A stretch of 64,000 bases of DNA from Elusimicrobiota bacterium. Its GTDB lineage: Bacteria; Elusimicrobiota; Elusimicrobia; Elusimicrobiales; UBA9959. The notes beneath the pieces were generated by a model, which was not told where the DNA came from, did not search any database, and was given only the letters and a program-made list of their open reading frames with translations. Positions 1-64,000 of this stretch are shown piece by piece. The position numbers were made by a program, and so were the translations under genes. The stretch lies in the NCBI GenBank assembly GCA_030651035.1, contig JAUSCK010000173.1, forward strand, positions 4,177 to 68,176, given 5' to 3'. Position 1 is the stretch's first letter, and the number at the start of each line of letters is the position of its first letter.

Positions 1-576
1 CCAAAAGAGCGGCCAGGTTGCCTCTGGCACATTTCCATTTCCAACAAAGCCAATAAATGAGCGAATGCCTCGGTTTTCAAGGTATCTAATCAGATCTTGC
101 AATAATTCTATTTCAAGCCCCTCTGCTGAACCGAGTCGCTGCTTTAGTATTTTGTGAAGTTCATGCCAGGACACCCAGAATATTTTAGGATTAACCTTTG
201 AAACTGCTGGCGGAACTGAATCCAAGGTTACATATACGACATGATCAAGAATCTTGGAGTATCTATCTAACTGCCCATCACCAGATTCCTCAGCCAAATA
301 TTTCACCTCTATCCCAAGCCTATAATCGCTGCCCCTCAATTCCAAGTCGATTTCACTTTCAGCCGAGATACGGCTCCAAAAAACAAATCGGTAGTCGTCC
401 CCCAAAAGAGATGGGTCATATTTAGACCCTGTTACCAAATTCTTCGCCTCCGCCAGAAATGATCTCAAAACAGGGCGAAGGAACGCGTATTTCAATACCC
501 CAAACACCGTAGAGGTTAAAGCATCCTCCTGATCAGATAACCCTCCACATTTACCTTTCAATTCTGCCTCAATCAT
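1..576 (-). CDS. Partial CDS (5' end in window, runs off left edge): hypothetical protein with weak PD-(D/E)xK-like motif
   Basis: Not in the supplied ORF track because it has no stop in the window. My reverse-complement translation from ATG 576-574 gives 192 stop-free codons (MIEAELKGKCGGLSDQEDALTSTVFGVLKY...SEIDLELRGSDYRLGIEVKY...) in an AT-rich stretch. GAAGG lies about 7 nt upstream of the ATG. Confidence 0.5.
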   Translation of the reverse strand, partial: MIEAELKGKCGGLSDQEDALTSTVFGVLKYAFLRPVLRSFLAEAKNLVTGSKYDPSLLGDDYRFVFWSRISAESEIDLELRGSDYRLGIEVKYLAEESGDGQLDRYSKILDHVVYVTLDSVPPAVSKVNPKIFWVSWHELHKILKQRLGSAEGLEIELLQDLIRYLENRGIRSFIGFVGNGNVPEATWPLFW

Positions 577-802
577 AAGTAACCTTCAATTTAACTTTCT
601 CGCGCAACTCCCTGCAGAGGTTAAGCCAGGCGCCGCTTTCCCCTGTTATCACAGCCATCCCGGCCTGTGGGGCAAAGATCGGCCGATATGAGGCGGTTCT
701 TTTGCCTGCCCAGTGCCTGCGGGACGCGCGAAACCTCGGCATTACTGCCTTGAGCAGTTGAATAACTAGAATGAAGACAATAACGAGAATCAGCAGTTTC
801 AT
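569..802 (-). CDS. Small hypothetical protein with N-terminal hydrophobic helix
   Basis: 77-aa track ORF. The N-terminus MKLLILVIVFILVIQLL looks transmembrane. It overlaps the next start by 8 nt. The rest of the sequence is not protein-family-like. Confidence 0.3.
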   Translation of the reverse strand: MKLLILVIVFILVIQLLKAVMPRFRASRRHWAGKRTASYRPIFAPQAGMAVITGESGAWLNLCRELREKVKLKVTYD

Positions 803-819
803 GAGCGAATATATTCCCT

Positions 820-1824
820 TTAATGGGTCCGCTTCAGCAGTACCATGTCTCGGTGGAAATCCAGATATTGTTTCTGCTGTGCAGAGAATGTGCCGGCATA
901 AAATCCCGCTTCCGGAATTTTCATTTTATCCAGCGAATAGCGATCTGCTACAGGCGAAATTATCAAACTGCCGGTGTTCTCAAACGAGATGAAGCCACGA
1001 TCAAACAGATGATCTATTGTTGGAGTTAGGAGAAGCCCATTTTCTCCGTCGAGTCGCTGATCATTGTCTGATTCGCGCCAGGGTCTTATATGGCTGCCGA
1101 TGAGATGTTCGGGGTTGCTTACTTTTGTAATGCGGCAGGCTTTTTCGATGCGCATTACGCGTTGCTTAAACAGGCCTTGGCCAATGCGCGCGTTTGTCAG
1201 CGACACTCTTACCGTATTGGTAATATGGCTATCTATTTCAATTTTCTTCTGCTCGGCGTTTTCCCAGTTAACTATAGCGCGGGAGTCATCAATAATTGTG
1301 GCGGCAGTATCCGCTGCTGCAAAGCTATTGAGAGAAAACTCTTTGGCTTCCTGTCCAATAAGGCCAATGATAACCTGCGCCATCTCCTTGGGAACTTCAA
1401 ACAAATACGCCTGGTTCCCGTCGCCATTCACCTGCAGCGGGGCATAATGCGCCGGCTGCAATGGGCCGAGAATAGGCATGTGGGATCTGGGCTCTATGGC
1501 GTTATTTAGCAGTTTATAATCTACCGCCACCATCCACCCAAGTTTAGGGTGCCAGTGTGGTCCTATATCACCGAACTCCTCTGGCTTGGGAGAAGGTACA
1601 GCACAGTAACGCACAATGCTGATTGCCTTAATGCGTCTATCCACGAAAGAAAAAACCACATCTCCCGGGGCCATATCACGCATATTCTCGTAAGCATGGT
1701 TGTACCCGCCATTACTATTGCGCCGTGGGGACCAAAGATACCCGCCTTCAAACTCTTGTTCAAAGGTTTGGTTCTGGCTTACCCACCAGTATTTAGTCAC
1801 GCGGTTTAGCGGGCTGTCAGGCAT
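820..1824 (-). CDS. HNH_2-type endonuclease with N-terminal reader-like (possibly PUA/EVE-like) domain
   Basis: The C-terminus carries ARIGQGLFKQRV...CRIT...LIGSHIRPW...NGLLLTPTIDHLFDRGFISF, the HNH_2 pattern. The N-terminal domain (KYWWVSQNQ...GGYLWSP...) fold assignment is inference. I prefer the ATG at 1824, 4 nt after the upstream stop; the track ORF starts at a GTG at 1854. Confidence 0.75.
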   Translation of the reverse strand: MPDSPLNRVTKYWWVSQNQTFEQEFEGGYLWSPRRNSNGGYNHAYENMRDMAPGDVVFSFVDRRIKAISIVRYCAVPSPKPEEFGDIGPHWHPKLGWMVAVDYKLLNNAIEPRSHMPILGPLQPAHYAPLQVNGDGNQAYLFEVPKEMAQVIIGLIGQEAKEFSLNSFAAADTAATIIDDSRAIVNWENAEQKKIEIDSHITNTVRVSLTNARIGQGLFKQRVMRIEKACRITKVSNPEHLIGSHIRPWRESDNDQRLDGENGLLLTPTIDHLFDRGFISFENTGSLIISPVADRYSLDKMKIPEAGFYAGTFSAQQKQYLDFHRDMVLLKRTH

Positions 1825-1828
1825 AGCT

Positions 1829-3820
1829 CTATATCTGCTGAAAACCAATTCCACTCAAATACTGATAGGTTGAGTCATAATAACCCGGCGCTCGTGTATG
1901 GTCATCGGGATCACCTTGTGGGACCACAATTACCATCCCTTGCCGGGCACGGGTAAGGAGCACGCGGTAGGCGTTCTTTTGGTAGTCTTTGCGCACATCT
2001 TTAAGGATGCGCAGCCATTTGTTGCCTTTAAAGGACCAGTTCTCCCAACCATTAGGCGTGTGGCGCATATCTGCGTCCCATGTGACGCAGGCCCAATCAA
2101 GCTCCAAGCCCTGCACATGGAATTCAGTGGCGACATCTTCCAAATAATAGGACGAGCGCACATCGTCCTTGCCGGCCAGGAACCAATCGACCGGGTCAAC
2201 AGGCGATTTCACGTCGATAGCGTAGGGTTTAAGGCGCTCGGCCTGGGAAGATACAACTATCCCATAGCGCTCGGTGCCCTGCGCACGCGCCTTAAGCCAG
2301 TCCTTGGCCTTCTTCAGGTCGCGGGTAAGCACTATGGGGTAGTTGGTGCCAATGGCCTTAAGCGTTTCCTTGGCAGAAGCGGCCTCCAAGTCCAACACCT
2401 TCTTAACTAGCTCGGAAACGCGCTCTGCACGGAAAGAGCGCAGTGAAACAGCCAGGTGCAACTCGTCCTTATATTCCACCTTTAGCGACGTCTCATTTAA
2501 TTTGGTAATAATCGAACCAGCGCCGTACTCGCTGTCGGTAAGGCGCGGCGAAATGTGGACGTCCCAGCCGGGGAACTTGCGCAGGAGCGAGTCTATCCAC
2601 TCGCTTATGCCGGCCTCGCCCGTGTTTATTTCTTGGCCGCCGCCCACCAGGCACACTATCACGGCCCAGTCCGGGTGCCGGTCCAGGCAGGAGATTAAAA
2701 ACTCCGGCTCGGATTGGTTAAAACCTTTGATCTTCTTCTTACGGCTCATGAAGTTGGCCGTCTGCTGCAGGTCCCAGGCCCGTTGGGCCTCGTCGAATAG
2801 CGCCACGTGCTCTATGGGAGGCTTCGCATCTATCAGGCATGAATCTCGGAAATTGTGAACATTCTGGACGAACATTTTAACTTCACTGAAGGCCGCCCCT
2901 TTTCTTACCTTGTTGCCCTTGGCCTTTTCATGCAGAACCCTGTCTCGGGCGAGGGCCTCGCGCAGAACCGCCACAAGCGGGCCATTGCCGGAAAGAAATA
3001 CGCTGTATAACTCATCGTCCTTGTTTATGTGTGTGGTGGCGATATTAAGGCCCACAAGGGTTTTCCCCGCGCCGGGCACGCCCGTTACAAAGCAGATGGC
3101 CTTGCGCGAGCCTGCACGGGCGGCGGATATTATTTGCGCCACGCTGGCAGAGGTCTGGGCCAGGTTTATGGCGCCAGCATCGCTTCTGGAGATCTCCGCT
3201 ACTTTATGCCCGCGGTATAAAGCCATGGCGGCTTCTACTATTGTAGGAGTAGGGGAGTAGCGTCCGCCCTCCCAGGTTTCTGCGGCTATGCTAGGGCCGT
3301 CCGTAAAGGATAGAGCCTTGGAAATAACATCTTCAATTTGTGAGGAAGCACATTTTATAGGGAAACAAAGCTTTGAATTATTTGCAGAGAAACCGATATT
3401 CACCGGTTGGGGCTGTGCCTGAGTGGAGACAAGCACCGGGGCCACATATTTGCCGTGGCTGGTTTCGTGGAAATTTGAAAGGTCCAGCGCGTAATCCAGC
3501 ACTTGGTCTACAGCATAAGCCGAAAAATCCTGGGCGCCAACTTTAAATTCCAGAACAAAGATAACGCGCTCGATTATGAGCACAACGTCTATCCTACGCC
3601 CCATGCGCGGGATGGAGTACTCAAAGTAGATCTTGCCCTGTTTCCCATTCAGACATTTTTGAAGAATAGATATCTGCTCCACCCAAGCTCCAGTTTGTTC
3701 TGGTGTGACTGGAAACCCCTCAGTGGCACTGGCGGTACTTAGACTACCAATTATCGCTGCTGAGGTAGTGGAGCAGAAGCGTGGGATTGAGTCTGAATAA
3801 TATTCTCTTTTCATAAACAC
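1829..3820 (-). CDS. DUF2075-family P-loop NTPase (Schlafen-helicase-like) with N-terminal nuclease-like module
   Basis: 663 aa. It has an N-terminal [19 protein letters not shown] (D..E.K) motif, Walker A GVPGAGKT, Walker B ALFDEAQ, and a C-terminal [17 protein letters not shown] motif. Confidence 0.85.
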
Positions 3821-3826
3821 GTAGTC

Positions 3827-4750
3827 TCACTCTAGATAGCGATTTTGATTATGCCAACTCAAGAAATCAGCAGACGGGCGGTCTTGTATTCTTTCAGGTA
3901 CAGCTTTTAATTCTGTTCCATCCAAGGCATAGTAATCTTTTCCGTTTTCAAATTCCTGACGAATACGTTTGCTAATCAAAACATGCGAGTCTGGAGTAAC
4001 TGTAACATATCCTTGATCAAACAATATGTGCAGGTCTGACCGGAGCAAAAGGCCATTTCTTATAAGATGTGGTCCTTGCTCAGCATACGGCTTTATATGG
4101 GCAGCTTCAAGCACCGGGAGAGTCTTCTCTCCGGAAATAGCACACCTACGATGATAGCTTTCGGTCACCAACACTCTAAATGCGCCCTGTCCAAGACGCG
4201 GTTTAACTAAAAGAGGATTTCCATAGCGTGCGCTCGGCTCTGCAGCAGGATATGTTAGTGATGTCACAACTGTCGCAGGAATGCGTTCACGAAGCGCATT
4301 AATTAAATAAGTGGACTCTTGCTCAGAAGACTCGTAGCTTTTACCTGTGACAATGTTTTTCTTAAAGCTGTCCGGAACAGGAATCCAATCGGATTCCTCC
4401 AGAAAGAATGGCTGAGTCAAAATAATACAACCTATCTGGGGGTCATGGCTCATGTTCTCTCGGCGATATTTGCGAATGCGGTCCATAAACTGTGCAATAG
4501 ATTCAACTCCATTCGCTCTTCCAAACGCCTTCCAAGCCATAGAAACTGGCAAAAAAGAATGCCGAACAAAATATCCTCCGCCCACAATAAAGTTTCTGGG
4601 ATGATGCAGTTTGAATAAGAAAAGACCTTCCTCAGGCAATACCCGGAAGACAGTATTCCCTCCAGGCTGCCAGAAATTAACTTCTTCTGGCTTGAGCGCC
4701 TTAAGTTGGTTATACCAATCGCTATCTGTAATGCCGATGTAGAATTTCAT
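3827..4750 (-). CDS. HNH_2-type endonuclease with distinct N-terminal domain
   Basis: 307 aa. The C-terminus reads GQGAFRVLVTESYHRRCAISGEKTLPVLEAAHIKPY...NGLLLRSDLHILFDQGYVTV. The N-terminus reads MKFYIGITDSDWYNQL...NFWQPGG...LFLFKLHHP. It sits 6 nt upstream of the DUF2075 gene. Confidence 0.8.
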   Translation of the reverse strand: MKFYIGITDSDWYNQLKALKPEEVNFWQPGGNTVFRVLPEEGLFLFKLHHPRNFIVGGGYFVRHSFLPVSMAWKAFGRANGVESIAQFMDRIRKYRRENMSHDPQIGCIILTQPFFLEESDWIPVPDSFKKNIVTGKSYESSEQESTYLINALRERIPATVVTSLTYPAAEPSARYGNPLLVKPRLGQGAFRVLVTESYHRRCAISGEKTLPVLEAAHIKPYAEQGPHLIRNGLLLRSDLHILFDQGYVTVTPDSHVLISKRIRQEFENGKDYYALDGTELKAVPERIQDRPSADFLSWHNQNRYLE

Positions 4751-4797
4751 TTAATCTGAAAACAGATTCCTTGTTGCCTTCGCCACGCACAGCATCC

Positions 4798-6012
4798 CTA
4801 TAAGGTTTTGTCGGACGCAAACGGTCCTTTTTCAGCCATCATCTTTTTTAGCACTTCTCTTTGTTCAGGAAATCCAAATGCGTAAGAAATACTTGTAGCA
4901 ACCTCCAGTATTTTCTCGAACACGATATCCTTATCAAAAAAATCCTCCCCTTTGAAAACCACCTCCCATTCCAAAGAAGAATCGACAGATGTCTTATTCG
5001 AGCCATAGAAATGATAACCAGGAGGCGTGCAAGGGATAGTCGTAATACCTAAGATTTTATCAATCTTAATGATAAATCTAACCGCACCAGTATACCCCCC
5101 GGCTTTACACAGTTTTTCACCAACTCGTGCAAACAAATCCATAAACATTATTATTCGGTTTAGTGGGAGTTCTTGAGATTGAATCGCTTTGTTTTCTCCA
5201 AGCTTCTGAATCCCCATGTCTTTCTTAAGGAAAATGTAGCCATAATGATTAATCTCAAGATATTTAAAATCCCCAGTCTCTTGGCGATAGTCCATATAGG
5301 ATGCCCCACCTTGGACAGTGCGCAGTGACTCTATCATGTCGGGGAAGCTTACCCCATATCCTTGAGTCCAAACCCTTTCTCTTACTTTAGGCATTTCACT
5401 TTCTTTAAATAATGGAGAATAAGGGAACAGCGGCCCCATAGACATCGAAACAACCCCAAAGGGAATATCTAATTTATTTAGTTTTTCATTATTCCTGCAT
5501 CGTGCATTTATAGATTCCAAGATCTTCTCTCTTAAAATTTCTGCTTTTTGTTTACGATTCTTTAGCCATTCAACCCTTTCCAGCGTTGCCAAATCATCAG
5601 GTGTATTTACATCTCCAGTTCTAACATATGGACGATTGTGGCGAATCGTATATGGCGTATCTATTTGCTCAGCGATTCTGATTACGACAAAACATTTGTC
5701 ATCTTTAATGCAAACAGCTGTTTCAGGATTTACTGGTGGGTAAATATTGTCCGAAACAATTCGCATGACCCTTTCTGAAAGACCATCTACATATTTAATA
5801 CCATTGGATGTCTGATCAGGGAACCCATCAGCATCCTTAACACCAATTATTACTATCCCGCCATAAGTATTCGCGAAAGCACAGATTGTTTTAGGCAAAC
5901 TGCTCGAAAAGTCTTCTTTGTAATCGAGGTTTACACTTTCTCTAACTTTCAGAGCAATAAACCCCATGCAATCATCATAAGTGATATCAGTAATCTTTTT
6001 AGAAAATATCAT
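4798..6012 (-). CDS. AlbA_2 (Schlafen-core-like) domain protein
   Basis: The N-terminus reads ESVNLDYKEDFSSSLPKTICAFANTYGGIVIIGVKD. The ATG at 6012 forms an ATGA overlap with the upstream stop (6011-6009). The gene is markedly AT-richer than the upstream gene. Confidence 0.75.
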   Translation of the reverse strand: MIFSKKITDITYDDCMGFIALKVRESVNLDYKEDFSSSLPKTICAFANTYGGIVIIGVKDADGFPDQTSNGIKYVDGLSERVMRIVSDNIYPPVNPETAVCIKDDKCFVVIRIAEQIDTPYTIRHNRPYVRTGDVNTPDDLATLERVEWLKNRKQKAEILREKILESINARCRNNEKLNKLDIPFGVVSMSMGPLFPYSPLFKESEMPKVRERVWTQGYGVSFPDMIESLRTVQGGASYMDYRQETGDFKYLEINHYGYIFLKKDMGIQKLGENKAIQSQELPLNRIIMFMDLFARVGEKLCKAGGYTGAVRFIIKIDKILGITTIPCTPPGYHFYGSNKTSVDSSLEWEVVFKGEDFFDKDIVFEKILEVATSISYAFGFPEQREVLKKMMAEKGPFASDKTL

Positions 6013-8264
6013 AAGGCCTCGCACTGCCCCACCACTTCCGCTACCACCATGAACTCTTCGTCTTCCGCGTTCGGGATCACTATGGGGCTGTAGGCCGGGT
6101 TCAGCGGCTGCAGGATTATTTCTTCGTGCTGCCAGGCGCCGTCGGGGGCGTATTTCTTTTTGCTGGTATATTTCTTAGCCAGAAAACTTCTGATGAAGTT
6201 TTCCACCCGCATAGCGGGCGCCCTGCGGGTGGCATACACCCCGTCGGGCCTGGCGCGCATAGCGCTTGGCCCTCCGCCCGCTTCGCGGGTAATTCCGCAA
6301 GCGGAATTAGGGATAACGGTGTAGCTGCCGCCGGCGTCTGGGTCGGCTATGCTGCTGTGCTGTACCAGTACCAGCTTGTTCTGGCGGCTGCCGCCCGGGT
6401 TGGCGCGGAATACGCAGTAGTCGCCGTCCTGCAATTTGGGCTCCATGCTGCGCCCGGCCACTTGCGCGGCGAACATGTTGTGGTCGGGCTTCAGGCCGGG
6501 AGGGCATTTTATCCAGCCAAGCGGCTCTACGGCCATGCCGCGGCCGAAATTGCCGCAGGCGGCCTGCAGGCTGAAGACGGGGAGGTAAGCCACAAATTTC
6601 AGGGCGGCGGCCACTTCTTCTTCTATCCTGAAAAGCACTTTAAGCGCGGCAGCCGCGGGCGCGGCTTGGGCTGCCGGCGCGGGCGCGAGGAGGGCCTTAA
6701 AGTGCCGGGCGGTTTCTTCGTCCGTAAAGTGCACGTAGCAGCCCTTCGCCTGAAAACTTCTGCTGAAGTTTTCCGCCCGCATAGCGGGCGCCCTTCGGGA
6801 GGCATACACCCCCTCGGGCCGGGCGCGCATAGCGCTGGGCCCTCGGCCCGCTGCGCGGGGAATCCTGCGAAGCGCAGGATTCGGGTTAAGGCCCCTGGTC
6901 ATAAGGGTGCGGTAGGTGGAGGACTCCGCCAGCTCCAGGCCCTGGCAGGTGGGGCGCCCGGGATCCTTCTTGCTGAGCCAGGGCCAGCAGTAGCCGGCCA
7001 CCACGCGGGCTTTGTTGCTGGTGTTCTTCTGGCGGATAAGGGCATGCAGTTGGGCGGGGTCGTCGAGCACCCTGAAATCGTAGTCGCCGGTATCCAGCGT
7101 GTCGTTGGCGCTGGCTTTGGCTATGCCAAGGGCATAGTCCAGCCAGGCCAGGTAGCCGGGGGAGAGGGGGCAGGTTACTTTCTCCCTTGGGCGGTGGTCA
7201 CGCATAAACCGCATAGCGGTTTTGCGCGACCCCGCCTCGGCGATTTTCGATGAAAAATCGCCTCCGGTCTTGCGGCCCGGACGCGAGGCGTAATTATGCC
7301 TCGCTCTAAAGCCGGGCCTCACTTCGTCCACAATAAGGCAGTCGTACTCGTTGGGCCGGGCCTTGTGGAAGGTTTCGGAACTGCGGAACATGTTATCTAT
7401 GCGGCTGCGTTTTAGTGTACCGGCAAGTTTGGCCGCGTACACAAGGCGGGGCGCGGAATTGCGCGTTACGTACTGCTGGTTGCCCCGCGCCGGTAAGTTC
7501 CTGCTGGAACTTACCCCCCGCATAGCGGGGGCCCCTTCGGGGCGGCATACACCCCCTCGGGCCTGGCGCGCATAGCGCTTGGCCCTCGGCCCGCTGCTGC
7601 GGGGAATCCAGCCGTGCCCGGCAGGATTCGGGTTAAGCATCCCGGCCAGGCTGTCGGCCAGGTTATTGGACGGTTTTATTTTGCCGTTGTTTCTAAGGAA
7701 GGGGAGGCGCTTGGCCGAAAAGTTTCTGCTGAAACTTTTTCCCCGCATAGCGGGGACCCGTGCCGGGCGGCATACACCCTCTCGGACACTGCGCGCATAG
7801 CGCTTGGTCCTCGACCCGCTGCTGCGGGGAATTCTGCCTGGCACGGCAGAATTCGGGTTATAAGTCCAGGCCTGGTAGGAAGGGTGCGGGGTCTCCTGCG
7901 GGCCGCCTTTGAAGGTGGTTACTACTATGCCGTCCTTGGCGGTGAGGTCCGCCTGCTGCCACTGCTTTAGTTCCACCAGGATGGCGGTGTCGGTGTGTTG
8001 GGCGTCGGTGCCGGTGAGGATGAAGTCTATGCGCTTGCTGGAGCGCGGGATGTGGTATTCGATGGCCACGCCGGCGGTGGCGGGGATGGCGGGGTCTTCC
8101 AGTACGGCATGCATGTAGCGCAACGAGTTGGTCCAGGAGTCTATTTCCGAGCGCTTGGTGCCGTGGCCGGTTACGGCTTTGAAGGTGTCGAAGATGATCC
8201 CGCCGATGTCGTTGCCCATGACATCCTGCCGGAAGCGGGCCTTGGTGGCGGTGTAGACTATCAC
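6009..8264 (-). CDS. DUF2075-like / C-terminal S24 (LexA/UmuD-type) peptidase-like fusion ORF, repeat-riddled and probably degenerate
   Basis: 751-aa open frame. It has the DUF2075 N-terminal motif (KRIDFILTG...AILVELKQW, HPSYQAW), CLIVDE (Walker B-like), YLAWLDYALGI, and a C-terminal GRSMEPKLQDGDYCVF motif. I found no Walker A. Repeat copies sit where the P-loop and the post-DExH segments are expected. Confidence 0.6.
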   Translation of the reverse strand: MIVYTATKARFRQDVMGNDIGGIIFDTFKAVTGHGTKRSEIDSWTNSLRYMHAVLEDPAIPATAGVAIEYHIPRSSKRIDFILTGTDAQHTDTAILVELKQWQQADLTAKDGIVVTTFKGGPQETPHPSYQAWTYNPNSAVPGRIPRSSGSRTKRYARSVREGVCRPARVPAMRGKSFSRNFSAKRLPFLRNNGKIKPSNNLADSLAGMLNPNPAGHGWIPRSSGPRAKRYARQARGGVCRPEGAPAMRGVSSSRNLPARGNQQYVTRNSAPRLVYAAKLAGTLKRSRIDNMFRSSETFHKARPNEYDCLIVDEVRPGFRARHNYASRPGRKTGGDFSSKIAEAGSRKTAMRFMRDHRPREKVTCPLSPGYLAWLDYALGIAKASANDTLDTGDYDFRVLDDPAQLHALIRQKNTSNKARVVAGYCWPWLSKKDPGRPTCQGLELAESSTYRTLMTRGLNPNPALRRIPRAAGRGPSAMRARPEGVYASRRAPAMRAENFSRSFQAKGCYVHFTDEETARHFKALLAPAPAAQAAPAAAALKVLFRIEEEVAAALKFVAYLPVFSLQAACGNFGRGMAVEPLGWIKCPPGLKPDHNMFAAQVAGRSMEPKLQDGDYCVFRANPGGSRQNKLVLVQHSSIADPDAGGSYTVIPNSACGITREAGGGPSAMRARPDGVYATRRAPAMRVENFIRSFLAKKYTSKKKYAPDGAWQHEEIILQPLNPAYSPIVIPNAEDEEFMVVAEVVGQCEAL
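6174..6314 (+). repeat. Hairpin-rich interspersed repeat, copy A (in-frame inside ORF 6009..8264)
   Basis: It contains hairpin GAAAACTTC-tgat-GAAGTTTTC, CCGCATAGCGGG, GGCATACACCCC, GCGCGCATAGCGC and terminal hairpin TAATTCCGC/GCGGAATTA. It translates in the gene frame as 47 aa (141 nt). Confidence 0.85.
6744..6891 (+). repeat. Hairpin-rich interspersed repeat, copy B
   Basis: Same architecture as copy A, with GAAAACTTC-tgct-GAAGTTTTC, CGCCCGCATAGCGGGCG, GCGCGCATAGCGC and GAATCCTGCG-aag-CGCAGGATTC. Confidence 0.85.
7201..7320 (+). repeat. Divergent hairpin-rich segment, possibly a related repeat family member (copy E)
   Basis: It contains AAACCGCATAGCGGTTT, GGCGATTTTC-gatg-AAAAATCGCC and CGAGGC-gtaattat-GCCTCG. 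It shares the CCGCATAGCGG core, but the module order differs from copies A-D. Confidence 0.45.
7484..7637 (+). repeat. Hairpin-rich interspersed repeat, copy C
   Basis: It contains GGTAAGTTCC-tgct-GGAACTTACC (a compensated stem), CCGCATAGCGGGG, GCGCGCATAGCGC and GAATCCAGCCG...CGGCAGGATTC. Confidence 0.85.
7711..7864 (+). repeat. Hairpin-rich interspersed repeat, copy D
   Basis: It contains AAAAGTTTC-tgct-GAAACTTTT (a compensated stem), CCGCATAGCGGGG, GCGCGCATAGCGC and GAATTCTGCC-tggcac-GGCAGAATTC. Confidence 0.85.
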
Positions 8265-8611
8265 TTCAGCCCCGTGTACTTGGTGTGGCGGCCTTTGGCT
8301 TTGGAGACGGGGTATTTCTTGGCGTTCTTCTTGAGTTTTTTGCCGAGGGCGGCGAGCGGGTCTATTTTGAGGTCGTGGCTTAGGAGGAGGACCCAGTAGA
8401 GGACGTCGGCGAGTTCTTCGGAAATTTCCGATTTATTGGTTTTTATGTGCTTTTCTATTTCTGCGGAGTTCTTCCACTGGAAGTGCTCCAGCAGTTCGGC
8501 GGCTTCGAGGGAGAGGGAGATGGCTACGTCCTTGGGATTGTGGAACTGCGCCCAGTCGCGCGCGTCCCGGAAAGCGATGATCTTTTTAGTGAGGTTTTCG
8601 ATGCCGCTCAT
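8261..8611 (-). CDS. MazG-like nucleoside triphosphate pyrophosphohydrolase (small all-alpha type)
   Basis: 116 aa from the internal ATG at 8611, with a GGGGG RBS upstream. The sequence runs MSGIENLTKKIIAFRDARDWAQFHNPKDVAISLSLEAAELLEHFQWK...EELADVLYWVLLL. The upstream 90 codons of the track ORF are Arg/Pro-rich junk. Its stop overlaps the next start (8264/8261). Confidence 0.85.
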   Translation of the reverse strand: MSGIENLTKKIIAFRDARDWAQFHNPKDVAISLSLEAAELLEHFQWKNSAEIEKHIKTNKSEISEELADVLYWVLLLSHDLKIDPLAALGKKLKKNAKKYPVSKAKGRHTKYTGLK

Positions 8612-8655
8612 GTTGCCCCCAGTGCTGCCCCGTCGCCTTGATTCTACCTTTTTCC

Positions 8656-8878
8656 CTACACCCCTAAGAACTTTGCCGTACTCCCGGTTTTGCCCGGAAT
8701 TATCTCCAGCCTGGTTTCTACCAGGGTTTTGAGTTCTTGGACGTGGGAGATTATGCCTACCAGGCGGCCGTCTTTGCGGATTTCTTCCAGGGCGCGCATG
8801 GAGAGGTCCAGGGTTTCGGGGTCCAGGCTGCCGAAGCCTTCGTCTATGAAGCTGGTGTTCATTTTTAGGCCGCCTGTA
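8656..8878 (-). pseudogene. sbcC: sbcC 3'-terminal fragment (diverged duplicate of 11148..~11370)
   Basis: It translates to GGLKMNTSFIDEGFGSLDPETLDLSMRALEEIRKDGRLVGIISHVQELKTLVETRLEIIPGKTGSTAKFLGV. The full SbcC C-terminus reads GGVKMDTIFIDEGFGSLDSDTLDLTMRALDEIRKDGRLVGIISHVQELKTLVETRLEITPGKTGSTAKFLGV. The nucleotide sequences are similar but not identical. Confidence 0.85.
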
Positions 8879-8981
8879 CAATTTATACTCTGTGGCGTAC
8901 CGGCGTCCTGGTACTTAAGCAGGTGCGCAAGCCGGCCAAAATCGGAAGATTTCATAAAATCATCGGAAGATTATCGTGAAA

Positions 8982-9437
8982 TTATAAGTTCTTTCTTGTG
9001 AGCCAGGCGCGACCTTTTACAGTAAGACGATATTTCTGGCTCTTGCTGCGCGGTTTGCCCGGCATGCTCATCTCCAGTAGCTCTATGGCTATCAGGCGCT
9101 TAAGGCCGCGCTTGAAGTTGCCGGTGCGCACGGCGTAACCCAAAGCCGTCAAAAGTTCCGGCGTGCTTTGCGGGGCAGCGGAACAGGCTTCCATGAGACG
9201 GCGCTCCGACCAACTGATTGGTTCATGGGCCTCGTCATGGGCCTCATGGGCCTTCTCCAAGCCGCCGGCTGACTGGCTCAGCGGCCGGGTCAGCAGCGGT
9301 CTTTCTATATTCAGGGTATTGGGATAGACCTCGCGCAGGCGGCCCATGTTGTCGAACACGGGGCCGGGATCCACCCACGGCAGCTTATAAGTGTTAAATC
9401 TGCCCGGTAGCGGTAATCCTCGGCCCATAGAGTTCAT
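8982..9437 (-). pseudogene. Chimeric remnant ORF: sbcD 3' fragment fused to a wHTH tail of a COG2865-type regulator
   Basis: GPVFDNMGRLREVYPNTLNIERPLL matches SbcD GPVFDAMGRLREVYPNTLHIERPLF (nt ~9296-9380 against 15963-16045). The C-terminal ...ELLTALGY...RGLKRLIAIELLEMSMPGKPRSKSQKYRLTVKGRAWL resembles the winged-helix tails of that family. Confidence 0.6.
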
Positions 9438-9476
9438 CGGACGATTTTGATTAATTGTCGGACAATTGTCGGACGA

Positions 9477-11039
9477 TTATTTTGGAGCAATCTTGAGAAC
9501 ATAACGAGCGCCTCTTCCTTTCCCTATAGGGTCTAGTAGGCCATGTTGAGTTAAGCCGACGAGATCACGGTTGGCGGTGTCCCGTGCCACATTAAATGTC
9601 TTTCGGCACCAGCCGCTGGTCACGGAACCGGTCTGTTGTGCTTCAATCATGATTCCCTTTTGACGTTCGTTGAGCTTAGCCTCAACCGCCGGAGTTACCA
9701 GCCCCGTAGAATAGGCGGGTGTTTTTATTCTGTCGTAATTACCGGCCGGTCCGGGCAGAGTGACCACAAAAAAGCCGTCCTGCTGCTCTATTTTAGGCTC
9801 GTCCAGCCCATGGTTGAGCATGGCCTCGCGCATTCGGGCAAAACCGGTACCACGCTGCTCCATTATGGACAGCGTGGCCAGCGTTTGGGCAATTAAAGGA
9901 TTGCGTGAGCACGGCCGGTAGCCGCCCCGGCGGAGCTTGGCCAGCGTAAGAGGCTGGGGCGGGTAACCAGGGCTTGCTACTTCAATATGGTCACGGAAAA
10001 TACGGATGAAAATCTTCCGTGAGGTGTCGTCGTAGCTGCGATGCGCCACCGCATTGACCAGGATCTCGCGCAGGGCGGAGACCGGATATTCATTTAGCCG
10101 CACGTTGTTCAGGCCCACCACCCGGTGCGGATGAAACGTGTGGTCGTCAACAAATTTGAGCGCCTGCTCCAGGGCGAGTGACAATGGCGCGTTGATGCCG
10201 ATCTGCCCCTTTGGCCGGCCTGTTACCCGGATGTCATCGTAGGCATCGGCCAGAATTTCACTATGAGGAAATCGGTTGGCCGGACGCTGTCCAAACAGAA
10301 GATACGCTGCCGCGGTCGCCAGGAATTTATCAGACTTAGGTGTGCGTACGGCCAGGCCGCGGGCATGCAAGGCCTGTCCGGGCGACCTAAAATCCTGTTC
10401 CGCCGTGTTCGCCGCTGTGCAACGGTTGAACTTCTTAAGCAGCTCCTGGTCCAGCAACTCGGTATAAACATCGGAGAGCACGGCAGATTCAAACGTTGAG
10501 GCTGCTTCGATCAGTTGTTCGCCCTCGTTCATTTCGGCGACAGTCGCCCGGATGCCGAACATTTCAGCCATGATCCGCTGTAGGGCCTGCAACATCAGAG
10601 GCTTTAAATCCTCCCGGTCGTGGAACCGTTTGTAGGTGTAGCCGTCCTTTTTAGTCTCGGCAATCAGCGCCCGGACCTCCGGCGAACGGGTGTCATCTTT
10701 GGCGCCCTTGAGAAACACAACGGTCGGCAACTTTAAGCGCTGCGCCAGCCGATATTCGTGGTGCGTGGCGGAAATCTCGCCATCGGGCTGGCCATATTCA
10801 TTTGCGATCATAAGCACGTAAACGGCGCAGCTATGCAGGGCTTCAAGATAAGGCTGCTTCGCCGGAAGGGGCGGCGGTGGTTCATTCTCGAAGAGCACGG
10901 GCACGCTATGTTGGAGCAGAAAAGGGTCGGTGGAAATCAGTCCGGCCACCGTCGCCCGTTCAAGCTCCAATTCCTTTTGCACTGAACTGATGAATATCCG
11001 GAGGGGTTTTATGCCTGTAGTGTTTGCCTTCCTGCTCAT
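9477..11039 (-). CDS. DUF4062 (TIR-like) - COG2865/HATPase_c_4-type - wHTH protein
   Basis: Start taken at ATG 11039, with GGAGG upstream. The N-terminus RIFISSVQKELELERATV...CAVYVLMIANEYG...HHEYRLAQ fits the DUF4062 pattern. The middle and C-terminal part reads LLFGQRP...LREILVNAVAHRSYDD...IEVASPGYPP...SRNPLIAQTLATLSIMEQRGTGF. The C-terminal wHTH reads ...GKGRGARYVL. Confidence 0.75.
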   Translation of the reverse strand: MSRKANTTGIKPLRIFISSVQKELELERATVAGLISTDPFLLQHSVPVLFENEPPPPLPAKQPYLEALHSCAVYVLMIANEYGQPDGEISATHHEYRLAQRLKLPTVVFLKGAKDDTRSPEVRALIAETKKDGYTYKRFHDREDLKPLMLQALQRIMAEMFGIRATVAEMNEGEQLIEAASTFESAVLSDVYTELLDQELLKKFNRCTAANTAEQDFRSPGQALHARGLAVRTPKSDKFLATAAAYLLFGQRPANRFPHSEILADAYDDIRVTGRPKGQIGINAPLSLALEQALKFVDDHTFHPHRVVGLNNVRLNEYPVSALREILVNAVAHRSYDDTSRKIFIRIFRDHIEVASPGYPPQPLTLAKLRRGGYRPCSRNPLIAQTLATLSIMEQRGTGFARMREAMLNHGLDEPKIEQQDGFFVVTLPGPAGNYDRIKTPAYSTGLVTPAVEAKLNERQKGIMIEAQQTGSVTSGWCRKTFNVARDTANRDLVGLTQHGLLDPIGKGRGARYVLKIAPK

Positions 11040-11147
11040 GGCTGGACCTCCAGTTGATTGAGATTTCCTTATAGAATATACCATGTCGCTGTGACAAAGG
11101 CTTGTCGCACACTTAAAAATTATCACTTTGCGGCCAGGCCGCTGTAT

Positions 11148-14100
11148 TTAAACTCCCAGGAACTTCGCCGTACTCCCGGTTTTGCCCGGGGTTATTTCCA
11201 GCCTGGTTTCTACCAGGGTTTTGAGTTCCTGGACGTGGGAGATTATGCCTACCAGGCGGCCGTCTTTGCGGATTTCATCCAGGGCGCGCATGGTCAGGTC
11301 CAGGGTGTCCGAGTCAAGGCTGCCGAAGCCTTCGTCTATAAAGATGGTGTCCATCTTTACGCCGCCGGCGTAGCCCTGCGCGACGTCGGATAGCCCCAGG
11401 GCGAGCGAAAGCGAGGCCAGGAAGCTTTCACCGCCTGAGAGGTTGGCGGCCGGCCTTGAAGTGCCCGTATAGCTGTCGAACACCTCCAGCTCAAGGCCGC
11501 CGGCACTGCGGCCGTCTGAAAGCTCCCGGAGGCGGCGCAGGCTGAACCTGCCCTGGCTCATTATATTCAGCCGGTCGGAAGCCTGGAGCAGGACATCGTC
11601 CAGGAAGCCCGCCAGGACAAAGCGCTGGAAAGACAGGTTCCAGCTGTTTTTCCCGTTGGCAACATTGGCCACCTGGCCATACACCGCGAACTCCTGGGAA
11701 AGCTTGGCAATTTCTTTCTGCTCTTTGGCTACGGCGGCAAAGACGCGGTTTGATTCGGCCAGCGCGGCCTCCGCTTCCGCCAGAATCTTCTGGGAACCCT
11801 CGGCCGCTGCTTCAGCTACTTCTGAATCTGCTGTTGTCTTTGCCAGGTTGGGGCGTTTAAGATCTTTGACCCCGGCTTTGGCGCGGTCGGAACGGTTTTT
11901 GGCGGAGGCCAGGGCTTTGCCGTGGTCGTCTATAGCCTTCTTCAGGTCTTTGCGGGCCCGCTCTTCCAGTTTTGCGGCTTCATAATCCTTTTCACCGCTG
12001 AAGCCGCCTTTGGTTATAGCGGAAATAAAATCCTTTTTTTGTTTTACAGCCGCGGCCGCGGCTTTTACAACGGTAGACTTGGCCAGGTCTGTTTTTTTAG
12101 CCGCGCCGGAATGCTCCTCGCCGGCTTTCTTGTCCGCAGCCTTAGCCTTTTTAAAGGCCTCTGTGAGTTGCGCGGCCTCTTCCTCTGTTTTTTCTATGGC
12201 GGCCTCAAGGCTGTCCAGGTCTGAGATGCCCTTGGGCAGGCGCTGGCGGGCGGACACGGCTTCAGCCTTCAGGCCGGAGGCTTTTTCCCTCTCGGCGCTC
12301 AGGGCTGTTGTTTTTTTCTTTTGGCTGGCTTCAAGTGAAAACCTGGCGTTTTTGGCGCCGGTTAGTTTTTCTTTGGCGGTTTCACCGGCTTTTATAGCCG
12401 CTTTTAATTCGGCGACTTTGTCTTTTAAGGTTTCCAGGCGGCCGGCTGATGCGCGCCAGCCTTTGGGGCCCTCGGCTATAACGGCTTCTTCCGACTCTAT
12501 GGTGGCCTTAAGGGCGGCCAGGGCGCTTTCGGCTTCGCCAAGGCGCTTGTTTTCCTGGTCCAGCTCTTCCCTGGCTTCCTTTAAACGGGCTTCTATTGCG
12601 GCCCTTTCATCTTCAGGCAGCGCGCCTTTGGTGGCGGCAGGCTTAGGGTGCTCTTTTGAGCCGCAAACCGGACAAGGGACGCCGTCCTCGAGTGCGGCGG
12701 CCAGGTGGGCGGCGAAGACGCGCTCCAGTTTAGCTATAGCCGCGGTGTGCTCCGCTTCTATCTTTTCAACTTTTGCTTTCTTTTTTGTGACGGAATCGGA
12801 CAGGGAGTCTTTGCCGGCTTTGAGGACCTTACGCTTTTCCTCTAAGCCGCTTAACTTCTCTGAAGACTTGGAAAGGCGTTTTTCCAGTTCCAGCTGGCTT
12901 TCGGCCGCGGATAAGGCTTTGGAGGCTTCCCCGGCTTTGTCCTTTGTGGTTTCTAAAAGCGCGATGTCTTTTTCTACAAAGCACAGTTCCTGTTTAAGCG
13001 CTTCGGCTTCGTCATTATATTTAGCGCAGGCCTGCTGCGCGGCTTCAAGCGCGGCGGCTTTGGAAGAATATTCCTTCAGCACCGGCTTCAGATCTTTTAA
13101 CTTGGAAGCGGCGGCCTCTAAGTCTTTAATGCGCGGCTCGGCTTTTTCGGCTTTTTCCAGGTCCTTCTTAGCTTTTAGCCCGGCGGCTTCAGCTTCTTTA
13201 AGCTCCTGCAGGCTTTCAGCTTCTTCCTCTTTGGTTTTGGACAGAAGACGCTCGCTCTCCTGCCAGAGCGCCTCGTAAGACTTGAAGGAAACTGTTTTGT
13301 CAGCCCGCTCCAGGGCTTTCTTCTGATCCTCTATTTCAGCCTCGACGGCCTCTATGCCTTTAAGCTCCGCGGCGGCCGCGTCTAATTCTTTGAACTTCGC
13401 TTCGCAGGCCTGCGCTTCCTGCAAAGCTTTACGGGCGGCCTGGGCCGCTTTTTTATCTTCGGAGGCGAGCTGGTCTTTGCCGGTTTTTCCGGCTTTCTGG
13501 GTTTCTATTTTTTCTTTAAGCTGCTCTTCTGTTTCCACTTCGGCGTTAGCCAAGGCGCCTTTCATTGCCGACGAGATTTCAGCCAGCTGGCTTACTAAAG
13601 CGTCCGCTTTTATTTTGAGGGCGTCCTGTATCAGTTTGTAATAGCCTGTTTTGAAGAGGGCTTCCAGGATGGGCTCCCTGTCTTTGGCGCCGGCTGAAAG
13701 GAATTTCTGGAACTTGTTCTGCGGCAGCATTATGATCTGGGTGAACTGGTCGGCCTTCAGGCCCAGCAGGGCCTCTACCCGCTCCGTGCATTCGGTGCTG
13801 GACAGGTCGCCGGACAATTTCCAGTCCCCGCTTGTGTACTCCCAAAGCGCGGCCTCGCCCTGGCTGCCCGTGAAGCCTTCCCCGCGTTTTTTCTTAACCT
13901 GCTGGGAGGGGGCGCGGCGTACTTTGTACTTTTTACTGCCCAGGGAGAACTCGAACACCACGGAGACCTCGGTGCCTTTCTCGGCGAAGTCGCTGGCCAT
14001 CCTGTCGCCCTGGCGCTCCTGGCCGGAGGTTTTGCCGAACAGGGCGTAGCAGATGGCGTCCAGGATGGTGGTTTTGCCTGAGCCGGTTGGCCCGGTGATC

Positions 14101-14195
14101 AGGAACAAAGACTTTTCGCCCAGGGCGGTAAAATCTATTACCGTGCCGGACTTGTAAGGGCCGAAAGCGTTTATCTCGAGTTTAATGGGTCTCAT
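11148..14195 (-). CDS. sbcC: SbcC exonuclease ATPase subunit (Rad50-like)
   Basis: 1015 aa. It has Walker A GPTGSGKTT, a long Ala/Glu/Lys coiled coil, zinc hook CPVCGS, signature LSGGESF and Walker B IFIDEGFGSLD. Confidence 0.95.
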   Translation of the reverse strand: MRPIKLEINAFGPYKSGTVIDFTALGEKSLFLITGPTGSGKTTILDAICYALFGKTSGQERQGDRMASDFAEKGTEVSVVFEFSLGSKKYKVRRAPSQQVKKKRGEGFTGSQGEAALWEYTSGDWKLSGDLSSTECTERVEALLGLKADQFTQIIMLPQNKFQKFLSAGAKDREPILEALFKTGYYKLIQDALKIKADALVSQLAEISSAMKGALANAEVETEEQLKEKIETQKAGKTGKDQLASEDKKAAQAARKALQEAQACEAKFKELDAAAAELKGIEAVEAEIEDQKKALERADKTVSFKSYEALWQESERLLSKTKEEEAESLQELKEAEAAGLKAKKDLEKAEKAEPRIKDLEAAASKLKDLKPVLKEYSSKAAALEAAQQACAKYNDEAEALKQELCFVEKDIALLETTKDKAGEASKALSAAESQLELEKRLSKSSEKLSGLEEKRKVLKAGKDSLSDSVTKKKAKVEKIEAEHTAAIAKLERVFAAHLAAALEDGVPCPVCGSKEHPKPAATKGALPEDERAAIEARLKEAREELDQENKRLGEAESALAALKATIESEEAVIAEGPKGWRASAGRLETLKDKVAELKAAIKAGETAKEKLTGAKNARFSLEASQKKKTTALSAEREKASGLKAEAVSARQRLPKGISDLDSLEAAIEKTEEEAAQLTEAFKKAKAADKKAGEEHSGAAKKTDLAKSTVVKAAAAAVKQKKDFISAITKGGFSGEKDYEAAKLEERARKDLKKAIDDHGKALASAKNRSDRAKAGVKDLKRPNLAKTTADSEVAEAAAEGSQKILAEAEAALAESNRVFAAVAKEQKEIAKLSQEFAVYGQVANVANGKNSWNLSFQRFVLAGFLDDVLLQASDRLNIMSQGRFSLRRLRELSDGRSAGGLELEVFDSYTGTSRPAANLSGGESFLASLSLALGLSDVAQGYAGGVKMDTIFIDEGFGSLDSDTLDLTMRALDEIRKDGRLVGIISHVQELKTLVETRLEITPGKTGSTAKFLGV

Positions 14196-14323
14196 TCTTC
14201 TTCCCCCTGCCCTTTTTCAGCCGCGGCTACGCCTTCTTTAAAGGCGGCCGCCTGGTCGCCTACCAGGCGGTTTTCGAACAGGAGTTTGCCCAAATGCCAG
14301 TCGGATGTATGAATGAATCTCAT
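14192..14323 (-). pseudogene. sbcD: delta-sbcD: in-frame 43-codon fusion of sbcD 5' and 3' ends, ATGA-coupled to sbcC
   Basis: It translates to MRFIHTSDWHLGKLLFENRLVGDQAAAFKEGVAAAEKGQGEEE*. The first ~23 aa match the SbcD N-terminus and the last ~20 aa match the SbcD C-terminus (QAAAFKEGVAVAEKAQGEEE). The junction falls at a shared CAGGC. The stop overlaps the sbcC ATG. Confidence 0.8.
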
Positions 14324-14333
14324 AGTATGAGTA

Positions 14334-14366
14334 ATTATAGCGGCGAGGTATGACAAGGGGTTGTCG
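14334..14366 (-). promoter_or_regulatory. Palindromic box CGACAACCCCTTGTCA + 11 nt + TATAAT (duplicate sbcD promoter)
   Basis: On the minus strand the order is CGACAACCCCTTGTCA, TACCTCGCCGC, TATAAT, 10 nt, ATG (14323). It is a near-copy of 16944-16976. Confidence 0.6.
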
Positions 14367-14390
14367 CTGGTGGGACGGATCCCGCGCTGG

Positions 14391-15554
14391 CTATAGCTCC
14401 AGGAGGCCGAAAATATCCTGCCAGGGCACGATCTTTATACCGTCCAGCAGCCGCGCGCGCGGCACCGGCGCCGCGCAGAAAAGGGACGCCTCCGGGAAAT
14501 CCCGCCCAAACGATTTAAGCCCCCTGAGCCGGGCGGAGTCAGGGGCGCGCGAGGATTTTATCTCTATCGCAAAAATCTTGCCTGCCGGAGTTTCAATTAT
14601 CAGGTCCACCTCAGCGCCGTCTTTTGTTCTGTAAAAAGACATAGTGTAATCTTTGCCGGCGTAATCAATGAGCCTGGCTATCTCGCAAACTATAAAATGC
14701 TCAAAGACGTCCCCGTACTCCGAAGTTCCCGGGTGGAGCGGGACCGAAAGCTTACCGCACACGGCCCGGTGGACACCTGTGTCGAAAAAGTAGAATTTTG
14801 GGTGCTTGGCAAGCTGTTTCCGGGCCGACTTGGTGAATGCCGGCAGCAAAAAGCCTATCAGGGTGTCCTGCAGCACCTGGAAATACTCCTGCACTGTCTT
14901 GTAGCTAATCCCGGTTTCCTTGGCAATATTGGAGTAGTTAAGAATGTTTCCGTTTTCAAAAGCGGCCAGCGGAAGAAAGCGCAGGAAGGCGCCTATATTG
15001 CGGGTTATAGCTTCGGCGGCTATCTCTTCCTGCAAATAAGTGTTCACATACGCTTTTAGGGACCTGTGCGCGGACTCTTCATTTTCCTCAGAATAAATGC
15101 TTGGCAAAGTTCCTATTCGCAGCGCTTTATCAAGCGAGAAAAGCGGCCCACACTCAAGGTGGGTCAGCGGGTGGAGGTGGCAGGTCCAGGCCCTGCCCGC
15201 CAGCAGGTTGGCCTGCGCCCTTTTCAATTTTCGCGCGCTTGAACCGCTTAGGCAGAACACGGGAGGCTTTCCCGGGGATGTCATTATTGACTGCACTTCG
15301 TTCAGCAACTGTGGTACGCGCTGTACCTCGTCAATTATGACATGGGTTTTGCTTTTATCACGCGCCAGGACTTCCTCCCGGAACAGGGACGGGTTCGCCG
15401 CCAGCCTGGTATATTCGTCAGATTTTAAAAGATCATAGTAAATGGTTTCCGCTTCGGAGAAGGTTTTTCTCAACAGGGTGCTTTTGCCGGTTTGCCGCGG
15501 GCCAAACAGGAAGAAGCTTTTATCTCTTGGAAGTTCTAATCTTCTTTTAAACAT
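14391..15554 (-). CDS. AAA+ ATPase (AAA_14) with C-terminal DUF4143 nuclease-like domain
   Basis: 387 aa. It has Walker A FGPRQTGKSTLL, Walker B VIIDEVQ and a C-terminal GAEVDLIIE...FAIEIKSS motif. Confidence 0.85.
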   Translation of the reverse strand: MFKRRLELPRDKSFFLFGPRQTGKSTLLRKTFSEAETIYYDLLKSDEYTRLAANPSLFREEVLARDKSKTHVIIDEVQRVPQLLNEVQSIMTSPGKPPVFCLSGSSARKLKRAQANLLAGRAWTCHLHPLTHLECGPLFSLDKALRIGTLPSIYSEENEESAHRSLKAYVNTYLQEEIAAEAITRNIGAFLRFLPLAAFENGNILNYSNIAKETGISYKTVQEYFQVLQDTLIGFLLPAFTKSARKQLAKHPKFYFFDTGVHRAVCGKLSVPLHPGTSEYGDVFEHFIVCEIARLIDYAGKDYTMSFYRTKDGAEVDLIIETPAGKIFAIEIKSSRAPDSARLRGLKSFGRDFPEASLFCAAPVPRARLLDGIKIVPWQDIFGLLEL

Positions 15555-15562
15555 ATAGCTCT

Positions 15563-15591
15563 ATTATACCGTCTTATTTAGAGGCGGTCAA
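15563..15591 (-). promoter_or_regulatory. Canonical sigma70-like promoter TTGACC-17-TATAAT for the AAA+ ATPase gene
   Basis: On the minus strand the order is TTGACC (15591-15586), 17 nt, TATAAT (15568-15563), 8 nt, ATG (15554). There is no Shine-Dalgarno sequence, so the transcript looks near-leaderless. Confidence 0.65.
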
Positions 15592-15737
15592 CCTATTTCA
15601 GCTAGCATTTGTATGTTTTTCATTTATCCGCCGGCGCCGCAAACCGTGCCCCCAACTCCTTCGCGGCAAGAGCCTTCTCCCTGGCGAGGCCGACCCTAAT
15701 GGCATCGATCAGAGCGAGGAGCTCGTATAATTTCCTG

Positions 15738-15791
15738 TCATTTTCGGCGGCCAGGGCCGAAGGCGTTTATCTCTAGTTTAATGGGTCTCAT
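15738..15791 (-). pseudogene. sbcC: sbcC 5' stub (first ~13 codons) left behind downstream of full-length sbcD
   Basis: MRPIKLEINAFGPGRRK* compares with the SbcC N-terminus MRPIKLEINAFGPYKSG. The ATGA overlap with the sbcD stop is preserved. Homology to 14157-14195 ends near 15754. Confidence 0.75.
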
Positions 15792-16933
15792 TCTTCTTCC
15801 CCCTGCGCTTTTTCAGCCACGGCTACGCCTTCTTTAAAGGCGGCCGCCTGCTCTTTGGACAGCTCAGCCGGGGTAACCTGCTTATAGAACGAGGTGAAAA
15901 GTTCCAGCGGGCCTTTACCGCACTGTTCGCGGGTCATGGCGACACCGGCGGACGGGGCGAAGAGCGGCCTTTCTATATGCAGGGTATTGGGATAAACTTC
16001 GCGGAGGCGGCCCATGGCGTCGAACACGGGGCCGTCGTCCAGGACCCTGGCTAAAATATAATCATCGCTGCGCTTGTCGCCGCGGCCGGCTTTAATTATT
16101 TCGTCAAGCTTGCCTTCTACAACACGCAGCTCCCGGCGCAGGGTTATGGGGATATCTTTCAGGGCGCAAGCGCCTTTGGCGTCTATTTCGCCCAGGATGA
16201 ACCGCTTTTTATGGTCTTTTTCGGAGAAGGAATATTTATAAAGGGAGCCGGAATAGACGATATTGTCCGCCTGCTTCTGGGGACCGTGCAGATGGCCCAG
16301 CGCGGTATAGCTGAAGCCCGAGAAAATGCTTTTATCCACAGCTTCGCTGCCGCCGATGGAGAGCGGGCGCTCTGATTCGCTGGTGGCGCCGCCGGTCAGG
16401 AAGACGTGGGCTAGGGCTACCGAGCGGGTGTTTTTGGGGTGGGCAGCTTTCAGGCGCGCAACCAGGGCGGCGAGGCCGGCGTTCTGGTCTTTCAGGCTTG
16501 CGTCTTTAAGGCGGTCGCGGAAGAGTTCGGTGCCGGCATAGGGGAGAGGATAGACCAGGACTTTTCCGTGCTTGTCCTGCAGTTCTACCGGTGAGATATC
16601 GGCTTTCAGGTCGCCGCGGATGAAGAGGTTGTTTGATTCAAAGACCCTTGAGCCGAAGTCCAGGCGCTCGGGGCTATCGTGGTTGCCGGCGATGAGGATG
16701 ACGGGGATTTTCAGGGTGAGGACCAGCGTGGACAGGGTTTCGTCGCAAAGCTGCACGGCTTCCGGCGGCGGGACGGCCCGGTCATAAATATCTCCGGAGA
16801 TGAAGATGGCGTCGGGCTTTTCGGCCTTGGCGAGTTCAAGAAGCTGGGCTAAGGCATGGGCCTGGTCGTCTATCAGGCGGTTCTCGAATAGGAGTTTACC
16901 CAGGTGCCAGTCGGATGTGTGGATGAATTTCAT
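15788..16933 (-). CDS. sbcD: SbcD nuclease subunit (Mre11-like)
   Basis: Start taken at ATG 16933 (MKFIHTSDWHLGK). It has the metallophosphoesterase motifs DWHLG, SGDIYD, GNHD and GHLH. Confidence 0.92.
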   Translation of the reverse strand: MKFIHTSDWHLGKLLFENRLIDDQAHALAQLLELAKAEKPDAIFISGDIYDRAVPPPEAVQLCDETLSTLVLTLKIPVILIAGNHDSPERLDFGSRVFESNNLFIRGDLKADISPVELQDKHGKVLVYPLPYAGTELFRDRLKDASLKDQNAGLAALVARLKAAHPKNTRSVALAHVFLTGGATSESERPLSIGGSEAVDKSIFSGFSYTALGHLHGPQKQADNIVYSGSLYKYSFSEKDHKKRFILGEIDAKGACALKDIPITLRRELRVVEGKLDEIIKAGRGDKRSDDYILARVLDDGPVFDAMGRLREVYPNTLHIERPLFAPSAGVAMTREQCGKGPLELFTSFYKQVTPAELSKEQAAAFKEGVAVAEKAQGEEE

Positions 16934-16943
16934 AGTATGAGTA

Positions 16944-16976
16944 ATTATAGCGCTGCCCTGCGACAAGGGGTTGTCG
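16944..16976 (-). promoter_or_regulatory. Palindromic box CGACAACCCCTTGTCG + 11 nt + TATAAT (sbcD promoter)
   Basis: On the minus strand the order is CGACAACCCCTTGTCG, CAGGGCAGCGC, TATAAT, 10 nt, ATG (16933). Confidence 0.6.
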
Positions 16977-17075
16977 CTGGGCTACCTATCTCAGTTAACC
17001 CAGCGCACTCGTACCCTGCCCAGGTTTAAGGTCACAAATTGTGACCTTAAAGCCATACAGACTCTGTTTTATCCC

Positions 17076-19358
17076 TTAGTTTACAAGAAAGGCCTTTACC
17101 CAGGCCTGCAGGGACTGGCCTTTTATCTTGAGCTGGGTTTTTGCCGTTTCCACGGCCAGCCAGTCGCGGGTTTTTTCCAGCATCGGCTCCCATTCGCTGC
17201 GGCGGGCGGCGTATTTTGCTTCCAGCGTTTTAAGGATCACCATTGTGAAGGCCAGGACCTGGTCTTTGGCGCTGGCGCCGGCAAGGGCTTTTTGGAAGCC
17301 GGCCCAGTTAAGGCCCAGCATGTGGAAGATCGATTCCTGCAGGGCAAAACCGCCTTCCAGGCGCTGACAGCCGAGTATTATGAGAAGGTCGTCCTGCGGC
17401 GGAGTAAAGGACGGGATCGACATGCTCATCCTGGCACGCGGACGACTGATCATTCCCGGTTTATATTCAGCCATGCTGGACTGTAGGTTGAAGCAGCGCT
17501 TCATACTCATAGCCCGGGGAGCGGCGACGCTCATAGACATGGACATATTCATGTCGCAGTCGCATACTTCATTTAAGGCCCCCCAGCCTTTTACCGGGAC
17601 CACCGCTATTTGGCGCAGGGCGATTTCGCCTTTCTGTTTTTCGCCGGCTTTTCTTTCCTGCACGCCCACAAAACTGGTGCCGGCGCTGGCCAGGGTGTAT
17701 TCTTTGGCAAGGGCGACGGCCTCGCTTTCCTTTCCGGCGCTTTCCAGCTCTCTTACTTTAGCGCGGGCCCAGAGAACAGAAAGTGGGGCAAAAGAGTTTT
17801 CCACCTGCGCGACGGCGATCTTGAAAGATTGCTTTTTGCCGGCGAACTCGCCGCTAAACTCTACTGTTTCGGGCAGCTTGCCTTTTGGAAGCCTGAGATA
17901 AAAAGAATCGAAACCGCCGGTAAAGATAACGGAGGGAACGCCGGAGGGCTCGGCGGTTTTCACGCCGCAATCTACTTTTACTTCCGACAGACAGCCGCCT
18001 CTGATGGCGCCGTAGAGCCTGAGCATAGGCGGCTCGATGCGCTCCGCGGGGGCTATCATTAGGGAAAGCCCTTTGCCGGCGCGGGAGGCGCTTTTAAGCA
18101 GATGCTCGTTGGGGCCGTGACCGATGCCCACAAGGTGCAGGCGGGTTCCGGCAGAGTTCTTTGTCTGCGCTACGGCAGCGATGTCTGATTCGTTGCCGAT
18201 GTCGCCGTCGGTCAGGACTATGATGTCCCTGTCTTTTGAAGGCGCGCTGTAAATATCACGCAGCGGGGCCAGCAGCTCGGTGCCGCCCAGGTCGGCCTGC
18301 ACTTTATTAAGCCATTGCAGGGCCAAGGAGAGGGAATCTTTGTCCATGGCGAGGGAGGAGGCGAACAGCTTTTCGAAGGAAGAGCCGAACCTGTAGACGT
18401 TAAACTTGTTGCCGGGCGCCAGGCTTTTTAAAAGTATTTGCAGCGCCTGCTTAGACTGACTTATTGAATCCCCCTGCATGGAGCCGGAGCAGTCCAGCAC
18501 GAAAACCAGCTCGGAGGCGGGTTTCTTAAGCGTTAGTTTCTGCGCAGGCAATGAGAAATCTACGCCGAGGTAGGAGTAGTTTTTATCCGCGGCACAGTAG
18601 GCGCGGGTTTTGGCCGCGTCTTCAAGCTGGAGGTCCAGGATAAAATCCTGGTCCATCGGGACCAGGTCGCCGGAGAGGCTCACTATGGTTTTGCCGCCTT
18701 TGAAGACCGTCTTCACGCGGTGGGAATGGGATTCTATCCCTTTCAGGTCGGCCTTATTTTCAATAACCACTTCGATCTCTATGCCGTAGGGCACGGACAG
18801 GGCGAAAGGCGGGTTTAGCTGGGCGTCCACTGGGATGCCGTCTTTGTCCGGCATTTTCGCGGGCACGTAGCGCGGGCCTATGGCGGTGGGCAGGAAGAAG
18901 CGCATGGCGCCGCCGCGGTACTCCAGGCGGGAGACCAGCTCTGTTTCTATTACCGCCTCCTGGCCGGGCAGCAGGTTGCCGGCTGAAATTGTGAAGAGGT
19001 TGGGCCTTTCTTCGTCCAGCAGGTAGGCGGAATTGCCCTTTTCCAGGGCCTTGTCGTAAAGGTCGTAGGCTTTCCGGCGCTCTTCGGCCGCGCCGGTTAT
19101 TATTTTGCCGCCGGTTTCTATCCTGAAGCCGCAGACCGCGGCGTCGGCTGGCAGCGGGAACTTGTAAATGGCCTCTATGACTATTTTCTCGTCGTTGCGG
19201 AAGCGCTGGCGGAGCACTGTCCTGGCGCCGCTGCCGATTATTACGGTCCTGGCGCTTACGCCGGTGAGCGGCACTTTGTGGTTTTCTTCCGAAAGCAGGT
19301 CTACGGCATTCAGAATTTCGGCTTTAGTGTTCTTTAGTTTTGAAATATCTATTTTCAT
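17076..19358 (-). CDS. VIT domain + von Willebrand factor A (vWA) domain protein
   Basis: 760 aa. The N-terminal VIT-like region is followed by vWA MIDAS motif VFVLDCSGSM and ...VLTDGD. There is a Met/Ser-rich linker and an alpha-helical C-terminal domain. Confidence 0.8.
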   Translation of the reverse strand: MKIDISKLKNTKAEILNAVDLLSEENHKVPLTGVSARTVIIGSGARTVLRQRFRNDEKIVIEAIYKFPLPADAAVCGFRIETGGKIITGAAEERRKAYDLYDKALEKGNSAYLLDEERPNLFTISAGNLLPGQEAVIETELVSRLEYRGGAMRFFLPTAIGPRYVPAKMPDKDGIPVDAQLNPPFALSVPYGIEIEVVIENKADLKGIESHSHRVKTVFKGGKTIVSLSGDLVPMDQDFILDLQLEDAAKTRAYCAADKNYSYLGVDFSLPAQKLTLKKPASELVFVLDCSGSMQGDSISQSKQALQILLKSLAPGNKFNVYRFGSSFEKLFASSLAMDKDSLSLALQWLNKVQADLGGTELLAPLRDIYSAPSKDRDIIVLTDGDIGNESDIAAVAQTKNSAGTRLHLVGIGHGPNEHLLKSASRAGKGLSLMIAPAERIEPPMLRLYGAIRGGCLSEVKVDCGVKTAEPSGVPSVIFTGGFDSFYLRLPKGKLPETVEFSGEFAGKKQSFKIAVAQVENSFAPLSVLWARAKVRELESAGKESEAVALAKEYTLASAGTSFVGVQERKAGEKQKGEIALRQIAVVPVKGWGALNEVCDCDMNMSMSMSVAAPRAMSMKRCFNLQSSMAEYKPGMISRPRARMSMSIPSFTPPQDDLLIILGCQRLEGGFALQESIFHMLGLNWAGFQKALAGASAKDQVLAFTMVILKTLEAKYAARRSEWEPMLEKTRDWLAVETAKTQLKIKGQSLQAWVKAFLVN

Positions 19359-19783
19359 TTTAGTTCCCCTTTCCCCTCTTTGGCTATAAGACGCGCATAA
19401 TTGACTATATTCCTTACCAGCCGGCCCTCGGCTTCTTCCGCATCGCGATTTACCTGTAAAACTATGCCGGGCGCCAGTTCATACAGGGCCACTACGCTGC
19501 GCCCTGCCGGCTGGCTATTGCTCAGGTGCGGCAGGCGGGAGTGGACGGCGGGTTCGCCGGCCGGCTTTTTGCCGCTTAAAATTGTGGCGATGGCTTCCAG
19601 GGTGAGGCCTTTTTTCTGCAGATCACGGATCTTCAGCAGGCGGGCGAGGTGCCCGCTGTCATAAAAACCGCCGCGCCCCCTGCCGGCCGGTGGGTCTATT
19701 ACGCCCTGCTGTACGTAAAACCTTATAGTCCGGCGTGAGAGCCCGGTCTGCTCGCAAAGCTGATCGATCGTATATTTGCCCAT
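19355..19783 (-). CDS. MerR-family transcriptional regulator
   Basis: YTIDQLCEQTGLSRRTIRFYVQQGVI...HLARLLKIRDLQKKGLTLEAI. It overlaps the vWA gene by 4 nt. TATAAT lies 5 nt upstream of the ATG. Confidence 0.85.
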   Translation of the reverse strand: MGKYTIDQLCEQTGLSRRTIRFYVQQGVIDPPAGRGRGGFYDSGHLARLLKIRDLQKKGLTLEAIATILSGKKPAGEPAVHSRLPHLSNSQPAGRSVVALYELAPGIVLQVNRDAEEAEGRLVRNIVNYARLIAKEGKGELK

Positions 19784-19890
19784 GCTTTATTATAGCAGTA
19801 GACTGTCGTTTTTCCAAGTGTCGTAATAGCCGTTGACGGCACCCGACATGGTGGTGTCGCGGGGCGTGGAAATATCTTTCCGTGGTTTCT

Positions 19891-20241
19891 CTATTGCGGG
19901 CTAATGTGATGCCCGTGGCTGGTTGTGTGTTTCTGATTAGGTCTTGGGGACTCAACAGGAAGAAAAGCCAGGCGGATACCGTAAACCGCCAGTATTCCCT
20001 GGAGCGTGCCCACTTCCGGATTGCCGGTGGGCGATAGCGTTTTATAAAGGGTGGTGCGGCTCATTTTAGTGGCTTTAGCCAGCGCGCCCATGCCGCCGTT
20101 GGCGCCGACCACCCTGCGAATAGCGACAAGGAGGTATTTAAGTTCCCCCCCTTCGGCAGCGGCGTTAATATATGCGGCAGCCTCATCGCGGTTAACGAGG
20201 ACTTTTTTCATGTAACTGTCGTAAGATACTGTGTTTTTCAT
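19891..20241 (-). CDS. Addiction-module antidote protein (HigA-like HTH antitoxin)
   Basis: ...ALAKATKMSRTTLYKTLSPTGNPEVGTLQGILAVYGIRLAF. It overlaps the upstream toxin gene by 4 nt. Confidence 0.8.
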   Translation of the reverse strand: MKNTVSYDSYMKKVLVNRDEAAAYINAAAEGGELKYLLVAIRRVVGANGGMGALAKATKMSRTTLYKTLSPTGNPEVGTLQGILAVYGIRLAFLPVESPRPNQKHTTSHGHHISPQ

Positions 20242-20567
20242 TTTAGCCCCCGATATTGCTCCCAGAATCGCTGCGCCTTGCGTATGTCTCTACGCTGCGT
20301 TTGTTTATCACCGCCGCAAAGCAGCAGGACTATAACCGGACCATCCTCGCCGTAATAGACACGGTAGCCGGGCCCGTAGTGAATACGCAGTTCCCAGACC
20401 TCTTGCCCAACGCCTCGATGATCTCCAAAGTTGCCGTTCACAACACGATCCAATCTGGCGCGTATCGCGGCTTTTGCCGTCAGGTCAGAGATGGCGTCCA
20501 GCCATTCTCCGAAAAGGTCTTTCCCATTTTTACGGTAATTCCGCAACCTGCGTTCCTGCGGCTCCAT
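20238..20567 (-). CDS. Addiction-module killer protein (RelE/HigB-like toxin)
   Basis: ...FGEWLDAISDLTAKAAIRARLDRVVNGNFGDHRGVGQEVWELRIHYGPGYRVYY... Confidence 0.8.
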   Translation of the reverse strand: MEPQERRLRNYRKNGKDLFGEWLDAISDLTAKAAIRARLDRVVNGNFGDHRGVGQEVWELRIHYGPGYRVYYGEDGPVIVLLLCGGDKQTQRRDIRKAQRFWEQYRGLK

Positions 20568-20580
20568 ATACGCCCCCTAT

Positions 20581-20609
20581 AGTGTATCCCACAGAAGACA
20601 TATTGTCAA
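20581..20609 (-). promoter_or_regulatory. Sigma70-like promoter TTGACA-17-TACACT upstream of the toxin gene
   Basis: On the minus strand the order is TTGACA, 17 nt, TACACT, then a 13-nt leader with a GGGGG RBS, then ATG (20567). Confidence 0.6.
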
Positions 20610-20632
20610 GGCTTTTCTGCTTCCTCGCTTAT

Positions 20633-20665
20633 GTTATAGCAGACGAACCCGACAACGGCTTGTCG
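20633..20665 (-). promoter_or_regulatory. Palindromic box CGACAAGCCGTTGTCG + 11 nt + TATAAC
   Basis: It is embedded in a 13-bp perfect hairpin ACGAACCCGACAA/TTGTCGGGTTCGT. The spacer GGTTCGTCTGC is shared with the boxes at 28597 and 35706. Confidence 0.5.
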
Positions 20666-20738
20666 GGTTCGTAACAGCTATTTTCGTCTCTTGCCTTCTA
20701 ATTGGCGGGCTTTGGCGCTGTCGGCGTGGGCTCGCACT

Positions 20739-21143
20739 TTATCGCCCAGGTCGAAGTAGACGGCGCCGCGGCGCTCGTAGGCGGGGGCGCACCGCGGCTG
20801 TAAGCAATTCCTCGTGGTCGGGCTTCAGCTTAAGGCCCCAGGCCGCGGTTTCTGCGGCGTCTTTATAGCGCTCGCATTCGATCAGGCATTCCGCCTTGCC
20901 CTGCAGGGAGTCCAGGCGCGCCGGGTTGCGCTGCAGGGCCGCCTCAAAATCAGTCAGGGCCGAAACCGGGCGGCCGAGGGCCTGCAGGCAGATGGCGCGC
21001 AGGTAGCGCGTCTCCGTGCGGCGGGGCCAGCTATGGTTCAGCAGGTCGGCGGCCGCGGTAATCGCGCTGCCGGCCGCCCAGCGGTAAAGCCTGCCGGACA
21101 GGCCGGTTACAAGTTTCAGCAGGCACACCAGGAAGATCCTCAT
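20739..21143 (-). CDS. TPR-repeat protein with N-terminal signal/anchor
   Basis: 134 aa with TPR-like helices (ALTDFEAALQRNPARLDSLQGKAECLIECERYKDAAETAAWGLKLKP). Its ATG overlaps the upstream frame's TGA (ATGA). Confidence 0.6.
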   Translation of the reverse strand: MRIFLVCLLKLVTGLSGRLYRWAAGSAITAAADLLNHSWPRRTETRYLRAICLQALGRPVSALTDFEAALQRNPARLDSLQGKAECLIECERYKDAAETAAWGLKLKPDHEELLTAAVRPRLRAPRRRLLRPGR

Positions 21144-21548
21144 TTTGCCTCCGGCTTTACGTGGTATTGTTTTATAAGCTCATGGGCGCGGTCCGCCAGC
21201 GGTTTAAAGTGGCATGGTTTTGGAGCTGCAAGGTCCGCGCCCATATTTAAAAAGTCTTGCGCCTGATAAGTATCATCAATATGCCCGGTTATCACCCACA
21301 CATAGACCCGTTTTTTTTGTTACTTTTAAGCGCCTTAAGCAGCTTTATTCCGTCAGGGCCGTGATGATAAAGGTTAGCTATAAAGATCAGCGGCGGCTCG
21401 CGCCGGGCTTGCGCGAGGGCTTTGTAACCGTCAATAAAGGTGACAATGTCGGCTTCTATCTTGAAAGTGGCGAAACCCCGCAGCAGCTGGCCTATAAACT
21501 GCTTCTCGCCGTCGATTATTATTATTTTAGGCCTTTATATTTTTTCCA
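21140..21548 (-). pseudogene. CheY-like receiver-domain gene disrupted by a frameshift at an A8 tract and lacking a canonical start
   Basis: My translation gives ...KIIIIDGEKQFIGQLLRGF...LIFIANLYHHGPDGIKLLKALKSNKK, then A8 (T8 at 21311-21318 on the plus strand), then in the -1 frame RVYVWVITGHIDDTYQAQDFLNMGADLAAPKP...KQYHVKPEAK*. The upstream ATG at 21547 is followed by an in-frame TAA at codon 5. Confidence 0.6.
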
Positions 21549-21716
21549 TGATTTATCCCCGCAGTTTTGCGCACAGCTGCATTGGCTGAACGAGCAGGGC
21601 TGGCAGGCGTTCATGGCCTCGCCCCGCTGCCGCGCCATCTCTTTAAAGGTGGCGCAGCCGGAGGTCAGGGACAGAAGGACCAAGAGCAGGGAGGTTCTGA
21701 GGTTCCTCATAATCAT
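21522..21716 (-). CDS. Small Cys-rich probable lipoprotein
   Basis: MIMRNLRTSLLLVLLSLTSGC... is a signal peptide with a lipobox-like SGC. The mature part has five more Cys. Confidence 0.55.
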   Translation of the reverse strand: MIMRNLRTSLLLVLLSLTSGCATFKEMARQRGEAMNACQPCSFSQCSCAQNCGDKSWKKYKGLK

Positions 21717-22369
21717 GCTTCCTGCTCAGCCTCCGGGAGGTATTTCTGCATGAGCTTTATGAACCGGGGCTCGTCGCGGAGCGCGTCGAGGTCCGTGTCC
21801 ACTTCGATGTGCCTGCGCTCGCGCAGGCCGTTCTCCAGGGCCAGCTCGAAGTAGCGGAGGGCTTCTTCCGTTTCTTCGTCCAGCGCGTACAGGCAGGCCA
21901 GGGAATAGAGCGCCCAGGGGATCATGTGGCCGTCTTCCGAGGGCTGCATCGTGAGATACTTCTGCAGGCAGCTCCGGGCCGCGCCGGGTTTGCCGGTTTT
22001 CGCGTAGACGTTGGCCTGGTCGTAGTAGACCACGGAGGAATTAGGGTTGAGCTCCAGCGCTTTGGCGTAATCCTTAAGCGCCCTTTTGAAATCGCTCTTC
22101 GCGTTATAAGAATTCCCCCGGTAATCGTAGGCCTTCGCGTAGCCGGGGTCTATGCCTATCGCGGCAGAGTAATCTTTGATCGCCGTGTCATAGTCATGCT
22201 TGAGGTGATAGGAAAAGCCCCGGCTGAGATAGGCCTCTTTGTTCCCGGGGTCAAGTTTTATGGCCTCGCTGAAACTTTCTATGGCCTTGTCGCACTTGCC
22301 CTCCTTGCCGTAAACAAGCCCCTGCTCATAAAAGGCGCTTCCGCGGTCAGTACATTCTTTGGTGTCCAT
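21713..22369 (-). CDS. TPR-repeat protein
   Basis: 218 aa with repeated ...A..y..Al.l.P motifs (AIESFSEAIKLDPGNKEAYLSRG; AIKDYSAAIGIDPGYAKAYDYRG; ALKDYAKALELNPNSS). Confidence 0.85.
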   Translation of the reverse strand: MDTKECTDRGSAFYEQGLVYGKEGKCDKAIESFSEAIKLDPGNKEAYLSRGFSYHLKHDYDTAIKDYSAAIGIDPGYAKAYDYRGNSYNAKSDFKRALKDYAKALELNPNSSVVYYDQANVYAKTGKPGAARSCLQKYLTMQPSEDGHMIPWALYSLACLYALDEETEEALRYFELALENGLRERRHIEVDTDLDALRDEPRFIKLMQKYLPEAEQEA

Positions 22370-22417
22370 ATATTTATTCCTCCGTTTCGTTGCGATTTAC
22401 TGTTTCCCTTCATCTAT

Positions 22418-22450
22418 ATTTTACAATTGCCCGACGACAAGGGCGTGTCG
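22418..22450 (-). promoter_or_regulatory. Palindromic box CGACACGCCCTTGTCG + 11 nt + TAAAAT
   Basis: It lies upstream of the TPR gene. A 48-nt leader with a GGAGGAA RBS precedes ATG 22369. Confidence 0.5.
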
Positions 22451-22465
22451 CACCCCTTTTGCGCT

Positions 22466-23050
22466 TTAGAAGAAATCCGCGAGCTGCTGCCAGAGTTTTT
22501 TAAGCGGGCCGCCGCGCCTGTGGGAGCCGGGGAGGTCGGTGTTCCAGGTTTTAAGGAACGGGTAGCAGGTCAGGGCCACGGCGCCCAGGTAGGGCTGGGC
22601 GGCGTATTCTTTGGGGCAGTCCAGCAGCTCGGGCACAGGGTAGGCCAGGCGGGACAGGGGCAGCTCAAGCAGTTCGGCGGCGGCCGCGGGCATGCCCTTA
22701 AGCAGGGAGCCGCCGCCCGTAAGGATTATCCCGCCGGGCAGGTCCGGGCAGGCGGACTTCTGCACCGCTTCGTTAATAAGCTCGAAAATTTCTTCGAGGC
22801 GCGGCTGTATTAAATCCAGGATGTCTTTGGCCCCTATTTCCACCTGGGTGCACCGGTCGGCTTTCATAACAGCTATGCGCTTCTCTTTATCTATCAGGCT
22901 GGAGTAGCAGGCTCCGTATTTTTCCTTAAGCTCGCGGGCCCAGCCAACGGTGGTGTTAAGGCCGTGCGCGATGTCTTTTGTGATGTTGTCCCCGCCAATA
23001 CCGCAGGGGAGATGCCTGCGGGTTGTTTCGAGCTTTGCGGCTGGAACGTA
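22466..23050 (-). pseudogene. ftsA: 5'-truncated ftsA/pilM-family actin-like ATPase (C-terminal half only)
   Basis: The frame is open from the codon right after the upstream gene's TAA: YVPAAKLETTRRHLPCGIGGDNITKDIAHGLNTTVGWARELKEKYGACY...GGIILTGGGSLLKGMPAAAAELLELP. It matches the FtsA C-terminal half. The N-terminal ~200 aa are absent. Confidence 0.7.
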
Positions 23051-24349
23051 TTAATCGAGAGTAAACTCGCCACCGTTTTGCAGCACGTGCACGCGGTCGC
23101 CAAAGGCGGCCTGGAAGATTTCCGGGTGCTCGGTATGGATAGGGATTATATGGCGCGGTTTCTTATTCTCCATCAGTTTCCGGATAGTTGAGAAATAGGC
23201 GTGGCCCGAGACATGCGCCGAATGGGCGTCCATGCCGCGCGCTTTGAAATATTCCAGGGTTTTCTGGTATTCCAGGTCCTCTTTATAGCCTTCCCACATT
23301 GAATAAACCAGGATGGCGTTTTTAAAGTTAGTTATTTTCGCCCTGCACCAGTGCTGCGCGTAGGTGCGGACCGGGATTATCAGTTTATCCGGGTTTTCAT
23401 TAACCCAAACCCAGGAAACCAGTTTGCGGGAGATTTTTTCCGCGGCTTCGGGATAATACTTCTGCAAATTCCTCATTGTGGGTGTGTCGAGGACTTTCAG
23501 ATATTCGCTTTCAAGCCCGGGGAGCTGCAGTTTCACGCCCTGCTTCAGAGCGAGGGTTTTAAGCGTTTCAAGAATAAGCGCCACATAGCCGTCTATAGCC
23601 AGGAACCTGCCTTTCCTGGCGGCGATCCCGCCGAGGCTGGCCAGCAGGTCCACGTTCTGGCCGGAGCACATGACATAGAGCGCGCCGCTGTCGGGCTTGA
23701 TTAGTTTTTCAATGTCCAGCATCACTTTTTTTTCATTATCGCCGGTTTCAACCCCGGCCTGGGTGCCCTCGGTGAGGATAAGGTCTATCCCGCCCATCTT
23801 TGTATTAAGGAATTTTGTAAAGGCGTGGGTCCGGTGGCCGTGGTCGCGGTAATCTCCGGTATAGATAATTTTCTTGCCTTCGGCTTCTATCAGGAAGGCG
23901 AAAGACTCGGAGGAGGAATGGTCCATCAAATAAGGCGTCAGGGTGAAAACGCCGACGGTAAACGGGACTTCTTTCCTGAAGTATTCCACCTTTGCCGTAA
24001 AATCTTTGTGGTCCGGGCCCATCTTGCCGGTTATGCGGATGATCTCTTCCATTATCTCGCTCATGTAGACGGGAAGCGCAGGGTTGAGCGGCCTGCCGTA
24101 AAGCATGCCGTAATGGTCCTGGTGGGTGTGTGAGATCACAAGGCCGTCCAGGCGGGCCTTGCCGGGTCCGTAAAGGCCCTCTATTTTGTGCTCAGCCTGT
24201 TCCAGCGTGATATTCTCGCTTTTATGGGTGACCGGGTTTATCCTGGGCAGCGGGGTTCCGTAATCCAGCAGTATGCGGGACTCGCCGGAAACCAGCTCAA
24301 TGCAGTTCCCCCCTATTTCCTCAGCCCCGCGATGTACGATAATTTTCAT
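23051..24349 (-). CDS. MBL-fold metallo-hydrolase (beta-CASP/nucleic-acid-processing-like)
   Basis: 432 aa, with MKIIVHRGAEEIGGNCIEL..., the HxHxDH motif SHTHQDHYG, and later conserved D/H residues (TGDYRDHGH, SGHA). Confidence 0.8.
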   Translation of the reverse strand: MKIIVHRGAEEIGGNCIELVSGESRILLDYGTPLPRINPVTHKSENITLEQAEHKIEGLYGPGKARLDGLVISHTHQDHYGMLYGRPLNPALPVYMSEIMEEIIRITGKMGPDHKDFTAKVEYFRKEVPFTVGVFTLTPYLMDHSSSESFAFLIEAEGKKIIYTGDYRDHGHRTHAFTKFLNTKMGGIDLILTEGTQAGVETGDNEKKVMLDIEKLIKPDSGALYVMCSGQNVDLLASLGGIAARKGRFLAIDGYVALILETLKTLALKQGVKLQLPGLESEYLKVLDTPTMRNLQKYYPEAAEKISRKLVSWVWVNENPDKLIIPVRTYAQHWCRAKITNFKNAILVYSMWEGYKEDLEYQKTLEYFKARGMDAHSAHVSGHAYFSTIRKLMENKKPRHIIPIHTEHPEIFQAAFGDRVHVLQNGGEFTLD

Positions 24350-24368
24350 ATTATTGTTCCTTACAAAT

Positions 24369-24401
24369 AGTATACACCCCTGCTATGACAAGGGGTTGTC
24401 G
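24369..24401 (-). promoter_or_regulatory. Palindromic box CGACAACCCCTTGTCA + 11 nt + TATACT
   Basis: It lies upstream of the MBL hydrolase gene. A 19-nt leader with AAGGAA precedes ATG 24349. Confidence 0.55.
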
Positions 24402-24416
24402 CGGCGGCTATATCGT

Positions 24417-24450
24417 TAAAAAAGCGAAAACCGGAGGGGTAACCTCCGGC
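24417..24450 (-). terminator. Rho-independent terminator
   Basis: On the minus strand GCCGGAGG-ttacc-CCTCCGG is followed by TTTTCGCTTTTTT. Confidence 0.7.
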
Positions 24451-24940
24451 TTCGCGTTCAGCAGCTCCGGTCTCAGGAGCGCCTGATTTTCTTGTAGACT
24501 TCCTTCCTGTGGCCGATCCCGTTTTTGCCGTCCTACCAGCCGACCCTGAACCATAGGACCATAATTATGAGGAAGAGCAGCCCGCCGAAGAACAAGCTCA
24601 GGAGAGTGGTCATCCACCTGGATTTAGGGGATAAGCGGGCATCCCTATAACCTCTGTTTTTGTAGCCTGCTTTGATATATTCTCCTGATCTGCCGTGGGC
24701 AGAAAACCTTTCCGCCGGATTGTCTATATTTTACAAACATTTTTCCCTTATAGCTGATCCGCGGCAGCTCAAAGCCGCATAGGCCTTTCGGTCTACCTCG
24801 TCCGGGACCGATATACCCTTACAGCGGAGGAACCTGCACCGTATACTATTGCTAGTGCAGACTTGCGCCTTAAAAGGTACCTGGTACCTTTGCCGCCGCT
24901 TGTCTGCTAGAATGTATTGCGGTATTTTATTGGAGGACCT

Positions 24941-25960
24941 ATGAAAATAAAGCCTTTCCTGATGCTGCTGGCGGTGACCATCCCCGCTTATTTCGTCTTC
25001 GTGCGCGGCGTGAAGCATATCCCTTCCGACCTGCGCGACGCCGTTTCCGACGGCGCCTACACTTCCCTGGCCGGCCCGGCCGCCGAAGTGAATGTGCCGG
25101 AGGCCTCGGCCCCGAGGGAAAAGCCGACGAAGTCCAAGTCCATTTACGGCGCCGACGACCGCCAGGACTATTACGCCGTCAACGCCGCCCTGAAGGAGCT
25201 GTCGGACTCGGTGGTCTCGCTCTGGGAGTCCAAGAGCGTCACGGTGGCGGACGGCACGGCCGGACTGGGCGTGATGGCCTTCGGGCGCGCCGCCGGGCTC
25301 TGCCCCGGCGAGAGGTTCGCCGAGCAGCCCATGGGCGCTTTCTGTTCCGGCTCGCTGGTGGGCGAGGACCTGGTAATGACGGCCGGCCACTGCATAGTCG
25401 ACCAGGCTAAATGCGCCGACACCAAGTTCGTGTTCGGCTTCGCCCTTAAAAAGGAAGGCGATTACCCGCGCTCGGTCCCGGCCAGTGACGTGTACAACTG
25501 CGCCAGCATCATCCAGCGCGACCTGCACACCGAAACCACCTTCCTGGAAAGCGTATTCAACGGCGGGCCCGGGCCCGACTTCGCTATCATAAAGCTCGAC
25601 AGGAAGGTCACCGGCCGCAAGCCGCTGGCGATCCACAGGAAAGCCAAGCCGGCCAATGGCGACCAGCTGTTCGTCATAGGCCACCCGGTGGGCCTGCCGC
25701 TTAAAGTGGCGGGCAGCGCCAAGGTGCGCAAAGCCTCGCCCAAGTATTTCTTCATGGCCGACCTCGACACCTTCGGCGGCAACTCGGGCAGCGCGGTGTT
25801 CAACGCGAACACCAACCTGATAGAGGGCATACTGGTGCGCGGCGACGTGGACTTCGTAGTCTCACCGGCCGGCTGCAGGCTGGCCTCAGTGGTTGCGCAG
25901 GACGCCGGCAAGGGCGAAGCTGTGACCAAGATATCCGCGGTGGAGAAATATATACCCTGA
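24941..25960 (+). CDS. Secreted trypsin-like (V8/Glu-specific type) serine protease
   Basis: Start at ATG 24941, with GGAGG at 24933-24937. It has signal peptide MKIKPFLMLLAVTIPAYFVF, His motif MTAGHCI, DFAIIKL and Ser motif GGNSGSAVF. Confidence 0.88.
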   Translation: MKIKPFLMLLAVTIPAYFVFVRGVKHIPSDLRDAVSDGAYTSLAGPAAEVNVPEASAPREKPTKSKSIYGADDRQDYYAVNAALKELSDSVVSLWESKSVTVADGTAGLGVMAFGRAAGLCPGERFAEQPMGAFCSGSLVGEDLVMTAGHCIVDQAKCADTKFVFGFALKKEGDYPRSVPASDVYNCASIIQRDLHTETTFLESVFNGGPGPDFAIIKLDRKVTGRKPLAIHRKAKPANGDQLFVIGHPVGLPLKVAGSAKVRKASPKYFFMADLDTFGGNSGSAVFNANTNLIEGILVRGDVDFVVSPAGCRLASVVAQDAGKGEAVTKISAVEKYIP

Positions 25961-25983
25961 ACAAGCTGTATAGCTGCAAACAA

Positions 25984-26018
25984 AAGCCGCCGGGGAAGTC
26001 CCCGGCGGTTTTGTTTTT
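25984..26018. terminator. Bidirectional rho-independent terminator between protease and pgm
   Basis: GCCGCCGGGG-aagt-CCCCGGCGG is flanked by an A-run and a T-run. Confidence 0.75.
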
Positions 26019-26053
26019 GACAAATACCGTAAAAAACCCACGCCGTCTTTTTT

Positions 26054-27691
26054 CTAGGCGGGAAGACTTTTTATCAGGGCTTCGGCTTCCTGGAAGATGC
26101 GGGCCAGGTGGGCCTCGGAGCGGAAGCTTTCGGCGTAGATCTTGTAAACCTCCTCGGTGCCCGAGGGGCGCGCGGCGAACCAGCCGCCGGGGGTGATAAC
26201 CTTTATGCCGCCTATCGGTTCGTCGTTGGCTGGCGCGCGCGCAAGCACGGCCTCTATCTTTTCCCCCGCCAGTTCCTTGACCTTCACCTGCTCCGGGGTC
26301 AGCGTCTTCAGCAGCTTCTTCATGGCCGCGGTGGCCGGCGCGTCCTGCCGGCGGTAGAAGAATTCGCCGTATTTTTCGGTAAGCTGCTTATACAGCTGCG
26401 CCGGGTCCTTGCCCAGGCGCGCGGTTATCTCGGCCGAAAGCAGCGCCATTATTATGCCGTCCTTGTCCGTGCTCCAGGACCCGCCGTAGAAACCGAGGAA
26501 CGAAGCCCCCGCGCTTTCCTCCCCGCCGAAGCCGAGGCTGCCGTCCAGCAGCCCGTCCACGAACCATTTGAACCCTACCGGGACCTCGCAGAGCCGGCGC
26601 TCCAGCCCCGCCGCAACGCGGTCTATCATGGAGCTCGAGACGGCGGTCTTCCCCACGGCGGCGTCCGCGCGCCACCCGGGCCGGTTCTGGAACAGGTAAT
26701 AGATGGCCGCCGACAAATAATGGTTGGGCGGCAGCAGGCCGGCGCGGGTAACTATGCCGTGCCGGTCATAGTCGGTGTCGCAGCCGAAACTTATGTCGAA
26801 ATTGTCCTTCATTCCTATAAGCCGCCGCATGGCGTAGGGCGAAGAGGGGTCCATGCGTATCTTGCCGTCCCAATCGGCCGTCATGAAGGCGAATGATTTG
26901 TCCACCGCATCGTTGACCACGGTGAGGTTTATGCCGTACAGCTCGGCTATCTTCTCCCAGTATTTCACGCCCGCGCCGCCCAGCGGGTCCGCGCCCATTT
27001 TTATGCCCGCGCCGCGTATGGCGTCCATGTCTATCACGCCGGCCAGCCCCCCGACATATTCCGCGGCAAAATCGTAGCGACGCGTGGTGTTGGCGTTCAG
27101 CGCGGCGGCCAGCTGCATCCGCTTCACGCCGGCGAGGCCGTTCTTAAGGATCTCGTTGGCGAGGTCCTGCACCTGGCCGGTTATCTCCGGGCCGGCGGGG
27201 CCGCCGCTGGGCGGGTTGTATTTATAGCCGCCGTCGGAGGGCGGGTTATGCGAAGGGGTGATAAGTATGCCGTCGGCGAGGCCGGTGGTGCGCCCGGTGT
27301 TATGGGCCAGTATGGCGCGGGACAGGGCCGGCGTGGGCGTGTAGCCGCTGTCCGAGTCTATCATCACGCACACGCCGTTGGCGGCCAGCACTTCAAGCGC
27401 GGTCTCGAAGGCCGGCACCGACAGCGCGTGCGTGTCTATGCCCATGAACAGCGGGCCGTCTATGCCGGCGGCTTTGCGGTACTGGCAGATGGCCTGCGTT
27501 ACCGCCAGGATGTGCCGCTCGTTGAACGAACGCGCCAGCGAACTGCCCCGGTGCCCGGAGGTACCGAAAGAGATCCGCTGCTCCGCCTCGGCGGGATCCG
27601 GAACTTCCTTGTAGTAGGCCGCCAGCAGTTTGGGAATATCCGTCAGCAGCTCTGCAGGCAGCGTTTTCCCGGCATGTTCGCTTATCGGCAT
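26054..27691 (-). CDS. pgm: Phosphoglucomutase (alpha-D-glucose-phosphate specific)
   Basis: 545 aa. It has FGTSGHRG, active-site TPSHNP, the metal loop GCDTDYDRHG and GGEESAG. Confidence 0.93.
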   Translation of the reverse strand: MPISEHAGKTLPAELLTDIPKLLAAYYKEVPDPAEAEQRISFGTSGHRGSSLARSFNERHILAVTQAICQYRKAAGIDGPLFMGIDTHALSVPAFETALEVLAANGVCVMIDSDSGYTPTPALSRAILAHNTGRTTGLADGILITPSHNPPSDGGYKYNPPSGGPAGPEITGQVQDLANEILKNGLAGVKRMQLAAALNANTTRRYDFAAEYVGGLAGVIDMDAIRGAGIKMGADPLGGAGVKYWEKIAELYGINLTVVNDAVDKSFAFMTADWDGKIRMDPSSPYAMRRLIGMKDNFDISFGCDTDYDRHGIVTRAGLLPPNHYLSAAIYYLFQNRPGWRADAAVGKTAVSSSMIDRVAAGLERRLCEVPVGFKWFVDGLLDGSLGFGGEESAGASFLGFYGGSWSTDKDGIIMALLSAEITARLGKDPAQLYKQLTEKYGEFFYRRQDAPATAAMKKLLKTLTPEQVKVKELAGEKIEAVLARAPANDEPIGGIKVITPGGWFAARPSGTEEVYKIYAESFRSEAHLARIFQEAEALIKSLPA

Positions 27692-27718
27692 ATTTATCCC
27701 CTTGATTATTCGCGCTGG

Positions 27719-28576
27719 TTAAGTCCGATATTCTCTCAAATGGCGAGGCGCTTGGCAAATGCGCGCCCGCTGTGCGGCCCCTGAAGGCTCCCGCGGCTTT
27801 TTCAGTTCCCTTACACCGCCCAGGGACCTGACGGCCGTCTTTATTTCGCCGACGCATACTTTCGCATTGTGCAGCACCTCGTGCTCGCCGAACCGGAGCG
27901 TCGCCCAGCCGAAGCGCTTCAGCCATTTGTCCCTGGCGGCGTCTTTAGCGTGCTGCCCGGGGGTGGAATGGCAGCAGCGCCCGTCGCATTCGATATCCAG
28001 CTTTCCCCTTTTACAGAATAGCGCGAAGTCCAGCCGGTATTTCACCTTTCCGCCGCGCAGGATAACATGCTCCCGGCGAAAGCCGAGCCCGGCGGCTTTC
28101 AGCGCGGCGCACATCATGTTTTCTACGGGGACCACGTTGAAGACTCCGAGGATATCTTCGGCCTGCCCCAGGCGCCGCAGCGGGGCGTAGCCGAAAGAGA
28201 CCCTGCTGCCGCTGGTATTAAGGATTTCGCGGGGAAGCTTAATGAGCGGCCCCAGGCTGTATTTCACGTAAAGCTGCAGCGCCCCCGGATGTCCGGGCTC
28301 ATCCGGGAGAATATCGATCCTGCGCCAGGTAGAGCAGCCCGCGACTTCGGCATAACAGGCTATTCTTTTCCCGGCGGCCTTAAAGCAGGCCGGCTGGTAG
28401 AAAGCTATGTGCGTAAAGCCGCCCCTCGGCGCTTTCCTGAGCGGTATCCTGTACCAGCGGTCCTCCGCCGCGATCGCCAGGTCGCGCGGCGCCCTCAGGA
28501 CCGCGATCAGGGCGGTTTTTTCCGGCGGGGATTTCACGCGCCGGGCGCCGCAATTTATAATCGTTTCTTTGTACAT
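27719..28576 (-). CDS. DUF559 (Vsr-like endonuclease fold) domain protein with uncharacterised N-terminal domain
   Basis: The C-terminus KYRLDFALFCKRGKLDIECDGRCCHS...DAARDKWLKRFGWATLRFGEHEV fits the DUF559 pattern. The N-terminal ~150 aa (WYRIPLRKAPRGGFTHIAFYQP...) are unassigned. Confidence 0.75.
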   Translation of the reverse strand: MYKETIINCGARRVKSPPEKTALIAVLRAPRDLAIAAEDRWYRIPLRKAPRGGFTHIAFYQPACFKAAGKRIACYAEVAGCSTWRRIDILPDEPGHPGALQLYVKYSLGPLIKLPREILNTSGSRVSFGYAPLRRLGQAEDILGVFNVVPVENMMCAALKAAGLGFRREHVILRGGKVKYRLDFALFCKRGKLDIECDGRCCHSTPGQHAKDAARDKWLKRFGWATLRFGEHEVLHNAKVCVGEIKTAVRSLGGVRELKKPREPSGAAQRARICQAPRHLREYRT

Positions 28577-28596
28577 ACGCCTCTTGCCGCATAAAT

Positions 28597-28629
28597 AGCA
28601 TAGCAGACGAACCCGACAAGGGCCTGTCG
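28597..28629 (-). promoter_or_regulatory. Palindromic box CGACAGGCCCTTGTCG + 11 nt + TATGCT
   Basis: It lies upstream of the DUF559 gene. The spacer is GGTTCGTCTGC. Confidence 0.5.
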
Positions 28630-28931
28630 GGTTGGCGTAACGCGGAGCGTGTATTTTCTCCCGAATTTCCCGCCCCGCCGGCTCAGACGGGCTCCGTACC
28701 GCCGGGCTGGAATTTCCAGAAATGCGCGATGTCCATATCCGCCGGGATATTGTCGCCGTGGGCGCCCCCGAACAGCTTTACGATAGTCCCGGCGACCGAA
28801 GTTATAGAATATTCGTCCATATCAGTGAAAAGCGGCCCGTCCCCCGACCTTTTAAAACAGACCTTTGGCCTATGGCGGCGTAGGCCCTTTGGCACTTATC
28901 AATAAAGGCGCATATACGTATACTAATACTA

Positions 28932-29948
28932 ATGAGGATAACAACTCCCGCTGCAAAGAAAAACCACATGCGCATGCTCCTGGCCTGCCTGGCCCTCGTC
29001 TTGTTCAGCGCCTCCGGCCTCCGGGCCCAGCTGAAAGTCTCTTTCGTGAACGTCGGCCAGGGCGACGCGATCTATATCGAATTTCCCAACGGCAGGAACG
29101 CGCTGATAGACGGCGGCCCTTCCGGCGTGCTTATAGACAGTTTCCTGAAATCCAAAGGCGTGACCAAAATAGATTACTTAGCCCTGACCCACCCCCACAG
29201 CGACCATTACAGGGGCCTCAAGAAAATTTTCTCCGACTACCAGGTCAACAATTATTACGACACCAAGGCCGAGAACGTGGACGCTATCGGCGACAACAAC
29301 CTGCGCGAACTGGCCGCGGCCGAGCCGGGCTGCGCCACCCACTATCCCAAACCGGGCGATAACCTGAACTGGGACTCGAAAGTGACCATCAAGGTCTTCA
29401 ACGCCTGCTGGGAGCCGGTCCAGATGCACAATAACGACGAGACCAACAACTGCTCCCTGGTGATGCGGCTTTACTACAACGGCAACGGCATCCTGCTGAC
29501 CGGCGACGCGAATTCCGAGATAGAGACCGAGATGCTGAGCCACTTCAAATCGGGGCTCCAGTCCAACATACTCAAGGTCGGGCATCACGGCTCGCGCACT
29601 TCCACCAGCGACGCCTTCCTGGCGCGCGTGCGGCCGGACTACGCTTTCATCTCCGTAGGCGTGAACAACAATTACGGCCACCCCCACATGGAGACGCTGG
29701 GCCGCCTCAGGAACGCCGGCGCCAAGATCTACCTGACCACCGCCGGAACGCAGTCTTTCACCATTCCCGCGCCTGGCAGGGACGCGTTAGGCCCCGTGAA
29801 TCTGATAGTCACGGAAGAGCCCGCGGCAACGGCCGAAAAGCCGGTGGAAGAGCGGTTTTCGCCTGTGAACCTGGCCTGGGACCCCTCCATTCCGGAGGAC
29901 TGGAGCTCGGCGGCTCTCAGCCAGCTTAAGGACCAGGCCGCCAGGTAA
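28932..29948 (+). CDS. Secreted ComEC-type MBL-fold metallo-hydrolase
   Basis: It has a signal peptide-like LLACLALVLFSASGLRAQ, VNVGQGDAIYIEFPNGRNALIDGG, LTHPHSDH, LLTGDA and VGHHGS. TATACT lies 7 nt upstream of the ATG. Confidence 0.8.
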   Translation: MRITTPAAKKNHMRMLLACLALVLFSASGLRAQLKVSFVNVGQGDAIYIEFPNGRNALIDGGPSGVLIDSFLKSKGVTKIDYLALTHPHSDHYRGLKKIFSDYQVNNYYDTKAENVDAIGDNNLRELAAAEPGCATHYPKPGDNLNWDSKVTIKVFNACWEPVQMHNNDETNNCSLVMRLYYNGNGILLTGDANSEIETEMLSHFKSGLQSNILKVGHHGSRTSTSDAFLARVRPDYAFISVGVNNNYGHPHMETLGRLRNAGAKIYLTTAGTQSFTIPAPGRDALGPVNLIVTEEPAATAEKPVEERFSPVNLAWDPSIPEDWSSAALSQLKDQAAR

Positions 29949-29963
29949 AACGCGTTTTTTATC

Positions 29964-29994
29964 AAAAAACCGGGGCCCCCGCTCCGGTTTTTTT
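29964..29994. terminator. Bidirectional terminator hairpin
   Basis: AAAAAACCGGGGC-ccc-GCTCCGGTTTTTTT lies between convergent genes. Confidence 0.65.
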
Positions 29995-30010
29995 GTCCCC
30001 CGGGATCTTT

Positions 30011-30718
30011 CTACTTTTTCGCTTTCGGGACCTCGCAGATGTACCAGTTCTCCAGCTTCTCGCGCGCCCAGGGCGTTTGCCGCAGGAAAGTCAGGCTGGA
30101 CTTTATGCTGGGATCGTATTGGAAACAGCGGATGGGAATGCGCTGCCCCAGCCCTTCCCAGCCGTGCAGCCCTACCATGTAAGTGAGGAGAGCTTCCAGC
30201 GTAAGGCCGTGCAGCGGGTCGCGGGATTTTTTGGTGGGCGCGGGCTTGACGGAGGATTCGGCTATAGCCGCGGCGTAAGCGTTCCCCGAGCAGCACTCGC
30301 CCAGCGGGTTTTTCTCACCGCAATTGCATTTCGGCACCGCGCCGGTTATCTCCTTGATTATCACGGACCAGCGCGTAGCCCCTGTTTTCTCGACGGCGGC
30401 CAGCACCTGGGCTTTAGTAACCCCCGCGCAGTAGCAGGCGTACACGGGCTCCGCCCCCGCCTTGAAAAAAACAGGGACAGAAACGTCCTCCTGTTTGAAC
30501 ATAATACCCTTCGGATGGAAATAAACGACCGCGCAATCGGGGTTTTCGCAGATCAAGTATCTGTCATGCGGGGCGGCATGGCCGGGCTTAAGCAGCTTCC
30601 TCACCGTATTTCCCGGCACAATTTCGCCCGCCTCCCCGCAAACGGGGCAGGCAGGCCTGTCCCCGTCCCGGGCCTTACCGCCGCAAGGCTCGCCGCACCC
30701 GCACGATTTTTCGGTCAT
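30011..30718 (-). CDS. Cys-rich metal-binding protein fused to a DUF2132 (VF530-like) C-terminal domain
   Basis: The N-terminus has CGCGEPCGG...CPVCGE...CENPDC...ACYCAG...CNCGEKNPLGECCSG. The C-terminus reads DPLHGLTLEALLTYMVGLHGWEGLGQRIPIRCF..DPSIKSSLTFLRQTPWAREKLENWY. Confidence 0.65.
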   Translation of the reverse strand: MTEKSCGCGEPCGGKARDGDRPACPVCGEAGEIVPGNTVRKLLKPGHAAPHDRYLICENPDCAVVYFHPKGIMFKQEDVSVPVFFKAGAEPVYACYCAGVTKAQVLAAVEKTGATRWSVIIKEITGAVPKCNCGEKNPLGECCSGNAYAAAIAESSVKPAPTKKSRDPLHGLTLEALLTYMVGLHGWEGLGQRIPIRCFQYDPSIKSSLTFLRQTPWAREKLENWYICEVPKAKK

Positions 30719-30766
30719 ATTTATATCCGCCCGGCCATCAAGGAAAAGTTGCGTGCCACCTTTTTC

Positions 30767-31600
30767 TTATCGCGCGGAGCGGCTTAGTCTCTCCGTTTTG
30801 AACAGCCCTTCGGAAGTGATCACGAATTCCAACCTGGTATTGTCCTGGTTTATACAGCCAAAAACATAATCGCCGTCAATTTCATACTGCTCCGCCGCCA
30901 CCCCGCCCGAGGAGCGCAGAGCGGCGCATTTAGCGCCGAATGTCCCGGAGTTAGCCCGGACCCCGGCCGGGACGGCGTCCCGGGAGTATTTAATATCGTA
31001 CGCCGTCGGATAAAGGGCCAGGAGATACACGGAAGAACAGAACGAAGCCACCTCCCCCTCGATCTCGGAGATATTGAAAGCCAGAATCCTTTTGTACACC
31101 CTGTCTTCCCTGAACGCGATCTCGTCGGTGGCCGTTTCGGTCCTGTATGTCTTGAGCGTGCCGCCCTCCAGCGGGCCTGGGCCGATCGGGGCCGAGCTCA
31201 CCAACTCCATGCTCTTCCCGTAAAGTTTTTCTATCTCCGCCAGGCCCCGCTTCAGGGGGATGAAGTCCGTCGCCGCGGGGAGCCCTTCCGGAACAATTCC
31301 CCTGTCCGCCCTGTCGCCGGCTTCCTGCGCGGCTGGCTTCTCCGCCTGCGCGGGAGGCGCGTCCCGGCGCGGCAGGTAATGGTAAAGCGCCAGCACGCCA
31401 AGACTGAACAGGGCCACGCCGGCGCAAATAACCAGTAAATTTTTAAGACTGCTCCAGCGGGAAGAGCCCGCTGATCCCGGTATGGCGGCCTGCACCGGCG
31501 CTTCGGCCTGAAGCTGGACGAGCCTGCCGCACCCCGTGCAGAGCGAGGTAGCGGCGGAGACTTCCTTTCCGCAATCAGGACATTGTGTTAGCGTGGTCAT
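30767..31600 (-). CDS. Zinc-ribbon membrane-anchored hypothetical protein
   Basis: CPDCGKEVSAATSLCTGCG is followed by the TM helix LLVICAGVALFSLGVLALYHYL. Confidence 0.6.
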   Translation of the reverse strand: MTTLTQCPDCGKEVSAATSLCTGCGRLVQLQAEAPVQAAIPGSAGSSRWSSLKNLLVICAGVALFSLGVLALYHYLPRRDAPPAQAEKPAAQEAGDRADRGIVPEGLPAATDFIPLKRGLAEIEKLYGKSMELVSSAPIGPGPLEGGTLKTYRTETATDEIAFREDRVYKRILAFNISEIEGEVASFCSSVYLLALYPTAYDIKYSRDAVPAGVRANSGTFGAKCAALRSSGGVAAEQYEIDGDYVFGCINQDNTRLEFVITSEGLFKTERLSRSAR

Positions 31601-31603
31601 AAT

Positions 31604-32197
31604 TTATTTTTTATCTAAACTTATAGTGGCGCGGCATCCGGGGTAGTTGGGGCAGCCCCAGAACTTGGAGCCGGCGACGGGGCCGCGCTGGGCGATGCGC
31701 AGGACCATGCGGGTTTTGCAGTCGGGGCAGACGGGGTCGTTGTCGGACAGCGCCTGCAGCTTCTCCCTGGCCGCCAGCTCTTCCCGCATTCCCGGCGGCA
31801 TGGAAGCGCCGGGCTTCCCTCCCGGGAGAAGAACAGCCACCACGGGGATATCCGCGCTGGAAAGATCGTATTTTAACAGGTCTCCGGGGGCGACCCACTC
31901 AAGACGGTCATGCTCGTTCAGCTTGAACTCGCCGGAGAGGTGTTCCGCCCGGTACACCAGCAGTTCGACAGGGAGATGTTTATACTCGAACTTGCTTGAG
32001 CAGATAAAACCGCCGATCCTGGTGTCGACGCCGAACTCTTCCATCAGCTCGCGCCGCAGGCACTGTTCCGGCGTCTCGCCCGGCTCCAGCTTGCCGCCGG
32101 GGAATTCCCATTTCCCGCCCAAAGCGTCGCCCTGCCTGCGCTGGGCTATCAGGATCTTCCCGTCCTTCTCTATCACCGCGGCCGTAACTTGCTTCAT
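31604..32197 (-). CDS. mutT: NUDIX hydrolase (MutT-like) fused to a C-terminal topoisomerase-type C4 zinc ribbon
   Basis: The Nudix box is GGKWEFPGGKLEPGETPEQCLRRELMEEFG. The C-terminus reads CPDCKTRMVLR...KFWGCPNYPGCRATI. Confidence 0.8.
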   Translation of the reverse strand: MKQVTAAVIEKDGKILIAQRRQGDALGGKWEFPGGKLEPGETPEQCLRRELMEEFGVDTRIGGFICSSKFEYKHLPVELLVYRAEHLSGEFKLNEHDRLEWVAPGDLLKYDLSSADIPVVAVLLPGGKPGASMPPGMREELAAREKLQALSDNDPVCPDCKTRMVLRIAQRGPVAGSKFWGCPNYPGCRATISLDKK

Positions 32198-32289
32198 AAT
32201 TTAAATAATACCAAAAACGCAAACCCGCGACAGCCTTTTTACCGCCGAACCACGCCGATACGCCGGGCCGGAAATCGTATAATTAACTG

Positions 32290-33225
32290 ATGCGCAAGTT
32301 CCTAAGCTGGTTTATGCTCATAGCGGCCCTGGGCGCCGCCTGGCACCAGTGGCATACGAAGCAAGACCAGCTCCGGGGGGTGGCGCACCTCCTCCGGGCG
32401 AAGATATTCCCCTGCTCCTCACCCATCACCTATTCCATAGGCGCCATCGACGCCGGCTACACCCTCACGCCGGAGGAATTGGCCGGCGCCCTGAGGGAAG
32501 CCGAAACCGCCTGGGAGGGCCCTGCGCGCAGGAACCTTTTTGAATTCAGGCCGGGCAGCGGCACCGTTACGATAAGCCTCGTCTACGACAACCGCCAGGC
32601 CTCGCTGGACAAGCTCAAGGCGCTGGGCATCACGACGGACCTGAGCCTGGAGTCCTACAAAGCGCTGAAAGCCAGGTTCGAACAGCTCATCGCGAAGGTG
32701 GAGTCGGAAGAAGCCAGGCTCAAGGCCATAATAAGCCGCTACAAGGAGAGGGAGGCCGCTTACAACGCCGAGGTGCGGCGCCTGAACCGGCAGGGCAGCG
32801 CCGAGTCCGCGGAACTCTGGCGCGTCAAGACAAAGAAGGCGGCGCTCTCCATGCAGTTCGGCGGCATTAAAATGATAGAGGACGCTGTGAACAGGGACGT
32901 CGACACCCTCAACGCGCTGGGCACCACGCTCAACCAGCTTATCGTGCAGCTTAATATCAACGTCGAGCAGTACAACCGCGCCGGCTCGGCCATAGGCAGG
33001 CACGAGGAAGGCACGTACAGGATCTTAAGCGGGATACAGACGATAGAGGTCTACAAGTACACGGACCGCGAGCAGCTGGTGAGCCTGCTGGCGCACGAGC
33101 TGGGCCACGCCCTGGGCCTGGACCACGTCGCCGGCGCGGAAAGCCTCATGTACCCGGTAAACAACGGCGGGGGCCTGCAATTGACGGATAAAGATATCGC
33201 GGAACTTAACCGGGTGTGCAGGTAG
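32290..33225 (+). CDS. Matrixin-like (M10) zinc metalloprotease
   Basis: It has HELGHALGLDHV followed by a Met-turn (SLMYP) and an N-terminal signal/anchor. TATAAT lies 6 nt upstream of the ATG. Confidence 0.8.
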   Translation: MRKFLSWFMLIAALGAAWHQWHTKQDQLRGVAHLLRAKIFPCSSPITYSIGAIDAGYTLTPEELAGALREAETAWEGPARRNLFEFRPGSGTVTISLVYDNRQASLDKLKALGITTDLSLESYKALKARFEQLIAKVESEEARLKAIISRYKEREAAYNAEVRRLNRQGSAESAELWRVKTKKAALSMQFGGIKMIEDAVNRDVDTLNALGTTLNQLIVQLNINVEQYNRAGSAIGRHEEGTYRILSGIQTIEVYKYTDREQLVSLLAHELGHALGLDHVAGAESLMYPVNNGGGLQLTDKDIAELNRVCR

Positions 33226-33270
33226 GTCCCGGCACCCCTGCCGCATAAACAAGCAACAAATAACAGAAGC

Positions 33271-34314
33271 TCATGCTGCCTTTTCCAAGATCATCGCTTT
33301 TCCGGCGGGGGTCAGTTCGAAAGCGGCCGTCTCGTAAACATACTTCATGAGAGGCTCGATGATATAGTGCCCGTCCTCATACCCCATTATCCTCGAAAGG
33401 TCGACTACGCGCCTTTTGCCGTCCGCGGCGCGCTCCTGGAAGCTGACATAGCCGATGCCCGAAGCGAGCATAGAGCGTATTTCGTCCAGGCCGAAAGTCG
33501 TTTTCGACGAAAGGTACATATACTCGACTCTTTTAAGGGCGTCCAGCACGCTCCCGGCATAGCAGGACGCGGCGACGGCCACCCCGTTCCTCATGGCCCT
33601 TACAACCTCGGGAACGCCTATCACGTCCAGCTCGTCCACTACGAGATAATCCGGTGAGAATTTATCCGCGTTCAGGAGCAGCTCCACGAATTCAGCGTCG
33701 GAGGAGGCGTCGAGGCAAAGGCACGACGGATGCTTCAGGATAAGATCCGAATTGTTCTGGATGGCCACTATTCTTCTGCCGGCGGGCATGCCGTCGGCAA
33801 ACACATTTACCAGCGTGCTCTTGCCCGAGGCGTTGCTTCCGGCGACCAGGACGCTTTTCCTTTGTTCGACGATTTTGTCAAAAAGCTTCTTCCCCTCTTC
33901 CGGAATGCAGCCGAATTTAATCAGCTCAGGCCAGCCCATAGGCCCGCCGGGGCGCTTCCTGATCATCACCGCATGGTATGCCGCCCCTTCGGCGCTGGTC
34001 ACTTTTGCCTGGTCGGAAAGGCTGATGTCCAGCACGACGTTAGCGCCGCCGCGTCCGCCTAGCCGGCGCGACGAATTTCCGGGAAGCGCGGACAATGACC
34101 TTACCAGAGCCGCGACAGCCGCCCTGGACGCGAACGGCGGGGGGACCGCTTCAAGCTTTCCTTTCCTTTCTATGGATACCCTGTCAAAAGCGTCTATAAA
34201 GATCTCCCTCACCTCGTTGTCGGAGTAGTATTTCCAGAGCGGGCCGAGGGCGCCCTGCAGCGATGCCATTTTACCTTCTTTGCTTTTCCCCGCGGATGAT
34301 CGTTTGTTTTTCAT
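33271..34314 (-). CDS. Type II/IV secretion-family ATPase (CpaF/VirB11-like)
   Basis: It has Walker A GSNASGKST, Walker B YLVVDEL and further family blocks. Confidence 0.8.
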   Translation of the reverse strand: MKNKRSSAGKSKEGKMASLQGALGPLWKYYSDNEVREIFIDAFDRVSIERKGKLEAVPPPFASRAAVAALVRSLSALPGNSSRRLGGRGGANVVLDISLSDQAKVTSAEGAAYHAVMIRKRPGGPMGWPELIKFGCIPEEGKKLFDKIVEQRKSVLVAGSNASGKSTLVNVFADGMPAGRRIVAIQNNSDLILKHPSCLCLDASSDAEFVELLLNADKFSPDYLVVDELDVIGVPEVVRAMRNGVAVAASCYAGSVLDALKRVEYMYLSSKTTFGLDEIRSMLASGIGYVSFQERAADGKRRVVDLSRIMGYEDGHYIIEPLMKYVYETAAFELTPAGKAMILEKAA

Positions 34315-34409
34315 AACTCCTCCCAGGATACCGGCCTTGTCTTTCAGAGTCTACCAGAAAAGATTTCACAGCGGTATCGGCATTTACCACAGGTAGGGGG
34401 CGCCGGGGA

Positions 34410-34805
34410 TCAGTGCGGTTTTCGTTTCAGGAGGTGTTTTTTTAAGGCCAGGACGGCGGCTTCAGTGCGCGAGCGGGCGCCGGTCTTTTCAAAAATGGAA
34501 CGGATATGGAACTGCACGGTGCGGTCCGAAATTTCAAGCCTGTAAGCGATCTCTTTGTTCGCGAGCCCCGCCACGATAAGCGACAGTATCTCAAGCTCCC
34601 GGGGCGTTAATGCGCCTGGCCCCTTCGGATCCCGGAGCGGCTCACCGGCGGGCTCGGAAAGCTCGTTCAGCGCGGCCCTGGATAACCGGCGCAGCTCATC
34701 CAGCGCGCGAAGCGCGGCGCTGTCCCCCCTGAAGGCGGACATATAAGCCTCAATTGCCGAATGCATCTCGCAAAGAGTCTTTTTCAGGTTATCGAGTCTG
34801 TCCAT
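34410..34805 (-). CDS. LuxR/GerE-family HTH regulator
   Basis: LTPRELEILSLIVAGLANKEIAYRLEISDRTVQFHIRSIFEKTG. Confidence 0.85.
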   Translation of the reverse strand: MDRLDNLKKTLCEMHSAIEAYMSAFRGDSAALRALDELRRLSRAALNELSEPAGEPLRDPKGPGALTPRELEILSLIVAGLANKEIAYRLEISDRTVQFHIRSIFEKTGARSRTEAAVLALKKHLLKRKPH

Positions 34806-34818
34806 CGCGGATATTATT

Positions 34819-35061
34819 TCACTGCGCCGCGGCGTCTAATTCGATTATGCGGCAGCCGATCCGGGCGGGCGACTCGTTGAAAAGTTCTATCCTGATCCTG
34901 CCGGTTTTGCGCAGGTGAATAAGGAAATCGGCGGCTTTAACGGGGTCCAAGCCCGCCACTTCGGGAAAGTTCACGCTGAGGACAGAGTGGGAGAAGATCA
35001 GGTACTCCCGGAGCGCGGCGACAGCCGCTTTATCGTCGATAGCTTTGTCTTTCAATATCAT
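34819..35061 (-). CDS. Hypothetical 80-aa protein, operonic with the LuxR gene
   Basis: Track ORF with an AAGGGAGG RBS upstream and a 13-nt gap to the next gene. Confidence 0.5.
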   Translation of the reverse strand: MILKDKAIDDKAAVAALREYLIFSHSVLSVNFPEVAGLDPVKAADFLIHLRKTGRIRIELFNESPARIGCRIIELDAAAQ

Positions 35062-35140
35062 CTAGCCTCCCTTGGCGACATTATTAAGAACCGGCGGAGC
35101 CTTTTGCCCGTTCAGGCAGCGCCTCTTCTCCTATTCTAAT

Positions 35141-35172
35141 AAAAAACCGGAGGCAAAAACCTCCGGTTTTTT
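35141..35172. terminator. Bidirectional terminator downstream of ssb
   Basis: AAAAAACCGGAGG-caaaaa-CCTCCGGTTTTTT. Confidence 0.75.
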
Positions 35173-35185
35173 ATTTCCGGGCGGA

Positions 35186-35662
35186 TTATTTCCGGCGGAC
35201 GGCCTTGGCCGGCCTGGGGGCCTGGGCCGGTTCTCCCGGCCAGCCCGCGTCTTCAACGTGCTCGCCGGGGGCGTGGTCCGCGGGGCCGGGCGCGGGCTCG
35301 CCTTCCGCCGCGGGTTTCTCGCCCGTGAACTCTATGCCGTCCACGTAGACGAACAGCTTGGAATGGTGCTTGCCGTCCTCTTTGCCGTCCCACTGCTCCA
35401 GCACCAGGTGGCCCTCCACGAACACCTGCCGCCCCTTGTGCAGCTTGGCCGCCAGGTCGGCCAGTTTGCGCCCGGGCTCGTGGTTGAAGGCCTTCATGTT
35501 CAGCCACACCGGGGTTTCCTCCCACTCGCCGGTCTGCGCGTTCTTGCGCACATTGTGCACGGCGAAGCCCAGGTTGGCTACCTTGCCGCCGTTCTTGAAC
35601 TCCGTCACCTCCGGGTCCCGCGTCAGCCGCCCGATCAGCATCACTTTATTCAGGTTTCCCAT
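35186..35662 (-). CDS. ssb: Single-stranded DNA-binding protein
   Basis: The OB fold reads MGNLNKVMLIGRLTRDPEVTEFKNGGKVANLGFAV...VWLNMKAF. The tail is Pro/Ala/Gly-rich and ends ...PRPAKAVRRK, with no acidic DDIPF-type tip. Confidence 0.88.
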   Translation of the reverse strand: MGNLNKVMLIGRLTRDPEVTEFKNGGKVANLGFAVHNVRKNAQTGEWEETPVWLNMKAFNHEPGRKLADLAAKLHKGRQVFVEGHLVLEQWDGKEDGKHHSKLFVYVDGIEFTGEKPAAEGEPAPGPADHAPGEHVEDAGWPGEPAQAPRPAKAVRRK

Positions 35663-35705
35663 AATGCCCCCTTGCCGAGTTTATACAAATCCCTGCCGCA
35701 CAAAT

Positions 35706-35738
35706 AGCATAGCAGACGACCCCGACAAGGGTGTGTCG
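35706..35738 (-). promoter_or_regulatory. Palindromic box CGACACACCCTTGTCG + 11 nt + TATGCT (ssb upstream)
   Basis: The spacer is GGGTCGTCTGC. A 43-nt leader with a GGGGG RBS precedes ATG 35662. Confidence 0.5.
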
Positions 35739-35758
35739 GGTTGGGAACGGCTGCTTTA

Positions 35759-37354
35759 TTATTTTTTACCCGGCTGAGCCCGGCGGAGTTTCGCGAGGGA
35801 CTCTTCTTTCTGCCGGGCGAAGTCGCGGGCTTCGTCCAGCGTGACCTGCACGAAGTGGATGGCCTGGTTGGGGGCGTACTGCCCCAGCAGGTCCATGTCG
35901 GCCGAGATCACGTTGAAGATGAGCGGGTAGCCGCCGGTGGTCTGGCGGTGCCGCAGCAGGATGATCGGGGATTCGGGCGTCAGCTGTATGGTTCCGTCGG
36001 CCACGGCCCCCGAGATCATGTTGCCGGTGGGACATTTCAGCCCCGGCTCTCCGGCCAGGCGTATGCCCATCTTGTCCATCTTGAAGGTGGTGCGCCACTG
36101 GGTATAGAAGAACTGCCCCGGCTCTTCCAGGCAGTGGTATTCCGGGCCGGGCAGCACGCGGATGCGCCCCTGCGGGTCGGCCCAGCCGCTGACGGCGGCG
36201 AAAGTCACCGCTTCCGCCAGCGCGGGGGCGCCGCCCTCCCGGCCCCTGAAGCAGAAATAGGTGTACAGGCCGTAGCGCTTTTCACCGAACTTGAGCCTGT
36301 CGCCGGCTTCGGCCTCGTAGACCCGGCTGTGCTCCACCACTACGGGCTCGGCGCTCCCGCGGTGCAGGAAAGCCACCAGGCGCGCGCCTGTCAGCACGAA
36401 ACGGCCCGGAGTCAGCAACTCTATCTCCGGCGGCCCCAGTATCTCCAGGGCCGGGCTGCCTTCGGGGTTGCCCAGCATCAGGTTCCCCCGCCTCAGTGAA
36501 AAACAATCCATGGCCCCGCCCGGCGAGACGCCTATGTGCTGCCTGCCGTAAGCCGGCAGGCCGGCGGTCCCGCAGAAACCGGGTTTTACCAGGCGTATAT
36601 TGCCCCTCACACCGGAGGCCGCGGCGGCCTTTTCAGCCTGGTCCAGCGCCGCGCGCAGCTTCCGCGCCAGCTCCAGCGCTATCGGCGAATCGGAGTGTAT
36701 GCAGACGGTGTCGGCCTTGATCTCTTTCCAGGCGGGCCTGGCCGGTTCGCCGCTGACGTTGACCCTGCCGCGTTTAATTATCTCGTCGGCCTGGGCCAGG
36801 GCTTCGTCCACATCGGTTATTACCGCTTTGCCGGCCCCGCGCGACACCAGGCGCAGGTGGCCGGCGGCCCCGTCGTAAGAATAGCGCCGGTCCAGAAAAG
36901 CCTCGCGAAACACGGCCAGGCTCAGTTTATACACGGCGGCGCCCAGCTCGGAGTCGGCCGGGGCCAGCACGCCGGAGACTCCGGACCGCTTAAGCCAGCC
37001 GGCCAGCAGCCCGGCCAGGCGTGCGTCGCGGCAGGCCTGGTTGTAAAGCGCGCCGTGGAATTTAACCAGCTTCACCCCGGGCAGAAGCGCAAGCTGCGCG
37101 TCCAGGGCGGCCAGCAGGTTCTCGTCGGCTATCTCCATGAGGGCGCGGCCGAAATTCGGCTTGTCGGGATAGGAGAGGTGCGCCGCCACGCGCACGCCGT
37201 GCCGCTCGGCCATGGCGCGGAAAGCCGCCACGCTCTCCTTGTCCCCGGCGTGGCCGTCGCAGGCGATATTGGCGATATGGATGAAAGCCATCAGCGCGCG
37301 GTCGCCTTCGTGCAGGGGGCCCTGCTCTCCGATGTCGCAGTTTATCAGCATCAT
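35759..37354 (-). CDS. 5-oxoprolinase subunit A (LamB/YcsF) fused to subunit C (KipA/allophanate hydrolase subunit 2-like)
   Basis: Start at ATG 37354, with ATGA coupling to the pxpB stop. The N-terminal half reads MMLINCDIGEQ...ANIACDGHAGD. The C-terminal half reads GGAMDCFSLRRGNLMLGN...RHRQTTGGYP. The first 199 codons of the 730-aa track ORF are a spurious out-of-frame overlap with pxpB. Confidence 0.8.
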   Translation of the reverse strand: MMLINCDIGEQGPLHEGDRALMAFIHIANIACDGHAGDKESVAAFRAMAERHGVRVAAHLSYPDKPNFGRALMEIADENLLAALDAQLALLPGVKLVKFHGALYNQACRDARLAGLLAGWLKRSGVSGVLAPADSELGAAVYKLSLAVFREAFLDRRYSYDGAAGHLRLVSRGAGKAVITDVDEALAQADEIIKRGRVNVSGEPARPAWKEIKADTVCIHSDSPIALELARKLRAALDQAEKAAAASGVRGNIRLVKPGFCGTAGLPAYGRQHIGVSPGGAMDCFSLRRGNLMLGNPEGSPALEILGPPEIELLTPGRFVLTGARLVAFLHRGSAEPVVVEHSRVYEAEAGDRLKFGEKRYGLYTYFCFRGREGGAPALAEAVTFAAVSGWADPQGRIRVLPGPEYHCLEEPGQFFYTQWRTTFKMDKMGIRLAGEPGLKCPTGNMISGAVADGTIQLTPESPIILLRHRQTTGGYPLIFNVISADMDLLGQYAPNQAIHFVQVTLDEARDFARQKEESLAKLRRAQPGKK

Positions 37355-38001
37355 TCTTCGGCCCTCGTGAAGACCACCGTGTCTCCGGGCTCTATGGTGT
37401 AAAGAAGTTCCGGCGAGGTCATGCCGAGTATGTTCCAGCCTCCGGGCGAAGTCTCCGGGTAGATGCCGGTCTGCTCGCCGCCTATGCCCACGGCGCCGGC
37501 CGGCACCGCCAGGCGCGGCGAGTCCAGCCGCGGCGTGACCAGGCTGCTGTCGAGGCCCAGCAGGTAGGGGAAATGGGGCCGGAAACCTATCATGGCCACC
37601 AGGTACTCGGGGGCGGTGTGGCGCCTTATAACCTCGTCCGGGGCGATCCCGGCGTGGTCCGCCACGCGCTGCAGGTCCTCGCCGTGGTAGGACACCGGCA
37701 GCACGTGCCGCACGGAGCGCTCCTTCAGACCGGCCTCGTCGGCGGGGATCGCGGCCAGGCAGCCGTCCACCAGGCGGCGCACCGCCTTCCAGTCGCAGAG
37801 CGGGTCGGCGTGGACAGCCAGGGCAGTATAGGAAGGAACCAGGTCGTGCACGCCCAGCCGCGCCAGCTCGCCGTTCTTCTTGAGCAGCCTGTAGACGTAA
37901 AGCACCTGCAGGGAGGTCAGCCGGTCTATGGCGTCCCCCAGCTCCCAGCAAAGGCAGGCGTCTCCGAGGAAATAGGTTTTGCAGGGTTTAACTGGGGGCA
38001 T
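37351..38001 (-). CDS. pxpB: 5-oxoprolinase subunit B (KipI/allophanate hydrolase subunit 1-like)
   Basis: ...AMIGFRPHFPYLLGLD...GGEQTGIYPETSPGGWNILG. TGATATAAT lies 9 nt upstream of the ATG. Confidence 0.85.
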   Translation of the reverse strand: MPPVKPCKTYFLGDACLCWELGDAIDRLTSLQVLYVYRLLKKNGELARLGVHDLVPSYTALAVHADPLCDWKAVRRLVDGCLAAIPADEAGLKERSVRHVLPVSYHGEDLQRVADHAGIAPDEVIRRHTAPEYLVAMIGFRPHFPYLLGLDSSLVTPRLDSPRLAVPAGAVGIGGEQTGIYPETSPGGWNILGMTSPELLYTIEPGDTVVFTRAEE

Positions 38002-38082
38002 GTTAAAACTATTATATCACTCGGCGGGCGATTAGTCTTATCTTCAATTTTAATCGCTGAATTTCAAGACCTGGCCCCCTAC

Positions 38083-41000
38083 TCACTCACCTGCTTTAGA
38101 TAAATATGGCCGGATAAAATCCCGCAACGACCGGCTGATTTCTTCACAGCTATTTCCCTCTAATAACGCGTCATGCCCGGCATCAATCTCCATCGTTTCT
38201 ATTTTACCTTTAATGTGGTTTAACCATTCACCGGAACTATCCTGCGCCATAGCTGAACCGGCCCTTTTCGCCCTAAAGATATAAGCATCAACACTTGCAA
38301 GTTTCGCCTTGTGTTGCGATACGGAATATACGATCGACAAATATATCTTTGCTAAATTAATTGCCTTTGCGAAATCGGCACCAGGACTCCGGGCCGAGAA
38401 GGCTTCGATTGAATCCAGTATCTCGCGGACTCTTAGCGCGCCTGTCGAAGCGGCGGATTTAATCGCGTTTGATAGCGATGAATAAAAATCTACGGTCCAA
38501 CGCGGGTCATTTAAGATGTCAGGAGAGAATTTAGACAGAGTTCCGGACATGGCGGCGAATAGACTCTGTATTGAAGCCGATTGAAGTACCGACGGGAGAA
38601 AGCTATCTATTAAAAACAAGGCCTTGGGTTGAATTGCCGTTCCCTGGGCCCGGGCTGCGATTTCATGGGCTATAACCCCGCCGGCGGAATAACCCAGTAA
38701 AACATACGGGGCTTCTTTGCATAATTTCCTGATTTCAGAAAGATAGTGCTCCGCATACTCGTCGATGCTCAGATAAGGAGTCCGGTCGCCAAAAAGCCCC
38801 GGGGCCTGGAACGCGTAAACGCGATAATGATCCGAAAGACTTACGGCCAGCTTTCGAAAAACGAATGGCATCCCCTCGGCGCCATGAACACATATGAGGT
38901 ATTGGCCTGGCCCCTCGATTGTAAGAGGGATCAAAGCGCCTCTTTCAGAGAAACATCCTCCTCCGGATTCCTCTATGGCCCCCGCAAAACGTTCTATTCC
39001 CGGGAATTCAAATAACATGCGCAATGAGATTCCAGGCCCGAAAAGTTTCCTGCATTGGCCGATCACCCTGATGGCCAGCAGCGAGTTCCCTCCGAGCTCG
39101 AAGAAACTTTCCGTCATGCTTATGCGCCCGATCCCCAGCACTTCTTTAATGATCTCGGATACCGCTTGTTCGGTCGGAGTGCGCGGAGCTATATAAGCCT
39201 TCTCTTTCGCCGTATAGTCCGGCGAGGGCAGCGCTTTCCGGTTTACTTTTCCATTGGCGTTCAATGGAAAGGAATCCATTGTTACGAACGCCGCGGGGAC
39301 CATGTAGTCAGGCAGTGACTTCAATAAGTGAGTCCGGAATTCCTTGATGTCCGGGACCGGGTCCGATTTGCATATGATGTATGCAACCAGATGCCGGTCG
39401 TCATACTGGCCGGCGCTTGCCACGACCAGGACTTCCTTTACCTTCGGATGCTCCGCCAACCGGAGTTCAATCTCGCCGGGCTCTATCCGGAAACCGCGGA
39501 TCTTTACCTGGGAATCGGCTCTGCCTATGAATTTAATATTGCCGTCGGGCAGCCACGCTCCCAGATCGCCTGTTTTATACAACCGGCCATTTTCTCTTTT
39601 GCAGAACGGGTCAGGGATAAACTTCTCGGCCGTTAAGTCGGGACGGTTTAAATAGCCTCGCGCGACTTGTCTGCCGCCAATGTGGATCTCCCCGGTCACG
39701 CCGATCGGCGTCGGCTGGTCATTTGAGTCAAGTATGTAAATCCGGACTTTTCTGATCGGCGTGCCTATCGGGACAATATCCTTCTCCGGCCGCCAATTTA
39801 CCGGGAACTTGAAAGCGGTCGCGCCTATTGTCGCCTCCGTCGGGCCATACAAATTGATCAGCGACGTAGTAGCGCCCCAGCGATCCAGCCAAAGTGTGAC
39901 TTTATTTAACTGCGCGGCTTCACCGGCTATGGAGACGGCTTTTAAAGCCGGCGGCATGGGCATTGATTGCCCGGCGATGGAGGTCACAAATTGATGCCAG
40001 TACGCCGTAGGGAGGAAAGTCTTAGTAATTCCCAGATCACAAAACCGTTTATGAAGGTCGACGGGGACCAGGGAGTCTCTGTCGCTCCGGATCGACAGCT
40101 TTGCCCCCGATATTAACGGCGGATAGATCTCAGGCCCTGCCCCGTCAAAACTTATGGATGAAAATTGGAACAGATGGTCCGAATCGGATAAATCGTAAAG
40201 ATCCACCACTTCCTGCATGTAGGCGGCCAAAGAGCCATGCTGTATCATTACGCCTTTGGGGCTTCCCGTAGATCCGGACGTGTAGATAACATAAGCGAGA
40301 TCCTTATCGCTCACTCCGGCCGCCGGGTTCGACACATTCTGCGCCGCCCACTGTTCTTTGTCCCGGTCCAGGCAAACGACCTGCGCGCCGGTATCCGGCA
40401 TTTTTGGCAGAAGCCGCTCCTGGGTCAAAAGCACCTTCACTTTTGAGTCCTCCAGCATGTACGCGATGCGGTCCGCGGGGTACGAAGCGTCTATTGGCAC
40501 ATAAGCCCCTCCCGCCTTAAGGACCGCAACCAGGCTTACGATCATCTCAAGGCTGCGCTCTACCGCTATCCCCACCAGCGATTCAGGACCTACCCCTAAA
40601 CTCTGCAGATGACGCGCCAACTGATTGGCGGACCTGTTCAGCTCATCATATGTCATTAACCGGTTATCCGAGATAATCGCGGTCGATCCTCCGGATTTTA
40701 AGACCTGCCGCTCAAACAGCTGATGCAGGCAAAGCCCCGCAGGATCGGAAGCCCCCGTATCATTAAAGTCCAGCAATACTTTTTGGCGCTCGCGGTCCGT
40801 CAGTAAACATGAATTCCCGATTGGCTGGCCAGGGTCCTTTACAATGGTATCCATGATCCGAATGTACAGCCTGCCGATATCTTCTATTTTCTCTGAACTA
40901 TAGCGCTTCGAATCGTATAACAGGCTCAAATTCAGCTTTCCCGTGCCGGCAGCGGCGAGGTCGAAACTTGCGGCAAACGGGAAATTAGCCCTGGTGAATG

Positions 41001-44000
41001 ACCGCTGATCACGTATCTTGAACTTAGGTAAATCTGACAGCTCTTCCAGAAGATGAAAATTCGTGAAATTAAAAAGCGTCTCAAAGGGCGGCTCTCCGTT
41101 ATTCAAACGCTGTATTTCGGCCAGGGGAAATCTTCTGTGGGGAAACATCTTCAGTTCCGCTTCGCTTACCTTTCGAATTAATTCCGTCCAGCTCCCCCCA
41201 TCCGATCTTACCCGGATAGGCACGCTGTTCAGGAACAGCCCCAGAACTTTGTCTCCGTCCGAAGCTTCAAGCCTTCCTGACGTGACCAGCCCTGTCGAGA
41301 TATCGGTCTCTCCTGACAAGTGAGCTATAGCGCAGACGTGGGCGGAAAGAAGCATTGTCTTCAAGCTGACTTGTAATGACTTAGCCCTGGCAAACAGCCC
41401 ATCGACCAACGGCTGCGGGATTACCGTGTTTACTTCTGAAAATTGGAACTTGGAAGTGCTGTTAACAGTATCGCCGGGTATTTTTGCGATAGAAGAGTTT
41501 TCACACACTCTTAGCCAGAACTTCCTGGTGTCGCTATTCTTCAGAGATCCGGTTTCCGCGCGGACAAAGTCCCGGAACTTGGATGCTGCCGGCGGCTCTA
41601 TGGGCAAGTCCCGATTCTCCAAAAGCCGCTGATATGTCCAAAACACTTCTACGCAGAGAGCGGAAAGACTCCATCCGTCAAGTATCGCGTGGTGATGCGG
41701 AACTGTCAGCTGAAAGCTGTTGGGAGTTCGAAGGTGAATGAGGAACCGGATGAGCGGTGGGCGGCTAATATCGAATAAGCGCTTTTTTTCCAGCTCGACA
41801 AGTTTGTTGATCCTGTTTTCCTGATCTTCAGGATCAAGTCCCGTCCAATCCGAGATCTCAAGCGGGATTTCCGTTCGAGAGTGGACCAGCTGAAGCGGCT
41901 CCGAGTAGGAGGTGAAGTCAAAAGACGTGCGGAGTACGGGATGGCGGGCGACGGTCCGTTTTAAGGTTTCTTTGAACAGCTCGAGATCAAGAGGCCCTTC
42001 AATATGTATTGAGTCGACATTCTGGTAAAGGGAAGAAGAGGGGTCAAGATCCAAATGAAAGACCATTCCTGATTGAAGCTGGGCCAAGGGATAGGCGTCT
42101 TCTATCCCGTTTGGCATGCGAGCCCGGGTCTCCTCATCAATGAGCTCAAAAGGCAAACTTTGCTTTTCACGCTCAGCCCCGGATATCTTGTTTTCACCGA
42201 TCGCGAGGGCAAGCTCAGAGATACTCTGATTCTTAAGGATCAGAGCAACCGTTACTGCCAGGCCCTGGTCCTGAGCAAGACCGGCTATCCGGAGAGTCCT
42301 GATCGAATCGCCTCCGATCGAAAAGATGTTGTCGAAGATCCCTATTTTGGGAAGGCCCAGGACTTGCTGCCAAATATTCAACAATCGCCTTTCGAGCTCC
42401 GTCCGCGGCGCCTCGTATTCATGAACGGTTTCCTGCAGGGAGGCGTCGGCGGCTTTCGGCAAGGCTTTGCGGTCTATTTTCCCATTGGATGAGAGCGGCA
42501 TGCTTTCAAGCACTATGTAAAGGGACGGCACCATATAAACCGGCACCCTGTCCGCTAAATGCCGGCTCATTTCCCGGGATGTTAAAGCAGCGCCTTTTTC
42601 GAACGTCACATAGGCTACAAGCCGCTTGGCACCAAGGTGATCTGTTTCCGCCGCGACAACGGCTTCCCGTACGCCGGAAATGCCCGTGAGTGTCGTTTCG
42701 ATCTCTCCCAGCTCGATGCGAAAGCCCCGGATCTTTACCTGAAAATCATTTCGGCCCAGGTATTCTATCGCTCCGGCCGGCAAAAATCTCGCCAGGTCGC
42801 CTGTCCTGTAAAGCACCCCGGTTTTCTTGAACGGGTCGGGGATGAACTTTTCCGCCGTTAGCGCCGGACGGTTAAGATAGCCTTTGGCGACACCCACGCC
42901 TCCGATATAAAGTTCCCCATGGACGCCGACAGGTACGGGATGTTTCCGTTTGTCTAAAATATAGATCTGGGTGTTGGCGATCGGCCGCCCGATCGGCAGT
43001 ATCCGGCGGCCGTCCGGATCCTCTTGGGAACAGTCCCAATAGGTGACATCGACCGACGCTTCGGTAGGACCATAGAGGTTATGCAGTTTCACTTCCGGGA
43101 AATTGGCGATAAAACGGTCTTTTAACTCGTATGGCAACGCTTCCCCGCTGACAAATACAAGCCGTAAGTTTTGCAGTTCATGCCCTTTGGAAAACTCGAC
43201 AAAGATCTGCAGCATGGAAGGAACAAAATGCAGGACCGTTACTCGTTCGGTTTGAATAATCGTGTCCAGATAAATGTTGTCCGTATGGCCCAAGGGTCTG
43301 GCTATGACCAATTTGGAACCGGACATCAACGGCCAAAATAGTTCCCAGATAGAGACATCGAACGATAGCGGCGTTTTTTGCAGGATCCGGTCTTCATAAG
43401 TAAGCTGATACTCGGATTGCATCCAAAGCAACCTGTTTCGCAACCCGCCGTGATGAACCCTGACACCCTTCGGCCTGCCGGTAGTCCCGGACGTATAAAT
43501 AATATACGCAAGATCATCGTCAGCCAAAGAGACCGGTTCCGCCGGGGTGATACCGGTTTTCCAGGCATCGTCGTCCAACACTACCAACTTCCCGGCAAAA
43601 TCTGTTAAAGAGGCGGCCCATTTTGTTTGTGAAACGATCACCGGGAACGCGCAGTCCTCTATCATGAAATCGATCCGGTCTTTTGGCAAAGCCGGGTCCA
43701 ACGGGACGTACGCTCCGCCGGCTTTAAGGATGCCGAGCACGGCGACCATTAAGTCTTTGCACCGTTCGCCATGGTATCCGACGGGGCTGCCGCGCTGGAC
43801 GCCGCTTTTGGTCAGCCGCGCGGCGAACAGCGAGGACAAGCGGTCAAGTTCCCCATAGCTGTAGTTTTCACCTTCAAAAACCGTCGCCCCGGCGCTGGGC
43901 CGGATCCGCGCCTGGGACGCGAAGCAGTCCAGGATGCACCGTTCGCCGGTAAAAACCGTATCCGTGGAATTAAATGACCGGGTGATCTTGTAATATTCTT

Positions 44001-45435
44001 TTTCAGTGAGCAGCGGGAGCTCTTCTACCCGGGCCGTCAGATCGGAGTGCATGCTTTCCAGCAAGTTAATGTAGCTCCCGGCCATCCGTTCTATCGTTGA
44101 ACTATCAAACAGGCTGGTACTGTATTCAAACGAGGCGTCGACTCCGTCCGTCCCCTGGAGCAGATCAAGCTCCAGGTCAGCTTTAGTGGTGCGGCTTACG
44201 GCCGGCAGGGGCGAAATATCCAGCCCGCTCATTTTTATAGCGGAGCCGGGTGATACCTGGTAATTGAATAGAACCTGGAACACCGGCATCTTACTGGGAT
44301 CACGGACGGGATTAAGCGCCCTGACGACAAGTTCGAACGGGCAATCCTGGTATTCGAGGGCATTAAGAATTCTTTCCCTGGAACTATCCAGCGCCGCTTG
44401 TACCGTCATGTCATCCGTAAAATCAGCGCGTACGGCTACCGGATTAATTAATGGCCCGATGATCCGCTCTGTCCCTTTCAGGCCCCTGTTCGCGGAGGGA
44501 ATGCCGACCGCGAAGGTGTTTTGATCTGTATATCTATGAAGTAATATTTGAAATCCGGTAAAAAAAACGCCAAATGGAGTAGCTCCCGCTTTCTGTCCGG
44601 ATAATGCCAGCGCCCGGACAAGTGATTGCGGGAGTTTAAAGTTGAAACGGTTCCCCGCGGTCGATAGCTTCGCCGGACGCGGGAAATCAACGGGAAGTTC
44701 CAGTGACTCGGTCCTGTGTAATTCTTTTTGCCAGTAAGTCAGGTGTGAGGCCCAGGAATTCTCGGCCAAGCGCCGGTGCTGCCAATTAGCGAACTCTGAA
44801 AGCTGACGCCCCGCTTGCGGCAGGTCAGGCGCGCGCCGGCTTAGAAAAGCATTATAGGATTCGGCTATTTCCTCTAAAAATACATAAAAAGACCAGCCGT
44901 CAGAGATCAGGTGGTGCATTACTATGTGTAAAAAAGCGGAATTCTCCGAGTTATTGAAGACGAATATCCGGGCAAGCGGGGCCAGGCCCAGATCGAAGGT
45001 CCTTTGCGTTTCTTCCAGCATGCGGGCATTGATAGTCTCCTCGCCAGTTTGCCCGGGATGATCTTCTATGGCGGCTGAAAGCCTTACAACTTCCTGCAGC
45101 TCGGGACGCCAAATTCCCCGTTCATTGAAAAAAGCCGTCCTAAAAGCTTCATGCCGTGCGGCCACGTTCTGTATCGCGAGATTTAAGGCCTCAATATCCA
45201 GTTTGCCGTTGAGCCGGAGAGATACGGGAATATTGTAGGAAGCGTTCCCCGGGTTCAGGCTTTCCGAGAAACAGATCTGCTCCTGCATAAAGCAAAGTTT
45301 TGGGCGGCCGCTCTTAAGCGGGGTTCCGTCCAGGCCTGGATTCCTCCGCTCGCCGGATTTCTTCGCGCGCAGCAGTTCGAAGAGTTTCTGCTTCTCTTTG
45401 CTTAGCGATTTAAAACGGTCGGCTTTGTCGGGCAT
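38083..45435 (-). CDS. NRPS, two modules plus thioesterase: C-A-T-C-A-T-TE
   Basis: The C domains have HHLISDGWS and HHHAILDGWS. The A domains have YTSGTTGRPKG/NLYGPTE and YTSGSTGSPKG/NLYGPTE. The T domains have GGDSIRT and GGNSLLA. The TE has GYSAGG. Start taken at ATG 45435, 1 nt after the upstream TAA. Confidence 0.93.
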   Translation of the reverse strand: MPDKADRFKSLSKEKQKLFELLRAKKSGERRNPGLDGTPLKSGRPKLCFMQEQICFSESLNPGNASYNIPVSLRLNGKLDIEALNLAIQNVAARHEAFRTAFFNERGIWRPELQEVVRLSAAIEDHPGQTGEETINARMLEETQRTFDLGLAPLARIFVFNNSENSAFLHIVMHHLISDGWSFYVFLEEIAESYNAFLSRRAPDLPQAGRQLSEFANWQHRRLAENSWASHLTYWQKELHRTESLELPVDFPRPAKLSTAGNRFNFKLPQSLVRALALSGQKAGATPFGVFFTGFQILLHRYTDQNTFAVGIPSANRGLKGTERIIGPLINPVAVRADFTDDMTVQAALDSSRERILNALEYQDCPFELVVRALNPVRDPSKMPVFQVLFNYQVSPGSAIKMSGLDISPLPAVSRTTKADLELDLLQGTDGVDASFEYSTSLFDSSTIERMAGSYINLLESMHSDLTARVEELPLLTEKEYYKITRSFNSTDTVFTGERCILDCFASQARIRPSAGATVFEGENYSYGELDRLSSLFAARLTKSGVQRGSPVGYHGERCKDLMVAVLGILKAGGAYVPLDPALPKDRIDFMIEDCAFPVIVSQTKWAASLTDFAGKLVVLDDDAWKTGITPAEPVSLADDDLAYIIYTSGTTGRPKGVRVHHGGLRNRLLWMQSEYQLTYEDRILQKTPLSFDVSIWELFWPLMSGSKLVIARPLGHTDNIYLDTIIQTERVTVLHFVPSMLQIFVEFSKGHELQNLRLVFVSGEALPYELKDRFIANFPEVKLHNLYGPTEASVDVTYWDCSQEDPDGRRILPIGRPIANTQIYILDKRKHPVPVGVHGELYIGGVGVAKGYLNRPALTAEKFIPDPFKKTGVLYRTGDLARFLPAGAIEYLGRNDFQVKIRGFRIELGEIETTLTGISGVREAVVAAETDHLGAKRLVAYVTFEKGAALTSREMSRHLADRVPVYMVPSLYIVLESMPLSSNGKIDRKALPKAADASLQETVHEYEAPRTELERRLLNIWQQVLGLPKIGIFDNIFSIGGDSIRTLRIAGLAQDQGLAVTVALILKNQSISELALAIGENKISGAEREKQSLPFELIDEETRARMPNGIEDAYPLAQLQSGMVFHLDLDPSSSLYQNVDSIHIEGPLDLELFKETLKRTVARHPVLRTSFDFTSYSEPLQLVHSRTEIPLEISDWTGLDPEDQENRINKLVELEKKRLFDISRPPLIRFLIHLRTPNSFQLTVPHHHAILDGWSLSALCVEVFWTYQRLLENRDLPIEPPAASKFRDFVRAETGSLKNSDTRKFWLRVCENSSIAKIPGDTVNSTSKFQFSEVNTVIPQPLVDGLFARAKSLQVSLKTMLLSAHVCAIAHLSGETDISTGLVTSGRLEASDGDKVLGLFLNSVPIRVRSDGGSWTELIRKVSEAELKMFPHRRFPLAEIQRLNNGEPPFETLFNFTNFHLLEELSDLPKFKIRDQRSFTRANFPFAASFDLAAAGTGKLNLSLLYDSKRYSSEKIEDIGRLYIRIMDTIVKDPGQPIGNSCLLTDRERQKVLLDFNDTGASDPAGLCLHQLFERQVLKSGGSTAIISDNRLMTYDELNRSANQLARHLQSLGVGPESLVGIAVERSLEMIVSLVAVLKAGGAYVPIDASYPADRIAYMLEDSKVKVLLTQERLLPKMPDTGAQVVCLDRDKEQWAAQNVSNPAAGVSDKDLAYVIYTSGSTGSPKGVMIQHGSLAAYMQEVVDLYDLSDSDHLFQFSSISFDGAGPEIYPPLISGAKLSIRSDRDSLVPVDLHKRFCDLGITKTFLPTAYWHQFVTSIAGQSMPMPPALKAVSIAGEAAQLNKVTLWLDRWGATTSLINLYGPTEATIGATAFKFPVNWRPEKDIVPIGTPIRKVRIYILDSNDQPTPIGVTGEIHIGGRQVARGYLNRPDLTAEKFIPDPFCKRENGRLYKTGDLGAWLPDGNIKFIGRADSQVKIRGFRIEPGEIELRLAEHPKVKEVLVVASAGQYDDRHLVAYIICKSDPVPDIKEFRTHLLKSLPDYMVPAAFVTMDSFPLNANGKVNRKALPSPDYTAKEKAYIAPRTPTEQAVSEIIKEVLGIGRISMTESFFELGGNSLLAIRVIGQCRKLFGPGISLRMLFEFPGIERFAGAIEESGGGCFSERGALIPLTIEGPGQYLICVHGAEGMPFVFRKLAVSLSDHYRVYAFQAPGLFGDRTPYLSIDEYAEHYLSEIRKLCKEAPYVLLGYSAGGVIAHEIAARAQGTAIQPKALFLIDSFLPSVLQSASIQSLFAAMSGTLSKFSPDILNDPRWTVDFYSSLSNAIKSAASTGALRVREILDSIEAFSARSPGADFAKAINLAKIYLSIVYSVSQHKAKLASVDAYIFRAKRAGSAMAQDSSGEWLNHIKGKIETMEIDAGHDALLEGNSCEEISRSLRDFIRPYLSKAGE

Positions 45436-45436
45436 T

Positions 45437-48400
45437 TTAAAGGTCCTCTTTCGATAAGAGTTCCCGCGCCTCTTCATCGGAGAGCTGTTCAAGCCGATCG
45501 AGGAGTGCTCCTTCCGCTTCCTGCACTAATTTATCCACCGCAAGCGCAAGCTCGGAGATAGTCCGCTGTTCGAAAACGACCTTTAACGGCATCTCGAGGC
45601 CGAACTCCGATTTGATCCGGGCTCGCACCCGCGAAGCCATTAAGGAGTGTCCGCCGGCGGCAAAAAAATCATCATGCTTGCCGATTTGCCCGCAGCCCAG
45701 GATCTCCTGCCAGAAAACAGCGAGCTTTTGTTCTGTGGGGGTGAACGTCGTGTCTGGTTCGGCGCGATCATTAGCTGCGGGTAATTTCTCCAGCACATGA
45801 CGGTCCACTTTCCCGTTCGCGGTGAGAGGAAAAGCTTCAAGTATTACAAGCGCCGCCGGGATCATGTGCGGCGGCAGGCACTGCTTAAGCCGCTCGCGCA
45901 GAATATCTTTATCGAGCCCGCTCTCTTTATCAGAAACCAAGTAAGCTGTAATTTTCGTGTGGCCGTCGTGCCCGGCATGAGCCAGGGCAATGGCCGCGCG
46001 CACCCCTTCCTGTTTTATCAGCACGGCTTCAATATCCCCAAGCTCAACCCGAAAGCCCCGGACCTTGACCTGGAAGTCATTGCGCCCTGTAAATTCGAGT
46101 TCGCCTTGTTCGGTGAAGCGGGCGAGGTCGCCGGTTCTGTATAAGCGCTTTCCCGGGGCCGTTGTGAACGGGTCAGGAACGAACTTTTCGGCCGTCAGGC
46201 CGGGGTGCCCGAAATAACCTCTGCAGACTCCCTCCCCGCCGATATATAACTCGCCTGTTGCCCCGCGGGGAATAGTCCGCATCTCATCGTTCAAAATATA
46301 TAACTGGGTGTTCGCGATAGGCCTGCCTATCGGGATCGCCCCTGAAGAAGGGGATGCCGCGCCGACCGTATGCGTGGAGCAGCCCACAACGGTTTCCGTC
46401 GGCCCATATTCATTGACCAGCAGCGTATCCGGCATGGCGCGCTTGAACCAATCAAGGGTCTCTGCGAGCAATTGTTCTCCGCCGATGACGAATACCCTGG
46501 CGCCCCGGGACGGGTCGCTGGCCTCCAGTGAACGGCTGAGGACCTCCAGGTGGGCCGGGGTTAATTTGACTACGGAGTAATCAGCGCCGGTACGCAACCC
46601 CGCTATAAGGGAATCAAGGGTGTCGGGTTCCGGGTGGATATGAAGTGTTTGTCCCGAAATCAACGCCCCGAAGACGGCGGTCACGGGCAGATCGTAGGAA
46701 AGCGACGAAATAAGCGGGGCGCCTTGTCCTTTATCGTAATGATAGGCAGCAATACACCAGCTCGCATAGTTTACAAGTCCGCGATGGTGGATCATCACGG
46801 CCTTTGGTTTGCCTGTGGACCCGGAAGTGAAAAGCACATAGGCAAGACTCAACGGGTGTCCTGTCTCCGGCAAATTATCTGGGGACAGGCCGGCCCAGAA
46901 ATGCGTCTCCCGGCCGATATCGATGATCTTGTTCGCTTCCGGCAGGATTGAAATAACGTCCCCGAGGGCAAGTACCGTTTTGATCCCGGTATCCTCAAGT
47001 ATCGTTTTGATCCGCTCTTCAGGCAGCGCGGGATCTATAGGGGCGTAAGCGGCTCCGGTTTTCAGGACCGCTAATATCGAAAGGATAGAATCTATGCCTC
47101 TTGCCTGGCAAATCCCTACGATCTGGCCAGGTCCTGACCCTAACGAGCGTAAATAATGAGCGAGCCGATTCGCTTTAGCATTTAACTCGGAGAACGTGAG
47201 CCGAACACCACCGGCCGCAAGCGCGGTCGCTCCAGGAGCCAGGGCCGCTTTGTCCTGAAACAGGGAAATTATGGTGGATTCTGAAGGAAAAGAGGAGCGA
47301 GTATCATTGAAAGTCCTGAGCTGCCATTCTGATTCCTTCTCGTCATTTATCTCCAGGCCGGCCAAAGGCCGCTTGGGGAAAGCACACAGGGTTTTCAGGA
47401 TCCGCTTATAATTCGACAGCAATCGGTCGATGACCCAGGCCGGGTAACTATCGCACCGATACTGCAGATCCACGCTGATAGCCGCGCCCGGAATGATAAC
47501 GACTGATAACGGGAATTCGGTGCTTTCCCGCCACTCAACCCCGCATACGCTGAATCCGCCGCTGTTCCCGTTAATTAAATCGCTGACCGGGTAGTTCTCG
47601 AACGCAATAATGCTCTCAAACAGACCCGTTCCGCGGGCGGTGCCGGACCAGTTTTGAATGTCAATAAGCGAGCAATGGGAATGCGGAAGCATCCCTACAA
47701 TGCTTGATTGAACCGTTTGCAGCCATTGGTGGCAGTCCAGCCCCTTGTCAATGTTAAGCCGCAATGGCAGCGTGTTTATAAAAGGACCGGCAACAGGATC
47801 CCCTGTTAACAATTCAGCCGGCCTGGTCGAGACGATCGTCCCGAAGCAGACGTCATTCCGCCCGCAGTACTGGGAAAGCAAAAGGCCCCAGGCGCCCTGG
47901 AAAACCGTGTTCAGCGTCACCCTGGCGTTTTTTGCCAGCGTATTTAAAGCTGCACATTCAGCGGGGTCCAGCTTGAGGGAAACTTTTCCGTGCCCTGAAG
48001 CCAAACCATTCGTTACGGTTTTCTTTTCAAGCTCGATCCCGAACTTCGCAGGATTAACAAGGCCGGCCAGGGCCGACTGCCAGAAAGCTCTGGAGGAATC
48101 GGTCCGGCGTTCGGCTAGCCAGTTAAGGTATGTTGAGAAGGATCTGGATGGAATAGGCGTTGATACGGAATGACCCTGTTCGGAAACGTAGGCTGAAAAC
48201 AGGTCTTTTAGAACGATCCCTACGGACCAGCCGTCCAAAATGAGATGATGATGTGTCCAGATAAAATAGTGGCTGCGATCGTCCAGCTTTATGAGGGCGC
48301 CCCGCATAAGCGGAGCCTTGGACAGGTCGAAATCCGTGAGGCGGTCGGTTTTAAGGAATTCTTCGAGCTGTCGGGCGTGCAGGGTTTTGTCGACGCCGCT

Positions 48401-51400
48401 CCAGTCCAGCCCGGAAACAGGCATGCGTACGCCTTCCCTCACAATGGCCCGCGTATGACCGGTCTCATTCGTGATGAACGCCGATCGCAGGACCGCGTGG
48501 GCATCCATTATTTTAGCCCAGGCGCGGATAAACGCGGCTCTGTCAAAATTGCCTTCAAACCGGCAGGCCATCTGCATTATGTAAATACCTGAATTCGGCG
48601 CCAGATTGCTTTCGAACATCATGCCCTCTTGCACCGAGGTGAGGGGCCATTCCTGACGGTCAGCGCCGGCATTTATTTTACGGATGCCTGAGAGCGAGCC
48701 CCGCATTTGTTCCAATAATTCAGTTATGTCTTTTTTTTCGTGCAGAACCGTCCCGTATTTTATCGAAGTAGAAAGGATCCCCTCCCGGACTTCGCCGGAA
48801 ACATCCAGGTCATGACTGCGAATAGCGTTAGGGTCCGTAAGCGGGTCCATTTCGCCGCGAACCAGGCTGAAAATAGCTTTATTATTCCCAGCGTCAAAAT
48901 TCCCCAGGTAATTAAAGCAAATGGAGGGGTTTGGGGCGGTTTCAAGGCCGCTTTGGGCTCCGTCCTGCCAGTAAGCAAGAATAGCCCGGAAGCCGATGCC
49001 CGAATGGGGGACCGTTCTTAAAGCGGAAACGACTCTTTGAAGCATAACCTCAAGGTCCGGGGCTCCGCGGGCGTCAAGGGCTACAGGATACAGGCTGGAA
49101 AACCAGCCAACTGTCCGTGAGAAGTCGTCCGCGGACCCGACCGGGTCGCGCCCGTGGCCTTCAACGTCCAGATAGACAAGATCAATACCGAGCCGACGGG
49201 ATAATTCAAGGGCAAAAACGGCAAGAACGACGTCTCCCATGCTGGCGCGGTGTAACTCGGCCATTTTCTGGAGGGCCGCCGTTTCCTCCGGACCGACGGA
49301 GATGGTTTCTGTCGCCGATAATATTTCAGAGTTGGGGCTGGAAGCCCTTTGGGACCGGGAACCGCCGCGGCCCGCCGTTATCCGGCTCCAGTACTCGATC
49401 TCGCTCCGTTCCGGCTTGCTGTATATCTTTGCAAGGTTTGTCGTCCATGAGAGGAAATTTGCGCCCGGCGCCGGCAAGAAGACCTGTTTACCGGTCGTTA
49501 ATTGCTCGTAAACGGTCTGGATATCTTCCGCGATTATCCGCAGAGAGACGGCATCGGCGACCAGATGGTGAACCGTCAGGAACAAAAATGACGATCCCTG
49601 CCGGCCGCCTTCGAAAAGTATAGCGCCCGAGACCGGGCCTTGTTCTATATCCAGGGACTTCGCAAGGCGCGCGCGCGCAAGCTTCCTCTGTTCAGCGGCT
49701 TTATCCGGGGTTATTTTTGAGTGGTCGATCCTCTGTACGCAGAGCTGCTCCGTCCCCGCGTGCGACACATGCTGGGTCCATAGGCTGCCGGGCCGGTCAA
49801 ACCGGAGTTTGAGCGCGTCGTGGTGCTGAAATACATACTGGATGGCTTCCGAGAGCTTGTCCGGGTCGACAGCGTTCTGAACGGCAAGTGTGAGCGACAG
49901 ATTCCAATGATCACGTTCAACCTGCTCATGAGAGAAAAACCAATGCTGCAACGGAGAGAGGGGACCTTCGGAAGGCCTGAAGCCGGGAGCGGAAACAAGC
50001 TTTTCAAGTTTAGCGGAAGCGATTTTCGCCTGAGCCGCGATAGTGGGATTCTCCATGAGCTCTTTGAACGTAAGATGGATGTCTAATTTTATAAGACGCG
50101 AGACCGCCTGCATAGAGACTATTGAATCAACGCCCAGTTCGAAAAGATCCGCGTCCGCTCGAAACGGATCACGATTGAGGAGGTTGCTCCAGACGCCCGC
50201 GATCTTTTCTTCAAGCGGATTTACGAAACCGGGGGCCTGTCCGGGAGCGCTTTCGAACTTGGGAGGAGGCAGCTGCCGGCGGTCGATCTTGCCGTTCGGG
50301 GACAGCGGAATTGAGCCGAGGAAAACGAATACCGCCGGCACCATATAATCCGGCAAAGTTTTCGCGAGCTGGGTTTTGAGCAATGCGGATAGCTGGCCCT
50401 TGTCTATACGGAGGGGAGCGCTCGCCCAGTATTTCATCCGTTTCTGGAATTCAATTTTGTCCGGAACGGCCGGCCTTGCGGCCGAATAATTCCCGCTTTT
50501 TTTAAATAGCGCGTTTACGCTGCCGGCATGACCGGCCCCGCCCCAATTGACCTCTACTTTATAACCGAGAGATTCGCCCAGCTGCCAAAGTTCCGCGGGG
50601 TCAAAATGTTTCAGGGCGGGCCGGAGATCCGCTTCGGCAAGCAGTTTGCAGGCTGTCGTGGACGGAGGAAGAAGATCTGAAAGCCGGGAACATTCCAGCG
50701 GCACACGCAGGCGGGTGTTGGGGATCCCCTGCACTAAAACATTACGGGGGTTCCGGCTTCGCAGCGCCCGCGCGACAGGCTCCAGGGAATCATTGCCGCT
50801 AAAGTCCGGCAAGACCTCCGGTGACGGCTCAGCCGTGGCGGGGCCTTTGGTCAGTAATACATCGTAGCGGAATTGGGTCAGCTCATTCAGATGAGATGAA
50901 GATTTAACGCTAATATCGATACTGCCGATCTCAGGGAACCGCACGGACAATGATTCAAAAAAAGCCGGGCTTACGAACAGTTCGGTTTCATTAACAGCGT
51001 CTATCTCCGCCAGGGCCTTTATCTGGCTGACAGGCGTACCAGGGGCGGCCCGCCTGGCCCGGGAGTATAAATAAAATACGGAAGCAAGGTCGAAGTTCCT
51101 TACATCGCCTATAAAAACATGCCCGCCGGGAGTCAGCAAAGCCAGCGATTTTTCTATGACCTCCAGAAGATATTCAACGGTCGGGAAGTACTGGGCGACT
51201 GAATTGATCACTATCGTATCGTAACGCATGCCCGGCAATCCGGATATCTCATGCGCCATTCTTTTTTCCAGCGTGACCCGATCTTTAAAGCTTGTTTTAG
51301 CCAGATGCTCCCCGATCCTGTTTATCCCTATGATAGAGGCGTCGATCCCGTGATAAGAATTAATCAGGGGAGCAATTTTATAAAGCAGCAACCCCGTGCC

Positions 51401-53773
51401 GCAGCCGATCTCTAATATGTTCTTCGGACCTGCTGCCAGGATCCTGGATGTCGTTTCATCGACCCATTTCTGCATCTCTATCTCGGGGATAGGCTCACCG
51501 GTATAACTGTTGGTCCAGGTGGTGAAATCGCTGGTGGCGGCCACATCGAAATCATGGTCGTATTGATAATCGAACAGGTTCTGCCAGCCCTCCAGGAGAT
51601 TTTCCGAGAAAGAGGAGGACAGTTCCTCCCCTTGCGAATCGCTTGGCACGATATACGCGGCAAGCTGCTTAAGGCCCGGAGTATCTTCGCGCATAATTAC
51701 CACGGCATCTTTTACCGATGGCTGCTTCAGAAGCGCCAGCTCGATCTCGCCCAGCTCGACCCGAAAGCCGCGGATCTTGATCTGGTGGTCTATCCGGCCC
51801 AGGTATTCTATTGCTCCGTCAGGCTGATATCGGGCAAGGTCCCCTGTCTTATAGAGCCGGGCTCCAGGAAGGCCGCTGAAGGGGTCCGGGGAAAATTTCT
51901 CGGCCGTCAGGTCGGGACGCAGGTGGTAGCCTCTTGCCAAGCCGACCCCCCCGATACAAATCTCCCCGCCGGAGCCGATAGGCGCCAGATTGAAATCACG
52001 GTCTACGATATAAAGCCGGATATTCGCTATCGGCCAGCCGATGGGGACGCAGGGCCTCTTATCAGCGGGAAGACACTGGTAAGATGAGACATCGATCGCG
52101 GCTTCGGTAGGCCCGTACAGATTATGCAGTTCCGCGGTTTTAAAGACCTGGTGAAATCGCGAGCAGAGATCTTTTGAAAGGGCTTCCCCGCTGCAGATAA
52201 CATGCCGGACGGAGGGCAGCGACCCGGCTGCGGGCTCATCAAGAAAAATCCTCAGCATCGAAGGGACGAAGTGCAATGTCGTTACTTTATGGGTCCGGAT
52301 AGTCTCGGCAAGACAGGCTGTGTCCAGGTGCCCTTTAGGCCGGAGCATGACGAGAGCCGAGCCGGAAATGCAGGGCCAGAGGAATTCCCAGACGGACACA
52401 TCAAATGCGTAAGGCGTTTTTTGCAGGACGCGATCAGCCTCATTGAGGCCGAAAGTTTTCTGCATCCAATACAGCCTGTTCATCAGGGCCTCGTGGGAAT
52501 TCATCGCGCCTTTAGGCCGCCCGGTCGAGCCGGACGTGAAAATCATGTATGCAAGGCCGGCCGGCGATATGGAGATTCCCAGATCCCCTTCTTTTTCATT
52601 GGCGATCTTGTCCGTTTCGCCATCAAGGGCTATAGCGCTGCAGCCAATGGACGCAAGCATCGGAAGAAAATGCGCCTGTGTTAAAACCAGTGGCTTACCG
52701 GAATCTTCGAACATGAATTGAAGCCGGTCCGCCGGCAGCTCCGGGTCCAGGGGGACGTAAGCCGCGCCGGCTTTGATTATCCCCAGTATGGAAATGACCA
52801 TTTCCGGAGACCGGTCCAGGCATAATCCGACGAGAGCGTCGGCCCCTGCGCCTTTTTTCCTGATGAAGCGGGCCAGGCGGTTGGCAAGCGAGTTGACCTT
52901 CGCATAGGTCAGGGTCCCGCTGTCAGAAATAATACAGGGAGAATCCGGAGCAGCCGCGGCCTGCGCTTCGAATGCGGCCGCCGCATTCGGGAAACCCTGA
53001 TATGGCCGGGCCTTCTTATTCCAAATTTCTTTTTGAGTGCGCACCTCTGCCCCGGTGAGGATCTTGATGTTACTGACAGGGCCGTCCAATCCGTATAAGC
53101 CATTATCAAGCGCGGAACAGAGGTGATCGAAAAAAGCCAGGATAGCAGGGGGCTGGTATCGGCTATTTTCGAAAGTCATCTTAAGATCGATGCCTGCCCC
53201 TTCATGATGGACCTCAAGGACAAGCGGGCTTGAATGACCGGGGAATGGCTTATGAAGACCTTTGGTCGAGATCAGGAGGCCGAAGTCTTCAGCGGTTCCC
53301 TTAAGATCACTTCGCGCGGAATCCTCTACCATCGCGTGATAGGGGAAGCCCTGATGCACATAAGCGGCCTGCAATAAATTCCGGGTTTCCTTCAGGACTG
53401 TTTGAAAGGAGTCTGTTTCAAGGATGCCGCTGGAAATAGGGAGGATGTTGGCCGGCTCGTCCTGGCCTGCGGGAGGCACCCCGATGGTGGTTTGGTCGTT
53501 TCCCGTGTAAACGCGCAAACAGATCTTTGCCGCCGCCGTAACAGCCGTATGAAGCAGCAGATCCGAACCTTGGCAGAGGTCCTGTAAGGATTTAAGGGTC
53601 TCTTTAGGCAGTTTCAGACTGAGAGTTGTGGCGCCGGTAATCGGCGTCCGGCTATCAGCAGCATCCGAAACCGGGGAGAGTGCGGCCGGGACGCCGCAGT
53701 TCGCGGCGAAATTCTCGAGCCGTTTTCCCCAGAATTTCCTCAGTGCGGTAACATCGGATATTTTAGAAATCAT
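45437..53773 (-). CDS. NRPS: truncated-C - A(embedded methyltransferase) - T - E - C - A - T
   Basis: The N-terminal ~240 aa correspond to a C-domain C-lobe only, with no HHxxxDG. The first A domain (FTSGSTGRPKG, NLYGPTE) is interrupted after IRGFRVELGEIE by a SAM-methyltransferase (ILEIGCGTGLLL). It is followed by T (GVDSIVS), E (HHLVADAVS), C (HHHLILDGWS), A (FTSGSTGKPKA, NEYGPTE) and T (GGHSLMA). Confidence 0.93.
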   Translation of the reverse strand: MISKISDVTALRKFWGKRLENFAANCGVPAALSPVSDAADSRTPITGATTLSLKLPKETLKSLQDLCQGSDLLLHTAVTAAAKICLRVYTGNDQTTIGVPPAGQDEPANILPISSGILETDSFQTVLKETRNLLQAAYVHQGFPYHAMVEDSARSDLKGTAEDFGLLISTKGLHKPFPGHSSPLVLEVHHEGAGIDLKMTFENSRYQPPAILAFFDHLCSALDNGLYGLDGPVSNIKILTGAEVRTQKEIWNKKARPYQGFPNAAAAFEAQAAAAPDSPCIISDSGTLTYAKVNSLANRLARFIRKKGAGADALVGLCLDRSPEMVISILGIIKAGAAYVPLDPELPADRLQFMFEDSGKPLVLTQAHFLPMLASIGCSAIALDGETDKIANEKEGDLGISISPAGLAYMIFTSGSTGRPKGAMNSHEALMNRLYWMQKTFGLNEADRVLQKTPYAFDVSVWEFLWPCISGSALVMLRPKGHLDTACLAETIRTHKVTTLHFVPSMLRIFLDEPAAGSLPSVRHVICSGEALSKDLCSRFHQVFKTAELHNLYGPTEAAIDVSSYQCLPADKRPCVPIGWPIANIRLYIVDRDFNLAPIGSGGEICIGGVGLARGYHLRPDLTAEKFSPDPFSGLPGARLYKTGDLARYQPDGAIEYLGRIDHQIKIRGFRVELGEIELALLKQPSVKDAVVIMREDTPGLKQLAAYIVPSDSQGEELSSSFSENLLEGWQNLFDYQYDHDFDVAATSDFTTWTNSYTGEPIPEIEMQKWVDETTSRILAAGPKNILEIGCGTGLLLYKIAPLINSYHGIDASIIGINRIGEHLAKTSFKDRVTLEKRMAHEISGLPGMRYDTIVINSVAQYFPTVEYLLEVIEKSLALLTPGGHVFIGDVRNFDLASVFYLYSRARRAAPGTPVSQIKALAEIDAVNETELFVSPAFFESLSVRFPEIGSIDISVKSSSHLNELTQFRYDVLLTKGPATAEPSPEVLPDFSGNDSLEPVARALRSRNPRNVLVQGIPNTRLRVPLECSRLSDLLPPSTTACKLLAEADLRPALKHFDPAELWQLGESLGYKVEVNWGGAGHAGSVNALFKKSGNYSAARPAVPDKIEFQKRMKYWASAPLRIDKGQLSALLKTQLAKTLPDYMVPAVFVFLGSIPLSPNGKIDRRQLPPPKFESAPGQAPGFVNPLEEKIAGVWSNLLNRDPFRADADLFELGVDSIVSMQAVSRLIKLDIHLTFKELMENPTIAAQAKIASAKLEKLVSAPGFRPSEGPLSPLQHWFFSHEQVERDHWNLSLTLAVQNAVDPDKLSEAIQYVFQHHDALKLRFDRPGSLWTQHVSHAGTEQLCVQRIDHSKITPDKAAEQRKLARARLAKSLDIEQGPVSGAILFEGGRQGSSFLFLTVHHLVADAVSLRIIAEDIQTVYEQLTTGKQVFLPAPGANFLSWTTNLAKIYSKPERSEIEYWSRITAGRGGSRSQRASSPNSEILSATETISVGPEETAALQKMAELHRASMGDVVLAVFALELSRRLGIDLVYLDVEGHGRDPVGSADDFSRTVGWFSSLYPVALDARGAPDLEVMLQRVVSALRTVPHSGIGFRAILAYWQDGAQSGLETAPNPSICFNYLGNFDAGNNKAIFSLVRGEMDPLTDPNAIRSHDLDVSGEVREGILSTSIKYGTVLHEKKDITELLEQMRGSLSGIRKINAGADRQEWPLTSVQEGMMFESNLAPNSGIYIMQMACRFEGNFDRAAFIRAWAKIMDAHAVLRSAFITNETGHTRAIVREGVRMPVSGLDWSGVDKTLHARQLEEFLKTDRLTDFDLSKAPLMRGALIKLDDRSHYFIWTHHHLILDGWSVGIVLKDLFSAYVSEQGHSVSTPIPSRSFSTYLNWLAERRTDSSRAFWQSALAGLVNPAKFGIELEKKTVTNGLASGHGKVSLKLDPAECAALNTLAKNARVTLNTVFQGAWGLLLSQYCGRNDVCFGTIVSTRPAELLTGDPVAGPFINTLPLRLNIDKGLDCHQWLQTVQSSIVGMLPHSHCSLIDIQNWSGTARGTGLFESIIAFENYPVSDLINGNSGGFSVCGVEWRESTEFPLSVVIIPGAAISVDLQYRCDSYPAWVIDRLLSNYKRILKTLCAFPKRPLAGLEINDEKESEWQLRTFNDTRSSFPSESTIISLFQDKAALAPGATALAAGGVRLTFSELNAKANRLAHYLRSLGSGPGQIVGICQARGIDSILSILAVLKTGAAYAPIDPALPEERIKTILEDTGIKTVLALGDVISILPEANKIIDIGRETHFWAGLSPDNLPETGHPLSLAYVLFTSGSTGKPKAVMIHHRGLVNYASWCIAAYHYDKGQGAPLISSLSYDLPVTAVFGALISGQTLHIHPEPDTLDSLIAGLRTGADYSVVKLTPAHLEVLSRSLEASDPSRGARVFVIGGEQLLAETLDWFKRAMPDTLLVNEYGPTETVVGCSTHTVGAASPSSGAIPIGRPIANTQLYILNDEMRTIPRGATGELYIGGEGVCRGYFGHPGLTAEKFVPDPFTTAPGKRLYRTGDLARFTEQGELEFTGRNDFQVKVRGFRVELGDIEAVLIKQEGVRAAIALAHAGHDGHTKITAYLVSDKESGLDKDILRERLKQCLPPHMIPAALVILEAFPLTANGKVDRHVLEKLPAANDRAEPDTTFTPTEQKLAVFWQEILGCGQIGKHDDFFAAGGHSLMASRVRARIKSEFGLEMPLKVVFEQRTISELALAVDKLVQEAEGALLDRLEQLSDEEARELLSKEDL

Positions 53774-53934
53774 GAGCCAATTCTCAGGTTGTGCTTTCCG
53801 ATCTGAAGTCGATCACCGCAAAATGGTTAATTTGGCCGTTTCAATTATGCTATTTTATAATGATATGTAATTTTAGTAAATATAGAGTTCTATAGAGAAA
53901 TAGAAGTTGAAATCTCCCGATTAAAAAGGGGCCT

Positions 53935-56427
53935 ATGCTAACCGGCCCGGAGAATTTCCCGGGCCCGGCTCGGGATATCAGGGAAAATCATTGGATCCCG
54001 GCGGCCTGTTCCGGCATGGAAAAAGCACGATCTTCAACAATTTCAGGGTTTCTCTCCGCAATATTATGTGCCGGGTTGTTGTCCGTCGGCTTGCGCGGAT
54101 TCAGCCGCGTTCCGGCGCTGGAAGCGATCATTGATCCGGTACGGGGGATCTGGAAAAACACCGCGCCGCGGAAACATACGGACGTAAAACTCGGTTCGCT
54201 CCATGCCCGGTCGGCCGTCATCTGGAATAAAACGGATATCCCCTATATTTTCTCGTCGACACCTGAAGACCTTTATCGCGTCCAGGGCTACGTCCTGGCC
54301 AGCCAGAGACTATGGCAAATGGAATTCCTCGCCCGCGCCACAGCCGGCCGGTTGTCCGAACTTTACGGACCAATGGCCCTTGACCTGGATAAATTTAACA
54401 GGGCCGCGGCCTTGCCCCGGTCGGCGGAGATAATACTTGCCGAAGCAATGAAGGACCCTTTCACGAAGATGGCGCTGGAAGCATACGCTGAAGGTGTAAA
54501 TGAATACATAAAGACCCTTGATAAGGCAAGCAGGCCTGTCGAGTATAAATTCTTCAATGTTTACCCGGAGCCATGGACCCCGCTTAAAAGCGCGCTGGTT
54601 TACATAAGTTTATCCTGGCAGCTGTCAGGTTATGATTCCCGGGCGGAGCTAAGGCGCTCAAATACTCTGCAGCGCCTTGGCCAGGACCGCTTTCAACGGA
54701 TATTCCCGGCAAAGCGCCCCTGGGCGCACCCGATGACGAACTCTGTTTGTAAGCCGAGGACGGCCGCTGGTCCTGTTCCCGACGAGGGGATGGATCTTCA
54801 ATTTATTCCGATAGACAAAGGTTTCTGGCCGCCCCCGGGCATCGGAAGCAACGCGTGGGCCGTTCGGTTCGGATCCCCCGGCGCCTATTCAACGCTTCTC
54901 GCCAGCGATCCCCATCTTCCTTTGACTTCTCCTTCGATCTGGTTTTTAAATCAGCTTAGCGACGGCGGCCACACGGTCCTTGGGGCAAGTGTCCCCGGCG
55001 TTCCGGGGGTTATTGTAGGCTCTAATTCCGATTACGCGTGGAGCGTTACAAATGGAGGACTCGACGTTGTCGATTGGTACGGCATTAAATTCAAAGATGA
55101 CTCCTGGAGCGAGTACGAGCTTGACGGAGCCTGGGTCCGGACGACCCGCCGCAATGAGCTGATCCGTGTCAGGGGAAGCAAAGAGGTTAATGTGCCGGTT
55201 ACCTTTACCCATCATGGCCCGGTCTCTTTTGGCTATGAGAGCGGCGGGAAGCGCGTCGGTTTGGCTATGCATTGGTCAGGGCATTCAAAGACGAACCCTT
55301 TCGCCGTTTTTTTGCGGCTGGACCGGGGCGCCGACCGATCGGCGTTCAAGGCCGCCCTCGCGGGCTTAAGCATGCCGCTTAATTTCCTGTACGCGGACCG
55401 GAAAGGCAATATCGCGGGCTACACGGCGGGATCTATCCCTGAGCGGTTATCCGGAACCGGGAAACACCTCAGCGACGGCTCCAGGTCCGCGAATGATTGG
55501 CGCGGATATCTGCCGTCATCGGAAGCGCCGAGGACGGAAAACCCTAAGTCTAATTATGTTTTTTCGGCGAACCAGGACCCCGTCGGCGCCAATTCTCATG
55601 TTTACCTGGGAATTTTCCCGCCGGATTATCGGGCGGCCAGAATTGAAGAACTCCTTCGGGCGGGGCCGGTTGAAAAGATCGGGACACATCTTAAAATGCA
55701 GCTTGATGAGAAATGCCCGGAAGCTGAAATCGTGCTGCCTGAATTATTAAAGCTCGTTTCTAGAAAAGAACTTTCGCCCTTTGAGCTCCAGGCGCTTGGC
55801 CTTTTGCTTAATTGGGATTTTTTAGCGGCCGCGAACGACCCGGCGCCAAGCGTATTCGAGGCCTGGTGGAGAACTTACCGTAAGCTTGCCTGGGAGAAGG
55901 AAGCCGGAAAGGACGCCGCATTGATGGAACCGCCGGGAACAGATCTGTATGCGGCCTGGCTTACCGGGAATAAAGACTCGTCCGCAAAGACCCCGCCCGA
56001 CAGCAAAGCGCCCGGACGGCTTGCGACCGAAGCGCTTCACCAGGCTGTCCTTGAACTGGTGAAAAAATATGGCGCGGCCCCGGCTCAGTGGCAGTGGGGA
56101 AAAATAAATGAAGTCACTATCGCCCATGTCTCCCGAATCCCTAATTTTGGGCAGCGGGCCCCATGGGTTAACGGCGGCCTGCAGTCATTGAATGCATTTC
56201 ACGGCTCATACGGGCCCAGCTTGCGGCTGATCGTGCAGTTTGACTCGCATGGCCCTAAAGTTATGGCCGGGTATCCGGGCGGGGCGTCAGGTAACCCTGG
56301 AGACCCGCTTTCAGCTTCGCTGGTAAACGAGTTCATGGCCGGCAAGCTCAATCCGGTCGCCTTCGCGCTCAAAGAGACGGATCTCCCGGCCGATAGTTCC
56401 GTCCAGATCTTCAGGAGCTCAAAATGA
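53935..56427 (+). CDS. Penicillin/AHL acylase-family Ntn hydrolase (PvdQ-like)
   Basis: 830 aa. It has an N-terminal anchor/signal and a GSNAWAV nucleophile motif at the predicted alpha/beta cleavage site. An alternative start lies at 54016. Confidence 0.85.
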   Translation: MLTGPENFPGPARDIRENHWIPAACSGMEKARSSTISGFLSAILCAGLLSVGLRGFSRVPALEAIIDPVRGIWKNTAPRKHTDVKLGSLHARSAVIWNKTDIPYIFSSTPEDLYRVQGYVLASQRLWQMEFLARATAGRLSELYGPMALDLDKFNRAAALPRSAEIILAEAMKDPFTKMALEAYAEGVNEYIKTLDKASRPVEYKFFNVYPEPWTPLKSALVYISLSWQLSGYDSRAELRRSNTLQRLGQDRFQRIFPAKRPWAHPMTNSVCKPRTAAGPVPDEGMDLQFIPIDKGFWPPPGIGSNAWAVRFGSPGAYSTLLASDPHLPLTSPSIWFLNQLSDGGHTVLGASVPGVPGVIVGSNSDYAWSVTNGGLDVVDWYGIKFKDDSWSEYELDGAWVRTTRRNELIRVRGSKEVNVPVTFTHHGPVSFGYESGGKRVGLAMHWSGHSKTNPFAVFLRLDRGADRSAFKAALAGLSMPLNFLYADRKGNIAGYTAGSIPERLSGTGKHLSDGSRSANDWRGYLPSSEAPRTENPKSNYVFSANQDPVGANSHVYLGIFPPDYRAARIEELLRAGPVEKIGTHLKMQLDEKCPEAEIVLPELLKLVSRKELSPFELQALGLLLNWDFLAAANDPAPSVFEAWWRTYRKLAWEKEAGKDAALMEPPGTDLYAAWLTGNKDSSAKTPPDSKAPGRLATEALHQAVLELVKKYGAAPAQWQWGKINEVTIAHVSRIPNFGQRAPWVNGGLQSLNAFHGSYGPSLRLIVQFDSHGPKVMAGYPGGASGNPGDPLSASLVNEFMAGKLNPVAFALKETDLPADSSVQIFRSSK

Positions 56428-56789
56428 AGGTTATTCTCGCAAGAACGGCGCAGCTTTTCACGGCGGCTTTTGGCGACTGCCTGTTAGGCTTCTCCGGCAT
56501 AGCCGTTTTCGGCTTCCTGACCTGCTTTATGTGGTCATATAGAGACCGCAATTCAAGATCAGTGCTCTGGACTTCTATCGGCGCCGGCGGCTGGTCCCTC
56601 GCTTTATGTCTTCCTCCGGCTATGGGGGCAGACCGGCTAATTGCCGCCAAAACCGCTTCCGCCTTCGGCTTACCAAGCGCTATCCTCCTGGTGTTCGTGA
56701 CCTTGATATATATTATGGCGCTCTCCGCGTCCGCCGGGATGGCAGGCGCGCGATTTGGCCGTTTATCGGCCGGCGGGCTGAAAAAATGA
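56424..56789 (+). CDS. Small polytopic membrane protein (unknown function), translationally coupled on both sides
   Basis: 121 aa with 3-4 hydrophobic helices. There are ATGA overlaps with the acylase stop (56424-56427) and with the FAAL-NRPS start (56786-56789). Confidence 0.6.
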   Translation: MKVILARTAQLFTAAFGDCLLGFSGIAVFGFLTCFMWSYRDRNSRSVLWTSIGAGGWSLALCLPPAMGADRLIAAKTASAFGLPSAILLVFVTLIYIMALSASAGMAGARFGRLSAGGLKK

Positions 56790-59700
56790 CGGATAATAAA
56801 TTCAGGAAACACATCGGTCTTATTAAAGGATCCAAGTCGCTAGCCGACATAGGCCGTCACTATGCCAAAACACAGGGGTCGGCGACGGCTTTCACCTTTC
56901 TTGGAAAAGATGACGGCGATAATCAGAGTCTCGATTACGCTGCGGTCGACCTGCGCGCCCGCGCGATAGCGGCCTCCCTGAGCTGCTCGATGCATAAAGG
57001 CGAGCGGGCTTTATTATTGTACCCGCCGGGCCTTGGATTTGTCGAAGCGTTCTTAGGATGCATTTATGCCGGTATTATCGCGGTGCCTGCCTATTTGCCT
57101 CAAAAAAGAAAAGAGCACTGGCAGCGTCTCGCTCTTATCTCCCGAACGGCCGAAGTCCGCGCCGTCCTTACTTCAAGATCCGTAACTTCAGATTGGGATA
57201 AAACCCCGGAAATAGCGGCAATGTTCGAAGCGTGCCAGCTCATTGCAACGGACTCCATCGGTCCTTCGCCGGCGTCTTCATGGAATTATCCTGACGTAGA
57301 GCCGACTGACCTGGCTTTCCTGCAATTCACATCGGGCTCGACCGGCGATCCCAAGGGCGTCATGGTCAGCCATAAAGCGCTACTGAGCAATGAATTGATG
57401 ATAGCGGATTCTTTTGGGAACGATGACGGCCTTGTGACGGCCGGCTGGCTTCCGCTCTATCACGATATGGGATTGATCGGGAATGTCCTGCAGCCGTTCT
57501 GCCTTGGCGGTCACTCGGTGAACATGTCCCCGGTGTCTTTCCTCCAAAGTCCCATTACCTGGCTTTCAATGATCTCTAAATTCGGCGCTACAACAAGCGG
57601 AGCCCCGAATTTTGCTTATGACCTGTGCGTTCTCCGGATAACCGATGAACAAATGTCCGGCTTGGACCTAAGCAAGTGGACTATCGCATTTAATGGGGCG
57701 GAACCCATACGGGCGGAGACCTTAAAGCGCTTCAGCGAAAAATTTGCGCCCTGCGGCTTTTCCAAAGAATCGTTTTTTCCCTGCTACGGCCTCGCCGAAG
57801 CGACCCTCCTCGTATCCGGCGGCCCGGTACGAAGGGAGTATCGCCGGCTCATGCTGGACGGGAAGGCCCTTGAGCGGAATAAAATAGAACTATCGGACAC
57901 GGCCGGCAAAGATACGCGGACGCTGGTCAGTTCCGGACGGGTCGTTCCGGGCCAGCAGCTTGCCATCGTGGACCCGGAGCACCTGACCAGATGTCCTTCC
58001 CGAACGGTCGGCGAGATCTGGCTGAAGAGTCCAAGCGCGGCCAGGGGGTATTGGAACCAGGCTGAGGCGACCCGAAGGACTTTCCAGGCCGATATTCCAG
58101 GCGAAAGCGGAGCTCATTATTTACGCACCGGCGACCTTGGTTTCATCCATGAGAACGACCTTTACATCTCCGGCAGATTAAAGGATATGATCATTATCCG
58201 CGGACGGAATATTTATCCGCAGGATATCGAGGCCGCTGTTCAAAGCTCGCATCCGGCATTCAGAGCCGGCGGCGGCGCCGCTTTCTCGATCGACCATGAC
58301 AACGAGGAGAAATTAATTATCGTTCAGGAAGTTGAACGCACGCAGGCCAGGAGCCTTGATAAAGAGGGCGCCGCGCGCATAATAGCGCAGGCGATCGGAG
58401 AAGCGTTCGGCATCCAGGTCCACGATGTCATGCTCATCCGGCATGGCACCTTAGTGAAAACCTCGAGCGGGAAGATCGAACATCGCACGTGTAAGCGCAA
58501 GTACCTAGAGAGCGGGCTGGTCCTCCAGTATCCAAAAGTTGTCCCGCCTAAAATTGCCGAAACCGCACCGCCGCCCGGGGATCCGCTCGATCAGCTAAGG
58601 CACATGGCGGCCAGTATACTTAAGGTCCGCCCCGAATCAATTGATCCATCCGTGTCGCTGATAGCTTATGGACTTGATTCCCTGGCGACGCTGGCCATGC
58701 AGCACGCTCTTGAATTGGAATTCACCGTAAAAATTCCCGCTGATAAAATGTTCTCCGGTCCCAGCCTTAATTCCATAGCTGAACTCCTGGCCCTTCAGGC
58801 GCCGGCACATCCGCGGAAAGACAGCGGCGACAGGGAACCCTCGGAAAAGGCCCCCCGCAGCGCTGAGGACGGACAAGAGCCCGTGCGGACGGGTCTTGCG
58901 CTTAATCAAAAAGCGCTCTGGACACTTTACCAGCTGGATCCGACGAGTTCCGCGTATAATGTAGCGGCCGCTATCCGTTTTGACGAATCGCTGGATGAGG
59001 GCCGGCTTAAAGCCGCTTTTTATGAAGTAATACGGCGTCACGAGAGCTTGCGCGCGGTATTTGACGCGACCGATGATCAGCCTGCGCAGTCCTTCGTTCA
59101 GGAGAATCCGCGGGCATTCAGCTGGGTGAGAGTTGTTAATGAAGCTGAATCTTTTTTTTCCGAGAGGATAGGCCTTTGCGCGAAAGAGCCTTTCGACCTG
59201 AAGTCGGGACCGGCCTTCCGGGCCACTTTATTCGAAAACATCGGCCATTACAGCGTGATGCTGATCTCCGCGCACCATCTTGTGATCGATCTCTGGTCGA
59301 TGGTCCAGATCATAGAGGAGCTCGCTATAATTTATTCAGGCGGCGATCTGAGCGGCCGCCCTCCCCCGCGCCCCTACGCGGATTTCGTCGCTTTGTCAGA
59401 GCGCCGGATGAAAGATCCCGGTTTTAAAGCTCAATGGAACTATTGGGAAGGCCAGCTTTCAGGTCCGTTGCCTGTGCTGACGCTTCCGACAGACCGGCCA
59501 AGGCCGCGGTTCCAGAGTTTCGCGGGGGAAAGCATCGTCCTTAAAGTCGGCGCTGATACCGCGGAAAAAGTGAACGCTCTCGCTAAAAAAGAAAACTGCA
59601 CTCCCTTCACACTGCTGCTTGCCGGATATCTGGCGCTCCTTCATCGCTACACGGGAGAAACTGATATCTGCGTCGGGTGCCCCACGGCGGGGCGGCCCGA

Positions 59701-62224
59701 TGAAAGTTTCGCCTCGACCATAGGGTACTTTGTAAACCCGCTGGTTATCCGCAGCCGGCCCTCTTCGGAAATACGGTTTAAAGATTATCTGGGCCAGGTT
59801 AAAGATCTTGTCAGCGGAGCTCTGGCAAATGCCGATATCCCGATACAGGGGCTTGTCGAGCGTTTGTCAATAACGCGCGATCCCGCGATACCACAGCTGT
59901 TCCAGACGATCTTCACGCTGAAGCGCGCGCACCGTCTTGCGAATGTCGACGGTTTTATCGCCGGAGATCCCAAGGTCGTCACTAAGATCGGGGATCTCAC
60001 GCTGCGGTATTATCCGCTGCCGTGCCTCGGCTCCCAGGTCGATCTCTCGATGACGGTGGTCGAAGCTGATAACACGTTTTCCATACATATCGAATTCAAC
60101 CCGGAGCTGTTCAATGAAGCTACGATAAGAAGGTTCGGCCGACACTACGGCATGATCCTGCGTTCGATAGTCGCGGACCCCGCCGCAAGGCTCGGGCAAC
60201 TCGCGCTCATGGACAAGGAGGAGAGGGCTTTTGTGGGCGGTTCTACGGTTCTTCCCAAAAGCGAGCGGCAAGGCTGCCTCCATACTTTATTCGAACGGCA
60301 GGCGGGCGTTCAGCCTGCCGCTGCGGCGCTTCGCTCTCCGGGGGTAGAGCTGACCTATTCGGAATTGAACGGCCGGGCCAATCGTATGGCTCATTGCCTG
60401 CTTAAGCTGCGGCTGAACAGAGCGCGGCCAGTCGTCGTTATGACCGACGACCAGGTATTCCAGATCGAAACTATTTTAGGAACTCTAAAGGCCGGGCACT
60501 TTTTTCTTTGCCTGGACCCTGCCCACCCCCCTTTGCGGATCGACCAGATCTTTTCAGCTTCCGCACCGGCGGTAATAGTGGCGGACCGGGCCGCGTTCGA
60601 CCTGCACAGATCAGTTTTTGACGGTCAGATAAGAAATGGCTGCAAAGTGGTGGTGCTGGGTGTTAAGATAGAGGTCATATCGAATGATCCCGCATCTGAT
60701 ATTTATGACAGAAGCGAATTCCCAACGGGGGATCCTGACTGCGGGATAACCGAGACTTCGCCCGCTTACCTGGTTTACACCTCGGGGTCAACGGGTGCCC
60801 CGAAAGGAATTGTTCAGTCGCACCGTTCATTTGTGCAGTTCCTTAATTGGCAGATCCGCACGTTCGGAATGCGGAAAGGCGAGCGGATAGCTAATTGGTC
60901 TTCTATCGTCTACGACGCCTCCTATTGCGAGATCTTCGGGGCCCTGGGGTCCGGAGCGGCGCTTTGCATGACGTCCCCCTCCGTCCGGTATAACCCGATA
61001 GAGCTTCTTCGCTGGATCCATAAGGAACAAATTTCAATATTCCAGACCGTGCCGAGCTTTTTCAGCTCCATTCTCCAGACAATTGAGAATGAATCAGCGG
61101 CTGACCGGCAATTCGAAAGCCTGAAGCATATTATGCTTGCGGGGGAAGAACTTCGCTCCGATCTAATCCGGGCCTGGCGGCGCAGGTTCGGTCATAAAAC
61201 AGCGCTTTGGAACCTGTATGGCCCTACTGAGAGCGTCCTCGCCACTTATTATCCCGTGAAAGATATTCAGCCTAATCAGTGGTCGGTCCCGATCGGCCGG
61301 GAGATCGAAGGCCGGCAGATCCTAATTATAGACCCCAGGGGGGAGCTCTGTCCTGTCGGTGTACCGGGAGAAATCTTTATCCGCAGCCAATATCTAGCCA
61401 TGGGCTATTTTAAGGACCCGGCCCGGACCGCTGATTCATTTCTGGCGAATCCGTTAACAAGCGACCTTAGCGACCTGGTTTTCCGAACCCGCGATTGCGC
61501 CAGGTGGCTGGAGGACGGGACGGTTGAATTCCGCGGCCGATCGGACGGGCAGCTGAAGATACGCGGCATGCGCGTGGAGACCGGTGAAATTGAAGCTCAA
61601 CTGAGCCGCTATCCCGGGGTTTCGGACGCGGCGGTCACCGCGGCCCGGGATGAAAGCGGCGAGTCCCGGCTTGTCGCCTACCTGGTCGCAACGGGGAAGG
61701 TCGATGCGCTCATGCTCAAAGAATTCCTGAGACCGGCGCTGCCCAGCTACATGCTGCCTGAATTTGTCATACAGCTTGAGCGGCTTCCCCGCACAGCGAC
61801 CAACAAGGTCGACAGGAGGGCCTTGCCGAAGCCTGATTTAAAACGACAAATTCATGACGGCCCCCCGGCGCAGCTGAACGAACTCGAGCAGCAGCTGGCA
61901 ACGATCTGGCGCGATCTGCTCAAAATAGATTCGTTTGATGTCCGGAATAGTTTTTTTGATCTCGGAGGACATTCTTTGCTGGCGACCCGTCTTATAAATA
62001 AAGTCCGCCTGGATTTTGGCGTGGAAATTTCACTCAAGGATTTCTTTTATCGGCCTACTTTTCAGGGGATGGCCGAAGCGATCCAGGTATTCCGGTCGGA
62101 ACAAACCGACAAGGGAAAAGCTCTGCTGGCCATTGTAGAGCAGATAGAAAGAATGTCCGATTCCGAGGTTCTGACCCGGCTTGAGCAAATCAGAATTAAT
62201 TCCAGAAGGAAGTCCACGGCATGA
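56786..62224 (+). CDS. Lipoinitiation NRPS: FAAL - ACP - C(starter-type) - A - T
   Basis: Start at ATG 56786 (MTDNKFRKH...). The FAAL domain has FTSGSTGDPKGV and GRLKDMIIIRGRNIYPQDIE. It is followed by ACP (GLDSLAT), C (HHLVIDLWS), A (YTSGSTGAPKG, NLYGPTE), T (GGHSLLA) and a C-terminal docking-like helix. Confidence 0.92.
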   Translation: MTDNKFRKHIGLIKGSKSLADIGRHYAKTQGSATAFTFLGKDDGDNQSLDYAAVDLRARAIAASLSCSMHKGERALLLYPPGLGFVEAFLGCIYAGIIAVPAYLPQKRKEHWQRLALISRTAEVRAVLTSRSVTSDWDKTPEIAAMFEACQLIATDSIGPSPASSWNYPDVEPTDLAFLQFTSGSTGDPKGVMVSHKALLSNELMIADSFGNDDGLVTAGWLPLYHDMGLIGNVLQPFCLGGHSVNMSPVSFLQSPITWLSMISKFGATTSGAPNFAYDLCVLRITDEQMSGLDLSKWTIAFNGAEPIRAETLKRFSEKFAPCGFSKESFFPCYGLAEATLLVSGGPVRREYRRLMLDGKALERNKIELSDTAGKDTRTLVSSGRVVPGQQLAIVDPEHLTRCPSRTVGEIWLKSPSAARGYWNQAEATRRTFQADIPGESGAHYLRTGDLGFIHENDLYISGRLKDMIIIRGRNIYPQDIEAAVQSSHPAFRAGGGAAFSIDHDNEEKLIIVQEVERTQARSLDKEGAARIIAQAIGEAFGIQVHDVMLIRHGTLVKTSSGKIEHRTCKRKYLESGLVLQYPKVVPPKIAETAPPPGDPLDQLRHMAASILKVRPESIDPSVSLIAYGLDSLATLAMQHALELEFTVKIPADKMFSGPSLNSIAELLALQAPAHPRKDSGDREPSEKAPRSAEDGQEPVRTGLALNQKALWTLYQLDPTSSAYNVAAAIRFDESLDEGRLKAAFYEVIRRHESLRAVFDATDDQPAQSFVQENPRAFSWVRVVNEAESFFSERIGLCAKEPFDLKSGPAFRATLFENIGHYSVMLISAHHLVIDLWSMVQIIEELAIIYSGGDLSGRPPPRPYADFVALSERRMKDPGFKAQWNYWEGQLSGPLPVLTLPTDRPRPRFQSFAGESIVLKVGADTAEKVNALAKKENCTPFTLLLAGYLALLHRYTGETDICVGCPTAGRPDESFASTIGYFVNPLVIRSRPSSEIRFKDYLGQVKDLVSGALANADIPIQGLVERLSITRDPAIPQLFQTIFTLKRAHRLANVDGFIAGDPKVVTKIGDLTLRYYPLPCLGSQVDLSMTVVEADNTFSIHIEFNPELFNEATIRRFGRHYGMILRSIVADPAARLGQLALMDKEERAFVGGSTVLPKSERQGCLHTLFERQAGVQPAAAALRSPGVELTYSELNGRANRMAHCLLKLRLNRARPVVVMTDDQVFQIETILGTLKAGHFFLCLDPAHPPLRIDQIFSASAPAVIVADRAAFDLHRSVFDGQIRNGCKVVVLGVKIEVISNDPASDIYDRSEFPTGDPDCGITETSPAYLVYTSGSTGAPKGIVQSHRSFVQFLNWQIRTFGMRKGERIANWSSIVYDASYCEIFGALGSGAALCMTSPSVRYNPIELLRWIHKEQISIFQTVPSFFSSILQTIENESAADRQFESLKHIMLAGEELRSDLIRAWRRRFGHKTALWNLYGPTESVLATYYPVKDIQPNQWSVPIGREIEGRQILIIDPRGELCPVGVPGEIFIRSQYLAMGYFKDPARTADSFLANPLTSDLSDLVFRTRDCARWLEDGTVEFRGRSDGQLKIRGMRVETGEIEAQLSRYPGVSDAAVTAARDESGESRLVAYLVATGKVDALMLKEFLRPALPSYMLPEFVIQLERLPRTATNKVDRRALPKPDLKRQIHDGPPAQLNELEQQLATIWRDLLKIDSFDVRNSFFDLGGHSLLATRLINKVRLDFGVEISLKDFFYRPTFQGMAEAIQVFRSEQTDKGKALLAIVEQIERMSDSEVLTRLEQIRINSRRKSTA

Positions 62225-62466
62225 AATTCCGGCTGCTCCAGGCAAGCTATGCGGGGGCAGATCTTTCCGACGGGGTCGCAGTTGCGGCCTTCTTCTGTTT
62301 GCTGGCGCAAAGCGGGAACTGTCATGCAGGCAGGCCGTCTTATAAGAGCCGGCACCCTTAACCTCCCTGAACAAGGATGACCCCGGACAAATTTGTTAAA
62401 ATCTAGAAGGCAGGAAGCTGCTGCAGCACTGCCCTGATTTTACACAGAACATCATCACAGAACAAA

Positions 62467-63987
62467 ATGACAATGACCTCGACCCACGTGATCACCGATA
62501 AGTTCTATACCCTTGACGAATTCAGGATGCTTTTGGAGACCAGGCCGAAATTATCCCTGGCGCCGGAGGTCCTCGCCGCGATCGACGCCGGCGCCCGGTT
62601 CGTAGAAAACAAGTCTAAAGAGGACATCCATATTTACGGCGTTAACACCGGGTATGGCTCTCTCTGCGAGACACGCGTCGCCCCGGATCAGCTGGACGCG
62701 CTTCAGTACAAACATGTAATGTCCCACGCCTGCGGCGTCGGTGAACCTGCCTCCGAAGAGGTTGTCCGCCTGATGCTCCTCATCAAGATCCTTACGTTCC
62801 GGACCGGGGTAACGGGTGTATCACGCGAACCGGTGGAGCGTTTTATCGAATTCTGGAACGCCGGCGTAATTCCCGTGGTCCCCAAAAAAGGGACTGTCGG
62901 TGCAAGCGGCGACCTTGCTCCGCTCGCCCATCTTGCTTTGCCTCTTTTAGGGCTTGGAAAAGTGCATTTCAAGGGTAAAGCAGTCGATTCGGCCGAGGTG
63001 CTGAAAATACACGGCTGGCGGCCTATCAAGCTTAAGCCTAAGGAAGGGCTGGCACTGACGAACGGAGTGCAATACATTAACGCTATGGCCATTCATAGCT
63101 TGCTCCGCATAGAGGAATATGTCCGAGCCGCCGATTTCCTCGCAGCCCTTAGCATACAGGGATTCAGCGCGTCCAAGACGTTCTATCAAAGCCTCTATAT
63201 TAAAACGTCTTTGCACCCGGAGAGATTGACGGTCGCCGAGAACCTCCAGTTCCTCCTTGAAGGCAGCAACCATTATGATCTGCCCACCTGCAATAAATCA
63301 AAGCAGGATCCTTATTCGTTCCGCTGTATTCCGCAGGTCCACGGCGCCATCCGGCAAACTTACGGACACGCGAAGCTGATCATGGAACGGGAGTGCAATG
63401 GCGTTTCCGATAATCCCCTCTTTTTCCCTGAACAGGGGGAGATACTTTTTGGCGGCCATCTTCACGGAGAGTCTACGGCCTTTGTTCTGGATTTTTTAGC
63501 GATCGCGCTCAGCGAGCTGTCCAATATTTCCGAGCGGCGTTCGTACCAGATGCTTTCCGGTCAGCGCGGCTTGCCCAGTTTTCTCATTCAAAATCCGGGT
63601 CTTGATTCCGGGTTAATGGTCGTGCAGTATTCCGCCGCGGCCCTCCTGAACGAGAATAAAGTCCTCTCAACACCGGCGAGCATTGATACGATTCCGACCT
63701 GCCAGCTGCAGGAGGATTCGGTCAGTATGGGAGGGACCGCGGGCTATAAGCTTTGGCAGATCGCCGAAAACTGTGAAGTCATCTTCGCGATAGAATTGCT
63801 CATCGCCTGCCAGGCCATTGACATGAACAAGGCGATAAAACTCTCGCCAAGGACCCGCGCAGCTCACGAAGCGTTTCGGAAAGTCGTGCCTTTTCTAAAC
63901 GAGGACAGGATCATGTCCGACGATATCGATAAGGCGAAAGAGTTTTTCGGCAAAATGCGCCGCGTGTGGCGCGATGAGCTCAAATGA
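62467..63987 (+). CDS. MIO-dependent aromatic amino acid ammonia-lyase/aminomutase family (histidine ammonia-lyase-like)
   Basis: 506 aa. It has the MIO precursor motif GTVGASGDLAPLAHL, plus YGVNTGYGSL and SHACGVG. Confidence 0.88.
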   Translation: MTMTSTHVITDKFYTLDEFRMLLETRPKLSLAPEVLAAIDAGARFVENKSKEDIHIYGVNTGYGSLCETRVAPDQLDALQYKHVMSHACGVGEPASEEVVRLMLLIKILTFRTGVTGVSREPVERFIEFWNAGVIPVVPKKGTVGASGDLAPLAHLALPLLGLGKVHFKGKAVDSAEVLKIHGWRPIKLKPKEGLALTNGVQYINAMAIHSLLRIEEYVRAADFLAALSIQGFSASKTFYQSLYIKTSLHPERLTVAENLQFLLEGSNHYDLPTCNKSKQDPYSFRCIPQVHGAIRQTYGHAKLIMERECNGVSDNPLFFPEQGEILFGGHLHGESTAFVLDFLAIALSELSNISERRSYQMLSGQRGLPSFLIQNPGLDSGLMVVQYSAAALLNENKVLSTPASIDTIPTCQLQEDSVSMGGTAGYKLWQIAENCEVIFAIELLIACQAIDMNKAIKLSPRTRAAHEAFRKVVPFLNEDRIMSDDIDKAKEFFGKMRRVWRDELK

Positions 63988-64000
63988 GCGGCCTGGCAGG

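Follow-up and report, generated by a model that had tools for sequence, protein, structure and literature searches.

A probable non-autonomous transposon family of Elusimicrobiota, inserted at least four times in one DUF2075-S24 helicase gene whose reading frame stays open

An open reading frame of 751 codons interrupted by several hairpin-rich repeats raises the questions of what the repeats are and how the frame has survived them. The ORF lies in a 64,000-nucleotide stretch (the window) of an Elusimicrobiota metagenome-assembled genome (MAG), and an initial annotation had placed four repeats of one orientation within it. All four are present on the + strand (Table 1), each 134–143 nt long, and share the architecture described for them, with CCGCATAGCGGG, GGCATACACC and GCGCGCATAGCGCT exact in four of four copies, while their limits (formerly 6174–6314, 6744–6891, 7484–7637 and 7711–7864) have been refined. 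An nhmmer profile finds only copies A–D in the 64 kb, as had been stated, and GCGCGCATAGCGCT has no match elsewhere in the window with up to two mismatches allowed. The ORF translates throughout, and the reported difference in internal frame is seen, A and B reading ..PSAMRARP.. and C and D reading ..KRYARQ... The supposed divergent fifth copy (element E) is not, however, a diverged member of this family (family 1) but belongs to a separate, unrelated and hairpin-rich 126-nt family (family 2), which has only the CCGCATAGCGG hairpin motif in common with it. Element E is matched on other contigs at 97% (L022:704–829), 94% (L061:2592–2717) and 79% identity (L043), it folds with z = -6.8 and -7.3, and its peptide VRPGFRARHN.. 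is found again in L149 and L022 and, nested, in protein P0140.

Table 1. Repeats, host gene and neighbouring features in the window (coordinates from its first nucleotide)
Feature	Coordinates	Strand	Details
Schlafen AlbA_2 ORF	4798–6024	-	downstream; start overlaps host ORF end by 16 nt
Host ORF, DUF2075/SLFN-g3 helicase with C-terminal S24 (LexA-like) peptidase	6009–8264	-	751 codons, helicase core degraded, frame open
Putative MITE copy A (family 1)	6179–6312	+	134 nt; flanking 4-mers TTAG (6175–6178) and ATAA (6313–6316)
Two additional in-frame host deletions	6909–6966	-	junctions 6939–6966 (~37 codons gone) and 6909–6935 (~55 codons gone, AESS filler)
Putative MITE copy B (family 1)	6749–6885	+	137 nt; flanking 4-mers TTCG (6745–6748) and TTAA (6886–6889)
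Element E (family 2)	7197–7322	+	126 nt; replaces host segment after LIVDE (motif II)
Putative MITE copy C (family 1)	7490–7632	+	143 nt; flanking 4-mers CGCG and TTAA
Putative MITE copy D (family 1)	7715–7857	+	143 nt; flanking 4-mers TTGG and TTAT
MazG-like ORF	8261–8881	-	upstream; stop overlaps host ORF start by 4 nt, operon context

Family 1 occupies 68 loci in genomes, almost all of them Elusimicrobia MAGs, and at least 120 in metagenomes; the retrieved loci contain 144 distinct copies. Most copies are intergenic. The elements are 129–181 nt long, have no coding capacity of their own and fall into genome-specific subfamilies with genome-specific bursts. Their 5' end CCTGAAAACTTCAG agrees with the reverse complement of the 3' end CCTGAATCCTGCAG at 11 of 14 bases, giving terminal inverted repeats (TIRs) that are imperfect (CCTGAAnnCTnCAG) with a nearly invariant outer CCTGAA...TTCAGG. 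The copies are flanked by 4-bp YTAR direct repeats: 42 of 113 have identical flanking 4-mers (TTAA 23, CTAA 10, TTAG 8 and CTAG 1, hence 19 other than TTAA), and a C at position 1 of the right flank occurs only with a C on the left (16 vs 0, Fisher p = 6e-12), position 4 giving p = 0.013. At all four window copies the duplications are degenerate (Table 1). On account of the TIRs and the YTAR target-site duplications we interpret the repeats as ordinary non-autonomous DNA transposons (MITEs) of the cut-and-paste type.

The element would be mobilized in trans by an IS5-type DDE transposase, as YTAR is the duplication motif of IS5 (PMC10359306), which it resembles both in motif and in its 4-bp length; the elements themselves differ from the IS5 group in having no transposase gene, and are likened to it by the duplication motif rather than by the ends of a named insertion sequence. 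No autonomous partner, with a transposase gene between matching ends, is found in 1.24 Mb of retrieved loci, and the IS5-type assignment therefore comes from the duplication motif alone. The one paired-end candidate, L067 748–2925, consists of two separate copies with an SPFH-type gene between them, and copy B has no BLAST match in the plasmid or phage collections. A TA-only (IS630-type) duplication is less likely, the outer bases of the 4-mer being duplicated too. In our judgement it is very improbable that the repeats are palindromic elements of REP/BIME or IS200/IS605 type, mobilized as single-stranded DNA through recognition of their subterminal hairpins by a Y1 (HUH) transposase. Such hairpins do stand at both ends, the covariation described below fits recognition of folded single strands, and a clear target duplication is not apparent in family 2; family 1, however, has TIRs and is bordered on either side by direct 4-bp repeats, features that do not arise from Y1 transposition, and it shows neither a one-sided fixed tetranucleotide nor a GTAG or CGTC head. 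An IS200/IS605-like insertion 3' of CTTN without duplication, suggested by the four window copies, is rejected in view of the ~70 copies with TIRs and duplicated YTAR.

Copies A–D fold far better than shuffled sequences on either strand (z = -4.6 to -6.3), and the initial observation that stems differ between copies yet stay paired holds for the family as a whole, with 97.9% of cells paired over 61 copies. In the same alignment 15 of the 37 base pairs are changed on both sides, where shuffles give 6.0 ± 1.4, and none of 500 shuffles reaches the observed value. The 3' hairpin also covaries, six or seven covarying hairpins following one another along the element, and columns 2–4 and 55–57 form a long-range 3-bp helix (UA 46, GC 11, AU 3). 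The compensatory changes previously read as selection on structure are thus confirmed, but the covariation is a property of transposon subfamilies and does not show that the locus makes an RNA. Hairpins may persist since the copies descend from transposition-competent masters whose folded ends are needed for mobility.

It seems unlikely that the element serves first and foremost as a structured RNA (antisense, cis-regulatory or mRNA-stabilising) for which mobility is secondary. The strong covariation would suit such an RNA, particularly the long-range helix, with its three pair types, which local palindrome correction would not be expected to yield, as would the GCATA loop motifs, nearly invariant over the 61 copies from many MAGs, and pair 77–91, which is G-U on the + strand in 52 of 61 copies and would be A-C on the opposite strand. 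This strand argument, however, depends on one pair, both strands fold equally well, and the TIRs, duplications and genome-specific bursts are transposon traits. Further against an RNA, a search of Rfam 15 (curated RNA families) gives no match at the gathering score in the window and none at E ≤ 1 in 6100–7950, and a promoter and terminator scan returns no promoter-like sites and only chance-level terminator-like matches, none tied to the elements. ARAGORN finds no tRNA-like gene.

Alignment of the host ORF with repeat-free orthologues (P0003, P0004, P0006 and P0019; orthologues are ~800 aa long) separates two kinds of site. The view that mobile elements entered the gene is borne out: these proteins lack them, and the sites of A and B are cleanly empty. 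C, D and E are not simple insertions because host sequence has been lost beside each. Copy A is a pure 138-nt insertion in the S24 domain between GGSYTV and KKYTSKK, at a site that reads ...ACCGT(A)AAGAAA... unbroken in orthologues, and copy B, likewise pure, adds 141 nt at host GGCC-TTAA-GGGC (TRGL|KGCYV). The four orthologues have sites A, B and F empty, whereas the window, P0001, P0002 or P0010 have them filled. The host deletion adjoining copy C begins at a distance of 13 nt from the 5' end of the copy (junction ~7464–7490) and removes the Walker A region; copy D, placed after YQAWTY, has an adjacent deletion with its junction at 7683–7712; and ~75 residues following motif II are missing from the window protein in alignment with orthologues. 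Of the two further deletions (Table 1), that at 6909–6935 is also present in L140. The elements had been placed where the P-loop, the post-DExH segment and the strand next to the S24 catalytic Lys are expected, and C at the P-loop and E after the DE of motif II agree with this, but the P-loop and post-motif-II segments are themselves deleted. Copy A splits the S24 strand immediately ahead of the KK of TVKKY. Pfam matches are limited to PF09848 over residues 365–433, plus PF00717.

The window comes from a MAG, and repeats can mis-join contigs, yet there is hardly any likelihood that the repeats are an assembly artefact or ancestral protein sequence. The D insertion has an identical junction in P0001, P0002 and L143, so that four independent assemblies (window, L003, L072 and L143) have it in common, and P0010 and L185 carry a related copy there; the B site is filled in the window, in P0010 (loci L047 and L073), in L149 and in L185; and in close orthologues the segments are missing, precisely at sites of YTAR type. 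Both possibilities are excluded as far as sequence comparison reaches. Family 1 has entered one DUF2075-S24 helicase gene of a defence-type cluster at least four times, and a second small element once, and microhomology-type deletions beside three elements have cost the gene its Walker A loop and post-motif-II region.

Each insertion and deletion in the host ORF is a multiple of three, element plus duplication amounting to 138, 141, 147 and 147 nt for A–D and element E to 126 nt. Across the family the length is a multiple of three in just 55 of 113 copies. The resident copies checked all have lengths divisible by three, in contrast to the 130-nt intergenic form. No open frame exists on the element-sense strand in 35 of 61 copies, in which the other orientation would bring stops in all three frames; this explains why the copies lie antisense to the gene. 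The 751-codon frame is therefore open because the surviving events are all multiples of three, in the only orientation without stops. Frame-breaking states exist too (L022 and L061), and selection may have purged such variants here.

What is retained by keeping the frame open is probably not the helicase. The window gene has lost its Walker A loop and ~75 residues past motif II, copy A breaks the S24 strand, and in-frame remnants of 137–142 aa (L040 and L126) cannot be helicases. We doubt, then, that the element peptides are tolerated as surface loops or linkers in a functional host protein, possibly with altered properties, in the manner of Rickettsia palindromic elements (RPEs). All events are in-frame, which speaks for tolerance; so do the L149 gene, with Walker A, DEAH and full length retained (809 codons) and one element per family swapping segments of similar length, the P-loop kept in P0001 and P0002 with the element just upstream, and in-frame copies elsewhere in a caspase-like gene, an epimerase and a large protein ORF. 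The dN/dS of the host segments against orthologues (~0.4), not above that of intact orthologue pairs (0.34–0.39), can also be read in this way; it does not demonstrate relaxed constraint and is uninformative as a test for a pseudogene. An exhaustive search of 1.84 billion cluster representatives nevertheless finds the element peptide in just 12 proteins, mostly short ORFs, so that large proteins other than those of DUF2075 genes seldom carry an in-frame copy; a word-indexed search, insensitive for this query, had given 9 short ORFs and missed P0001.

The surroundings of the gene offer another reason for an open frame. The MazG-like/DUF2075-S24 gene pair recurs in L073, the intact orthologue P0003 matches PADLOC PDC-S41, AbiO and Nhi, and the overlap with the AlbA_2 ORF (Table 1) makes translational coupling or polarity possible. 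Translation across the ORF would most likely serve to keep polarity off the overlapping genes downstream, and not to supply a working protein. On the sequence evidence as a whole we have good confidence in the following account: the repeats would be MITEs native to Elusimicrobiota, inserted at least four times in one DUF2075-S24 gene and mobilized in trans by an IS5-type transposase, in a helicase that is probably dead and whose frame selection would have kept.

Genes of this type recur as hosts. About 5–7% of copies from unbiased scans sit in DUF2075-type helicase genes, at 10 or more distinct sites and with the ORF mostly open, and in sequence-only scans 3 of the 68 loci from genomes and 7 of the 119 from metagenomes have the element inside DUF2075-S24 genes; in L061 and L051 it is in another DUF2075 gene. 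Copies of clusters 8, 35, 36, 37 and 38 occur in DUF2075-type genes exclusively, and those of cluster 9, wherever their flanks are identifiable, lie within or next to helicase genes of the DUF2075 or UvrD-like type. A generic preference for DUF2075 targets is contradicted by an intact paralogue 2 kb off (1829–3820), which is element-free. The concentration may instead come from copies re-inserting nearby, combined with insertions that repeatedly survive in a defence gene that is costly and dispensable. There is a slim chance that it is a selected interaction and not a passive sink, the MITE lineage having adapted to nuclease-helicase defence genes (DUF2075-S24, other DUF2075 and UvrD-like) as translatable, frame-neutral passengers. 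In one form, a defence gene that is costly or self-toxic may be turned off reversibly by the in-frame element and regain its function on precise excision; in another, transposition bursts may survive only in cells in which the DNA-damage-sensing S24-helicase has been knocked out. If frame retention, seen even in evidently dead alleles, and recurrence in defence-type helicases do reflect selection, they bear on the ways in which bacteria switch off or lose costly immunity genes, and on the influence of operon polarity on gene decay. In annotation, ORFs of this kind appear intact yet are probably non-functional.

Our literature searches returned no description of a MITE family in Elusimicrobiota; one is documented here, with a 61-copy alignment whose clear covariation can be used for modelling. 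Other bacterial MITEs, such as QMITE1 and QMITE2 of Coxiella burnetii, Correia/NEMIS, ERIC and BOX, are likewise short and non-coding; they carry TIRs and direct repeats and have a strong secondary structure. Tens of copies are dispersed, and now and then one lies in-frame within an ORF or at its end (PMC5896051, PMC10969869). The present family is unrelated to them in sequence and host, and differs in its 4-bp YTAR duplication and in reaching up to five elements per 2.3-kb gene, recurrently in homologous genes of many MAGs. Insertion sequences are known to occur repeatedly in immunity (cas) genes and to inactivate them (PMC10359306), a parallel as regards transposable elements inside defence genes, whereas here non-autonomous MITEs are involved, several per gene, with the frame preserved and not broken. 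A close likeness is to RPEs, palindromic repeats of ~100–150 bp that lie in-frame in protein-coding genes and are translated within the host protein (PMC10969869). This comparison, already made by the initial annotation, is by description and not by sequence; it stands for mobile palindromic inserts in-frame in a coding gene, as copies A–D are, and makes this a second, phylogenetically remote case of transposon sequence translated in host proteins. It fails where the Elusimicrobiota elements, from another phylum, have clear TIRs and YTAR duplications, are mostly intergenic with the in-frame copies concentrated in one gene family, and leave not an intact protein with tolerated inserts but a window host without its catalytic motifs and remnants such as L040 and L126. 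RPE-like in-frame insertion of a MITE is a known phenomenon, and this new example is notable for the recurrence of the element in this gene family with the frame repeatedly open.

The four repeats of the window (copies A to D, see table) lie in direct orientation on the + strand, all within one open ORF of 751 codons, as the initial annotation had accurately described; the ORF encodes a DUF2075/Schlafen group 3 (SLFN-g3) helicase and an S24 peptidase. GCGCGCATAGCGCT is exact in all four, and neither a search for it with up to two mismatches nor an nhmmer profile built from A-D found a further copy of this family (family 1) in the 64-kb window, as had been claimed. Folding of A-D gave z = -4.6 to -6.3 against dinucleotide shuffles on either strand. 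The reading frame through copies A and B gives ..GPSAMRARP..APAMR..; copies C and D are read in another, as previously noted, giving ..KRYARQ..GVCRP... A 375-codon ORF crossing A and B on the strand opposite to the host gene most likely arises incidentally from high G+C and stop-poor repeats.

The fifth, divergent copy proposed in the initial annotation is not a member of this family. Element E has only a CCGCATAGCGG hairpin in common with family 1. Its identity to L022:704-829 is 97%, to L061:2592-2717 94% and to a copy in L043 79% (L-numbers denote fetched genome or metagenome loci). It is a member of a second, 126-nt repeat family with ends GTCACGC.../...GGCCTCAC and no evident target duplication. 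Its peptide also occurs at another site in L149 and L022, and in the 154-residue protein P0140, where a family 2 fragment (RPGFRARHNYVSRPGRK) is nested in a family 1 copy that is itself in-frame in an epimerase-like gene; from this nesting both families appear mobile.

Features of the window and elements in other genes. Limits of copies A to D were set with the family consensus as guide.
Feature	Location	Strand	Description
Copy A	6179-6312	+	family 1
Copy B	6749-6885	+	family 1
Copy C	7490-7632	+	family 1
Copy D	7715-7857	+	family 1
Element E	7197-7322		family 2
Host ORF	6009-8264	-	751 codons
Host deletions	6939-6966; 6909-6935		in-frame, further to those at C, D and E
Filler	7146-7196		~39 nt beside element E
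Opposite-strand ORF	6126-7253	+	375 codons
MazG-like gene			stop overlaps host ORF start
Schlafen AlbA_2 gene			start overlaps host ORF end
Second DUF2075/SLFN-g3 helicase	1829-3820	-	full-length Pfam match; intact; repeat-free; 2 kb from invaded helicase
HNH_2 nucleases	820-1854; 3827-4750		near host ORF
SbcC/SbcD-like genes			near host ORF
Full SbcC-like gene	11148-14195
SbcD-like gene	15788-16966		AAA_14/DUF4143 gene between it and SbcC-like gene
Short ORF	8656-8955	-	99 aa
Very large ORFs	38083-62224		2469, 2778, 1872 codons
DUF2075-S24 genes, metagenome	L093 (= L123), L126, L140, L143, L149, L182, L185		element inside
Remnants	L040, L126		137-142 codons; N-terminal 47 and C-terminal 40 residues joined in-frame, element inside
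591-codon ORF	L140		element in place of residues 20-247
809-codon ORF	L149		one element per family, each replacing host segment of similar length
DUF2075-S24 genes	L185, P0010		two elements, three in-frame deletions
Caspase-like gene	L024, P0132		in-frame copy
GDP-sugar epimerase-like gene	L122, P0133, P0140		in-frame copy
Large ORF	L029, L155		in-frame copy
Membrane protein	L110		in-frame copy

Insertion points were defined by protein and DNA alignments of the host gene with its orthologues. Four of these (P0003, P0004, P0006 and P0019) lack all of the repeats, showing the segments to be insertions and ruling out ancestral protein sequence. Copies A and B are clean insertions, of 138 nt between GGSYTV and KKYTSKK and of 141 nt at host GGCC-TTAA-GGGC, respectively. 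Copy D follows YQAWTY and precedes a ~220-nt deletion; copy C follows SLAGML, with a deletion between CCAG microhomologies 13 nt beyond it and loss of the Walker A region (GGPGTGKS); element E replaces the host segment after LIVDE (motif II). The compared proteins P0001 and P0002 have the D insertion with an identical junction plus another copy before KHVLIVEGGPGTGKS, and P0010 carries a copy at both the D and the B site, along with deletions of its own. An assembly artefact is excluded, since independent assemblies share the D junction (window, L003, L072, L143) and the B-site insertion (L047, L149, L185). Copies sharing a site (D or B; window, L003, L072, L047) differ across the whole 5' hairpin with near-identical flanks: at D, one copy has AAAAGTTTC paired with GAAACTTTT and the other GGTAAGTTCC paired with GGAACTTACC, and at B the hairpin begins GAAAACTTC or GAAAGTTGC. 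These differences point to gene conversion among copies or to a site used more than once. The filler beside element E has no counterpart in intact orthologues; its stretch CCCCTCTCC is also found at the same place in P0010 (the L073 gene, ~codon 330), where there is a deletion and no element, and may be the footprint of an earlier insertion.

Scanned with a sequence pattern, 185,579 species genomes yielded 68 loci, nearly all of them in Elusimicrobia or Elusimicrobiales MAGs, and metagenome contigs scanned with a different pattern gave at least 120. Most family 1 copies are intergenic (one of these, L048 7236-7378, has a tRNA-gene look-alike, judged by eye, on the opposite strand 7 bases past its 3' flanking repeat). 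Aligned with their flanks, the copies have conserved ends, CCTGAA... and ...TTCAGG, that form inverted repeats (11 of 14 bases complementary) and are both flanked by YTAR 4-mers. These 4-mers are identical in 42 of the 113 copies having both ends (TTAA 23, CTAA 10, TTAG 8, CTAG 1). Among the 113, C occurs at position 1 of the right flank only where the left also has C (16 vs 0, p = 6e-12). Left and right flanks are associated at the fourth position as well (p = 0.013) and show no association one base further out (21% identity). Short forms are ~130-144 nt and the long form, of which the window has no copy, ~179 nt; its 3' hairpin loop is 49 nt longer, through an insert (~49 nt, AATAATTCTGTYCCCTGATTTT..TTGAAC) that is conserved in L012, L020, L067 and about 30 other loci. 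Subfamilies are specific to individual genomes. The family 1 repeats have the defining features of a MITE, a non-autonomous miniature DNA transposon: terminal inverted repeats, YTAR duplication, size forms and genome-own subfamilies. Duplication of a 4-bp YTAR target characterizes IS5 (PMC10359306); the fetched DNA yielded no partner that bears a transposase, so it is the duplication by itself that suggests an IS5-type element.

The structure drawn by hand for an alignment of 61 distinct copies agrees with that of RNAalifold: a chain of hairpins, with standard pairs in 97.9% of cells. Both sides have changed in 15 of 37 pairs (6.0 +/- 1.4 in column shuffles; 0/500 reach the observed value), bearing out the earlier claim of stems that differ yet stay paired, and sliding the partners abolishes the signal. 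The 5' hairpin variants GAAAACTTC, GAAAGTTGC, GAAAATTGC, GGTAAGTTCC, GAAAACCGC and others each have a perfectly matching partner arm, and the 3' hairpin covaries at four positions. A three-pair helix, in which the third base of the 5' end pairs with a base ~50 nt downstream, occurs as CCU/AGG (46), CCG/CGG (11) or CCA/UGG (3), with one switch between window copy A and the L022 copy, which are otherwise 94.5% identical. Local palindrome correction would hardly account for this helix, and constraint therefore acts on a folded single strand, DNA or RNA. Both strands fold equally well, so folding energy does not decide the strand or molecule, and a single G-U pair favours the + strand. Rfam holds nothing similar, and no promoter or terminator signals accompany the elements.

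In their own orientation 35 of the 61 copies have stops in all three frames, and 48 leave at least one and up to three frames open on the opposite strand, so they can be read through only in the 'antisense' orientation. On the gene strand, A, B, C and D have 2, 3, 2 and 3 open frames, and their lack of stops is therefore unremarkable. The remarkable part is length: with the duplication, A to D measure 138, 141, 147 and 147 nt, and E itself has 126 nt. Each of these lengths is a multiple of three, as is true of only 55 of 113 members family-wide; the common intergenic 130-nt form is not. The host deletions, four or more, are in-frame too, and the pattern extends to L040, L126, L140, L149, L185 and P0010 (table). 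Frame-broken states do occur (L022, L061), so frame preservation acts as a filter and does not stem from the way the elements insert. Continued translation of the host ORF would then be under selection, for which the overlapping downstream and upstream genes (coupling, polarity) would be the likeliest reason. The dN/dS of the host ORF against orthologues, ~0.4, equals that among intact orthologues and is uninformative on constraint.

The host ORF itself retains a Pfam match to the helicase only as a fragment (residues 365-433), plus the S24 domain; its orthologues, of ~800 aa, have complete domains, and among PADLOC models the intact P0003 is similar to PDC-S41, AbiO and Nhi. An HNH_2 gene follows each of the two DUF2075 helicases, making this an island with two HNH-helicase modules, which differ in G+C (~0.50 vs 0.63). 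Judged by eye, the 99-aa ORF resembles the C terminus of SbcC; it lies apart from the full SbcC-like gene and matched no Pfam family. The P0010 locus, L073, holds a similar set (SbcC/SbcD-like, AAA_14/DUF4143, MazG-like and DUF2075-S24 genes). The window also encodes a phosphoglucomutase with 100% identity to a protein from an Elusimicrobiota MAG at NCBI.

In two scans using the element sequence only, DUF2075-S24 genes held the element at 3 of 68 genome loci (L047, L022, L040) and at 7 of 119 metagenome loci among the matches listed; in L061 and L051 it lies in another DUF2075 subfamily, directly after Walker B. Together with the window, P0001, P0002 and P0131, there are at least 10 distinct sites, an excess of about two orders of magnitude for a 2.4-kb gene, assuming a genome of a few megabases. 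Several sequence clusters consist exclusively of copies resident in DUF2075-type genes, and those of cluster 9 lie, where flanks are identifiable, in or beside DUF2075-type or weakly UvrD-like helicase genes. The copy B peptide, searched exhaustively against 1.84 billion cluster representatives, matched only 12 proteins. A simple target preference for DUF2075 genes is contradicted by the element-free, intact paralogue 2 kb away. The most economical account of the bias combines local re-insertion with the inheritance of a dispensable gene and with the frame filter; an adaptive interaction of the element with this class of defence gene is also conceivable.

Our literature search found no description of MITEs in Elusimicrobia. 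For Rickettsia palindromic elements (RPEs) it is established that MITE sequence is translated in-frame, and the same has been seen for other MITEs (PMC10969869, PMC5896051); the window elements share this feature, and the likeness to RPEs first drawn from the sequence holds in this respect (PMC10969869). Inactivation of immunity genes by insertion sequences is likewise known, having been documented for cas genes (PMC10359306), whereas here the elements are MITEs and the frame is preserved. What is unusual is how many elements one gene holds, that they recur in a single gene family in many MAGs, and that dead alleles have kept their frame.

Follow-up and report, generated by a model that had tools for sequence, protein, structure and literature searches.

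What process has left the sbcDC operon in one full and several partial copies, with accessory genes lodged between them, in the 64,000-nt stretch of Elusimicrobiota DNA analysed here (the window)? The partial copies are recombination scars and not the footprint of a new mobile element, and the locus is probably best explained as a modular defence island, scarred by recombination and centred on an SbcCD nuclease operon that is intact but split. Both here and in every known close relative of this uncultivated bacterium, phage-defence genes have been gained and lost in the gap between sbcD and sbcC. An earlier interpretation made from the letters of the DNA (the sequence-only reading), which proposed either repeated duplication and deletion or insertion of cassettes regenerating the ends of their target, is partly supported.

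The split operon and its partial copies

The features on which the argument rests are listed by position in the window, all on the minus strand:

16934-16980: P, the sbcD upstream region, with a palindrome, GCGACAACCCCTTGTCGC (16960-16977), and TATAAT (16944-16949)
15788-16933: full-length sbcD, 381 aa, Metallophos and SbcD_C domains (Pfam)
15753-15853: J1, first copy of the operon junction, the sbcD end (about the last 20 codons) and the first 13 sbcC codons, 95% identical to 14157-14257
15593-15752: older-cargo remnant (otherwise delimited as 15593-15756), 3' end of a PDC-M21A-like wHTH gene and first 11 codons of a nucleotidyltransferase gene
14391-15601: AAA_14/DUF4143 (PDC-S01) single-gene cassette (ORF 14391-15554; Pfam; PADLOC PDC-S01, 6e-70)
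14192-14370: P' and delta-sbcD, second copy of the putative promoter region followed by a 43-aa in-frame fusion
14157-14257: J2, second junction copy, with the conserved sbcC ribosome-binding site GGGGGAAG and the sbcC start
11148-14195: full-length sbcC, 1015 aa, AAA_23 and SbcC_Walker_B (Pfam), NCBIfam sbcc models
9477-11126: DUF4062 and HATPase_c_4 (Schlafen-like) gene (Pfam; PADLOC similarity to pAgo-associated PNTD regions)
9281-9380: internal sbcD fragment, SbcD residues about 283-326, N-terminal part of a chimeric ORF
8928-9253: 3' end of a lineage-C-type DUF4062 cargo gene (Fic-like_C wHTH domain, Pfam) with its downstream spacer
8657-8874: sbcC 3' fragment, last 72 codons, still open, ending at the sbcC stop just upstream of the MazG-like gene
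8261-8611: MazG-like gene (Pfam), first gene of the downstream defence island and outer boundary of the scarred region

Self-comparison of the window recovered every repeat behind the earlier claim of one full and several partial sbcDC copies. With identity quantified for each, the sbcDC repeats form four pairs, all direct, diverged (84-95% identity over 79-218 nt) and ordered as in the operon:

8657-8874 and 11149-11366: sbcC 3' end, 90%, 218 nt, E 4e-81
14157-14257 and 15753-15853: J, sbcD 3' end and sbcC 5' start, 95%, 101 nt, E 3e-39
14241-14370 and 16851-16980: P, putative promoter region and first 22 sbcD codons, 84-86%, 121-130 nt, E 8e-34
9281-9373 and 15948-16041: sbcD fragment, 86-87%, about 90 nt, E 2e-21

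A strongly structured 150-nt repeat lies nearby and is unrelated to these scars. The proposed gene identities (full sbcD, AAA_14/DUF4143, full sbcC, DUF4062 gene and MazG-like gene) were confirmed by Pfam and NCBIfam. The sbcD product, identical to NCBI MDO8804978.1 (100%), scores 182 bits against TIGR00619 sbcd (cut-off 77.65), and sbcC carries a CPVC zinc-hook motif at residues 508-511 (invariant columns were examined). The TATAAT upstream of sbcD ends 10 nt before its ATG, and the palindromic motif occurs five times in the window against zero expected, so that P may be taken as a promoter on its motifs; a sigma-70 consensus scan made no call at P upstream of sbcD. J1 continues as a stub ORF (15738-15791), which indeed contains the 13 sbcC codons reported earlier, although its translation runs to 17 codons.

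In delta-sbcD, SbcD residues 1-22 are joined in frame to the last SbcD codons, and its stop codon overlaps the sbcC ATG (ATGA). Such translational coupling into sbcC is not universal, as the upstream frame in lineage B (lineages are defined below) lacks a start codon. Between its 5' piece and the resident sbcD there are seven synonymous and three non-synonymous codon differences. The fusion junction lies at a CAGGC microhomology and is common to the window and lineages B and C, as is a derived change beside it (GAC to GGC or AGC); its presence in three lineages makes it probably ancestral, although a junction at microhomology could in principle have arisen independently several times.

Cargo of the gap in the window and its relatives

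We compared the window with about 20 contigs from many samples, which fall into four other lineages (A: L001, L045-L054; B: L041, L057-L060; C: L056, L061, L062; D: L055, L063) and whose sbcD is 86-89% identical at the nucleotide level. In every close relative whose contig reaches sbcC (A, B and C), sbcD and sbcC are split at the same place, whereas sbcC directly follows sbcD in all 42 of 42 distant homologous loci (closest about 51% aa identity). The sequence-only reading had raised against itself the possibility that the arrangement is ancestral and lacks an empty site. Both the split and the delta-sbcD scar do extend through the whole clade, and close relatives show no empty site, but the cargo is not ancestral. 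It differs by lineage, being AbiEi/AbiEii, a PDC-M21-like pair, a DUF4062/Schlafen-like gene or AAA_14/DUF4143 (PDC-S01), all of them defence families by PADLOC and Pfam matches. The outer cargo boundaries vary as well, with J1 ending at sbcC codon about 4, 12-13 or 28 (J of 75, 93/101 or 148 nt), and P' survives whole in the window, is cut to 30-41 nt in B and C and is missing from A. Within each genome, J1 and J2 share lineage-specific substitutions, which, together with the mosaic sbcC and the incompatible junction characters described below, points to active recombination.

Leftovers of earlier cargo were found in two gaps, those of the window and of lineage C. In lineage C it is a 103-nt stretch that matches the interior of the lineage-B AbiEii gene at 95-96% identity. 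In the window it is the older-cargo remnant, missing from the sequence-only description, which is cargo of the A/D type (80% identical to L001 7031-7194, with the complete gene in L063; PADLOC PDC-M21A match at 9e-46) and joins J1 at a short CCCT/CT microhomology. Next to it, the AAA_14/DUF4143 gene was rightly described as self-promoted, with a promoter-like TTGACC-17-TATAAT site at 15591-15563. In three unrelated contexts, homology to this cassette runs from one common starting point to the stop codon or to within about 13 nt of it; essentially the same promoter-to-stop limits recur in two contexts besides the window. The window's DUF4062 gene probably starts at the ATG at 11039, which is preceded by GGAGG, and has an sbcD-type palindromic promoter motif at 11091-11108.

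As noted before, no integrase or transposase is visible: the ORFs scanned, from 820 to 19783, yielded no such domain. Relatives were also looked for in viral contigs, and none was found. Furthermore, no close relative shows a recombination intermediate, an excision product or an empty site, so the dynamics of the locus are read from end states only.

Remnants downstream of the DUF4062 gene

The segment at about 9380-9296, previously called an sbcD 3' fragment, is in fact an internal piece (residues 283-326), fused in frame, within a chimeric 151-aa ORF (8982-9437), to Fic-like_C, the C-terminal domain from another DUF4062 gene. This Fic-like_C remnant is 87% identical in amino acids to residues 421-522 of the L056 protein, and the segment 8928-9253 is 85-86% identical in nucleotides to L056 12112-12426 and L061 9395-9709; over the region that they share, the lineage-C cargo and the DUF4062 gene of the window agree at only 32% of amino acids. 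Similarly, the sbcC 3' fragment matches the resident gene at 90% (21 of 216 nt differ), as against 94% for L001 (13 of 216) and 93% for L061. It carries A/C-type amino acids, nine of its codons differing from L001 synonymously and three not, with a dN/dS of about 0.08 against the L001/L061 alleles, where statistics for such short repeats are based on 10-21 differences. By these affinities the downstream fragments appear as a decayed copy of another lineage's split operon, which is shown as regards their origin; the remnants (8657-9380) occur in one assembly only.

The spacer holds two copies of AATCTTCCGAT (8941-8972), and the 11-nt repeat ATCGGAAGATT reported at one boundary (8941-8951 and 8962-8972) is exact. 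We rejected it as a target-site duplication: it belongs to the spacer, which derives from sequence flanking the lineage-C cargo gene on its 3' side, and the DUF4062 gene of the window is likewise followed by a related motif. Beyond the MazG-like gene the island continues with SLFN-helicase/S24, AlbA_2, HNH_2 and other genes, and in L064-L067 MazG-like and SLFN-helicase genes directly follow an AAA_14 orthologue.

Proposed history and rival explanations

We favour, with some confidence, a history in which an old partial tandem duplication created a dispensable gap that was then reworked by repeated homology-anchored and illegitimate recombination between diverged strains. Shared junctions suggest that the 5' part of the operon was duplicated in the clade ancestor (P-sbcD-J1 ... 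P'-sbcD'-J2-sbcC) and that the second sbcD would have lost codons 23 to about 365 by deletion at the 5-nt CAGGC microhomology, leaving a promoter copy, a mini-ORF and the sbcC ribosome-binding site. As comparison shows, the DNA between the sbcD stop and that site is dispensable and serves as a slot in which self-promoted defence or toxin-antitoxin genes are gained, truncated and replaced, while J2, plus P' where it survives, would maintain sbcC expression despite the insert. Displacement of an older operon copy is likely part of this inter-strain history: an incoming operon variant with its DUF4062 gene would have been placed upstream of a resident split operon of lineage-C type (its origin is shown; the mechanism is proposed). 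Of this resident copy three pieces would have outlasted the decay that followed: sbcD residues 283-326, its cargo gene's Fic-like_C end and the final 218 nt of sbcC. As agents we presume ordinary homologous recombination, with sbcD, sbcC, J or P as the anchor between diverged alleles, together with illegitimate joining at short microhomologies (homology-facilitated illegitimate recombination or unequal crossing-over); gene conversion would maintain the likeness of J1 and J2 within a genome. An element-encoded recombinase would be unnecessary, and on balance we think that no dedicated one took part. The earlier proposal of repeated duplication and deletion at a recombination-prone locus was thus essentially right, with the addition that at least some of the partial copies derive from diverged alleles in other lineages and not from duplication in situ.

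Two or three tandem operon duplications within one lineage, decaying by deletion and drift while accessory genes landed in dead DNA, would also yield direct repeats in operon order, an old, inherited delta-sbcD scar and the evident microhomology deletions. This purely in-situ history, which dispenses with exchange between lineages, is already disfavoured and seems unlikely, since the sbcC 3' fragment is nearer to the A and C alleles than to the resident gene, by mostly synonymous differences, the Fic-like_C remnant resembles lineage-C cargo and not the window's DUF4062 gene, sbcC is a mosaic (78-95% identity to relatives along the gene), and no other lineage has the downstream duplicate. Additionally, junction characters are incompatibly distributed, the delta junction being in the window, B and C but not D, and the NTase'/AAA_14 junction in the window and D but not A, B or C, an argument that depends on correct assembly of L055 and L063, both short and ending inside or at J. 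A chimera of coexisting strain variants joined at shared operon sequence, so that the partial copies are not on one molecule, is highly improbable: the exact arrangement is known from a single MAG contig and related strains co-occur in the same kinds of sample, but repeat copies that differ by 5-16%, with longest identical runs of 16-47 nt, offer an assembler little to mis-join on at usual k-mer sizes, a chimeric join would leave one copy of the shared sequence and not two separated by unique DNA, the J1...J2 architecture recurs in about 18 independent assemblies from three other lineages, and the remnant-AAA_14-P' joints recur at 92% identity in two Logan assemblies. It is also very unlikely that the inserted genes sit inside the operon by virtue of working with SbcCD, for example as sensors or regulators of nuclease-based defence. 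Cargo is co-oriented with the operon and between both subunit genes in every lineage, and DUF4062 genes share the palindromic promoter motif of sbcD; however, the cargo comprises four unrelated families, two of them truncated or remnant, the AAA_14 gene also turns up outside this sbcDC operon (at 82-83% nt identity), the motif also precedes unrelated genes, and the regions upstream of P and downstream of sbcC are equally variable.

Dedicated, possibly new, cassette mobility, in which a stretch of the conserved operon junction, 75-220 nt long, serves defence genes as a portable homology arm and circles integrate by one crossover that duplicates the stretch and restores the sbcC start, strikes us as rather improbable. 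It would account for the 75-220-nt operon repeats that bracket three kinds of insert (J-cargo-J in all lineages, P'-SLFN gene-P in B, sbcC3'-cargo-sbcC3' in the window), for repeat divergence as expected between donor and recipient, and for cargo genes with predicted promoters of their own; moreover, the ends of L055 joined head to tail (2-nt overlap) reproduce the window-type J1/cargo junction with few substitutions. Yet L063, 98.8% identical to L055, reads straight through the L055 start point, making that break more likely a strain-variant branch in the assembly graph, and neither circle nor empty site was observed. The delta-sbcD inner junction, shared by descent in three lineages with different cargo, indicates that the J duplication is not re-created at each insertion, leftovers in two slots indicate replacement within an existing slot, and the AAA_14 cassette occurs elsewhere without an operon-derived arm. 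The site-specific form suggested earlier, a cassette regenerating its target's ends, is likewise unsupported, as the scanned ORFs include no recombinase, J measures 75, 93, 101 or 148 nt and the cargo joints shift. Cassette mobility of this kind would liken the locus to an integron, but one without an integrase, or to an island that carries a surrogate gene end.

The split sbcDC operon and its close relatives

Comparison of the window against itself recovered all four repeat pairs underlying the partial sbcDC copies that the sequence-only reading had described. They are listed below together with the genes of the locus, as assigned by domain searches.

Genes and repeat pairs of the sbcDC locus (minus strand)
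15788-16933, full sbcD: Metallophos 8e-15, SbcD_C 1e-14; TIGR00619 182 bits against a cut-off of 77.65
14391-15601, AAA_14/DUF4143 gene, with a near-consensus promoter of its own
11148-14195, full sbcC: AAA_23 and SbcC_Walker_B; CPVC zinc hook at residues 508-511, kept in a relative
after sbcC, DUF4062+HATPase_c_4 gene
after the downstream remnants, MazG-like gene
8657-8874 and 11149-11366, sbcC 3' end: 90% identity over 218 nt, E 4e-81
14157-14257 (J2) and 15753-15853 (J1), junction J (last ~20 codons of sbcD and first 13 of sbcC): 95% over 101 nt, 3e-39
14241-14370 (P') and 16851-16980 (P), region upstream of sbcD with 22 sbcD codons: 84-86% over 121-130 nt, 8e-34
9281-9373 and 15948-16041, sbcD fragment: 86-87% over ~90 nt, 2e-21

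Both full-length products belong to the expected families. In the domain search, SbcD carries the calcineurin-like phosphoesterase domain and the SbcD C-terminal domain, and in SbcC a Walker A head lies at the N terminus and a Walker B/signature head at the C terminus, with a long coiled coil bearing a CxxC hook. SbcC matches the sbcc_Staph model over its full length with a score under that model's equivalog cut-off. What is absent is the usual adjacency or overlap of sbcD and sbcC, a departure of arrangement and not of protein family.

The window SbcD is 100% identical to NCBI MDO8804978.1, labelled as an Elusimicrobiota MAG. A protein search returned three clusters (eight distinct sequences) at ≥86% identity, with the next matches at ~51%; clusters were defined at 90% identity, and two besides the window's lie above 86%. 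Contigs of these clusters gave four further lineages, A to D, whose sbcD is 86-89% identical to the window's at the nucleotide level.

Lineages of close relatives: loci, cargo (the accessory genes of the locus) and length of J
Lineage A: L001, L045-L054, ten independent assemblies; a 177-aa PDC-M21A-like gene followed by a nucleotidyltransferase gene truncated at ~codon 75, where it runs in frame into the last SbcD codons; J 93 nt
Lineage B: L041 (= L057), L058-L060; AbiEi_2 and AbiEii, with a Schlafen/HATPase_c_4 gene upstream of sbcD bracketed by a second promoter duplicate; J 148 nt
Lineage C: L056, L061, L062 and two records without DNA; a 523-aa DUF4062+HATPase_c_4+Fic-like_C gene and a 42-aa mini-ORF; J 75 nt
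Lineage D: L055 and L063, both short Logan contigs ending at J; an AAA_14 cassette, 92% identical to the window's in nucleotides, directly upstream of full-length sbcD; contigs stop short of sbcC

In the window, sbcD and sbcC lie 1.6 kb apart; for all close relatives with sbcC on the contig the distance is 0.9-2.2 kb. Because sbcC immediately follows sbcD in all 42 of the 42 distant loci compared (≤~51% amino acid identity), the split operon is specific to this clade. The sequence-only reading had proposed a search of related genomes for the empty-site configuration; we sought an unsplit sbcDC in ~20 close-relative contigs and found none, the contigs being either split or too short to tell, and only distant homologues are unsplit. 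A metagenome scan with the SbcC alignment returned L041 as the sole close locus, and the viral contigs searched held no relatives of SbcD or AAA_14.

Taxon labels of the MAGs conflict, with SbcD assigned to Elusimicrobiota and the close AAA_14 relatives to Elusimicrobiales. The nearest genome contig, L001 (MHTO01000004.1), is binned as Candidatus Wildermuthbacteria GWA2_46_15, yet has a G+C content of 53%; that bin may hold a mis-binned contig. We also considered L055 as an excised circle, since its ends abut in window coordinates, but the 98.8%-identical L063 reads through into a complete upstream gene. Because L063 continues past that point, the L055 break is more simply a strain-variant or repeat branch.

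Junctions, remnants and recombination

In every lineage the interval that receives the cargo, here called the slot, is limited by the sbcD stop and a conserved sbcC ribosome-binding site (GGGGGAAG). An ATGA overlap joins sbcC to an upstream ORF in the window, A and C, and not in B. In the window this ORF is delta-sbcD, an in-frame fusion of 43 aa whose stop overlaps the sbcC start. The duplicated junction would keep the second gene, sbcC, expressed. In the alignment, the fusion junction upstream of sbcC is identical in the window, B and C, reading ...TTCGAAAACCGCCTG.TAGGCGACCAGGC on one side and.GCCGC.TT.AAAGAAGG... on the other, and CAGGC is present at the break in both parental sequences. 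Since this junction and an adjacent GAC to GGC or AGC change are common to the window, B and C, the delta-sbcD scar is most simply read as ancestral. Its 22-codon sbcD piece differs from the resident sbcD by seven synonymous and three non-synonymous codons, small numbers that nevertheless point to divergence under selection within a functional gene.

The outer joints vary by lineage. In C the sbcC stub stops at ~codon 4, in A and the window at codons 12-13, and in B at codon 28. Of the sbcD 5' piece before the junction, the window retains all, promoter included, B and C retain 30-41 nt, and A nothing. Furthermore, earlier cargo has left traces. An older two-gene cargo, overlooked in the sequence-only reading, survives at 15593-15756 as an A/D-type gene tail with 11 codons of its partner gene, and meets the sbcC stub at a CCCT/CT microhomology; the lineage-C slot retains 103 nt that are 95-96% identical to the interior of the lineage-B AbiEii gene. 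Judged from these alignments, the differing joints and leftovers are probably the marks of illegitimate joins and replacement in a dispensable interval, not of a site-specific enzyme.

The fragments downstream of sbcC appear to have come from elsewhere. The piece previously described as an sbcD 3' fragment is indeed of sbcD origin, though not from the 3' end: it encodes SbcD residues 283-326 and is joined in frame to the Fic-like_C end of another DUF4062 gene. Window positions 9253-8928 match the 3' end and spacer of the lineage-C cargo at 85-86% nucleotide identity, with 87% of encoded residues identical, whereas the product of the intact window DUF4062 gene is just 32% identical to the lineage-C cargo protein. 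From 5' to 3' the remnants run as sbcD piece, cargo 3' end, spacer and sbcC 3' end, which is the order of a lineage-C operon that has lost two large stretches. Of 216 nt in the sbcC 3' fragment, 21 differ from the resident sbcC, 13 from L001 and 15 from L061 (94% identity with L001 against 90% with the resident gene); the fragment has A/C-type amino acids where the resident gene differs, and its changes relative to L001 and L061 are mostly synonymous (dN/dS ~0.08). Had the fragment been duplicated in situ, the resident copy would be its sister; it derives instead from another allele. Several such comparisons of repeats use 10-21 substitutions. Taken together, the downstream fragments are, as far as their sequences tell, a decayed foreign-type operon known from one assembly. 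For annotation, delta-sbcD, the sbcC stub, a 151-aa chimera and the 99-aa sbcC tail are best taken as scars rather than genes.

Further signs of recombination come from the intact genes and from J. Along sbcC, identity between the window and its relatives varies from 78% to 95% across 300-nt windows, whereas the relatives are evenly alike among themselves. Within a genome, J1 and J2 agree at 96% of positions in the window and at 95% in L001, compared with 85-91% between lineages, and lineage-specific substitutions are common to both copies of each genome; as the duplication is old, this likeness indicates that gene conversion would have acted between J1 and J2. In addition, two derived junctions are incompatible in their distribution, delta-sbcD uniting the window with B and C, and the nucleotidyltransferase-remnant/AAA_14 joint uniting it with D. 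Recombination thus appears active at the sbcDC locus, which presents end states only, without intermediates or empty sites.

The account with the best support consists of three parts. First, a neutral slot would have arisen long ago by partial tandem duplication; cargo would then have turned over through illegitimate joins together with homologous recombination for which sbcD, sbcC, J or P served as anchors; and at least once an incoming variant would have displaced the resident operon. An assembly chimera of strain variants, which would leave such partial copies as artefacts, is unlikely, considering that the longest identical runs between repeat copies are 16-47 nt and that ~18 independent assemblies of other lineages show the same architecture. 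A more specialised possibility is that J and P are portable homology arms of an integrase-free cassette system hosted by a DNA-repair operon. Defence genes would travel as small circles or fragments and enter any related sbcDC operon by a RecA-type single crossover, and if this were true, with each integration the arm would be doubled and sbcC expression re-established automatically. We regard this as improbable, and the record points to ordinary recombination between diverged strains over a special enzyme. Under the three-part account the locus is an unusually legible record, with dated junctions, microhomologies, cargo leftovers and remnants of a nameable donor allele type, and it suggests that an essential-looking two-subunit operon tolerates a permanent internal gap if the ribosome-binding site of the second gene, and sometimes a promoter copy, is carried along.

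Cargo, neighbourhood and other repeats

Cargo and neighbouring genes belong to defence or toxin-antitoxin families, namely PDC-S01, PDC-M21A, AbiEi_2/AbiEii, Schlafen-like, MazG-like and HNH_2. With PADLOC, AAA_14/DUF4143 matched PDC-S01 (6e-70) and the 177-aa gene matched PDC-M21A (9e-46), and the DUF4062 proteins were similar to Schlafen-like regions of pAgo-associated proteins. The PDC families, among them the very common PDC-S01, are defence candidates that await experimental validation (PMC12988326). Four cargo sets lie between sbcD and sbcC of close relatives, as in a hotspot, and the sequence before P and that after the sbcC stop likewise differ in every lineage. Our literature search found no paper on genes between sbcD and sbcC, nor one tying DUF4143/AAA_14 to defence under those names. 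To our knowledge, defence-gene movement without accompanying mobile-element genes is still mostly unexplained.

The AAA_14 cassette recurs at 82-83% nucleotide identity in two other contexts. The unit, found at 14391-15601 in the window, 7954-9164 in L064 and 1279-2492 in L068, thus occupies at least three unrelated neighbourhoods. Homology starts 10 nt before the -35 box and ends at the stop codon or within ~13 nt of it, and the three contexts compared have no flanking repeats and no mobility genes. These boundaries suggest that the gene moves as a minimal promoter-to-stop unit. In four Elusimicrobiales contigs (L064-L067) AAA_14 is followed directly by MazG-like and SLFN-helicase/S24 genes orthologous (~80% nucleotide identity) to window 8582-6022; by comparison, the window has 5.7 kb between AAA_14 and MazG, holding P', delta-sbcD, sbcC, the DUF4062 gene and the remnants. 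The whole neighbourhood is a mosaic of promoter-to-stop modules, and sbcDC acts like one among them. Downstream of the scars, window 1-8600 is a dense defence island (HNH_2, SLFN-g3 helicase, HNH_2, Schlafen AlbA_2, SLFN-helicase/S24, MazG-like) with G+C from 39% to 64%, its flanks being at ~56%.

Two motifs recur at the locus. The palindrome GCGACAA-N4-TTGTC(GC), with a TATAAT-like box 11-13 nt downstream, lies at 16960-16977, 14350-14367, 11091-11108 and 24385-24402, preceding sbcD, delta-sbcD/sbcC, the DUF4062 gene and a Lactamase_B_2/RMMBL gene, respectively. Exact matches in the window number five against zero expected, there are many sites in L001, L041 and L045-L063, upstream of several of the relatives' genes, and the P/P' homology starts just upstream of it. 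We infer that palindrome and TATAAT box may form a lineage-specific promoter or operator. A consensus scan of the sbcD upstream region for a sigma-70 promoter gave no call. The motif AATC[GT]TCCGA[TC] occurs four times in the window (0.14 expected), at 8941-8972 and 9436-9478 on the minus strand, all four copies in two spacers just 3' of DUF4062-type gene ends, and lineage C has one copy in the equivalent place; it may be a binding site or 3'-flank signal of the DUF4062-type family. The 11-nt repeat was also considered as a target-site duplication and rejected, since the spacer that contains it came from lineage C and a related motif is present elsewhere too.

Other repeats lie outside the sbcDC operon. 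A GC-rich repeat of ~150-165 nt forms four in-frame insertions in the SLFN-helicase/Peptidase_S24 gene (ORF 6009-8264):

GC-rich repeat copies
Window, minus strand: 6174-6316, 6741-6912, 7482-7650, 7707-7889
L064: 9915-10074, 11014-11163

Its fold is a multi-hairpin structure (-108 kcal/mol, z = -5.3), and among the six copies, which are few, 14 of 52 predicted pairs are maintained through two-sided changes. One window copy is 98.6% identical to an L064 copy, against ~80% for the host genes; one copy stands in place of the Walker A region and another, compared with L064, adds 46 aa cleanly to the S24 domain. It had no Rfam match at E ≤ 1, was absent from the viral contigs and had no further copy in the 69 loci compared. 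It resembles in-frame selfish palindromic repeats, e.g., the Rickettsia palindromic elements. Furthermore, a dispersed 45-58-nt repeat (84-92% identity) occurs at window 20636-20684, 28584-28641 and 35694-35752 and at L041 4289-4353, and window 38083-53773 (minus strand) holds two adjacent very large ORFs of 2469 and 2778 aa with internal diverged repeats, e.g., 42698-43088 and 51741-52131 at 67% identity.

Comparison with known systems

Tested against the features that define integrase islands, transposons and integrons, the locus fits none of the three classes. Integrase islands at tRNA/tmRNA-type att sites share with the window locus an insert flanked by direct repeats of the target end and an intact target gene, and a cassette insertion with a surrogate 3' end was one of the two readings offered before. 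That proposal did not hold: the ORFs at 820-19783 and the relatives' slots contain no tyrosine or serine recombinase, and repeat length and boundaries vary by lineage. Fixed att-like boundaries are absent, J being 75, 93, 101 or 148 nt long by lineage and 90-95% identical and P/P' 80-86% identical; unlike in integrase islands, the repeats are 5-16% diverged and the inner boundary is inherited, not re-created. No tRNA or known-RNA att site lies within the window. The earlier observation that neither integrase nor transposase is visible was borne out by the domain-scanned ORFs at 820-19783, and self-comparison gave no inverted repeats at cargo ends. For integrons, no integrase was found, and sequence comparison showed neither the AAA_14 cassette nor the slots to be bordered by inverted repeats.

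Known recombination routes fit better. Johnston et al. 2013 (PMC3784515) describe merodiploid and tandem-duplication formation during natural transformation, and homology-facilitated illegitimate recombination is described in PMC3240628 and papers cited in PMC5361080. The two processes provide a known route to partial tandem duplications and one-homologous-end insertions, with microhomology joins as in the window; they were demonstrated by experiment in pneumococcus, Acinetobacter and Pseudomonas stutzeri and are proposed here for this uncultivated lineage. In the Staphylococcus aureus lpl cluster, according to Tsuru and Kobayashi 2008 (PMC2568036), the evolutionary unit reaches from the 3' end of an ORF across the intergenic region into the 5' end of the following ORF, so that, as with J, a two-gene junction module is the recombination unit; lpl consists of tandem paralogous lipoprotein genes, whereas the window has a split two-subunit operon with foreign cargo.

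Among described systems, the closest parallels are the Rhs, CDI and Vibrio T6SS displacement arrays, with core-gene defence hotspots also close. The hotspots, presumably the source of the PADLOC PDC candidates, share with the window locus defence or toxin-antitoxin genes that vary, carry their own promoters and lie between flanks conserved among close relatives, with no mobility genes. Unlike them, the window slot interrupts an operon, separating the genes for the two subunits of a single enzyme, and its borders are 75-148-nt diverged direct repeats of a gene junction plus a promoter/mini-ORF scar. In Rhs C-terminal displacement, orphan cdiA-CT/cdiI modules and Vibrio cholerae T6SS arrays (Kirchberger et al. 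2017, PMC5361080), as here, an intact copy lies upstream and truncated older copies follow, which retain some conserved sequence and resemble other strains' alleles; in the window, too, the truncated downstream remnants are nearer to other strains' alleles than to the resident intact copy. Those arrays, like the window locus, are proposed to form without an integrase, one end being anchored by homology and the other joined illegitimately (Kirchberger et al. 2017, PMC5361080). Their scaffold is a toxin gene, whereas here it is the SbcCD repair nuclease operon, Pfam and PADLOC finding no polymorphic toxin tip/immunity gene pairs at the locus, and the window remnants have no evident immunity role. 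Moreover, besides downstream displacement, the window locus has an operon-internal slot with duplicated-junction borders. The novelty lies in place and form, a slot that sits within the operon of a two-subunit repair nuclease and has a duplicated gene junction as its frame.

Follow-up and report, generated by a model that had tools for sequence, protein, structure and literature searches.

A conserved palindromic box at promoters of DNA repair genes in Elusimicrobia, a probable target of a WYL-domain regulator

[quoted passage not shown] The first-pass annotation listed seven such promoters and named as possible explanations an operator of a LexA-like repressor or a lineage-specific promoter element. 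All seven were found, but the total is eight, since the promoter at 11075-11107 had been overlooked (Table 1). Each of the eight has the structure CGACA-N6-TGTCR, 11 nt, TAnnnT, is placed upstream of a gene and oriented toward it, and is followed by a start codon 10–65 nt 3' of the -10. The originally described spacing was correct. At sites 11092, 14351 and 24386, the promoter-proximal half reads TGTCA and not TGTCG. TGTCGG is read at three window sites. The spacer sequence said to be common to three copies is identical in two of them (20650 and 28614), but different in the third (35723).

Table 1. Box-containing promoters and the additional palindrome of the window, with the genes behind them.
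Feature	Position	Strand	Palindrome	Spacer	-10	Gene(s) behind the box
Motif promoter	11075-11107	-	11092-11107 CGACAAGCCTTTGTCA	11 nt	TATATT (11075-11080)	DUF4062/HATPase_c_4, 9477-11039
Motif promoter	14334-14366	-	14351-14366 CGACAACCCCTTGTCA		TATAAT (14334-14339)	43-codon mini-sbcD ORF, 14192-14323 (ATG 10 nt past the -10)
Motif promoter	16944-16976	-	16961-16976 CGACAACCCCTTGTCG		TATAAT (16944-16949)	sbcD, 15788-16933 (mRNA near-leaderless)
Motif promoter	20633-20665	-	20650-20665 CGACAAGCCGTTGTCG	GGTTCGTCTGC	TATAAC	Gp49-like toxin, 20238-20567; HI1420-type antitoxin, 19891-20241
Motif promoter	22418-22450	-	22435-22450 CGACACGCCCTTGTCG		TAAAAT	TPR protein, 21713-22369
Motif promoter	24369-24401	-	24386-24401 CGACAACCCCTTGTCA		TATACT	metallo-beta-lactamase/RMMBL hydrolase, 23051-24349
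Motif promoter	28597-28629	-	28614-28629 CGACAGGCCCTTGTCG	GGTTCGTCTGC	TATGCT	DUF559 endonuclease-like, 27719-28576; phosphoglucomutase, 26054-27691
Motif promoter	35706-35738	-	35723-35738 CGACACACCCTTGTCG	GGGTCGTCTGC	TATGCT	ssb, 35186-35662
Ninth palindrome, perfect	19844-19859		CGACACCACCATGTCG (read on minus strand)		none at 11 nt	

Two of the promoters had been assigned to copies of sbcD. The one at 16944 does drive this gene, but the "copy" behind 14334 is a mini-ORF in which the 5' end of sbcD is joined to its 3' end; it overlaps the start of sbcC (11148-14195) and leads into it. Between the box at 20633-20665 and the toxin gene there is a second, canonical promoter (20609-20581). A merR-like gene (19355-19783) has a canonical promoter (TTGGAA-N17-TATAAT), and the ninth palindrome precedes the -35 of this promoter by approximately 26 nt; it may serve as an additional binding site of different geometry. 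A terminator-like hairpin (24453-24427) is located immediately upstream of the promoter of the hydrolase gene.

The analysis revealed that the box is strongly over-represented. The exact sequence CGACA-N6-TGTCG is present six times in the window (0.00 expected from shuffles) and 13 times if up to one mismatch is allowed (1.19 expected), while TGTCR-N11-TAnnnT occurs eight times (1.11 expected), in each case on the minus strand. The distance between palindrome and TAnnnT is essentially invariant: perfect palindromes that had not been selected for spacing were followed by TAnnnT at exactly 11 nt in 5/5 cases among the scan loci (see below) and in 5/5 cases in a close relative (L001). A -35 box is missing, as the best match at a spacing of 16–18 nt was 2/6 at any site, and the TTGTCR half is indeed too near the -10 to serve as one. 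A sigma-70 scan of positions 10900-28800 called none of the seven motif promoters within this range, but recovered three canonical promoters (15591-15563, 20609-20581 and 19817-19789), the first two of which had been recognized as canonical at the outset. In the lineage of the window, 6 of 14 sites have a TGn extended -10 and 8 of 14 have neither a -35 nor TGn; for the sites of other Elusimicrobia, the proportion with a TGn extended -10 is 62 of 75. Because the geometry is fixed and the -35 absent, these appear to be activator-dependent promoters and not targets of LexA repression.

The box is both enriched and conserved in Elusimicrobia. In the relative mentioned above (SbcD identity 89%), box, N11 and -10 are kept upstream of the sbcD and metallo-beta-lactamase orthologues and also at four other operons, one of them a TPR operon, with flanks that differ from those in the window. 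A scan of species-representative genomes, in which the 11-nt spacing was demanded and whose counts are lower bounds and partly selected, yielded at least 115 stretches. At least 53 of these are labelled Elusimicrobia (from at least 25 assemblies) and at least 10 further ones are from bins without a label, which mostly gave several matches each, giving an Elusimicrobia total of at least 63 among the stretches listed; other taxa are represented there by one match per genome only. The spacer GGTTsGTCTGC and the box flanks are conserved across Elusimicrobia. The idea of a lineage-specific promoter element thus survives in the sense of a mark of activator-type promoters enriched in this group. We regard as negligible the probability that the box is a dispersed repeat or a mobile promoter cassette lacking a common regulator: about 51 nt are common to three copies at 76–92% identity (repeat family D3), but conservation is limited to box, spacer and -10, the flanks diverge, the box is kept by orthologous genes in the relative and across the assemblies, all eight promoter-type window sites face genes, and neither terminal repeats nor a transposition signature were found.

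The fixed gap to a -10-like hexamer, as well as the conserved spacer and flanks, would also suit direct reading of the box by a sigma factor, either an alternative one or one specific to the lineage, without a separate transcription factor. We consider this very improbable. The dyad symmetry reaches out to AACCCGACA...TGTCGGGTT, a pattern indicative of binding by a dimeric protein; moreover, the -10 is a standard sigma-70 TAnnnT, the 11-nt gap misfits the region 4/region 2 spacing, and in one locus (L106) a single palindrome has -10-like hexamers 11 nt off on both sides.

The proposed SOS-type character of the regulon was borne out by the motif search, because among the Elusimicrobia matches listed the box precedes recA (at least 7) and recQ (at least 6), as well as ssb (in L029 and L046, as in the window), radC, comM and a Y-family (IMS) polymerase gene. 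Further genes behind the box in Elusimicrobia encode (i) an AddA-like UvrD/PD-(D/E)XK helicase, a radical-SAM/HHH protein and an SbcD-like protein, and (ii) restriction-modification N6/D12 methylases, toxins, Y1 transposases and ORF6N proteins. The regulon therefore combines DNA repair and recombination with defence, toxin-antitoxin and mobile-element genes.

This gene content, including recA, ssb, the translesion (Y-family) polymerase, sbcCD and other nuclease genes, together with a 16-bp palindromic operator, is what would be expected of an Elusimicrobial LexA (SOS) operator, at which a LexA dimer would block RNA polymerase. Want of LexA is no argument against such a binder, because LexA-like proteins occur in at least two Elusimicrobiales MAGs (L052 and L093), where their genes (LexA_DNA_bind plus Peptidase_S24) are divergent from recA. 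However, in both relatives the lexA promoter (TTGCCT-N17-TATAAT) is devoid of the box, and the sole box lies approximately 150 nt from it and 11 nt from the proximal -10 of recA. LexA is almost always autoregulated, and the finding that lexA is not among the approximately 75 box-driven genes thus counts against LexA. LexA operators vary in position, whereas the box keeps a constant distance to the -10 of promoters lacking a -35. The recA regions contain a second conserved element, GTTAACATAAYRTT, at the upstream promoter, which is a better candidate for a LexA box, and the half-site and spacing of the box match the sites of WYL regulators, with the spacing being that of PafBC. To our knowledge, the box sequence also does not resemble LexA boxes. 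The original suggestion of a LexA-like repressor is, therefore, quite improbable, and the regulator is probably a different protein.

A candidate was found in a family of HTH-WYL-WCX proteins, which is associated with the box in several genomes: in L123 the gene (HTH_11-WYL-WCX) is directly behind a box, in L047, L133 and L137 homologues adjoin box-driven genes, and in L087 variant boxes are present on both flanks of the gene. A family search gave 92 matches (45–100% identity), and every named match is from Elusimicrobia. The candidate is a single gene (product of approximately 315–323 aa) adjoining tRNA and tuf. Residues R40, R44 and D45 of the recognition helix are invariant, the two arginines corresponding in position to those with which PafB reads the G bases of GTC (PMC8635444). 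Identity to DriD and PafBC is only 15–21%, but the family profile matched PafBC (2e-11) and DriD (4e-9) in the PDB, and the predicted fold matched DriD (6e-14) and PafBC (1.5e-12), with weaker matches to the repressors CapW and BrxR (1e-9 to 1e-7). The genome of the window very probably encodes a member of this family, P0187 (NCBI MDO8803796.1). Its gene lies outside the window and was assigned to the same MAG because Logan run SRR13727527 was the only one to contain P0187 and likewise the only one to contain the window proteins, and because their NCBI accessions, which carry the same organism label, are 1,182 apart.

We consider it likely that the box is bound by this homodimeric, Elusimicrobia-specific factor, which would act as a damage activator related to PafBC and DriD. 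Such a WYL-type damage system is of a kind already known, but so far undescribed in Elusimicrobiota. By analogy with PafBC, DriD and DdaA, single-stranded DNA arising from DNA damage would bind the WYL domain and release the winged-helix domains. The dimer would then occupy CGACA-N6-TGTCG at about -39 to -24, with the promoter-proximal half-site coinciding with the position of the PafB "-26 element", and would recruit housekeeping RNA polymerase, or adapt it, to promoters with a -10 (often TGn-extended) and without a -35. Its regulon would include sbcD, sbcC, ssb and nuclease genes in the window, and recA, recQ, radC, comM and the Y-family polymerase gene in relatives.

The same WYL protein might instead be a repressor or dual regulator that occludes the extended -10 and is freed by the damage signal, as in the case of BrxR and CapW, two WYL repressors to which the predicted fold also gave matches. 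A protein bound at -39 to -24 would share part of its site with the footprint of RNA polymerase, and at the TGn-bearing sites the -35 is perhaps dispensable; repression would fit equally well there, because an extended -10 could allow activator-independent transcription. Nevertheless, repression seems rather unlikely: every characterised WYL regulator of damage regulons (PafBC, DriD, DdaA, SiwR) activates, fold and profile are nearer to DriD and PafBC, the sites having neither -35 nor TGn remain, and a protein that docks on RNA polymerase needs an invariant spacing such as the 11 nt shared with PafBC, whereas a repressor does not.

The activator reading is consistent with several described systems. 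The PafBC motif, tGTCgg(N10)tA(N3)T (PMC8635444), has TGTC, 12 nt and TAnnnT in common with the box, likewise without a -35, at the RecA-NDp promoters of Actinobacteria, mycobacteria among them ("sigma adaptation"), and its damage regulon includes recA and ssb. In addition, recA has two promoters in the relatives with an adjacent LexA-like gene, as in mycobacteria, and the candidate shares the HTH-WYL-WCX architecture and the two recognition-helix arginines. In contrast, the PafBC site is non-palindromic, whereas the Elusimicrobial one is a full palindrome of 16–24 bp, and PafB/PafC form a heterodimer or fusion encoded at the Pup-proteasome locus, unlike the single gene described above, whose product is only approximately 15–17% identical to PafB and PafC.

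In Caulobacter crescentus, the homodimeric WYL activator DriD, which is the best fold match, binds optimally to CGACA-N5-TGTCG, and its site keeps a set distance to the -10 of promoters without a -35 (PMC13004042). The half-sites are the same and the DriD site covers the would-be -35 position, but in Elusimicrobia the central spacer is N6 and the palindrome is flanked by AACC/GGTT and not by ATA/TAT, protein identity is approximately 17–21%, and DriD controls a small regulon alongside SOS, whereas the Elusimicrobial box is also found at recA, recQ and ssb. The homodimeric activator SiwR of Mycobacterium smegmatis similarly recognizes an imperfect palindrome, which in the target promoter is located between positions -35 and -10, but controls only two adjacent DinB-superfamily genes and no genome-wide regulon. 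DdaA of Moraxellaceae (Acinetobacter), which binds CGWCA-N5-TGWCG and controls DNA-damage and defence genes (PMC12392091), differs in that the Elusimicrobial box has an N6 spacer and 11 nt to the -10, and that LexA-like genes persist in some Elusimicrobia. It is again a homodimeric WYL activator, however, and its regulon of recA, ssb, repair and anti-phage genes (restriction-modification, CRISPR) is paralleled here by the mix of repair genes with methylases, toxins and candidate defence genes.

The exact palindrome CGACA-N6-TGTCG occurred six times in the window, against 0.00 occurrences expected from dinucleotide-preserving shuffles, and 13 times (1.19 expected from the shuffles) when one mismatch was permitted. 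The composite pattern TGTCR-N11-TAnnnT, i.e. the box half-site followed by its -10 hexamer, was found eight times (1.11 expected), in every case on the minus strand. Reading of the individual sites showed that all seven box promoters listed in the first-pass annotation are present, and an eighth was identified. The genes driven by the box in the window are those of (i) the DUF4062 protein, (ii) a mini-sbcD ORF leading into sbcC, (iii) sbcD, (iv) a Gp49/HI1420 toxin-antitoxin pair, (v) a TPR protein, (vi) an MBL/RMMBL hydrolase, (vii) a DUF559 protein together with phosphoglucomutase, and (viii) ssb. The centre of the box is 6 bp at every site, the CGACA and TGTC bases show no variation among the 14 sites of the window's lineage, and a start codon lies 10–65 nt downstream of the -10 hexamer at all eight window sites.

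Coordinates of the features discussed (positions in the window, unless a locus of another contig or genome is named)
Feature	Coordinates	Remark
Probable defence island	820-8881	
ORF with Fic-like_C domain	8982-9437	
79-nt repeat	9295-9373 and 15963-16041	87% identity
Eighth box promoter	11075-11107	upstream of DUF4062/HATPase_c_4 gene
Split sbcD-sbcC operon	14157-16980	
AAA_14/DUF4143 ATPase gene	14391-15554	
sbcD	15788-16933	
Canonical promoters of the first-pass annotation	15591-15563 and 20609-20581	
Third canonical promoter	19817-19789	
Ninth perfect palindrome	19844-19859	
Toxin-antitoxin tandem promoters	20581-20665	
Toxin-antitoxin box promoter	20633-20665	-10 TATAAC
NRPS-type genes	38083-62224	
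Palindrome with -10-like hexamers on both sides	L106:80-95	
Conserved small ORF	L047:4136-4351, L137:2926-3120, L064, L088	61–64 aa
LexA-like genes	L052:6078-6960, L093:5200-6090	divergent from recA
GTTAACATAAYRTT	L026:6556-6569, L105:1544-1557, L120:6984-6997, L126:7272-7285	variant in L132

The box stands at a fixed distance from a sigma-70-type -10 hexamer, in promoters without a -35 element. At a spacing of 16–18 nt the best match to TTGACA did not exceed two of six positions, and a sigma-70 scan of positions 10900-28800 called none of the seven box promoters in that range. The two canonical promoters named in the first-pass annotation were recovered by the sigma-70 scan, which also yielded a third. 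Since the pattern used to search other genomes itself fixed the spacing, the constancy of the 11-nt distance was tested only on palindromes outside the selection made by this pattern; the invariance claimed earlier was borne out, with TAnnnT at exactly 11 nt in 5/5 such palindromes of the scan loci and in 5/5 of L001, a locus of a close relative. The consensus of 75 sites from other Elusimicrobia was aaccCGACAcgCCcTTGTCGGGtTggtcTGcTAtgcT, so that the dyad reaches AACCCGACA/TGTCGGGTT, and the spacer between the palindrome and the -10 is conserved at these sites. A TGn extended -10 was present in 62 of the 75, and in 6 of the 14 sites of the window's lineage.

Several sites depart from the common arrangement. 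The ninth perfect palindrome has no -10 at 11 nt and stands before a merR-like gene and its canonical promoter. In its centre (CCACCA) it is similar to variant boxes CGACAC(C/T)ACGCTGTCG, two of which flank a paralogous WYL gene in locus L087, and which are also found upstream of genes for Schlafen/AlbA_2 and DUF2779 proteins (L104, L106). The toxin-antitoxin operon carries tandem promoters, i.e. a box promoter with a weak -10 and, approximately 30 nt downstream, a canonical one (TTGACA-N17-TACACT). A palindrome in L106 is flanked on either side by a -10-like hexamer at a distance of 11 nt, one side facing a Y-family polymerase gene and the other running off the locus; a single dimer site of this kind may serve divergent promoters. 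L115 was checked for the same arrangement, and no convincing genes were found on either side of its palindrome.

Applied to species-representative genomes, the pattern CGACANNCCNTTGTCR-N11-TANNNT yielded at least 115 stretches. At least 53 of them, from at least 25 assemblies, are labelled Elusimicrobia, -ales, -aceae or Elusimicrobium, and at least 10 others belong to six bins without a taxonomic label, most of which gave several matches each. One of these bins carries an Elusimicrobial WYL protein, and another contains a recA locus near-identical to that of an Elusimicrobiales MAG. Non-Elusimicrobial taxa had one box per genome among the matches listed. Since Elusimicrobiota account for well under 1% of GTDB species, the box is very strongly enriched in Elusimicrobia. 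A scan of viral contigs with the box pattern gave seven single matches, which resemble chance occurrences and were set aside. The single matches in Actinobacteria (7 Streptomyces, Microbacterium, Actinotalea) might correspond to promoters under PafBC control; the ORFs downstream of them were uninformative, and these matches were likewise not retained.

Pfam analysis of the scan loci placed the box upstream of genes of (i) repair and recombination: recA (at least 7 genomes), recQ (at least 6), ssb, radC, a comM-type Mg-chelatase ATPase, a UvrD/PD-(D/E)XK helicase-nuclease and a radical-SAM/HHH repair-type protein (at least 2 each), a Y-family polymerase (IMS) and an SbcD-like phosphoesterase; (ii) defence and DNA modification: N6 and D12 DNA methylases and an AAA_14/DUF4143 ATPase; (iii) toxins and mobile elements: Gp49- and HigB-like toxins, Y1 transposases and ORF6N proteins; and (iv) an uncharacterised, conserved small ORF. 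The DNA-damage regulon proposed in the first-pass annotation was therefore correctly recognised: the box precedes sbcD, sbcC, ssb, an MBL nuclease-like gene and DUF559 in the window, and repair and recombination genes (recA, recQ, radC, comM, polymerase and helicase targets) across the Elusimicrobia assemblies recovered.

The relative represented by loci L001-L010 (89% SbcD identity), found in several groundwater metagenomes, has retained the box, the 11-nt spacer and the -10 at its orthologues of sbcD and MBL, at a rubredoxin-TPR operon and at three further genes, while the flanks around its boxes differ from those in the window. One of its contigs (L005; GCA_001823105.1, MHTO01000004.1) was deposited as 'Candidatus Wildermuthbacteria bacterium GWA2_46_15'; it is probably misbinned, since its G+C content is 53% and it has both the order of genes and the Elusimicrobial box in common with the window. 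The conserved small ORF, which looks leaderless and reads MTNKxRRSI(F/I)SARAGL...LRVYTLG..., lies directly downstream of a consensus box. The next gene is usually one of approximately 90 aa ('MGW...'), and in three loci the small ORF is located less than 2 kb from the WYL regulator gene. It gave no Pfam match and may be a small damage-induced effector.

The first-pass annotation had considered a LexA-like repressor as the protein binding the box, which is probably wrong; we regard binding by LexA as very unlikely. LexA-like genes (LexA_DNA_bind and Peptidase_S24 domains) are indeed present in two Elusimicrobiales MAGs, where they are divergent from recA. However, the lexA promoter itself (TTGCCT-N17-TATAAT, leaderless) has no box in either of them, and the sole box in the lexA-recA intergenic region lies 11 nt from the proximal -10 of recA, downstream of a separate canonical promoter (TTGACA-N17-TATACT). 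None of the approximately 75 box-driven genes is lexA, and the position of the box is invariant, whereas an SOS box of LexA is characterised by an operator in the lexA promoter and a varying position. At other recA loci, a second conserved element, GTTAACATAAYRTT, is placed just downstream of a TATAAT, approximately 25–60 nt upstream of the box, and includes the palindrome TGTTAACA/GTTAAC. This element is a candidate LexA operator; when tested as a possible LexA box, it was detected at recA only, in four loci, and not in the window. Since the canonical promoter, or the TATAAT associated with GTTAACATAAYRTT, lies upstream of the box promoter, recA appears to be served by two promoters in tandem, of which one is canonical and the other depends on the box. 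Mycobacterial recA is likewise under two controls, LexA and PafBC (PMC8223512).

The features of the box point to regulators of the WYL class. The in vivo motif of PafBC is tGTCgg(N10)tA(N3)T, whose 5' part, the "-26 element" (-23 to -28), stands in for the -35 in a mechanism named sigma adaptation (PMC8635444). TGTC followed by 12 nt and TAnnnT is exactly the arrangement seen in the window: TGTCR-N11-TAnnnY describes all eight sites (the last base is T in seven and C in the toxin-antitoxin box promoter), and three read TGTCGG. DriD, a homodimeric ssDNA-activated WYL activator, binds ATACGAC(N7)GTCGTAT, with CGACA-N5-TGTCG contained in the optimal oligonucleotide, at a fixed distance from the -10 of promoters without a -35 (PMC13004042). 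DdaA of Moraxellaceae binds CGWCA-N5-TGWCG and activates DNA-damage and anti-phage genes (PMC12392091), while the homodimer SiwR has a palindromic site between the -35 and -10 (PMC10693628). The box in the window thus has half-sites of the WYL class and a proximal half-site placed as in PafBC, but its centre is 6 bp instead of the 5 bp of DriD and DdaA, which argues against orthology with these two. PafBC proper is a PafB/PafC heterodimer or fusion with a non-palindromic site and a Pup-proteasome locus, whereas the candidate Elusimicrobial regulator is encoded by a single gene and the box is palindromic. The identity of the candidate to DriD is 17–21% (phmmer E ~1e-4). On these grounds (single gene, palindromic site, N6 centre, <21% identity) it was excluded from the families of PafBC, DriD and DdaA themselves; the Elusimicrobial WYL proteins form a clade of their own, whose named members all come from Elusimicrobia.

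No WYL gene was found in the window by a Pfam scan of all sizeable ORFs. In other loci, a box with N11 and TATACT lies immediately upstream of an HTH_11-WYL-WCX gene (L123, Elusimicrobium sp. RUG130), and WYL homologues are located beside box-driven genes (L047, L133, L137). With the L047 protein as a query, 92 relatives were retrieved (45–100% identity), all named ones being from Elusimicrobia. The gene is single (314–333 aa), adjoins a tRNA gene (L047, L137) and lies near tuf (L047, L134); no box was present within 13 kb of the orthologue of the GWC2_51_8 lineage (L134-L136). In L137, the contig encoding the candidate regulator P0187 (MDO8803796.1), a tRNA gene is followed by the WYL gene, two further genes and the box (CGACACGCCCTTGTCG ggttggtctgc TATGCT), which drives the leaderless small ORF. 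The window's genome very probably encodes P0187, because its accession, labelled "Elusimicrobiota bacterium", is 1,182 away from that of the window's SbcD (MDO8804978.1, 100% identical, from a MAG with the same label), and Logan run SRR13727527 is the only run containing P0187 and likewise the only one containing the window's NUDIX and MerR-like proteins. SSB and SbcD of the window had no exact match in the contig index, but shorter proteins of the window were recovered by such look-ups.

P0187 has the architecture HTH_11 + WYL + WCX. In the recognition helix of the family, ERSIQRD, residues R40, R44 and D45 are invariant, the two arginines in both the 17- and the 20-sequence family alignments. 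Judging from sequence, these arginines would read the GTC/GAC half-sites, as is typical for the class; their positions match those of the PafB arginines that read the guanines of GTC (PMC8635444). The family profile matched the solved structures of PafBC (2e-11), DriD (4e-9) and PafC (1e-8). The predicted fold of P0187 appears closest to DriD (6e-14) and PafBC (1.5e-12), with the repressors CapW and BrxR at 2e-9 and weaker; the model is of moderate confidence (pLDDT 71.6, pTM 0.34) and was applied to fold-family assignment only.

It is likely that the box is the binding site of an Elusimicrobia-specific homodimeric WYL-domain regulator acting like DriD and PafBC at -35-less promoters: the WYL protein would bind the box, and ssDNA on the WYL domain would turn transcription on. 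A more serious rival than LexA is repression, instead of activation, by the WYL protein, and the frequent TGn extended -10 could indeed make the promoters self-sufficient. However, activation is favoured by three features: 8 of the 14 sites in the window's lineage lack both a -35 and TGn, the fixed spacing is of the docking type, and the protein is of closer kinship to the activators DriD and PafBC. The box system is a new addition to the known class of WYL-controlled DNA-damage regulons. A literature search found no relevant LexA or WYL work in Elusimicrobia and, as far as the searchable literature shows, a WYL-type DNA-damage regulon has not been described in this phylum before.

Building on activation, we tentatively propose a broader scheme, whose chances we put slightly short of even: that in Elusimicrobiota a phylum-specific homodimeric WYL activator, combining a DriD-like palindrome with PafBC-type '-26' docking, may govern the DNA-damage response and, along with it, genes for defence, toxins and mobile elements. 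One symmetric site 11 nt from the -10 would then replace the -35, possibly on either side, and the circuit and LexA would coexist at the tandem recA promoters in at least some members, as in mycobacteria. If this is true, sigma-adaptation-like WYL activation would be a widespread and ancient strategy, not an actinobacterial peculiarity.

The ssDNA-sensing WYL-domain activators have recently emerged as a second, SOS-independent bacterial DNA-damage response and, to our knowledge, have been characterised in few lineages only (Actinobacteria, Caulobacter and Moraxellaceae). The phylum Elusimicrobiota is almost wholly uncultivated, and we know of no information on its gene regulation; it now gains a clean, testable regulon, with a box, a promoter architecture, a candidate regulator and a target list. 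The site is intermediate between two structurally solved mechanisms, with a palindrome as in DriD and a placement as in the -26 element of PafBC, and could therefore clarify the relationship between homodimeric systems and heterodimeric ones. In practice, the box allows DNA-damage and defence genes to be annotated in Elusimicrobia MAGs, and it marks several uncharacterised genes as candidates for induction by damage, namely those of the MBL/RMMBL hydrolase, the DUF559 protein, the TPR proteins, the leaderless small ORF and the DUF4062 protein.

The sbcD-sbcC operon of the window is split: sbcD is followed by a stub of the sbcC start, an inserted ATPase gene with its own canonical promoter (AAA_14/DUF4143; PADLOC candidate defence family PDC-S01), and a duplicated box promoter with a 43-codon 'mini-sbcD', in which the 5' end of the gene is joined to its 3' end and which overlaps the beginning of sbcC. 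In L001-L010, sbcD and sbcC are likewise apart, but with different small genes between them. A 79-nt repeat links the Fic-like_C ORF to sbcD: the N-terminal part of this ORF is a copy of a segment of the sbcD C-terminal region, a further scar of sbcD rearrangement. An Rfam search of the window gave no RNA family. The likely defence island comprises two HNH_2 endonucleases, a Schlafen-group-3 helicase (PADLOC PDC-S41, E = 2e-280), an AlbA_2/Schlafen protein, a helicase fused to a Peptidase_S24 domain and a MazG-like protein; no box was found upstream of these genes. Finally, the window contains a secondary-metabolite cluster, unusual for Elusimicrobiota, with very large NRPS-type genes (2469, 2778 and 1872 aa), a penicillin amidase and an aromatic amino-acid lyase; the 1872-aa protein, the only one of the three that was domain-scanned, has Condensation, AMP-binding and PP-binding domains.
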